Assembly (NCBI RefSeq): GCF_003918875.1
Contig: NW_025767002.1
Coordinates: 1,116,001 to 1,180,000, forward strand
Direction of reading: 5' to 3'
Length of the DNA stretch: 64,000 bases
DNA from: Haliotis rubra
Taxonomy: Eukaryota
A program made the translations under genes and the position numbers. Shown in pieces: positions 1 to 64,000 of this stretch. The notes under the pieces are model-generated. The model was not told the DNA's origin and did no database searches. It worked only from the letters and a program-made list of their open reading frames with translations. The stretch's first letter is position 1; each line of letters starts with the position of its first letter.

Positions 1-533
1 TGCCTCTCAGAGTACTTCAGAAACAATTTCAGATGAAGATGCTGTGATTCCCTATAAAATTGTTTGTAAATAATAGCATCATATTTCATCCCATGTTAGA
101 AATCTCTCCTAGAAGCAGATCCATATTCGACGAATTGGACTATGTTGTAAGCATACGAATCACCATCAAATAGTGATGATACCAGAGGTTTCGGAAGTGA
201 TGTATCTGGCATCACCGGCAGCATTCGTCACAGACACATACAAGGGCGGGTCCAGTTATCATGTACACTAACTCGAAAACATATGGCTCGACTTAATCGT
301 GGACTGCGTCGGACATTTTGATAACCGATGCGCCAAGCTTGGAAACTTTTCTCCAAACTGCACGAGAGACTGGTAATATTCTTCAAACGATTAGAAACAC
401 TGCATTATATTTGACAGTACCAATCGCAGCAGTGGCATTACAACGGGAAAAATGTGTCTAAACTGCTGTGAATTTCAAACGACCCTTGTGTCGACTCTGG
501 GCTACATATTGGCGTAGAAAGAAAGGCTAATAT

Positions 534-680
534 TGAGTATGATTTTTCGCCGCTTTTAGCAATATTCCAGCAATATCACAGCAGGAGCACCAGAAATGGG
601 CTTCACACATTGTACCCGTGTGGAATGGAACCCGAGGTGGGACGAGCCAACGCTTTAACCCCTAACCTCACCGCTCCTCA
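534..680 (-). mobile_element. SINE family A (tRNA-derived head), degenerate copy
   Basis: Reverse complement of the family A body (gggtacaatgtgtgaagcccatttctggtg...gctggaatattgctaaaagcggcg) seen many times in the window. Confidence 0.8.
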
Positions 681-861
681 ACGGAGATTGTTTCGGATAA
701 AATATCATATAAACTAGACAATAAGATCTCTTTATTTTCAGAATTTAGGAATTTTAGACTTGTCAAAGTAATGTTAACTCGCTTATTTTGTTTCCGAGTT
801 GTTTGCGAATCTGACAAAACAGTGTCGTTACAATCACTGTCTTGAAATCCATGACCTTAAA

Positions 862-1003
862 GGCGCAGTGGGTAGCCTAGTCCTTAAAGCGTTCGCTCGT
901 CATGCCGATGGAAGGGGTTGATCCCCAACATGGGTACAGTGTTTTGAACTGATTTTATTGCTGAATTAAAGCTTAAATCGCGTAAAACCAAACTCACTCA
1001 CTC
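862..1003 (+). mobile_element. SINE family A, degenerate copy
   Basis: Head gggtagcctagt...aaagcgttcgctcgtca and tail gcgtaaaaccaaactcactcactca. Confidence 0.75.
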
Positions 1004-2083
1004 ATGATCGTATATCAACTATCAATTTCGCCTCCACAATAAATATTTAAGACCCTGTCGGACAAAGAGCCTGCCTGACGTGTGCTACATACGTTATTGG
1101 CAACGGCGGTAAACTTGATAGATAGGTGCCCGCACAGGATTACAGAGGGGCATGGGCAAGACGTCATCAGCATCTGACAGAGTTCGACAAACAGGCGTAG
1201 GTCCCCATCATTGGAAGTGTCTGTTCTTGCGCCAGGCACGATCTAATTTTATGGTTCTGTAAGCTCAAAGGGATACACCTGAGAGGGCGTTTTTGTAACG
1301 TCTAGGTTGATAGCTTAATATGATGTTTGCAGCAACACCCATATCCAGTGTGTAAGAATACTCATTTATTACCTTGGACAGTTGCTCTAGTTCTAAAAGA
1401 AGACTTAAAACCTCAGACTTACGCGTTTGGTATCGTAATACAGTATTGATGCATGTAAAACTGTCGGGGTAAAGAACGTGTACACTTGAAATTTGAACTG
1501 ACCAAATAAGTGCAACGTTACTAGACTGAGCTTTCTATCATTGATAAGAAGCATATCATATATGACACTCGTATGAAATTTATCCTAATCGAATAACCAT
1601 TTCATGTTTATGTCATGTTAATACCATAAAACGTTTGTTCTACTCTNNNNNNNNNNNNNNNNNNNNNNNNNNNNNNNNNNNNNNNNNNNNNNNNNNNNNN
1701 NNNNNNNNNNNNNNNNNNNNNNNNNNNNNNNNNNNNNNNNNNNNNNNNNNNNNNNNNNNNNNNNNNNNNNNNNNNNNNNNNNNNNNNNNCTAACGCTTAG
1801 TATATAATTTTGATAATAGCAAACAAACCCATTTAAATTGAAAAGGAGCTCCTGGGAGACCAGAGATTCTGAACCTGGGGAAATCTAGACTTACTTCATT
1901 TAGGGCTTTAGCATTGTAGAGAGCTAGGCAGCAGGGAAAATAATGTTGTTCAGTGACTGTGAGACAGACTAGTATTGAATGCAGTGAGAGCTCTGTTACT
2001 TTATCCTAAACTGACTTTTAAGGATTCTTGAATTTTTGTTCAACAGAACGCCCAACCATAAAATATAAAAAAGTCAACCTTAC

Positions 2084-2149
2084 GGAAGCACTGTCCTTAT
2101 ATGCATAATATGCAAATACAGTATAATATGATGGTTCGTACAGTCGCAT
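2084..2149 (-). CDS. Candidate first coding exon (MRLYEPSYYTVFAYYAYKDSAS) of an unidentified gene continuing leftward
   Basis: GGCACC-ATG context, 22 open codons, then a GTAAGG donor in phase 0. Palindromic CRE at 2325-2334 upstream. No homology recognised. Confidence 0.3.
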
Positions 2150-2324
2150 GGTGCCGACGATGGGACCGTTCGGTGACCGACCGCTTTCGGAATTCCGCAG
2201 ATGTAACGGAAAGTTGACTTTGTTAACACAACCATTACACGACTCCCAACTGCTAAATACGTTCCAACTTTTCTGAATGTGCACATCGCCAAAAATTCAA
2301 ACATGGGCTGAACATCTAACGCCG

Positions 2325-2334
2325 GTGACGTCAC
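2325..2334. promoter_or_regulatory. Palindromic CRE/ATF site GTGACGTCAC
   Basis: Exact TGACGTCA in a CpG-containing non-repetitive stretch upstream of the candidate exon. Confidence 0.35.
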
Positions 2335-2789
2335 GCATCTGTCATCTTTAAAACAGAGACAGTGTCAACCTTTTGACATAAATATGTCATTAAAAGTGAC
2401 ACATCGCCCGGAATGCCTGACGAATTACCCGCACACCGAAATAACCTTTGTTGAATACGTAGTCATGTTTTACTGACAAACGTGGGGCAATCCAGACCCA
2501 TTGTTACACAAACAACACGCCGGCCCCTCGGGATGACATACACCGTCCATCTGCCTGTGTTACATGTTTTGTTAAACGGCGGCGGCAGTGACAGCTGTGC
2601 AGCCACACCCTGTACACGATGTCTGTCAACATGTAAGTGGCTGAGCGAATTTCTGTGTTGCTGCTTTGGGGTCCGTATTTTTTTTATGTTTTGGGAGTGT
2701 GTTGTTTTTGTGTTTTTTTTTGTGTTGTTGTTTTTTCCTTTTGGTGGGCTGGTACAAGTTATAGAGGTTTATCAAAGTGGCAAATCTTT

Positions 2790-4217
2790 GCCGGTAAATC
2801 TTACATGACAATAGGAAATCTTACCTGACAACAGGAAACCTTACATATTACATGACAACAGGAAACCTTACATATTACATGACAACAGGAAACCTTACAT
2901 ATTACTTGCCAACAGGAAATCTTATATCTTACATGCCAACAGGAAATATTAATCTTACATGCCAACAGGAAGCAATAGCCAGTACTCCTCATGCCGGTAA
3001 ATCTTACGAATCCAGGACAAAATCCACCCGGACAAAATCCACCCCGGACAAAATCCACCCCTAATAAAATCCACCCTAAGAAAAAACAGAAATGAATTTT
3101 TTTTCATATCAGTCATTCATAATCGATAAGAAAAACAACCAAAACTACAACCAAAGAACATTTTTGCATATATAAATATGACAGTTGCCCATTTTCACAT
3201 TTCACATTTATGACTCATTCGTGCATCAATACATATATAAATATGACAACAGCATATATTTTCACACATTCAGCCATTCCATCCTCGACGTCTTTATGTA
3301 CGAATAACCCTGATATAGCAACTTCGAACCACCCTTGTTGTCCCGTGTCCGGGGTGGCAATTTTGGGGTTGATTTTGTCCGGGTGGATTTTGTCCGGTCA
3401 CCAAATCTTACATCAGACTGCACAACAAGAAATCATAAATCTTACATGACAACAGGAAATAATACATTTTACATGAACACGGCAAATCTTACAATTTACA
3501 TGACGACGGGAAATCTTATATCTTACATGACGACGGGAAATCTTGCATTTTACATGACGACCGGAAATCTTACAATTTACATGACGACGGGAAATCATAC
3601 ATCTGACATGACGATGGGAAATCTTAATCTTACATAATGACGTAAAATCTTACATTTTACAAGACGACTGTAAATCTTACATTTTACATGACGACTGGAA
3701 ATCTTACAATTTACATGACGACGGGAATCTTACATCTTACATGACGATGGGAAATCATACATCTGACATGACGATGGGAAATCTTAATCTTACATAATGA
3801 CGTAAAATCTTACAGTTTACAAGACGACTGTAAATCTTACATTTAACAAGACGACTGTAAATCTTACAATTTACATGACGACGGGAAATCTTACATCTTA
3901 TATGACGACGGAAATCATACATCTGACATGACGATGGGAAATCTTAATCTTACATAATGACGTAAAATCTTACATTTTACAAGACGACTGTAAATCTTGC
4001 ATTTAACATGACGACGGAAAATCTTACAATTTACATGACGACGGTAAATCTTACATCTTACATGACGACGGGAAATCATACATCTGACATGACGATGGGA
4101 CATCTTAATCTTACATAATGACGTAAAATCTTACATTTTACAAGACGACTGTAAATCTTGCATTTAACATGACGACGGGAAATCTTACAATTTACATGAC
4201 GACGGTAAATCTTACAT
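2790..4217 (+). repeat. ~21-bp minisatellite (aaatcttaca..ttacatgacgacggg) with ~160-bp higher-order period in its right half
   Basis: The variant monomer gaaatcatacatctgac recurs at 3591, 3751, 3911 and 4072. Confidence 0.9.
3008..3402. mobile_element. MITE with tandem sub-terminal inverted repeats and a 9-bp TSD (Mutator-like)
   Basis: (ggacaaaatccaccc)n at left and gggtggattttgtcc at right. Flanked by aaatcttac at 2999-3007 and 3403-3411; this motif is also the host repeat unit. Confidence 0.75.
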
Positions 4218-5024
4218 ATAATCGACTAAATTTCCAAAATGCATACAAACAACATTTGCCGGATTCTTAGAATCGGAAAGCTCCACACATACACCTCAGG
4301 TGTGCCCATGCTGGCATGATCCTTCTCATCCTTCAATACGGTAAAACGTACTTTCATTCAGTAATCGGACCAATACCGAAGTAGCATTACGCTATACACC
4401 ATTATGGATGTTGTCAAGGAAATGTAAAGACCGCTAAAACGCGTCAATTTTTGTGACGGCAGTGTCATACGTTAGACTTCTCGTACAATGATCAATTGTA
4501 AAGGTATTACAAATATTTGCAAACTGAAATCAATATCGGCGTCTTGATATAGCGTTCGGTAACTATTTGACTTTGCCATGACGGTAAACTGTACCTTAAA
4601 TAGCTCAGTCAGTGCCATTGTGAGCACACAATAGGACAATACAGACACTATATACTGGTGTGCCTATATATGAGCTATTTTGGGTTTCAATGACGCTATC
4701 AACAGTGACGATATGAGTGACGTTTTCTTGATTGTAAATAGGTATACTTGTTTGTCCATTAACATATGTTAAGACGTTTACATTCAGTTTATCTCCTTCA
4801 ACGTTTAACAATTAACTCTGAAAACGTCACGATCACGGATATAGTGCTGACATATCAAAACGATTGAGGCCAATCTGGGATTCGAACTCACAGCCTTGGT
4901 ATCCTAGGGACTCTTGTTAAGAGACGATGGAAATATGACTATATCTAATCGTACAGATCCAAGTCCGTTTGTACATTTCAAGAGTATGATTTTTTTCCAA
5001 ATTATCTAATTCACCGTTGTGGCA

Positions 5025-5345
5025 CCGTCTCTTGTTCAGTAGATAGGGCGAATGTTAACAAATTTCGGTGGTTCGATTCCCTGGCAGCGTCATACGAAAA
5101 GACTTTTTAAAGATGGTTCTTGTTGTTACCTTGTCTGGCGTTCGGCACTAATGGGATGGAACGAAGACTGGTCCGCTGTCATTCACCGTGCCTGATTAGG
5201 GTACCCAGGTTAAATTGCGGTATGGTGTTTCATGGTTAGTTCCGACAAGGAGAACCAAGTGCTCGCTCGCACGCATACACGCACGCAGTCATACGCGCAT
5301 ACGTCATTATATACGTGCTACACTGCTGAAGGCGACATTCTTCAC
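5025..5345 (+). mobile_element. SINE family B (Meta/MESC-like core), old degenerate copy
   Basis: ggttcgattcc B box followed by gtcatacgaaaagac...ctggcgttcggcactaatggg. Confidence 0.6.
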
Positions 5346-5363
5346 CTTACCTCTCGCTGTTGA

Positions 5364-5395
<32 letters not shown>

Positions 5396-6347
5396 AACCT
5401 GGTGAAAATACACAATAGCTAAAACATTGCTTAAATAAACAAGGTCACTACATAAAAGGCCGTAGTTCTTTTTCTTTAAAAATCCTCAAAAGAGTGAATG
5501 CAATTCTACGAAAAAGGTTTGCGTTGGCAAAGAAGTATGTTGTTTTGATCGACCACCTAAATAATCACTTGATTGTTAATGCATGACTGTGCGCTTAATT
5601 CCTCGATGGATGAATGACGTCATTGGAACCGCGAGCACAAATGGCAACGGAAACATGCCACGGTACCAATGAACCGTCTTGAAGGGTAAGAGCAGTTGAA
5701 AGCAATTTAAAGCAAGGAAAATAACGCCAATGTGTTCACATTGAAATAAGATACAGTTCCGAATTTTAATCTTGGTTGAAACATTACGGGAAAACACGGA
5801 CCCCGTCAAAGGGGGATTTGTAGCATAAGAAACAAAGCTCCGGGTGCATGCTGGCTGGTTTTAGTGTCAAAGGATTATATTACAAAATGTAAATCCCATA
5901 TGAATTTTCGATTTTAAAAATTTGAAAACACATACATGGACGAATGGACCTCACACTAAACTGATAAACATATACCGTTTTTTAAAGATAAAGTAAATGT
6001 GTGTTATCCATTAGTGCAATGCGGATGTCAAGAAGTGCGATTCCCACCATCTCCTCCCCCTCTTCCTAACACAGTAAAACTCTAACTGATGAGTGTACAT
6101 TTTGTACGTGTTACTGTGGCCCTGTCTTTCCAAATACCCGTTTAATACGATGAGGATGATTCTTTTCAAGAATTTACTCTGCGACCATTGGTCGACCAAA
6201 GACCATTAAAAATCTACAAATATTTACATCAATAAACTTTATTGAAGTAAACAAACAATTCTAATGGAATCCAAGAAAATATGAACTTTCAGTATTTGGA
6301 TGTTAAAGGCATAGAGGGATTAAGGGTGAAACAGTAAAGGTATCAAA

Positions 6348-6520
6348 GGATTCTGCAGAGACGGCACCAAAGGATTCTGCAGAAAATGCACCAGAGGATT
6401 CTGCAGAAAGTGCATAACAGGATTATGCTGAGAAGGCACCAGAGGATTATGCTGAGAAGGCACCAGAGGATTATGCTGAAAAGGCTACACAGGATTATCC
6501 CGAGACGACACACAAGGATG
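6348..6520 (+). repeat. 21-bp minisatellite (ggatt[c/a]tgc[a/t]gagaaggcaccaga)
   Basis: About 7 diverged tandem units. Confidence 0.75.
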
Positions 6521-6959
6521 ATCTGAGACGATGAAAAGCTGAGAGACTGACACAGCTTTCATTATGTATAATAACCACAAGGGAAACAGTTAAGACTCTT
6601 ATATCACCCCGTTATGTACGCAGCCGAGGATTCGCCTTGTTACTCGCGAAATTACACGTTTGATCAGCGGTGCTCCAGCAAGTTAGAGTCAAGTCGCAAA
6701 ATGTCGACTGGGAAGGGGCATGGCGCCGTTGAACGCAACACTCCTTTAAAACATTAGGATGATGACATGAAAGTGACCCGGCCTCGCCGCTGCTACTTTA
6801 GTTATGTGTATACATACTTTGAATGATTCACTGGCTGAAATATAGATCTAAAGTTAGTATAAGTCCAAGTTATAAGACAGATTCGGATTAAGATCTAACA
6901 AATTTTAAGGCTTTAATAAAATGCTATGTTTGCAAAAGTGTTGAAGGCAAGATAAGCCG

Positions 6960-7395
6960 CTTAACGGAGTGTATACAAAAAGAAGAGTTGTCAAAATGGG
7001 GTGTAGACAAAATAACAGTTGTCAAAACGGGGCATAGACAAAAATAGCAGTTGACAAAATGGGGTGTATACAAAATGAACAGTTGACAAAACGGAGCGTA
7101 GACAAAATAAACAGCTGGCAAAACGGGGCGTAGACAAAATTAGCAGTTGACAAAACGGGCTTGAGACAAAATAAGCAGTTGAAAAATGGGGTGTAGACAC
7201 ACTGAATAGTTCTTAAAACGGGGTGAAGACAAAATTAATAGTTGACAAAACGGGACAAAAGGAGCAGTTGACAGAACGAAGTCTGGACAAAATGAACAGT
7301 TGACAAAATGGGGTGCGGACAAAAGGAGCAGTAGACAAAATCTGGCGCTGATAAAAAAATATGTTTGCAGATGGTGCCAAAATTATAGACGAAAT
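6960..7395 (+). repeat. ~31-bp tandem array (cagttgacaaaacggggcgtagacaaaat), probably internal to a non-autonomous DNA element
   Basis: About 13 diverged units; explains the ORFs at 6924-7549. Confidence 0.8.
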
Positions 7396-8299
7396 GTGTT
7401 TCCGACATTTTGAGCTGCTGGGAAAATAAACCGAAGTGAACATGAGCTGAAGAAGACACTAACAGATCTATACGCAAAATACGAAGACACAAAGACCCTG
7501 AACAGACCACCAGAAGATGTAAGTCAACACACCTGATGTAAGTCAACATAACAATGTGAAATATGATAGCATTTCACGAATACTCTTTAGCAGACAGACA
7601 TTCAACAACACTACGACATATCGGTTAACTCTATGGGAATCTTCTCAGCGTTTTTTCCTTTCCTTTTTAAGACGTGATTTTCTAATTAGGAACAGGTAAC
7701 TATATTTAACTGCGTAATTACCTGCTTGTCTGGCATAACTGTGTAGGGGGCTAAACTAATATTTGTGCTCAAACCTTGCAGATGGCGATAAATCAAGATA
7801 TCTAAATTGAACAATATCTTAATTTTGATAAATGATATTTTAATACAGAGCATTGCGTAGGAACTAATAGGAAATATATTCCTTTTGCAAACCACTAAGA
7901 GCATTGCGTAGCAACTAACAAGAAATATATTCTTTTAAAAATCTTTAATGATTCTGTTTTGAACGTTCGCCTTCAAAACTATGAGTGTGTGAGTGAATGT
8001 TATTTTACGCCATAGCCAGCATCCCAGATACACAAAGACGACTGTTCACTAACTTTTAGAAACGTTTAACGATTTAATGTGTCTAATCAGTATAACGAAC
8101 GTTCCAAGGTATTTGTAAGTAGAGAGTTATTACGAGACGTCAGTTTAAAAGAGTTAATACCTGGTGCTAATACAAGAGTTATATGACAGTGTCTGTTTAA
8201 GGGAGCTCTTGAAAGGTGTCCATTTAAGAAAGTTATCCCAGGGTGTCATTTATGAGTGTTATTAGAAGATGTCAATTAAATCCGTTCCAAAAGATTAGC

Positions 8300-8935
8300 T
8301 ACTAGTTATTCAACAGTGTCAGTTTAAGAGAGTAATTCGAAGGTATCAATTGCTAGTTATTCAACAGTGTCAGTTTATGGGATTAATTCGAAGGTATCAA
8401 TTGCTAGTTATTCAACAGTGTCAGTTTATTGGAGTAATTCGAAGGTATCAATTGCTAGTTATTCAACAGTGTCAGTTTAAGGGAGTAATTCGAAGGTATC
8501 AATTGCTAGTTATTCAACAGTGTCAGTTTAAGGGAGTAATTCGAAGGTATCAATTGCTAGTGATTCAACAGTGTCAGTTTAAGAGAGTAATTGGCAGGTG
8601 TCAATTACTAGTTATTCAACAGTGTCAGTTTAAGAGAGTAATTCGAAGGTGTCAATTACTAGTTATTCAACAGTGTCAGTTTAAGGAGTAATTCGAAGGT
8701 ATCAATTGCTAGTTATTCAACAGTGTCAGTTTAAGGGAGTAATTCGAAGGTATCAATTGCTAGTTATTCAACAGTGTCAGTTTATTGGAGTAATTCGAAG
8801 GTATCAATTGCTAGTTATTCAACAGTGTTAGTTTATTGGAGTAATTCGAAGGTATCAATTGCTAGTTATTCAACAGTGTTAGTTTAATTGGAGCAATTCG
8901 AAGGTGTAATTGAGTTATTCCAAAGTATCAGTTTA
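8300..8935 (+). repeat. 51-bp minisatellite (gctagttattcaacagtgtcagtttaagggagtaattcgaaggtatcaatt), ~12 copies
   Basis: Near-identical head-to-tail units; the 17-aa periodic ORF at 8350-8691 is a by-product. Confidence 0.95.
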
Positions 8936-9925
8936 AGAGAGGTAATCTAGATTCAATGTGAAAAGCTATGTAGATGGCGGGTTATTATCCGTGAGTGAGT
9001 GAGTGAATATTTAGCGTCACATCGGCACTATGTCATCCGTATTGTGACGAGAATAATTTCATTTATATGAATAATAAAATCAACAAATTTAGAACGTAAA
9101 ACCTGTCACCGAAGGACAATAAGTAAGTGTCGGAAGTCTTACCACGTATGTGATTTCACAACTGATAATAATAACAAATTGTATATCCATTGGGTACATT
9201 TCAACGTGCAACTGGATGTCACACAAAAAACACGACCCATGACAATAAATCTAAGGAATCAAACCCAAAACCATGTGCTTAATGAACGAACGCACATCCC
9301 ACTGTGCCACCAAACCTTTTTAATCCAGTTCACATCCAGCTGTTGTCATTACTGCAATACTTGTCTTAAAGTGTGCTACCGACGTGGCGCTAAAACAGCT
9401 TTAACCGAAGTCTTTTTCAACATAAAGCACTTATCCCTGCTATAAATACAAACAAACCAAATCACAGTCTTTCCACGTATTGGTACTTCCTTGTCGCCTA
9501 CCAATCGATCATCAAATGGTTGAAACTGACCCATATTATCACAACTCAATCCAAAAGCGCACGTCGATTGAACACAGGACGCCGGATCGGCCATTGTCTG
9601 CCGGTAGTATAATTGAGGGCGTGTTTTGGGAACACAATGCATTTTTGACATGTAAGGTAACGGAGTGCATGCCATGGTCATGCTTGTGCCACCGACGCTG
9701 GAACACGACACCAGCTAATTAATTATGGCTAAATATGCGGACATACCATAATGTTCAATTATGAAAATCCGGTGAACGATTTCAATTGTGGCACGAATAA
9801 CCGGGGTATCAAGTCCATCGGGTCTGATCGACCAGATTGCTTCACCTGGGCAGGCCCACAGTCACGGATAATAATAATGATGATGATATATCGTAATAAT
9901 ACTAATATTCCTGCATTGTTATTGT

Positions 9926-11560
9926 TGAAGAAGAAGAAATAGGAGTATAGAATAAGTAAAGTAGTTTAGAAGAAAAAGAATCATAAAAGAAGTAAAGAAG
10001 TATAGAAGAAGAAGTAAAAGAGGAAAAGAAGTATAGAAGAAGCAAAGGAAGTATAGAAGAAGCAAAGAAAGTATTGAAGAAGCAAAGAAAGTATTGAAGA
10101 AGCAAAGAAAGTATAGAAGAAGCAAAGAAAGTATAGAAGAAGCAAAGAAAGTATTGAAAAAGCAAAGAAAGTATAGAAGAAGCAAAGAAAGTATAGAAGA
10201 AGCAAAGAAAGTATTGAAGAAGCAAAGAAAGTATTGAAGAAGCAAAGAAAGTATAGAAGAAGCAAAGAATAAAAGCAAAGAAAGTATCAAAGAGAGTCGA
10301 GCAAAGAAAGTATTGAAGAAGCAAAGAAAGTATAGAAGAAAGCAAAGAAAGTATAGAAGAAGCAAAGAAAGTATTGAAAAAACAAAGAAAGTATAGAAGA
10401 AGCAAAGAAAGTATGGAAAAGCAAAGAAAGTATATAAGAAAGAAGCAAAGAAAGTATAGAAGAAGCAAAGAAAGTATTGAAGAAGCAAAGAAAGTATTGA
10501 AGAAGCAAAGAAAGTATAGAAGAAACAAAAGAAAGTATAGAAGAAGCAAAGAAAGTATTGAAGAAGCAAAGAAAGTATTGAAGAAGCAAAGAAAGTATAG
10601 AAGAAGCAAAGAGAAATTATAGAAGAAGCAAAGAAAGTATAGTGAAGTAAAGAGAAAGTATTGAAAAGAAGCAAAGAAAGTATTGAAAAAGAAAGAAAGT
10701 AAAGAAAAGAAAGTATGGAAGTAAAGAAGAAAAAGAAGTATAGAAGAAAAGAAAGTATTGAAAAAGCAAAGAAAGTATTGAAGCAGCAAAGAAAGTATGG
10801 AAGTAAAGAAGAAAAAGTATAGAAGAAGCAAAGAAAGTATTGAAGAAGCAAAGAAAGTATTGAAGTAAAGAAGAAAAAGAAATATAGAAGAAGCAAAGAA
10901 AGTATAGAAGAAGCAAAGAAAGTATTGAAGAAATAAAGAACGTATTGAAGTAAAGAAGAAAACGAAGTTTAGAAGAAGCAAAGAAAGTATAGAAGAAGCA
11001 AAGAAAGTATTGAAGAAGCAAAGAAAGTATTGAAGTAAAGAAGAAAAAGAAGTATAGAAGAAGCAAAGAAAGTATAGAAGAAGTAAAGAAAGTATTGAAG
11101 AAGCAAAGAAAGTATTGAAGAAGTAAAGAAAGTATTGAAGTAAAGAAGAAAAAGAAGTGTAAAAGAAGAAGTAAAAATATATAGAAGAAGTAAAGAAAGT
11201 ATAGAAGAAAAAGAAGTATAGAGTGAGTAAGCATAGTTTTACGCGGCGCACAGCAAAATTCCAGCTATATGACGGCGGTCTGTAAATAATCGGGTCTGGA
11301 CCAGACAATCCAGTGATCAACAGCATGAGCATCGATCTGCGCAACTGGGAACCGATGACATGTGTCAACCAAGTCAGCGAACCTGACCACCCGATCCCGT
11401 TAGTCGCCTCTTGCGTCAAGCATGGGTTGCTGAAGATCAATATTCTAACCCGGATATTCACGGGTCAAAGAAGTATAGAAGAAGTAAAAAGAACAGAAGA
11501 AGTAACCAAAGTACAGAAGGAGTAACGAAGAAAGAGAAGTATAGAAGAAGAAAACAAAAG
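9926..11560 (+). repeat. Purine-rich ~20-bp minisatellite (gaagaagcaaagaaagtat[a/t])
   Basis: Dozens of units with extreme A/G strand bias, interrupted by a SINE. Confidence 0.95.
11221..11465 (-). mobile_element. SINE-like family C, full length
   Basis: Reverse complement of cccgtga...gggttagaatattgatcttcag...gaggcgactaacgggatcgggtggtcagg...; aaagaagtataga on both sides. Confidence 0.9.
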
Positions 11561-11949
11561 TTTGTAGAACTAGTTACCACATTTTTCAGTCAAGGGGTCA
11601 GTGATTGTATTCCCAACTCCATGGGGAGTATGCAACCAACAGCCGACTGAACCCAACAACCTGAACAGTTCAGCATTTATATTTCAGCCTATTCCTTTTA
11701 AATACCGTAAACCTTAAGTGCGATGTCGTCAAAAATACTTAAATATTCCTAAATGTATTACAAAGAATCTAAAATATATTCTCCAAGGAACACGACCCAT
11801 GTACGTTATCTTCAGCTCAAATCAAAGTTTACAAAGTCGATAAGACAAAGTTAAGAAACTAAAAACTGATTGTCCAATCGACATTTACCATATAAAAATA
11901 CCGGCTCTCGCGAGGAAGGTATCAGCATCTCGCACTAATGCGTAGTAAG

Positions 11950-12288
11950 CAGTGCGCGAAATAGTTTCCAAATTTTGCTAGCCAGTCGGGCTAGCTATGC
12001 CTGAAAGTTACTAGCCCACAAAATAATTCACTTGCCCGAAATTTGAATGTGGACACGGGTTTCATCATTAATCTGCTAATATGGTGAACATTTTTATCAG
12101 GCCATAATCTTGCATGATATAAAAGTGTATTATAACTTACTTAACAAGTAGGAGAGAGAGTGATATATTTACAAAATGACCCCATGAAAATTCACTAGCC
12201 AGTCGGACCAGTGACTGTGAAGATTTACTGGCCCTATTGGATTTTTACTATCCACGGGCTAGCAGGCCAGTGGCTATTTCGCACACTG
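11950..12288. mobile_element. hAT-like MITE
   Basis: TIR CAGTGCGCGAAATAG / CTATTTCGCACACTG, internal ctagcc/gggctag repeats, 8-bp flanks gtagtaag / atggtaag. Confidence 0.75.
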
Positions 12289-12943
12289 ATGGTAAGTTGT
12301 ATTACGTTCGAACTCTTGGCCGTCAGTTAAACTGACTAGAAACACGTTTAACTTCACAATAACATTGTACACAGTGTTAGTGAGGCTGTACACCACTTAA
12401 GGGATTTCTAGGATTATGATGGCAGATAAATCAATCTTGATTAACAATGGACTTAATATATCTTACCCGGATGCAGTGAATAAATTCCGATTGGTCAGTG
12501 TGACGAACAAATGCTTTAACAATCGCTCCTCCAAGAGTGCAAGTACAATATGAGATTGCCACACTGAACTGATAATATCCACCCGTGACGTTCTTTCTAC
12601 AAGTCTTCAATACACCCGTTATCACATTTCCATCCATCTGTTTAAACTCAGGGGTCGGAAGGCATTCATAATCATATATTATTTATACTTCTTTTAAATA
12701 AACTGTTGGAGGGGGTTGACCACATTACCTGTTTTAGGGGGATTTATTTCTTGTTTAATGCCAAACTCAGCAATATCCTAACTTTAAATTACATTTGTGA
12801 CGTCATTCCATTGTTTGCTCGCTCCATTACTTTTCGGGAATGGAGCGATGTGTACCAGTTTCAAATTAAAGCCTTCATTTTGTCATTTTGACATTTAATT
12901 TTGATAACAGAAATTTCCCCAGTTCTTTGAATGTAATTTAAGC

Positions 12944-13053
12944 AGGGTAATATCCTCGTAACTCTCCATTCCTTAAAAATAATGTGCCTCGGCCCCTCCG
13001 GGGCCTCGGCTCCATTATTTTTAAGGAATGGAGAGTTACTCGGACATTACCCT
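12944..13053. repeat. 110-bp palindrome (probable DNA-transposon remnant)
   Basis: Perfect 27-bp stem gtaactctccattccttaaaaataatg / cattatttttaaggaatggagagttac, plus outer arms agggtaat / attaccct. Confidence 0.85.
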
Positions 13054-13134
13054 CTACATATGTGTATTTCATAGAGTAAAGAAAGAAGGAATAAAACCAC
13101 AATACTGTTCTTGTAAGACGAAAAAATGACGAGG

Positions 13135-37752: not shown

Positions 37753-38388
37753 ACAACTATAGTCTGTTTGCAGTGAAAACGTACAGATGAATTCCACTTT
37801 AAACAAAAAACGTAAATCGAATAAAGTGAAAATAAGACTACGAATCCTCATAATTTTACCTTACCAATTGAACAGTTAAATCTCAGAATCTTATTCAACT
37901 TAGGATAAAAAGTGTTTAACAAACGATCATGGTTTCAAACCGCTATTATTGGTTTGTATTACAAGGGGGTATGCACATTAGATGAAACACCTAGAACAGG
38001 TATGGTTGGTCTAAGTTAACGCTCATCACGTACCGCACGTGCATTTGTTTCACTGTTCCAACTACTACGCTTACCCCCTTGTAATACAAACCAATAACAG
38101 CGATTTGAATCTATGATCGTTTGTTAAAGAACTTTTATCCTAAGTTGAATATAATTCTGAGATTTAAATTGTCATGAAATAACATGCCAACTATATAGTC
38201 TGTTTGCAGTGAAAACGTATCGATGAAGTTCACCTTAAGCAAAAAAGTGAATCAAATAACGTCAAATTAAGAATGCGAATCCTTATAAGTTTACCTTGCC
38301 AATTAAACATTTAAATCTCAGGATTATATTCAACTTAGGTTAAAAGTTGTTTTACAAACGATCATAGATTGGAATCGCTATTATTGGG
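37753..38388. repeat. Compound direct plus inverted duplication
   Basis: 37753-37953 is repeated at 38188-38388; 37876-37970 is inverted at 38072-38167. Confidence 0.8.
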
Positions 38389-38560
38389 TTGGTGGAGAAA
38401 TATATCTTCGATGTAACCACACACACACACACAACCACACAACCAACCACACAACATACAGTGAATGCTTTAAGTGAGTCTAAACTTTTGATGCGTAATA
38501 CATATTGTGGACGATATTCACTCACTTTCCAATGACAACGTTCCTTTCGATTGAATTGTC

Positions 38561-38743
38561 AAGGTCCGGGTTAGAATATGTCTTCAGTCACCCATGCTTG
38601 TATAAGCGACGACTAACGGATCAGGTGGTCAGGTTCACTGATTGGTTGACACGTCTTCATATCCTAATTGCGTAGATCGATGTTCATGATGTTATATAGC
38701 TGGTATGTTGCTGAGTGCGGCGTAGAACTATTATAACTCACTC
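38561..38743 (+). mobile_element. SINE-like family C, degenerate
   Basis: aaggtccgggttagaat...gctgagtgcggcgta. Confidence 0.75.
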
Positions 38744-40371
38744 AGTGAATTATGTCAACCTGACCTGTTCAGCTGCAGGAATTATGTCAAATGTTGCCTA
38801 CCATAGCCCCAATCTTCAGCTCTGAAAGATTTTACAAGTCCCCCAGCCCATGGACTTCGGTTGAAAATCTTTCGGTTGAAAATCTTTCCAAACCTTTCCA
38901 AATGTTTAAAACAGCTGTATATACTAAAGTGAACAGTAACGTTTGTCACAGTGACAGAGGGGAAGTGACTAACCTCTTAACATTAAAGTACTGTCGGAAA
39001 TAGAAGAAAACTGGGTTTTTTTTTCATATTTATCTCTACAATTTATGTAGTGGATATGTGAAAGTGAAATATCTGATAAACTAAGTTCGGCCTAACTGCA
39101 GTCTCGGTGGTAGGGAGATAGGAAACGTAATAAAAGGACTTTAGTGAGGAGAGATTAGTGCAGAAATGAGCAATGAGGTTTTTTTAGTAAGTCCAAAGCG
39201 ACTTATTTGGAACAGACCATGGCTCTATGCAAATTAGTGTGCAATGATATTGTATTACAAAGGACACTTTTTAAATGCCCATCTTGAAATTAGACTTAGC
39301 TTCATTATAAACGATAGCTGACGTACAAAATAATAACTTTCATGCTGAAACTATTAAGGATGTAGCTACCATGGAGTCTCACTGTCACTGTAAAAAGGAA
39401 CAGATAGGAGGTGTCATCTCAAAAGTAAAACCTGGGCGGGTGTCGCATACGATGGTTGGGGTCGGGCTGGCGGATAGAGATATCAGCTAAGATAAGATAA
39501 TCCTTTAGGAGGCTTATACTGGGGAGGTACACGGCATGTTATAACAATTTACAAATAATATCTGGTCCTGTCGATCTTCGGGTCTTCATGCCACCCATAT
39601 ATTTTGAGATATTTCATACGATGCTTTTCTATGGTTATGAAGTATCATACTCTTTTACATACATTTCTCAACATAAGCTTTATAAAAGAAAGACACGTAA
39701 GATGTTACTCAATAGCTGAGACATATTAAATGCACATGAAAAAGTACAAAATATCTTTGATGACCCCTTGTGCCTGTAGGCAGCACATGTATTTCATGCC
39801 AGGTGAGTCGACGGTCCGCCATATGGCTGGAATATTAATGAGTCGGCGTAAAACTAACATCACTCACTGTTCCCCATAGACACAATACGTGAAGACTTAT
39901 CGGAGTCACAGATACTGTTTGAACACTGTTTAAATGTCACATTCTACGCCATATGGATACACTACATGGCTAATTCGTGAAGTGTGATACCACTCATGTC
40001 TAATATATAAATGTAGATCTTCTTGCTATGTTTCCCCCTGGTCATTATTGTCCCATGATACCAGATCGAGTGGTCAGACGCTGTGCCTTGCTTGTGTGTT
40101 ATTACTCATAGCATCTGACTCAACATCAGCCGTCATATATCTAGAATATTGCTGAGAGCGGCGTAAACCTCAAATCACTCACTCACTCACTCACTCACTC
40201 ACTCACTCATAGCATCTAACTCAACATCAGCCGTCATATATCTAGAATATTGCTGAGAGCAACGAAGTCACAACCATATCTACCAAACACAGTTGTAAAC
40301 AAATAACAAAGACATTGCTTTTGAACTTTAACAAATTTTGTATTGATTATAAAACTAAATACTAAATGACA

Positions 40372-41539
40372 TTAACATTTGTTTCTTCTAAACAGTTTGG
40401 TAAATCGACGAAGGAAAGATCGTGACTTTTTTACATTTTGTTTCTGATTACAATTTTCGATCAAACTAGTTGTGCTGGATGACATGTGTTTCCCAGAAGA
40501 CAGATCATTTTGAGAGAGTTCCTGATGTCTTGTTGACTTATTGTCTTGTTTATGAGACACAATGTGGTCAAAGCACGAGGTCTGTGTAGCCCCTGACCTC
40601 TGAACAAGTCCAACACCCTCTCCATCTCCTGAATGTACACACAGTCTTTCAGCTCTCAACATGTCCACCTCCTTCAACAAGCGGTCCACCTGCTCCCTGA
40701 GGGACACTTTCTCATCTGAGAGTTGTCTGGCTTGTCTTTGAAGATGTTGATTCTCCACTTTCAGACATTTGGAACGGAATCGAGCATCTCGTAGGTCAGC
40801 CCGGATAATGTCCACCTTGGTCAGGGCAGCCGTCAGATGCAATTGGAGGTCAAGCTCATTGACTTGTTGTTTGATCTCTTCACTACAGTCCCAATGGAAT
40901 GGAGGCTGGAGACGAACAGGTCTTGGTTTTATCGCCACGTGTTTGGGAACCATGTCGTGGAACTCTGAAAAAGTCGAATCCAGTATATACTCGATTCAAT
41001 GGCACGTCTTAACATCAGTACATATACATCTACTGTGTTAAATGAATGAACTAGTGGACTGTTAACAATAAATAATTAATTGTTTACTTGAAGTTGCAAG
41101 AATGTAAGAGCTGAACGTATTTAACAACACGCGCACACACGCACACACACACACACACCTGTCGGTTCTGTACGTGCGAAACACTCCGCCACCTCGGAAT
41201 CAAACCCCTCACACTCGGACATGGTCAGACGCCTGGTGACTGGTTTTGGTTTTATTAAGACGTGTTTGGGAACCGCATCATGAAACCCTGAAATACCAAT
41301 ATCTGGATTTAGAATAGTGACACAATTCAATCGAAAAGTGTTAATAATATATCACATTTACATCTGCGTGAACAGCGTGGTAACAAAAGTAGTTTAAAAA
41401 AAGAGAGGTTGTGGAGATGAAAACTATTATCACAAATAACGTCACACTCACCTGTCGGTTCTGTACGTGCAAAGCACTCCGCCACCTCGGGATCAAACCC
41501 CTCACACTCGGACATGGTCAGGCGTCTGGTGACTGGCAT
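40372..41539 (-). CDS. Orphan coiled-coil gene copy 1, intact; exons 41539-41452, 41287-41159, 40964-40372; 269 aa
   Basis: Exons of 88+129+593 = 810 nt, two phase-1 GT-AG introns (CAG|GTGAGT, tttcag acceptors), open frame when spliced. Confidence 0.75.
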
Positions 41540-41617
41540 AATCTTGAGATAATCTCGATAAATGAAGAGCGTACTGCAGTGCTGCTGTAGCTGGCTGAGA
41601 TAATGTCAGACAATGGC

Positions 41618-41627
41618 GTGACGTCAC
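41618..41627. promoter_or_regulatory. Palindromic CRE GTGACGTCAC ~80 bp upstream of the orphan-gene ATG, present in all 7 copies
   Basis: Same motif near 46024, 50251, 52431, 54712, 56862 and 59876. Confidence 0.6.
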
Positions 41628-42535
41628 AATATGAACTAATGATGTCATAGCGACCGTCGAATCGGTAGATTTCGCTGTCATCCGTTCGACGGAAATACAT
41701 GTACCTTCGGAAGAAGTCGGCCTTTTTCGTCTCGAGTGTGTTCTGATTGCTACACATCAGCCGAAACATACCAAGATCATTTGATGTTCATTTTTCTTTG
41801 GTCTAATGTTGATGTTTTTTATGTATTTTGTTATGTAATTCGTTTCCGGAAGGGGCTAGATGAATTGTGAGCCATGTGATACTGTCATCACTTGTGTGAC
41901 ATTTCAGAATTGCAAACACAATATGCTGCACAGGAAAGGAACAAGGAAATCAATTTTTCCGACATATGAGCACAAAGAAATAAGTAAGGATTCATTTCAA
42001 CGGGTGGAGTGAGTGAGTGAGATGGGTTTTCGATGACCAGTGACGACATTGTGATGACGTCGCGGTTTCTACATTGTATAAAAATCGTTACAACATTCCT
42101 ATTTCTGCACACAGTGTAACCAAATTGTGTTTCATTGAACCAAGTTGATTCCATTTCATATTTCAGCAAATTAAAAACGTATAAGAAGGGTCAGTATATG
42201 TTATACGCCTCATTCTGTCTCTTATCTCAGTTTGGAAGGAGAATCATCAGGTTTTCATTTTACATTGTTTTTCTTCATAATTTACGATTAGCGTTGGCCG
42301 CCCATAATTGTAATGCAGTTCAAAGCGGCATACGATAGTACCTATCTGTTGGTAAAGATATTTTAGACTGTTGAAACTATCAGTTCACAAAAATATACAC
42401 AATAATTATATGCAGAAAACGAATGCTATTTACACAATAAAACTGACATGATATAATTCAATTAACCACATAGGTAAAGAGGCTGAATAATTCTAGTTGT
42501 AATCACGTGATGGTGATTCAAAATATTTGTTGCAT

Positions 42536-43160
42536 TCACGAATACTTGATGGTATGAAAGACTGTCGAACTCTGTTTTGAGGGAAGGTAATCGACAGCAG
42601 CGTCCAGAAGGAAGTAGTTCAAAATGGTGAGATCAAATATGTCAACTACCAAATCTAATTTTAGTTGCCTTTGTGACAATCTGGCGCTCATAGATAAAGG
42701 GAATATACTTAAAAGACACCCCAGAAATTTTGCAAGCAGTATTAGCAATTTTGAAAAGCTTGTTTTTGTTGCAATGAGAGACTCCCATACCAACATAGAA
42801 AATTGTAGGTCAACACACTTTGAATAAAGGTTTGATAAAAAACTGTCATTACTGTTTTGTCAATGCCTTGACAATAATAATGTTCAGAATCGGAAATTAG
42901 GCAAGTAACAGTGGCGTCATCTGCGAATTTCACAGTAAGCACGTCATATATTGACAAGTAACAGTCATTAGTATACAAAACGAAGAGTACGGATGAAGGA
43001 ACACAGCCATTTGGTTCTGCAGAAGAGGTTGAGAGAAAAGAAGATTGATGGCCATTTACACTGACATACTGAGTTCTATGTACCCATCTGATAATGTTTT
43101 TATTAAGACCTATATTAAATATATATAGTTTACTCCTCATAAGGTGTGGCTGTATGGTAT
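42536..43160 (-). mobile_element. Internally deleted Rex1/Babar-like LINE reverse-transcriptase fragment
   Basis: RTQYVSVNG...PNGCVPSSVLFVLYTNDC...KFADDATV...FYQTFIQSVLTY...WYGSL. Confidence 0.8.
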
Positions 43161-43376
43161 TAGTTGTTACAATTCTCTACAGATGAGAGTAAATATTATA
43201 CATCGTTTGAAATTTCACTTCTTAAAATGATAAGGTAACTATCTTGACAATTGATAGACATGGAGAAAGATAAAAAAATCAAATGTATGGGCATATCTTG
43301 ATCTGGATAGAGAAAAGAGAAAAATAACCAAATGCCGCCTGTGCGGTATATCACTGCGTTTTGCAGGCAGTACAAG

Positions 43377-43544
43377 AGTGAGTGACTGAGTTTGGTTTTA
43401 CGCCGCTTTTAGCAATATTCCAGCAATATCACGGCGGGGGACACCAGAAATGGGCTTCACACATTGCACCCATGTGGGGAATCGAACCCGGGTCTTCAGC
43501 GTGTCGAGCGGACGCTTTAACCATTAGGCTACCCCACCGCCCCT
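43377..43544 (-). mobile_element. SINE family A, full length
   Basis: TSD ggcagtacaag (43366-43376 and 43545-43555). Confidence 0.92.
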
Positions 43545-43719
43545 GGCAGTACAAGAAGTACGATGAAAAAAACAAGTGTCAAGTAAACATCCGAAAATAC
43601 TGATTCTGACCAATGGGAAATGTTAGTTAGTATATGAAGTCGGAATGAAGTAAGTGTTCACTTGTCTGATCGGAACACATGTCATGCAAGTTACGCTATT
43701 GTTTGCTTGAAAGGTATGA

Positions 43720-43797
43720 ATTTCGAGTACTCGGGTCCGAGTCGAGTCTCACCCCTCGAGTACTCGAGTCCAAGAAAATGGACTCGTTGAAGCCCTA
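43720..43797. mobile_element. Single hAT-like terminus
   Basis: Ends in agcccta (TAGGGCT on the - strand) with palindromic cgagtactcg sub-terminal repeats; no partner end found. Confidence 0.45.
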
Positions 43798-44446
43798 GTT
43801 GAAACTATGAAACTTTTATGGTGCATTAGAGTCTGTCTAATATTTTTACCCAGAATTGAAAGATGCTCTTTTGCAAACGTCCTTGCACCTTGACTACAGT
43901 CGCCCCGCTACTTAAACGCGAAGTCAAAACCGCGTTTAATCACAGCCTTTCCTTAGTTTGTACGATTCTTTTCCTATTCTGACATATAAGAGGCGACTGA
44001 CCGGACTGGGTGGTCAGGCTCACTGACTTGGTGGACACATGTCACCGTATATCAATTGTCTGGTCCAGACTCTATTATTTACAGACCGCCGCCATATAGA
44101 TGGAATACTGCTGAGTGCGGCGTAAAACAAACAAACAAATCGTTCTGATGGTTATAGTTGTTTTTAAACTGTATTATATAGTAATTAAGTGGACAATCTA
44201 GGGGAAGTAATCCCGTTAGCCTTGACCGATAATGATGACATGCTGATGAGACTTACTTCCCCTGAGCAGAAACAAAGATGGTGTCGAACAGGGAATCTCG
44301 TCTCTATTCGGTTCGTGGCTAATTCGTGAAGTGACATGTCTAATATATAAATGTAGATCTTCTTGCTATGTTTTCCCCTGGTCATTATTGTCCCATGATA
44401 ACAGATCGAGTGGTCAGACTCTGTTCCTTGCTTGTGTGTTATTGTC

Positions 44447-44846
44447 ATAGCATCTGACTCAACATCAGCCGTCATATATCTAGAATATTGCTGAGAGCGG
44501 CGTAAAACTCAACTCACTCACTCACTCACTCACTCATAGCATCTGACTCAACATCAGCCGTCATATATCTAGAATATTGCTAAGAGCGGCGTAAAACTCA
44601 ACTCACTCACTCACTCACTCATAGCATCTGACTCAACATCAGCCGTCATATATCTAGAATATTGCTGAGAGCGGCGTAAAACTCAACTCACTCACTCACT
44701 CACTCACTCACTCACTCATAACATCTGACTCAACATCAGCCGTCATATATCTAGAATATTGCTGAGAGCGGCGTAAAACTCAACTCACTCACTCTCTCAC
44801 TCACTCACTCATAACATCTGACTCAACATCAGCCGTCACATATCTA
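44447..44846 (+). repeat. Tandem amplification of a SINE 3' tail (~86-97-bp unit, ~4.5 copies)
   Basis: catagcatctgactcaacatcagccg...gcggcgtaaaactcaa(ctca)n repeated. Confidence 0.9.
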
Positions 44847-44966
44847 GTAAAAGACAACGAAGTCACAACCATATCTACCAAACACACAGTTGTACAAATA
44901 ACAAAGACATTGCTTTGGAACTTTAACAAATTTTGTATTGATCATAAAACTAACTACTAAATGACA

Positions 44967-45946
44967 TTAACATTTGTTTCTTCTAAACAGTTTGGTAAAT
45001 CGACGAAGGAAAGATCTTGACTTTTTTACATTTTGTTTCTGATCACAATTTTCGATCAAACTGGTTGTGCTGGATGACATGTGTTTCTTTGAGAAGACAG
45101 ACCATTTTGAGAGAGTTCCTGATGTCTTGTTGACTTATTGTCTTGTTTAGGCGAAACAATGTGGTCAAAGCACGAGGTCTGTGTAGCTCCTGACCTCTGA
45201 ACAAGTCCAACACCCTCTCCAGCTCCAGAATGTACACACAATCTTTCAGCTCTCAACATGTCCACCTCCTTCAACAAGCGGTCCACCTGCTCCCTGAGGG
45301 AGACTTTCTCATTCAACAGTTGTCTGGCTTGTCTCTGAAGATGTTGATTCTCCACTTTCAGACATTTGGAACGGAGTCGAGCATCTTGGAGGTCAGCCCG
45401 GATAATGTCCACCTTGGTCAGGGCAGCCGTCAGATGCAATTGGAGGTCAAGCTCCTTCACTTCTTGTTTGATCTCTTCACTACAGTCCCAATGGAATGGA
45501 GGCTGGAGACGAACAGGTCTTGGTTTTATCGTCACGTGTTTGGGAACCATGTCGTGGAACTCTGAAAACACATAAGTCGAATCTAGTATGTACTCAGTTC
45601 AATGTCAAGTCAGGCACATATATATACATGTACATGTATATGCTGTGTTTAATGGTGGGACTATTAACATTTAATCAAGAATATTATTTGTATACTTGAA
45701 GTTCCAAGAATGTGTGTTTCTTTAAGTGGCATTTAGGAGCTGGTATAATTAAAAGGAAAACTTTGCCTGATAACGGTGCAATAAAGAAGCTGTCTATCCA
45801 ACAAAAAACAAGTGTTCCTCTTCTATGTGAGAGTTGAACGGAATAACAAAACACACACCTTCCAGTTCTCTGTGTGCGAAACACTCGGCCACCTCGGAAT
45901 CAAACCCCTCACACTCAGACATGGTCAGACGTCTGGCGACTGCCAT
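44967..45946 (-). pseudogene. Orphan gene copy 2; two exons (45946-45859, 45561-44967); +2 frameshift near 45090
   Basis: One repeat unit missing relative to copy 7; last exon 595 nt rather than 593. Could be an assembly error. Confidence 0.6.
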
Positions 45947-46474
45947 AATCTTTAGATATCTCGATAAATGAAGAGCGTGATTCAGTGCTGCTGTAGCTGG
46001 CTGAGACAATGTCCGACAATGGCGTGACGTCACAATATCACCTAATGACGTCATAGCAATGCTTTGTCGGTAGATTTCGCTGTCCGTGCATCGGAAACGC
46101 CTTGGAAGAAGTCGGCATGTTTTGTTTCAAGTGTGTTCTGATTTCTCCACATAGCTGAATAGAAACATACCCTGAACATTTGATTTCTTTGTCCTTTTGG
46201 GCTCGTATTAATATTTTTTTGTGTGTTTTCGAATGTAACTCGTTTCTGGAAAGGGTCAGTTGAATTGTGAGCCATGTGATACTGTCATGTTGTGGCATTT
46301 CCTCTCAGAATTGCAAACATAATATGCTACACAGGAAATGATTAAAATGGCACAAATAAATAGAATCCATTGGCACAGGTAGATTGGAGTGAGTAAGTGA
46401 GTAATGAGCGGCTGAGTGAGTTACTGAATGAGGAAAGAAGTGAGTGAGATGTTTCAACCCCTCACGGTGCCTGG

Positions 46475-46820
46475 ATCGCCTCCCGTGGTGTAGTGGTTAG
46501 AGTGTCCGCCCGGAGAGCGGAAGGTCGCGGGTTCGATCCCCGACCGCGTCATACCAAAAGACGTTAAAATATGGTACTTGTTGGTCCCTGCCTGGCGCTC
46601 GTCATTAATGGGTACAACAAGGACTGGTCGGCTCGGAGTCAGTATAATGTGTCTGAGTGGGGTATTCATGCTTCACTGCGGCATGGTATTTCAGTGGGCT
46701 AGCACTATAAAACCAGCTTCAGTCTGGGCTAGTACAAGCAGCATCACCTACACATACACACGCATGCACGTCGTCATATGAGCGAAATATTCTCCAGCGC
46801 GACGTTGAACCCAATTTCAC
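46475..46820 (+). mobile_element. SINE family B
   Basis: TSD ctcacggtgcctgg. Confidence 0.92.
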
Positions 46821-47867
46821 CTCACGGTGCCTGGTCGTCAGCTGGCTTTGTGTGCCGCTCAGTCATGACACTGTGATGACGTCGCCTTTCAAACACTTAA
46901 ACATTGTATGAAAATAGTGGTACAACGCTCTTATTTCTGCGCATAGTGTAACCAAGTTGGGTGTCATTCAACTGAGTTGATTGCCTTCTTCCTTATTTCA
47001 GCAAATCAAGAACCTATATGCATCACCTAGCTATCGGTGAAAGTATATGTTATATTTCGCTTACTCAGTCTTTTGTCTCAATTTGAAGAGAGATAAATAT
47101 GGAAGGGGTTTTCTTTTTACTTACCAATCGTTTTTCTTTATAATTTACAATTAGACCGTCCATAATTGCAATGCTGTTCAAAGCGGTGCTAACCTCTCAG
47201 CGCTCAAACTGTTGAAACTATTACCACAAAGCCAGTTTGTTATTTTCACCTCTTTTACACAACTCTCATCCTCGATAATCTCCAGGGTATACGTTACGAT
47301 CACTCGGCTCGGGTGACACTGCCACAAAGAGACGCACATCAGACTGTATTACCCTCGAGAGAAGCATACAACTTATAGTGACATTGTACTCGATTATTGA
47401 TATATATATGTGATGTCTTGAGGACTGTACGCCAGAATCTTGAGAACGACCGCAAGAGCAAAGTTAACAGCACTACAAACTGCATAATATTTTCCCACGT
47501 TTGCTTCTATCAATAAACTAGTTATTCGTAGTATTCCTAAAGGTGTCAATTTATCCAAATAATCAGTTAAATTGAGGTGTGGACATGTTTATGTGGTTCC
47601 TGTGGTTAATAGTAACAGAATATGACAAATATGGGGTGTTGCGATACTTTTTCCATGGGTATATTTGGTTCAGATGAACAATTCTCAATTTGCCTATGTT
47701 AACGCCACGGGTTGGCAGGATACGCTCATTTTTCCAGTCATCACTATTTTTTATTAGTGAATCGCAAACATGTTTCTGGTGGAGTTGACATCATACAGTT
47801 GATTCCGCTTTTAGCAGGGAATTGTCACTATTTCATGTGATGGCGTGAGATATAAAAACTGGATTTT

Positions 47868-48320
47868 CATGACCCAGGGTCGTGATGTAGATGAAATGTT
47901 CTTGATTGAAGACAGTATATGTCTGAAACATGGACCCAGCCTTGGATTTACAAGGGTCGTGATGTAGATGAAATGTTCTTGATTGAAGACAGTATATGTC
48001 TGAAACATGGACCCAGCCTTGGATTTACAAGGGTCGTGATGTAGATGAAATGTTCTTGACTGAAGACAGTATATGTCTGAAACATGGACCCAGCCTTGGA
48101 TTTACAAGGGTCGTGATGTAGATGAAATGTTCTTGATTGAAGACAGTATATGTCTGAAACATGGACCCAGCCTTGGATTTACAAGGGTCGTGATGTAAAT
48201 GAAATGTTCTTGATTGAAGACAGTGTATGTCTGAAACATGGACCCAGCCTCGGATTTACAAGGGTCGTGATGTAGATGAAATGCTCTTGATTGAAGGCAG
48301 AATGATATGCCTGTAACATG
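47868..48320 (+). repeat. 77-bp minisatellite, ~6 copies
   Basis: catggacccagcc at 47929, 48006 and onward. Confidence 0.95.
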
Positions 48321-48967
48321 GATTGCAGCATGTGGCTTTGTTGAAGGTGAGATTTTGTTGAGGGGCCTACTTAAAAAATCGTCAACAGTTGGAATTTGAC
48401 GACTACAAAGATAATCTTTGGGTCTGTATAAGTACAGGAGCTTGGCTTAATGGTTGTTTTTTCGGGTTTTTGTTTAAAAAAACAACAATACTTGCCTGGT
48501 ATATCAAGTTTCACGAAGACCATTGTCATAAAATGGTCAGAAATTGTTTATAATAGTATTATAACGGTGAGTCTCATTACAAACTATACCTGGAGCACAT
48601 TTGATCAATTTGACTCTCTAAAACTGTGTTGTCAGCATTATTGGGGGCGAGTGATGTGAGTTTAGTTTTGCGCCGCACTCAGCAATATTCTAATGTCTAA
48701 TATATAAATGTAGATCTTCTTGCTATGTTTTCCCCTGGTCATTATTGTTCCATACTACCAGATCGAGTGGTCAGACGCTGTGCCTTGCGTGTGTGTTATT
48801 GTTCATAGCATCTGACTCAACATCAGCCGTCATATATCTAGAATATTGCTGAGAGCGGCGTAAGACAACGAAGTCACAGCCATATCTACCAAATACAGTT
48901 GTAAACAAATAACAAAGACATTGCTTTTGAACTTTAACAAATTGTGTATTGATTATAAAACTAAATA

Positions 48968-50172
48968 CTAACTTACATTAACATTTGTTTCTTGTAAACA
49001 GTTTGGTAAATCGACGAAGGAAAGATCTTGACTTTTTTTTACATTTTGTTTCTGATTACAATTTTCGATCAAACTAGTTCTGCTGGATGACATATGCTTC
49101 TTTGATGAGAGGCCATTTTGAGAGAGTTCCTGATGTCTTGTTGACTTATTGTCTTGTTTAGGAGACACAATGTGGTCAAGGCACGAGGTCTGTGTAGCCC
49201 CTGACCTCTGAACAAGTCCAACACCCTCTCCATCTCCAGAATGTACACACAGTCTTTCAGCTCTCAACATGTCCACCTCCTTCAACAAGCGGTCCACCTG
49301 CTCCCTGAGGGCCCCTCTCTCATCCGAGAGTTGTCTGGCTTGTCTTTGAAGATGTTGATTCTCCACTTTCAGCCATTTTGAACGGAATCGAGTATCTTGG
49401 AGGTCAGCCCTGATAATGTCCACCTTGGTCAGGGCAGCCGTCAGATTCAATTGGAGGTCAAGCTCCTTCACTTCTTGTTTGATCTCTTCACTATAGTCCC
49501 AATGGAATGGAGGCTGGGGACGAACAGGTCTTGGTTTTATCGTCACGTGTTTGGGAACCATGTCGTGGAACTCTGAAAAAGTCGAATCCAGTATATACTC
49601 GATTCAAGGGCACGTCTTAACATCAGTACATATACATCTACTGTGTTTAATGAATGAACTAGTGGACTGTTAACAATAAATAATTAATTGTTTACTTTGA
49701 GTTGCAAGAATGTAAGAGCTGAACGTATTTAACAACACGCGCGCGCACGCACGCACGCACACACACACACACACGCACACCTGTCGGTTCTGTACGTGCG
49801 AAACACTCCGCCACCTCGGAATCAAACCCCTCACACTCGGACACGGTCAGACGTCTGGTGACTGGTTTTGGTTTTATTAAGACGTGTTTGGGAACCGCAT
49901 CATGAATCTCTGAAATACCAATAGCAGGCTTAAGAATAGAGACACAATTCAATTGAAAAGTGTTAATAATGTATCGCATTTACATCTACGTCATCAGCGT
50001 GGTAACAAAAAGTAGTTTCCTCTCACATCCTATTCTTATGAAACAGAGGAGGTTGGTTATTATCACAAATAACGGCACACTCGCCTGTCGGTTCTGTACG
50101 TGCAAAGCACTCCGCCACCTCGGGATCAAACCCCTCACACTCGGACATTGTCAGACGTCTGGCGACTGGCAT
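48968..50172 (-). CDS. Orphan gene copy 3; exons 50172-50085, 49909-49781, 49572-48968; GC donor; +2 homopolymer shift alters the C-terminus
   Basis: A8 instead of A6 at ~49033-49040 replaces RSFLRRFTKLFRRNKC with QDLSFVDLPNCLQETNVNVS. Confidence 0.6.
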
Positions 50173-51158
50173 AATCTTGAGATAATCTCGATAAATGAAG
50201 AGCGTGATTCAGTGCTGCTGTAGCTGGCTGAGACAATGTCAGACAATGGCGTGACGTCACAATATCACCTAATGATGTCATAGCGACCGTCGAATCGGTA
50301 GATTTCGCTGTCATCCGTTCGACGGAAATACCTTTGGAAGATGTCGGCCTTTTTCGTCTCGAGTGTGTTCTGATTGGTACACATCAGCCGAAAGATACCA
50401 AAGTCATTTGATGTTTGTTTTTCCTTTGGGCTAATGTTGATGGTTTTTACGTATTTTGTTATGTAATTCGTTTCCCTGGTTTGTACGATTCTTTTTCCTA
50501 TTCTGACATATAAGAGGCGACTGACCGGACTGGGTGGTCAGGCTCACTGACTTGGTGGACACATGTCATCGTATGTCAATTGTCTGGTCCAGATTCTATT
50601 ATTTACAGACCGCCGTCATATAGATGGAATACTGCAGATTGCAGCGTAAAACAAACAAACAAATCGTTCTGATGGTTATAGTTGTTCTTAAAACTGTATT
50701 ATAAAGACGTAATTAAGTGGACAATCTAGGGGAAGTAATCCCGTTAGCCTTGACCGATAATGATGACATGCTGATGAGACTTACTTCCCCTGAGCAGAAA
50801 CAAAGATGGTGTCGAACAGGGGAATCTCATCTTTATTCGGTTCGTGGCTAATTCGTGAAGTGTGATACCACTCATGTCTAATATATAAATGTAGATCTTC
50901 TTGCTATGTTTTCCCCTGGTCATTACTGTCCCATGATACCAGATCGAGTGGTCAGACGCTGTGCCTTGCGTGTGTGTTATTGTTCATAGCATCTGACTCA
51001 ACATCAGCCGTCATATATCTAGAATATTGCTGAGAGCGGCGTAAGACAACGAAGTCACAACCATATCTACCAAATACAGTTGTAAACAAATAACAAAGAC
51101 ATTGCTTTTAAACTTTAACAAATTGTGTATTGATTATAAAACTAAATACTAAATGACA

Positions 51159-52352
51159 TTAACATTTGTTTCTTCTAAACAGTTTGGTAAATCGACGAAG
51201 GAAAGATCGTGACTTTTTTACATTTTGTTTCTGATTACAATTTTCGATCAAACTAGTTCTGCTGGATGACATATGCTTCTTTGATGAGAGGCCATTTTGA
51301 GAGAGTTCCTGATGTCTTGTTGACTTATTGTCTTGTTTAGGAGACACAATGTGGTCAAAGCACGAGGTCTGTGTAGCCCCTGACCTCTGAACAAGTCCAA
51401 CACCCTCTCCATCTCCAGAATGTACACACAGTCTTTCAGCTCTCAACATGTCCACCTCCTTCAACAAGCGGTCCACCTGCTCCCTGAGGGAGACTTTCTC
51501 ATCCGAGAGTTGTCTGGCTTGTCTTTGAAGATGTTGATTCTCCACTTTCAGACATTTTGAACGGAATCGAGCATCTTGGAGGTCAGCCCTGATAATGTCC
51601 ACCTTGGTCAGGGCAGCCGTCAGATGCAATTGGAGGTCAAGCTCCTTCACTTCTTGTTTGATCTCTTCACTACAGTCCCAATGGAATGGAGGCTGGAGAC
51701 GAACAGGTCTTGGTTTTATCGTCACGTGTTTGGGAACCATGTCGTGGAACTCTGAAAAAGTCGAATCCAGTATATACTCGATTCAATGGCACGTCTTAAC
51801 ATCAGTACATATACATCTACTGTGTTAAATGAATGAACTAGTGGACTGTTAACAATAAATAATTAATTGTTTACTTGAAGTTGCAAGAATGTAAGAGCTG
51901 AACGTATTTAACAACACGCGCACGCACGCACACACACACACACGCACACCTGTCGGTTCTGTACGTGCGAAACACTCCGCCACCTCGGAATCAAACCCCT
52001 CACACTCGGACGCGGTCAGACGTCTGGTGACTGGTTTTGGTTTTATTAAGACTTGTTTGGGAACCGCAACATTAAACCCTGAAATACCAATATCTGTATT
52101 TAGAGTAGAGACACAATTCAATTGAAAAGTGTTAATAATGTATCGCATTTACATCTACGTCATCAGCGTGGTAACAAAAGTAGTTTCCTCTGAAATCCTA
52201 TTCTTATGAAACAGAGGAGGTTGTGGAGATGAAATCTATTATCACAAATAACGGCACACTCGCCTGTCGGTTCTGTACGTGCAAAGCACTCCGCCACCTC
52301 GGGATCAAACCCCCTCACACTCGGACATTGTCAGACGTCTGGCGACTGGCAT
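51159..52352 (-). pseudogene. Orphan gene copy 4; exons 52352-52264, 52078-51950, 51751-51159; +1 frameshift in exon 1
   Basis: C5 instead of C4 at ~52310-52314 makes exon 1 89 nt; exons 2 and 3 are intact. Possibly a sequencing error. Confidence 0.55.
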
Positions 52353-53443
52353 AATCTTGAGATAATCTCGATAAATGAAGAGCGTGATTCAGTGCTGCTG
52401 TAGCTGGCTGAGACAATGTCAGACAATGGCGTGACGTCACAATATCACCTAATGATGTCATAGCGACCGTCGAATCGGTAGATTTCGCTGTCATCCGTTC
52501 GACGGAAATACATGTACCTTCGGAAGAAGTCGGCCTTTTTCGTCTCGAGTGTGTTCTGACACATCAGCCACATACCAAGATCAGATGTTCCTTTGGTCTA
52601 ATGTTGATGATACCAAGGGGCTAGATCATGTTGATGTTTGACATTTTTACAAACACAATATGCTGCACAGGAAAGGAACAAGGGAAATGTTGATGGTTTC
52701 ATAACGTATTTTGTTATGTAATTGGGTTTCCAGTGACTTGTGATGTTTGTACGATTCTTTTCCTATTCTGACATATAAGAGGCGACTGACCGGACTGGGT
52801 GGTCAGGCTCACTGACTTAATTTACGATTAGTGGACACATGTCATCGTATGTCAATTGTCTGGTCCAGATATCTATTATTGAAACTTACAGACCGCCGTC
52901 ATATAGATGGAATACTGCTTGATTGCACAGCGTAAAACAAACAAGTCAAATCGTTCTGATGGTTATAGTTGTTCTTAAAACTGTATTATAAAGACGTAAT
53001 TAAGTGGACAATCTAGGGGAAGTAATCCCGTTAGCCTTGACCGATAATGATGACATGCTGATGAGACTTACTTCCCCTGAGCAGAAACAAAGATGGTGTC
53101 GAACAGGGAATCTCGTCTTTATTCGGTTCGTGGCTAATTCGTGAAGTGTGATACCACTCATGTCTAATATATAAATGTAGATCTTCTTGCTATGTTTTCC
53201 CCTGGTCATTACTGTCCCATGATACCAGATCGAGTGGTCAGACTCTGTGCCTTGCTTGTGTGTTATTGTCATAACATCTGACTCAACATCAGCCGTCATA
53301 TATCTAGAATATTGCTGAGAGCGGCGTAAGACAACGAAGTCACAACCATATCTACCAAACACAGTTGTAAACAAATAACAAAGACATTGCTTTTGAACTT
53401 TAACAAATTGTGTATTGATTATAAAACTAAATACTAAATGACA

Positions 53444-54633
53444 TTAACATTTGTTTCTTCTAAACAGTTTGGTAAATCGACGAAGGAAAGATCGTGACTT
53501 TTTTACATTTTGTTTCTGATTACAATTTTCGATCAAACTGGTTCTGCTGGATGACATATGCTTCTTTGATGAGAGACCATTTTGAGAGAGTTCCTGATGT
53601 CTTGTTGACTTATTGTCTTGTTTAGGAGACACAAGTGTGGTCAAAGCACGAGGTCTGTGTAGCCCCTGACCTCTGAACAAGTCCAACACCCTCTCCATCT
53701 CCAGAATGTACACACAGTCTTTCAGCTCTCAACATGTCCACCTCCTTCAACAAGCGGTCCACCTGCTCCCTGAGGGAGACTTTCTCATCCGAGAGTTGTC
53801 TGGCTTGTCTTTGAAGATGTTGATTCTCCACTTTCAGACATTTTGAACGGAATCGAGTATCTTGGAGGTCAGCCCTGATAATGTCCACCTTGGTCAGGGC
53901 AGCCGTCAGATGCAATTGGAGGTCAAGCTCCTTCACTTCTTGTTTGATCTCTTCACTACAGTCCCAATGGAATGGAGGCTGGAGACGAACAGGTCTTGGT
54001 TTTATCGTCACGTGTTTGGGAACCATGTCGTGGAACTCTGAAAAAGTCGAATCCAGTATATACTCGATTCAATGGCACGTCTTAACATCAGTACATATAC
54101 ATCTACTGTGTTAAATGAATGAACTAGTGGACTGTTAACAATAAATAATTAATTGTTTACTTGAAGTTGCAAGAATGTAAGAGCTGAACGTATTTAACAA
54201 CACGCGCACGCACGCACACACACACGCACACCTGTCGGTTCTGTACGTGCGAAACACTCCGCCACCTCGGAATCAAACCCCTCACACTCGGACGCGGTCA
54301 GACGTCTGGTGACTGGTTTTGGTTTTATTAAGACGTGTTTGGGAACCGCATCATGAATCTCTGAAATACCAATATCAGGATTTAGAATAGAGACACAATT
54401 CAATTGAAAAGTGTTAATAATGTATCGCATTTACATCTACGTCATCAGCGTGGTAACAAAAGTAGTTTCCTCTGAAATCCTATTCTTATGAAACAGAGGA
54501 GGTTGTGGAGATGAAAACTATTATCACAAATAACGGCACACTCGCCTGTCGGTTCTGTACGTGCAAAGCACTCCGCCACCTCGGGATCAAACCCCTCACA
54601 CTCGGACATTGTCAGACGTCTGGCGACTGGCAT
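53444..54633 (-). pseudogene. Orphan gene copy 5; exons 54633-54546, 54360-54232, 54037-53444; +1 frameshift at ~53635
   Basis: acaagtgtgg versus acaatgtgg in the other copies. Confidence 0.6.
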
Positions 54634-55615
54634 AATCTTGAGATAATCTCGATAAATGAAGAGCGTGATTCAGTGCTGCTGTAGCTGGCTGAGACAATGT
54701 CAGACAATGGCGTGACGTCACAATATCACCTAATGATGTCATAGCGACCGTCGAATCGGTAGATTTCGCTGTCATCCGTTCGACGGAAATACCTTTGGAA
54801 GATGTCGGCCTTTTTCGTCTCGAGTGTGTTCTGATTGGTACACATCAGCCGAAAGATACCAAAATCATTTGATGTTCTTTTTCCTTTGGGCGAATGTTGA
54901 TGGTTTTATGTATTTTGTTATGTAATTCGTTTCCCTGGTTTGTACGATTCTTTTTCCTATTCTGACATATAAGAGGCGACTGACCGGACTGGGTGGTCAG
55001 GCTCACTGACTTGGTGGACACATGTCATCGTATGTCAATTGTCTGGTCCAGACTCTATTATTTACAGACCGCCGTCATATAGATGGAATACTGCAGATTG
55101 CGGCGTAAAACAAACAAACAAATCGTTCTGATGGTTATAGTTGTTCTTAAAACTGTATTATATAGAAGTAATTAAGTGGACAATCTAGGGGAAGTAATCC
55201 CGTTAGCCTTGACCGATAATGATGACATGCTGATGAGACTTACTTCCCCTGAGCAGAAACAAAGATGGTGTCGAACAGGGAATCTCGTCTTTATTCGGTT
55301 CGTGGCTAATTCGTGAAGTGTGATACCACTCATGTCTAATATATAAATGTAGATCTTCTTGCTATGTTTTCCCTGGTCATTACTGTCCCATGATACCAGA
55401 TCGAGTGGTCAGACTCTGTGCCTTGCTTGTGTGTTATTGTTCATAGCATCTGACTCAACATCAGCCGTCATATATCTAGAATATTGCTGAGAGCGGCGTA
55501 AGACAACGAAGTCACAACCATATCTACCAAACACAGTTGTAAACAAATAACAAAGACATTGCTTTTGAACTTTAACAAATTGTGTATTGATTATAAAACT
55601 AAATACTAAATGACA

Positions 55616-56783
55616 TTAACATTTGTTTCTTCTAAACAGTTTGGTAAATCGACGAAGGAAAGATCGTGACTTTTTTACATTTTGTTTCTGATTACAATTT
55701 TCGATCAAACTAGTTGTGCTGGATGACATGTGTTTCCCAGAAGACAGATCATTTTGAGAGAGTTCCTGATGTCTTGTTGACTTATTGTCTTGTTTAGGAG
55801 ACACAATGTGGTCAAAGCACGAGGTCTGTGTAGCCCCTGACCTCTGAACAAGTCCAACACCCTCTCCATCTCCTGAATGTACACACAGTCTTTCAGCTCT
55901 CAACATGTCCACCTCCTTCAACAAGCGGTCCACCTGCTCCCTGAGGGACACTTTCTCATCTGAGAGTTGTCTGGCTTGTCTTTGAAGATGTTGATTCTCC
56001 ACTTTCAGACATTTGGAACGGAATCGAGCATCTCGTAGGTCAGCCCGGATAATGTCCACCTTGGTCAGGGCAGCCGTCAGATGCAATTGGAGCTCAAGCT
56101 CATTGACTTGTTGTTTGATCTCTTCACTACAGTCCCAATGGAATGGAGGCTGGAGACGAACAGGTCTTGGTTTTATCGTCACGTGTTTGGGAACCATGTC
56201 GTGGAACTCTGAAAAAGTCGAATCCAGTATATACTCGATTCAATGGCACGTCTTAACATCAGTCCATATACATCTACTCTGTTAAATGAATGAAATAGTG
56301 GACTGTTAACAATAAATAATAAATTGTTTACTTGAGGTTTCAAGAATGTAAGAGCTCAACGTATTTAACAACACGCGCACACGCACGCACACACACACAC
56401 ACCTGTCGGTTCTGTACGTGCGAAACACTCCGCCACCTCGGAATCAAACCCCTCACACTCGGACATGGTCAGACGCCTGGTGACTGGTTTTGGTTTTATT
56501 AAGACGTGTTTGGGAACCGCATCATGAAACCCTGAAATACCAATATCTGGATTTAGAATAGTGACACAATTCAATCGAAAAGTGTTAATAATATATCACA
56601 TTTACATCTGCGTGAACAGCGTGGTAACAAAAGTAGTTTAAAAAAAGAGAGGTTGTGGAGATGAAAACTATTATCACAAATAACGTCACACTCGCCTGTC
56701 GGTTCTGTAAGTGCAAAGCACTCCGCCACCTCGGGATCAAACCCCTCACACTCGGACATGGTCAGGCACCTGGCGACTGGCAT
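55616..56783 (-). CDS. Orphan gene copy 6, intact; exons 56783-56696, 56531-56403, 56208-55616; GC-AG intron 1
   Basis: 88+129+593 nt with an open spliced frame. Confidence 0.72.
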
Positions 56784-58456
56784 AATCTTGAGATAATCTC
56801 GATAAATGAAGAGCGTGATTCAGTGCTACTGTAGCAGGCTGAGATAATGTCAGACAATGGCGTGACGTCACAATATGAACTAATGATGTCATAGCGACCG
56901 TCGAATCGGTAGATTTCGCTGTCATCCGTTCGACGGAAATACATGTACCTTCGGAAGAAGTCGGCCTTTTTCGTCTCGAGTGTGTTCTGATTGCTACACA
57001 TCAGCCGAAACATACCAAGATCATTTGATGTTCATTTTTCTTTGGTCTAATGTTGATGTTTTTTATGTATTTTGTTATGTAATTCGTTTCCGGAAGGGGC
57101 TAGATGAATTGTGAGCCATGTGATACTGTCATCACTTGTGTGACATTTCAGAATTGCAAACACAATATGCTGCACAGGAAAGGAACAAGGAAATCGATTT
57201 TTCCGACATATGAGCACAAAGAAATAAGTAAGGATTCATTTCAACGGGTGGAGTGAGTGAGTGAGATGGGTTTTCGATGACCAGTGACGACATTGTGATG
57301 ACGTCGCGGTTTCTACATTGTATAAAAATCGTTACAACATTCCTATTTCTGCACACAGTGTAACCAAATTGTGTTTCATTGAACCAAGTTGATTCCATTT
57401 CATATTTCAGCAAATTAAAACGTATAAGAAGGGTCAGTATATGTTATACGCCTCATTCTGTCTCTTATCTCAGTTTGGAAGGAGAATCATCAGGTTTTCA
57501 TTTTACATTGTATTTCTTCATAATTTACGATTAGCGTTGGCCGCCCATAATTGTAATGCAGTTCAAAGCGGCATACGATAGTACCTATCTGTTGGTAAAG
57601 ATATTTTAGACTGTTGAAACTATGAAACTTTTATGGTGCATCAGAGTCTGTCTAATATGTTTACCCAGAATTGAAAGATCCTATTTTGCAAACGTCCTTG
57701 CACCTTGACTACAGTCGCCCCGCTACTTAAACGCAAACGAAGTCAAGACCACTTTTAGTCACAGCCTTTCCTGAGTTTGTACGATTCTCTTTCCTATTCT
57801 GACATATAAGAGGCGACTGACCGGACTGGGTGGTCAGGCTCACTGACTTGGTGGACACATGTCATCGTATGTCAATTGTCTGGTCCAGACTCTATTATTT
57901 ACAGACCGCCGTCATATAGATGGAATACTGCAGATTGCGGCGTAAAACAAACAAACAAATCGTTCTGATGGTTATAGTTGTTCTTAAAACTGTATTATAT
58001 AGAAGTAATTAAGTGGACAATCTAGGGGAAGTAATCCCGTTAGCCTTGACCGATAATGATGACATGCTGATGAGACTTACTTCCCCTGAGCAGAAACAAA
58101 GATGGTGTCGAACAGGGAATCTCGTCTTTATTCGGTTCGTGGCTAATTCGTGAAGTGTGATACCACTCATGTCTAATATATAAATGTAGATCTTCTTGCT
58201 ATGTTTCCCCTGGTCATTATTGTCCCATGATACCAGATCGAGTGGTCAGACTCTGTGCCTTGCGTGTGTGTTATTGTTCATAGCATCTGACTCAACATCA
58301 GCCGTCATATATCTAGAATATTGCTGAGAGCGGCGTAAGACAACGAAGTCACAACCATATCTACCAAACACAATTGTAAACAAATAACAAAGACATTGCT
58401 TTTGAACTTTAACAAATTAATTGTGTATTGATCATAAAACGAAATACTAAATGACA

Positions 58457-59798
58457 TTAACATTTGTTTCTTCTAAACAGTTTGGTAAATCGACGAAGGA
58501 AAGATCTTGACTTTTTTACATTTTGTTTCTGATTACAATTTTCGATCAAACTAGTTGTGCTGGATGACATGTGTTTCCCAGAAGACAGATCATTTTGAGA
58601 GAGTTCCTGATGTCTTGTTGACTTATTGTCTTGTTTAGGCGACACAATGTGGTCAAAGCACGAGGTCTGTGTAGCCCCTGACCTCTGAACAAGTCCAACA
58701 CCCTCTCCAGCTCCAGAATGTACACACAATCTTTCAGCTCTCAACATGTCCACCTCCTTCAACAAGCGGTCCACCTGCTCCCTGAGGGACACTTTCTCAT
58801 CCGACAGTTGTCTGGCTTGTCTCTGAAGATGTTGGTTCTTCAGTTTCAGACATTTGGAACGGAGTCGAGCATCTTGGAGGTCAGCCCGGATAATGTCCAC
58901 CTTGGTCAGGGCAGCCGTCAAATGCAATTGGAGGTCAAGCTCCTTCACTTCTTGTTTGATCTCTTCACTACAGTCCCAATGGAATGGAGGCTGGAGACGA
59001 ACAGGTCTTGGTTTTATCGTCACGTGTTTGGGAACCATGTCGTGGAACTCTGAAAACACATAAGTCGAATCTAGTATGTACTCAGTTCAATGTCAAGTCA
59101 GGCACATATATATACATGTATATGCTGTGTTTAATGGTGGGACTATTAACATTTAATCAAGAATATTATTTGTTTACTTGAAGTTCCAAGAATGTGAGTT
59201 TCTTTAAGTGGCATTTAGGAGCTGGTATAATTAAAAGGAAAACTTTGCCTGATAACGGTGCAATAAAGAAGCTGTCTATCCAACAAAAACAAGTGTTCCT
59301 CTTCTATGTGAGAGTTGAACGGAATAACAAAACACACACCTTCCAGTTCTCTGTGTGCGAAACACTCGGCCACCTCGGAATCAAACCCCTCACACTCAGA
59401 CATGGTCAGACGTCTGGCGACTGGTTTTGGCTTTATTGTGACGTGTTTGGGAACCGCATCATGAAACCCTGAAATAATGATAACAGGATTTAGACTAAAA
59501 TAATCAAGTCAATTGACAGGTGTTAATAATATATCGCGTTTACATCTACGTGAACAACATGGTACCAAAGGTAGCTTCTTCTCAAACCCTTTTCAGCTGA
59601 AACAGAGGAGTGAGTGATTGAGTTTAGTTTCACGCCGCACTCAGAAATATTCCAGCCATATGGCGGCGGTGAAACACAGGAGGTTGTGGAGTTAAAACTA
59701 GTATTATTACCTGTCGGTCCTGTACGTGCAAAACACTCCGCCACCTCGGAAGCAAACCCCTCACACTCGGACATGGTCAGACGTCCAGCGACTGCCAT
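58457..59798 (-). CDS. Orphan gene copy 7, intact; exons 59798-59711, 59468-59340, 59049-58457
   Basis: 88+129+593 nt with GT-AG introns; introns are diverged from copy 1 but exon lengths and phases are conserved. Confidence 0.75.
59611..59670 (-). mobile_element. 5'-truncated family C tail in intron 1 of copy 7
   Basis: Flanked by gaaacagaggag / gaaacacaggag. Confidence 0.75.
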
Positions 59799-60319
59799 AA
59801 TCTTTAGATATCTCGATAAATGAAGAGCGTGATTCAGTGCTGCTGTAGCTGGCTGAGACAATGTCCGACAATGGCGTGACGTCACAATATCACCTAATGA
59901 CGTCATAGCAATGCTTTGTCGGTAGATTTCGCTGTCCGTGCATCGGAAACGCCTTGGAAGAAGTCGGCATGTTTTGTTTCAAGTGTGTTCTGATTTCTCC
60001 ACATAGCTGAATAGAAACATACCCTGAACATTTGATTTCTTTGTCCTTTTGGGCTCGTATTAATATTTTTGTGTGTGTTTTCGAATGTAACTCGTTTCTG
60101 GAAAGGGTCAGTTGAATTGTGAGCCATGTGATACTGTCATGTTGTGGCATTTCAGAATTGCAAACATAATATGCTACACAGGAAATGATTAAAATGGCAC
60201 AAATAAATAGAATCCATTGGCACAGGTAGATTGAGTGAGTAAGTGAGTAATGAGCGGCTGAGTGAGTTACTGAATGAGGAAAGAAGTGAGTGAGATGTTT
60301 CAACCCTCACGGTGCCTGG

Positions 60320-60665
60320 GATCGCCTCCGTGGTGTAGTGGTTAGAGTGTCCGCCCGGAGAGCGGAAGGTCGCGGGTTCGATCCCCGACCGCGTCATACC
60401 AAAAGACGTTAAAATATGGTACTTGTTGGTCCCTGCCTGGCGCTCGTCATTAATGGGTACAACAAGGACTGGTCGGCTCGGAGTCAGTATAATGTGTCTG
60501 AGTGGGGTATTCATGCTTCACTGCGGCATGGTATTTCAGTGGGCTAGCACTATAAAACCAGCTTCAGTCTGGGCTAGTACAAGCAGCATCACCTACACAT
60601 ACACACGCATGCACGTCGTCATATGAGCGAAATATTCTCCAGCGCGACGTTGAACCCAATTTCAC
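60320..60665 (+). mobile_element. SINE family B (segmental duplicate of 46475-46820)
   Basis: Same TSD and flanks. Confidence 0.92.
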
Positions 60666-61712
60666 CTCACGGTGCCTGGTCGTCAGCTGGCTTTGTGTGC
60701 CGCTCAGTCATGACACTGTGATGACGTCGCCTTTCAAACACTTAAACATTGTATGAAAATAGTGGTACAACGCTCTTATTTCTGCGCATAGTGTAACCAA
60801 GTTGGGTGTCATTCAACTGAGTTGATTGCCTTCTTCCTTATTTCAGCAAATCAAGAACCTATATGCATCACCTAGCTATCGGTGAAAGTATATGTTATAT
60901 TTCGCTTACTCAGTCTTTTGTCTCAATTTGAAGAGAGATAAATATGGAAGGGGTTTTCTTTTTACTTACCAATCGTTTTTCTTTATAATTTACAATTAGA
61001 CCGTCCATAATTGCAATGCTGTTCAAAGCGGTGCTAACCTCTCAGCGCTCAAACTGTTGAAACTATTACCACAAAGCCAGTTTGTTATTTTCACCTCTTT
61101 TACACAACTCTCATCCTCGATAATCTCCAGGGTATACGTTACGATCACTCGGCTCGGGTGACACTGCCACAAAGAGACGCACATCAGACTGTATTACCCT
61201 CGAGAGAAGCATACAACTTATAGTGACATTGTACTCGATTATTGATATATATATGTGATGTCTTGAGGACTGTACGCCAGAATCTTGAGAACGACCGCAA
61301 GAGCAAAGTTAACAGCACTACAAACTGCATAATATTTTCCCACGTTTGCTTCTATCAATAAACTAGTTATTCGTAGCATTCCTAAAGGTGTCAATTTATC
61401 CAAATAATCAGTTAAATTGAGGTGTGGACATGTTTATGTGGTTCCTGTGGTTAATAGTAACAGAATATGACAAATATGGGGTGTTGCGATACTTTTTCCA
61501 TGGGTATATTTGGTTCAGGTGAACAATTCTCAATTTGCCTATGTTAACGCCACGGGTTGGCAGGATACGCTCATTTTTCCCATCATCACTATTTTTTATT
61601 AGTGAATCGCAAACATGTTTCTGGTGGAGTTGACATCATACAGTTGATTCCGCTTTTAGCAGGGAATTGTCACTATTTCATGTGATGGCGTGAGATATAA
61701 AAACTGGATTTT

Positions 61713-62180
61713 CATGACCCAGACTCGGATTTACAAGGGTCGTGATGTAGATGAAATGTTCTTGATTGAAGACAGTATATGTCTGAAACATGGACCCAGC
61801 CTTGGATTTACAAGGGTCGTGATGTAGATGAAATGTTCTTGATTGAAGACAGTATATGTCTGAAACATGGACCCAGCCTTGGATTTACAAGGGTCGTGAT
61901 GTAGATGAAATGTTCTTGACTGAAGACAGTATATGTCTGAAACATGGACCCAGCCTTGGATTTACAAGGGTCGTGATGTAGATGAAATGTTCTTGATTGA
62001 AGACAGTATATGTCTGAAACATGGACCCAGCCTTGGATTTACAAGGGTCGTGATGTAGATGAAATGTTCTTGATTGAAGACAGTGTATGTCTGAAACATG
62101 GACCCAGCCTCGGATTTACAAGGGTCGTGATGTAGATGAAATGCTCTTGATTGAAGGCAGAATGATATGCCTGTAACATG
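61713..62180 (+). repeat. 77-bp minisatellite (duplicate of 47868-48320)
   Basis: Same unit and similar copy number. Confidence 0.95.
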
Positions 62181-62518
62181 GATTGCAGCATGTGGCTTTG
62201 TTGAAGGTGAGATTTTGTTGAGGGGCCTACTTAAAAAATCGTCAACAGTTGGAATTTGACGACTACAAAGATAATCTTTGGGTCTGTATAAGTACAGGAG
62301 CTTGGCTTAATGGTTGTTTTTTCGGGTTTTTGTTTAATAAAACAACAATACTTGCCTGGTATATCAAGTTTCACGAAGACCATTGTCATAAAATGGTCAG
62401 AAATTGTTTATAATAGTATTATAACGTTGAGTCTCATTACAAACTATACCTGGAGCACATTTGATCAATTTGACTCTCTAAAACTGTGTTGTCAGCATTA
62501 TTGGGGCAAGTGATGTGA

Positions 62519-62751
62519 GTTTAGTTTTGCGCCGCACTCAGCAATATTCCAGCTATATGGCGGCGGTCTGTAAATAATCAAGTACGGACCAGACAATCCA
62601 GTGATCAACAGCATGAGCATCGATCTGCGCAATTGGGAACCGATGACATGTGTCAACCAAGCCAGCGAGCCTGACCACCCGATCCCGTTAGTCGCCTCTT
62701 ACGACAAGCATGGGTTACTGAAGGTTCATTCTAACCCGGACCTTCACGGGT
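62519..62751 (-). mobile_element. SINE-like family C, full length
   Basis: TSD gcaagtgatgtga (62506-62518 and 62753-62765). Confidence 0.92.
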
Positions 62752-62932
62752 TGCAAGTGATGTGAAGTTTCACCTATACTGGTCCACTGGTCTGTGAGAA
62801 GGTGATGTTCAGTCCACATTTGCTCGCTGGCCTTTGCACAAAAAAAGTCTTTGGAAGATCATGAATAAATGGACATTCGGGTGGATGAAAATGTTCCCAT
62901 ACAGTCATTCATGAGAAACGTGTCCAGGTAGA

Positions 62933-63108
62933 GTGAGTGAGTGAGTGAATGAATATGGTTTTACGCCGCTTTTAGCAATAGTCCAGCAATATCACGGCGG
63001 GGAACACCAGAAATGGTCTTCACACTTTGTACCCATGTTGGGAATCGAACCCGGGTCTTCGGCGTGACGAGCGAACGCTTTAACCACTAGGCTACCCCAC
63101 CGCCCCTT
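62933..63108 (-). mobile_element. SINE family A, full length
   Basis: TSD gtgtccaggtaga. Confidence 0.92.
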
Positions 63109-63669
63109 GTGTCCAGGTAGAAAAAACGAGGATGGAGTAGTTTCATTGATTGTGCGATCCACTCCTTCAACAAATTTGTCATGCAACAGTTCACAATTTT
63201 GTAACTGTAAATATTTCACCATATTGCCAGTAATAGGACATTGTGAAAAATGGTTTGCTCTTGTGGAACCAATGGGTTTATGTTCATATGTAATTCAAAA
63301 ATGCCTGGCAAGCACTCCTCATTTTATTATATTGGAGACTTCAGATTCTCGTGATGTCAATCACTGGTCCAGACTTGATTATTTAAAATTGGAGTCATAT
63401 AACTGGAATATTGATAACCATAGCAGCTCCCAAACTGTGGAATGCCCTACCACTGGAAATCAGAAATTGTGAAACAAAAAACTCTTTTCTAACTCATCTG
63501 AAGACATATTTTTTTTTCGCTCACTTCAACAAGCGCCGTTGAGCAGTCATGTCCAATCTGGAATCCAGGCTATACAAATCAATTATCATTCATTCATTCA
63601 TTCATTCATAGCAAAACACAATTCACTATCTTATTCAGAGAAGTTAAAAAAAACACAAAGCCTTTAGTT

Positions 63670-63891
63670 TCAGTTAAATCTTTTCATCTTTTTATCTTTC
63701 AATTCCCTATAGAGCTGTACAGCTTTCTCCCTCTCATGATCCATAATGTGTTGCTGTGCCATAGAGAGGTTTTTCCTCTTGACAGTCTGCCCCAACTCAC
63801 GCCGTCCCCCCTGGCCACCGGGGGGGGTCTGTTGACTGTAGCTGGAGTTGCTTGTGAAGACCTCTTTCAGCAACAGGGACTTCTTTCCTGG
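63670..63891 (-). CDS. Probable terminal coding exon of an unidentified gene entering from the right (PGKKSLLLKEVF...EREKAVQLYRELKDKKMKRFN*)
   Basis: gtttcccattccag acceptor, 73 open codons plus stop, protein-like composition with a basic helical end. Confidence 0.5.
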   Translation of the reverse strand, partial: PGKKSLLLKEVFTSNSSYSQQTPPGGQGGRRELGQTVKRKNLSMAQQHIMDHEREKAVQLYRELKDKKMKRFN

Positions 63892-64000
63892 CTGGAATGG
63901 GAAACAGTGGTAATGTTATGTGAAGGTTCCAACACTTTAGGACAATGTTCTGGATTACAAATCACCTTGGCATTACTTAACCTGGGAATACCTCTTAGTG

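What the first reader, a model, noticed from the sequence alone, without database searches (positions are those of the whole stretch)
39967..62549. Seven-copy, recently amplified orphan gene array convergent with an oocyte-type H1 gene
Seen: splicing the fragmentary ORFs at phase-1 introns gives a 269-aa protein (88+129+593 nt) that is intact in copies 1, 6 and 7. Exon lengths and splice phases are conserved even where introns have diverged (copy 1 versus 7), which argues for a real gene. I recognise no family and see no transposase or RT motifs. Inference: a lineage-specific, copy-number-variable gene family. Its position beside a germline histone and its CRE promoter fit a germline, reproduction or genetic-conflict role, but nothing here proves that.
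Basis: partly seen in the sequence, partly recalled or inferred. Interest (0 to 1): 0.85.

Follow-up and report, generated by a model that had tools for sequence, protein, structure and literature searches.

The report
Abalone twin-CRE zipper gene array
This is a real but unstudied gene family found only in abalones, present here as seven tandem copies, whose proteins carry a leucine zipper with no DNA-binding part and whose promoters keep a pair of cAMP-response elements, which suggests (untested) a signal-induced brake on stress-type transcription factors rather than a germline gene tied to the neighbouring histone.

Summary
Observation confirmed: seven minus-strand copies; the 88+129+593 nt model gives 269 aa, intact in copies 1, 6 (GC donor) and 7. 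It is not an orphan of this genome: RefSeq has 70-81% identical 'uncharacterized' models in four Haliotis species, tandem in long-read assemblies, plus older paralogues (27-57%); none was found outside Haliotis. The array lies between CCDC137 and an oocyte-type H1, as in H. asinina (two copies); other members sit beside unrelated genes, so the H1 link looks incidental. dN/dS is about 0.57, lowest (0.2) in the C-terminal basic amphipathic helix. New here: a 50-bp promoter island, two CREs 21 bp apart plus ATTGT, is kept in nearly all members examined, including four of five distant paralogues. The protein has a six-leucine zipper (weak Fos/ATF4 likeness, not significant) and no bZIP basic region. 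Best guess, about 40%: a CREB/ATF-induced zipper that binds and diverts bZIP factors. A spermatid or adaptor role remains open. Two scan notes on other DNA of this genome may concern paralogues (not verified); the bZIP lead came from a note on this window.

The parts
40372..41539 (-). copy 1, intact: exons 41539-41452, 41287-41159, 40964-40372; 269 aa
44967..45946 (-). copy 2: two exons (45946-45859, 45561-44967); one 43-aa unit lost between the 94-bp repeats; 2-nt insertion late in the last exon removes the C-terminal helix
48978..50172 (-). copy 3: exons 50172-50085, 49909-49781, 49572-48978; GC donor; +2 A in an A-run gives a 273-aa product with another tail; 8 private non-synonymous changes, 0 synonymous
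51159..52352 (-). copy 4: exons 52352-52264, 52078-51950, 51751-51159; +1 G in a G-run of exon 1 (early frameshift)
53444..54633 (-). copy 5: exons 54633-54546, 54360-54232, 54037-53444; +1 C in exon 3, stop after the zipper
55616..56783 (-). copy 6, open frame (GC-AG intron 1): exons 56783-56696, 56531-56403, 56208-55616; 269 aa
58457..59798 (-). copy 7, intact: exons 59798-59711, 59468-59340, 59049-58457; 269 aa; older 5' half and introns, exon 3 close to copy 1
41598..41647 (-). promoter island of copy 1: CRE-like site + CRE 21 bp apart (41647-41619), then ATTGT/CATT motifs; the same pair at 46025-46053, 50252-50280, 52432-52460, 54713-54741, 56863-56891, 59877-59905
41150..41536 (-). 94-bp internal repeat (41443-41536 and 41150-41243) that made the symmetric 129-nt exon 2; encodes the repeated N-terminal motif
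40639..40764 (-). leucine zipper, residues 140-181 (Leu at d in six heptads; a positions N, A, K, V, V), preceded in register by four more amphipathic heptads where a bZIP has its basic region
40375..40431 (-). C-terminal basic amphipathic helix (residues 251-269), the most constrained region (omega 0.2), kept in all distant paralogues
48680..48700 (.). duplication junction: the spacer upstream of copy 2 breaks inside a SINE and joins the 3' flank of copy 3 with no long homology
32281..37576 (+). flanking gene: B4/H1oo-type linker histone, exons 32281-32886 and 37517-37576, 221 aa, convergent with the array
63670..64000 (-). flanking gene: 3' end of CCDC137 (by 87-88% DNA match to the CCDC137 gene called in H. 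asinina and H. cracherodii)
42745..43176 (-). decayed reverse-transcriptase (LINE) fragment in the spacer between copies 1 and 2; single insertion, not part of the unit

Best explanation
Shown or near-shown (about 0.95): a protein-coding gene family restricted to Haliotis, evolving by birth and death with unequal crossing-over and gene conversion; this window holds the locus between CCDC137 and H1oo, expanded from about two to seven copies. Strongly inferred (about 0.8): transcription is driven by CREB/ATF-family factors through a tandem pair of CREs next to the start site. Inferred mechanism (about 0.4): a signal (cAMP, calcium or stress kinases) switches the genes on; the protein forms parallel dimers through its leucine zipper, with itself, with paralogues or with Fos/ATF/C-EBP-type bZIP factors; having heptads instead of a basic region it cannot bind DNA, and its C-terminal basic amphipathic helix holds the dimer at a membrane or another compartment, so it damps the response that induced it. 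The repeated N-terminal motif (with an RRxT kinase site in this subfamily) would be a regulated docking site, and copy number would set the dose.
For: Orthologous RefSeq models of the same length and exon layout in four species; pN below pS, Fisher p 1e-3 to 6e-6 in most comparisons; omega 0.57 overall and 0.2 in the tail. Promoter island 63-78% identical to four distant paralogues on other chromosomes against 21-40% in its flanks; the pattern occurs 7 times in the window against 0 expected. Continuous helix 56-140 at pLDDT 90-98; Leu at six d positions, invariant Asn at a, Lys at a; best PDB matches of the zipper are c-Fos (E 0.23) and ATF4 (0.72), with Fos, C/EBP and GCN4 high in the profile search; Pfam bZIP_1 matches only its zipper half (positions 26-62, E 0.011).
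Against: All bZIP matches are below significance and generic coiled coils score as well (M protein, kinesin light chain, ZapB, designed peptides). No bZIP remnant (basic region, activation domain) was found to show descent. The zipper is the least constrained region (omega 0.73). The extension is neutral, not acidic, in this subfamily. One paralogue (P0037) lacks the island. No expression, localisation or binding data were obtained; CREs also drive spermatid and housekeeping genes.
Confidence: 0.4

Rival explanations
1. Germ-cell (most likely spermatid) gene family: CREM/CREB plus a Sox factor switch it on in the gonad, and the protein is a membrane-associated coiled-coil structural or adaptor protein; expansion reflects dosage or sexual selection.
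For: TATA-less promoter with CREs and a conserved ATTGT (Sox-like) motif; in mammals CREM-tau and SOX30 drive spermatid genes (own knowledge, a lead only); fast evolution (about 30% of residues differ between species, against 10 non-synonymous codons in 201 for the neighbouring H1oo exon) and repeated expansion are typical of reproductive genes.
Against: H1oo adjacency holds for one of at least five loci; the CPE-like motif in the 3' UTR is not conserved in H. asinina; no signal peptide, so unlike lysin, sp18 or VERL; no omega above 1.
Confidence: 0.3
2. Inducible cytoplasmic adaptor with no bZIP partner: a homodimeric coiled-coil stalk anchored by the amphipathic tail that presents the proline-rich N-terminal motif to a kinase, ligase or trafficking protein in stress or immune signalling.
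For: The tail is the most constrained part; the N-terminal motif (EV..F..EF..P..I(K/R)P.P.R..PPF.WD) survives at 27% overall identity and is duplicated as a symmetric exon; weak Pfam and fold matches are to adaptor coils (JIP, Rab11-FIP, RILP-like).
Against: Those matches are also below threshold; the a/d pattern is that of a transcription-factor-type zipper.
Confidence: 0.25
3. The array is mostly decaying duplicate DNA or partly an assembly artefact (two haplotypes stacked; frameshifts are long-read errors).
For: Blocks around copies 1/6 and 2/7 differ by 1.4-1.7%, the same as the 1.3-1.5% heterozygosity reported for H. rubra (PMC6774278); four of seven copies are frameshifted, mostly in simple runs; copy 3 has 8:0 private non-synonymous to synonymous changes.
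Against: Unique junctions without long homology, single-copy flanking genes on both sides, mosaic site patterns, and tandem arrays at the same locus in H. cracherodii. This rival can affect the count of seven, not the reality of the family.
Confidence: 0.05

Closest known systems
RefSeq 'uncharacterized' Haliotis proteins (e.g. XP_067672066.1 H. asinina, LOC124284101 H. rubra, LOC124151758 H. rufescens, XP_071107613.1 H. cracherodii)
   Same: Same family: 70-81% identity over exon 3, same three exons, same promoter island; XP_067672066.1 is the positional orthologue.
   Different: Auto-annotated only; no paper found; the proteins of this window itself did not appear in the database; copy number differs (2 in H. 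asinina, 7 here).
bZIP transcription factors (c-Fos, ATF4, C/EBP)
   Same: Leucine heptad repeat with Asn and Lys at a positions; CRE-containing promoter as in immediate-early genes.
   Different: No basic region or N-x7-R motif; Pfam thresholds not reached; extra heptads, N-terminal repeat and amphipathic tail are not bZIP features.
ICER (inducible cAMP early repressor), CHOP and zipper-only inhibitors such as plant LITTLE ZIPPER microProteins and engineered A-ZIPs (own knowledge)
   Same: Proposed logic: a CRE-induced or zipper-only protein that blocks its partners by dimerising; ICER also has tandem CRE-like sites in its promoter.
   Different: ICER and CHOP keep a basic region; ZPR proteins are small and plant-specific; A-ZIP extensions are strongly acidic; no homology to any of them and no binding shown.
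Taxon-restricted tandem families under birth-and-death evolution (e.g. rodent Speer/Takusan coiled-coil family)
   Same: Lineage-restricted coiled-coil genes, repeated expansion, pseudogenes, gene conversion.
   Different: No sequence relation (Takusan appeared only as a 0.88 feature-level lead); tissue unknown.

Membership tests
bZIP transcription factor | leucine zipper of 4 or more heptads | tested here: met
   six d-position leucines, residues 140-175; helix in the model
bZIP transcription factor | basic DNA-binding region with N-x7-R/K in fixed spacing to the zipper | tested here: not met
   residues 100-139 have 7 basic and 7 acidic residues and continue the heptad repeat; bZIP_1 matches profile positions 26-62 only, below gathering
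bZIP-derived dominant-negative (ICER/CHOP/microProtein type) | homology of the zipper to a bZIP family | tested here: inconclusive
   c-Fos best PDB hit at E 0.23, 0.05 with a profile; generic coils score alike
bZIP-derived dominant-negative (ICER/CHOP/microProtein type) | heterodimerises with bZIP factors and blocks DNA binding | not testable with these tools
   needs binding and reporter assays; complexes could not be modelled
CREB/ATF target gene | conserved CRE within about 200 bp of the start site | tested here: met
   tandem CRE pair footprint in all copies, orthologues and 4 of 5 distant paralogues; start site itself not mapped
CREB/ATF target gene | CREB occupancy or cAMP inducibility | not testable with these tools
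   no reads or ChIP data (closed)
Transposable element or viral ORF | transposase, RT, gag or ORF1 homology; terminal repeats; dispersed copies | tested here: not met
   no Pfam, viral-structure or viral-contig match; spliced, syntenic across species
Taxon-restricted gene family under birth-and-death evolution | no homologue outside the clade | tested here: met
   only Haliotis hits (one unrelated repeat protein at E 2e-4); a full-library profile search could not be repeated, so very remote mollusc relatives are not excluded
Taxon-restricted gene family under birth-and-death evolution | independent gains and losses, pseudogenes, purifying selection on intact copies | tested here: met
Abalone gamete-recognition proteins (lysin, sp18, VERL) | secreted protein with signal peptide; positive selection | tested here: not met
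   no hydrophobic leader in any member; omega below 1 in all regions
B4/H1oo oocyte linker histone (neighbour gene) | globular domain closest to B4/H1.8; intron; poly(A) type | tested here: met
   protein B4 E 3.5e-15 against 1e-5 or worse for other H1s; 4.6-kb intron; oocyte expression not tested

The most novel reading that the evidence does not exclude
Abalones evolved their own multi-copy family of CRE-induced zipper proteins in which the bZIP basic region is replaced by extra heptads (a natural A-ZIP) and a membrane-binding tail sequesters Fos/ATF-type partners, with copy number, an optional 43-aa exon and tail-less copies tuning the feedback on cAMP or stress responses.
Probability: 0.2. 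Interest if true: 0.75.

Novelty: new member of a known kind. Interest (0 to 1): 0.45.

Why it matters
It turns a set of anonymous RefSeq models into one defined abalone-specific family with a shared, deeply conserved promoter signal and a clear three-part protein layout, which can be tested directly with existing RNA-seq of heat, infection, gonad and larval samples. If the feedback reading holds, it would be a natural zipper-only inhibitor of stress transcription factors in an animal, with copy-number variation in a farmed genus where heat and disease tolerance matter. If not, it is one more fast-evolving taxon-restricted family.

Tried and rejected
Following the operators' note, the joined spliced model was not sent to any search tool: exons were searched by reference and RefSeq homologues served as full-length queries; N stretches were left alone. 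Pfam on exons and homologues: only sub-threshold coiled-coil hits. ESM Atlas by features and by fold: nothing convincing. BFVD and viral contigs: nothing. N-terminal motif against PDB: nothing; it does not fold alone. Rfam: nothing. Literature searches on LOC and XP identifiers and on descriptions: nothing on this family; two reference papers on zipper rules were not held, so those rules are own knowledge. Rejected: TE origin; a shared promoter or functional link with H1oo; a 'broken ATF4 basic region' (the RFR look-alike is one residue out of register by eye, and most members have RLR or other residues); a conserved CPE in the 3' UTR; an importin-binding motif (no support found). The window does not overlap the fetched part of the H. 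rubra scaffold that holds the RefSeq copies; those belong to the folliculin-linked subfamily.
Full report
Observation. Self-comparison shows seven related units between 39967 and 62549, all on the minus strand. Splicing 41539-41452, 41287-41159 and 40964-40372 gives 269 aa with phase-1 introns. Copies 6 and 7 have the same exon lengths and open frames; copy 6, like 3-5, has a GC donor in intron 1. Copies 2-5 each have one small insertion: +TC, +AA in an A-run, +G in a G-run, +C. Copy 2 has lost one 43-codon unit between the two 94-bp repeats that make up most of exons 1 and 2. The joined model was only translated in scripts; searches were run exon by exon.

What it is. Exon 3 finds twelve RefSeq clusters, all Haliotis (H. 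asinina, rubra, rufescens, cracherodii), 70-81% identical, mostly 263-275 aa, all 'uncharacterized'. Their genes have the same 88 and 129 nt exons and lie in tandem. RefSeq lists isoforms of 232, 275 and 318 aa that differ by the 43-aa unit; alternative isoforms in that pipeline rest on RNA alignments (own knowledge), which is indirect evidence of expression, though some models join neighbouring copies. An exhaustive search adds older one-unit paralogues at 43-50% and two deeper ones (P0037, P0039; about 27% to each other), again only Haliotis, on other chromosomes; a profile search found nothing outside the genus. Other agents' notes call this genome H. rubra; I could not verify that. The window's copies group with H. 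asinina P0001/P0002 (100/99), whereas the RefSeq H. rubra copies group with H. asinina P0009/P0011 at a separate folliculin-linked locus, which is compatible with it.

Neighbourhood. The array is complete in the window: the B4/H1oo-type histone (best PDB match protein B4, E 3.5e-15) is downstream and convergent, and the 3' end of CCDC137 is upstream. H. asinina has the same order with two copies, one broken; H. cracherodii has at least three next to CCDC137. Other members lie by folliculin, aquaporins, a P450 or a cyclophilin. The H1 neighbour therefore marks one locus and says little about function.

History of the array. Copies 1 and 6 differ by 0.5% in exon 3, copies 4 and 5 by 0.5%. Copies 2 and 7 differ from the rest by about 30% in introns and 25% in distal promoter, yet only 3-5% in exon 3. 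Since dS to H. asinina is 0.24, the 2/7 lineage is old and its last exon was probably homogenised by conversion (inference). The 1/6 and 2/7 blocks are 98.3-98.6% identical, which equals the heterozygosity reported for the H. rubra assembly animal, 1.3-1.5% (PMC6774278), so stacked haplotypes cannot be fully excluded; a junction inside a SINE with no long homology and single flanking genes argue for a real duplication. That assembly was built from Nanopore reads with short-read polishing, so homopolymer frameshifts could be errors if the window comes from it.

Selection. Synonymous change exceeds non-synonymous change between copies and species (c1-c7 p 0.001; c1-H. asinina p 1.5e-5; one comparison p 0.1). 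A codon model on 16 exon-3 sequences gives omega 0.57 (log-likelihood 11.6 better than omega 1, kappa fixed in the null), with 0.73 in the zipper and 0.21 in the last 19 residues. The gene is functional but fast-evolving; there is no regional sign of positive selection.

Promoter. Every copy has a CRE-like site and a perfect CRE 21 bp apart, at about -108 and -87 from the ATG. The same pair, with ATTGT five bases after the second CRE, precedes nearly all orthologues (decayed in the broken H. asinina copy, second site lost in one H. rubra copy) and four of five distant paralogues, 114-413 bp from their ATG. The 50-bp island is 63-78% identical without gaps, its flanks 21-40%. This footprint is the strongest clue to function and points to CREB/ATF control; inducibility is not shown.

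Protein. N-terminal: one to three copies of a motif conserved down to the deepest paralogues, with no fold or family match. Middle: one long helix, ten heptads in register, the last six with Leu at d and N, A, K, V, V at a. Its best PDB matches are c-Fos and ATF4, and Fos, C/EBP and GCN4 rank high with a profile, but E-values are 0.05-0.7 and unrelated coils score alike. There is no basic region, so it is not a bZIP factor. Then a disordered linker and a basic amphipathic helix (charge +3 to +9, high hydrophobic moment) in all members. No signal peptide. The bZIP lead came from scan note s1-329569; tested here, the zipper likeness is real but weak and the 'broken basic region' is not supported.

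How it most likely works. Shown: gene, array, purifying selection, promoter footprint, zipper without basic region, constrained tail. Inferred: induction through the CRE pair; dimerisation by the zipper; tethering by the tail. The reading that joins these best is a feedback inhibitor of CRE/AP-1-type factors, in logic like ICER, CHOP or zipper-only microProteins (own knowledge), at about 40%. A spermatid coiled-coil protein (30%) or an inducible adaptor without bZIP partner (25%) fit nearly as well. Decay or artefact (5%) concerns the copy count only.

Novelty and verdict. The genes are auto-annotated in four species but no paper on them was found. As a kind, it is a taxon-restricted birth-and-death family; the family definition, two-subfamily history and twin-CRE island appear undescribed. 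Interest 0.45; 0.75 if the natural zipper-inhibitor reading proves true.

Noticed in passing
window 44967-54633: Copies 2, 3 and 5 keep the N-terminal motif and zipper but lose the conserved C-terminal helix through last-exon frameshifts, which should escape nonsense-mediated decay; tail-less models also exist in H. rubra (P0012) and H. rufescens (P0033). They may be decay, sequence errors or untethered variants.
   Followed up: partly
window 41150-41536; L001: The exon-2 repeat has been overwritten by the exon-1 repeat in copies 1, 3-6 and, with other diagnostic bases, in H. rufescens (92-94% within-gene identity against 77-88% in copy 7, H. asinina and H. rubra B-type): repeated conversion within the gene.
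   Followed up: yes
window 41598-41612: ATTGT five bases after the second CRE is invariant in 12 promoters, followed by a CATT(G) motif; it could be a Sox site or core-promoter element.
   Followed up: partly
window 47876-48322 and 61716-62182: 77-bp minisatellite (about 6 units) duplicated with the spacer upstream of copies 2 and 7.
   Followed up: no
window 44445-44847: 85-97-bp tandem repeat built from a SINE tail plus TCAC microsatellite downstream of copy 2.
   Followed up: no
window 37576-37650: H1oo 3' UTR has TTTTAT and AATAAA close together, as expected for a maternal mRNA under cytoplasmic polyadenylation control.
   Followed up: no
L002 6425-7599: The second H. asinina copy at this locus has a TT donor and an in-frame stop and has lost both CREs: a pseudogene losing promoter and frame together.
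   Followed up: partly
L001 10001-18260: The RefSeq gene LOC124151758 spans two neighbouring copies, and P0018 fuses parts of two; isoform calls in this family may reflect reads mis-mapped among near-identical copies.
   Followed up: partly
L009 2320-5672; L011: The folliculin-linked subfamily lies as a divergent (head-to-head) pair in H. asinina and H. rubra, with extra broken exon-3 pieces in H. rubra.
   Followed up: no
window 1-31000: No clear gene found; mostly SINEs and minisatellites (27, 32, 51, 20, 60 bp units and an ACT run with N stretches, which were left untouched).
   Followed up: partly
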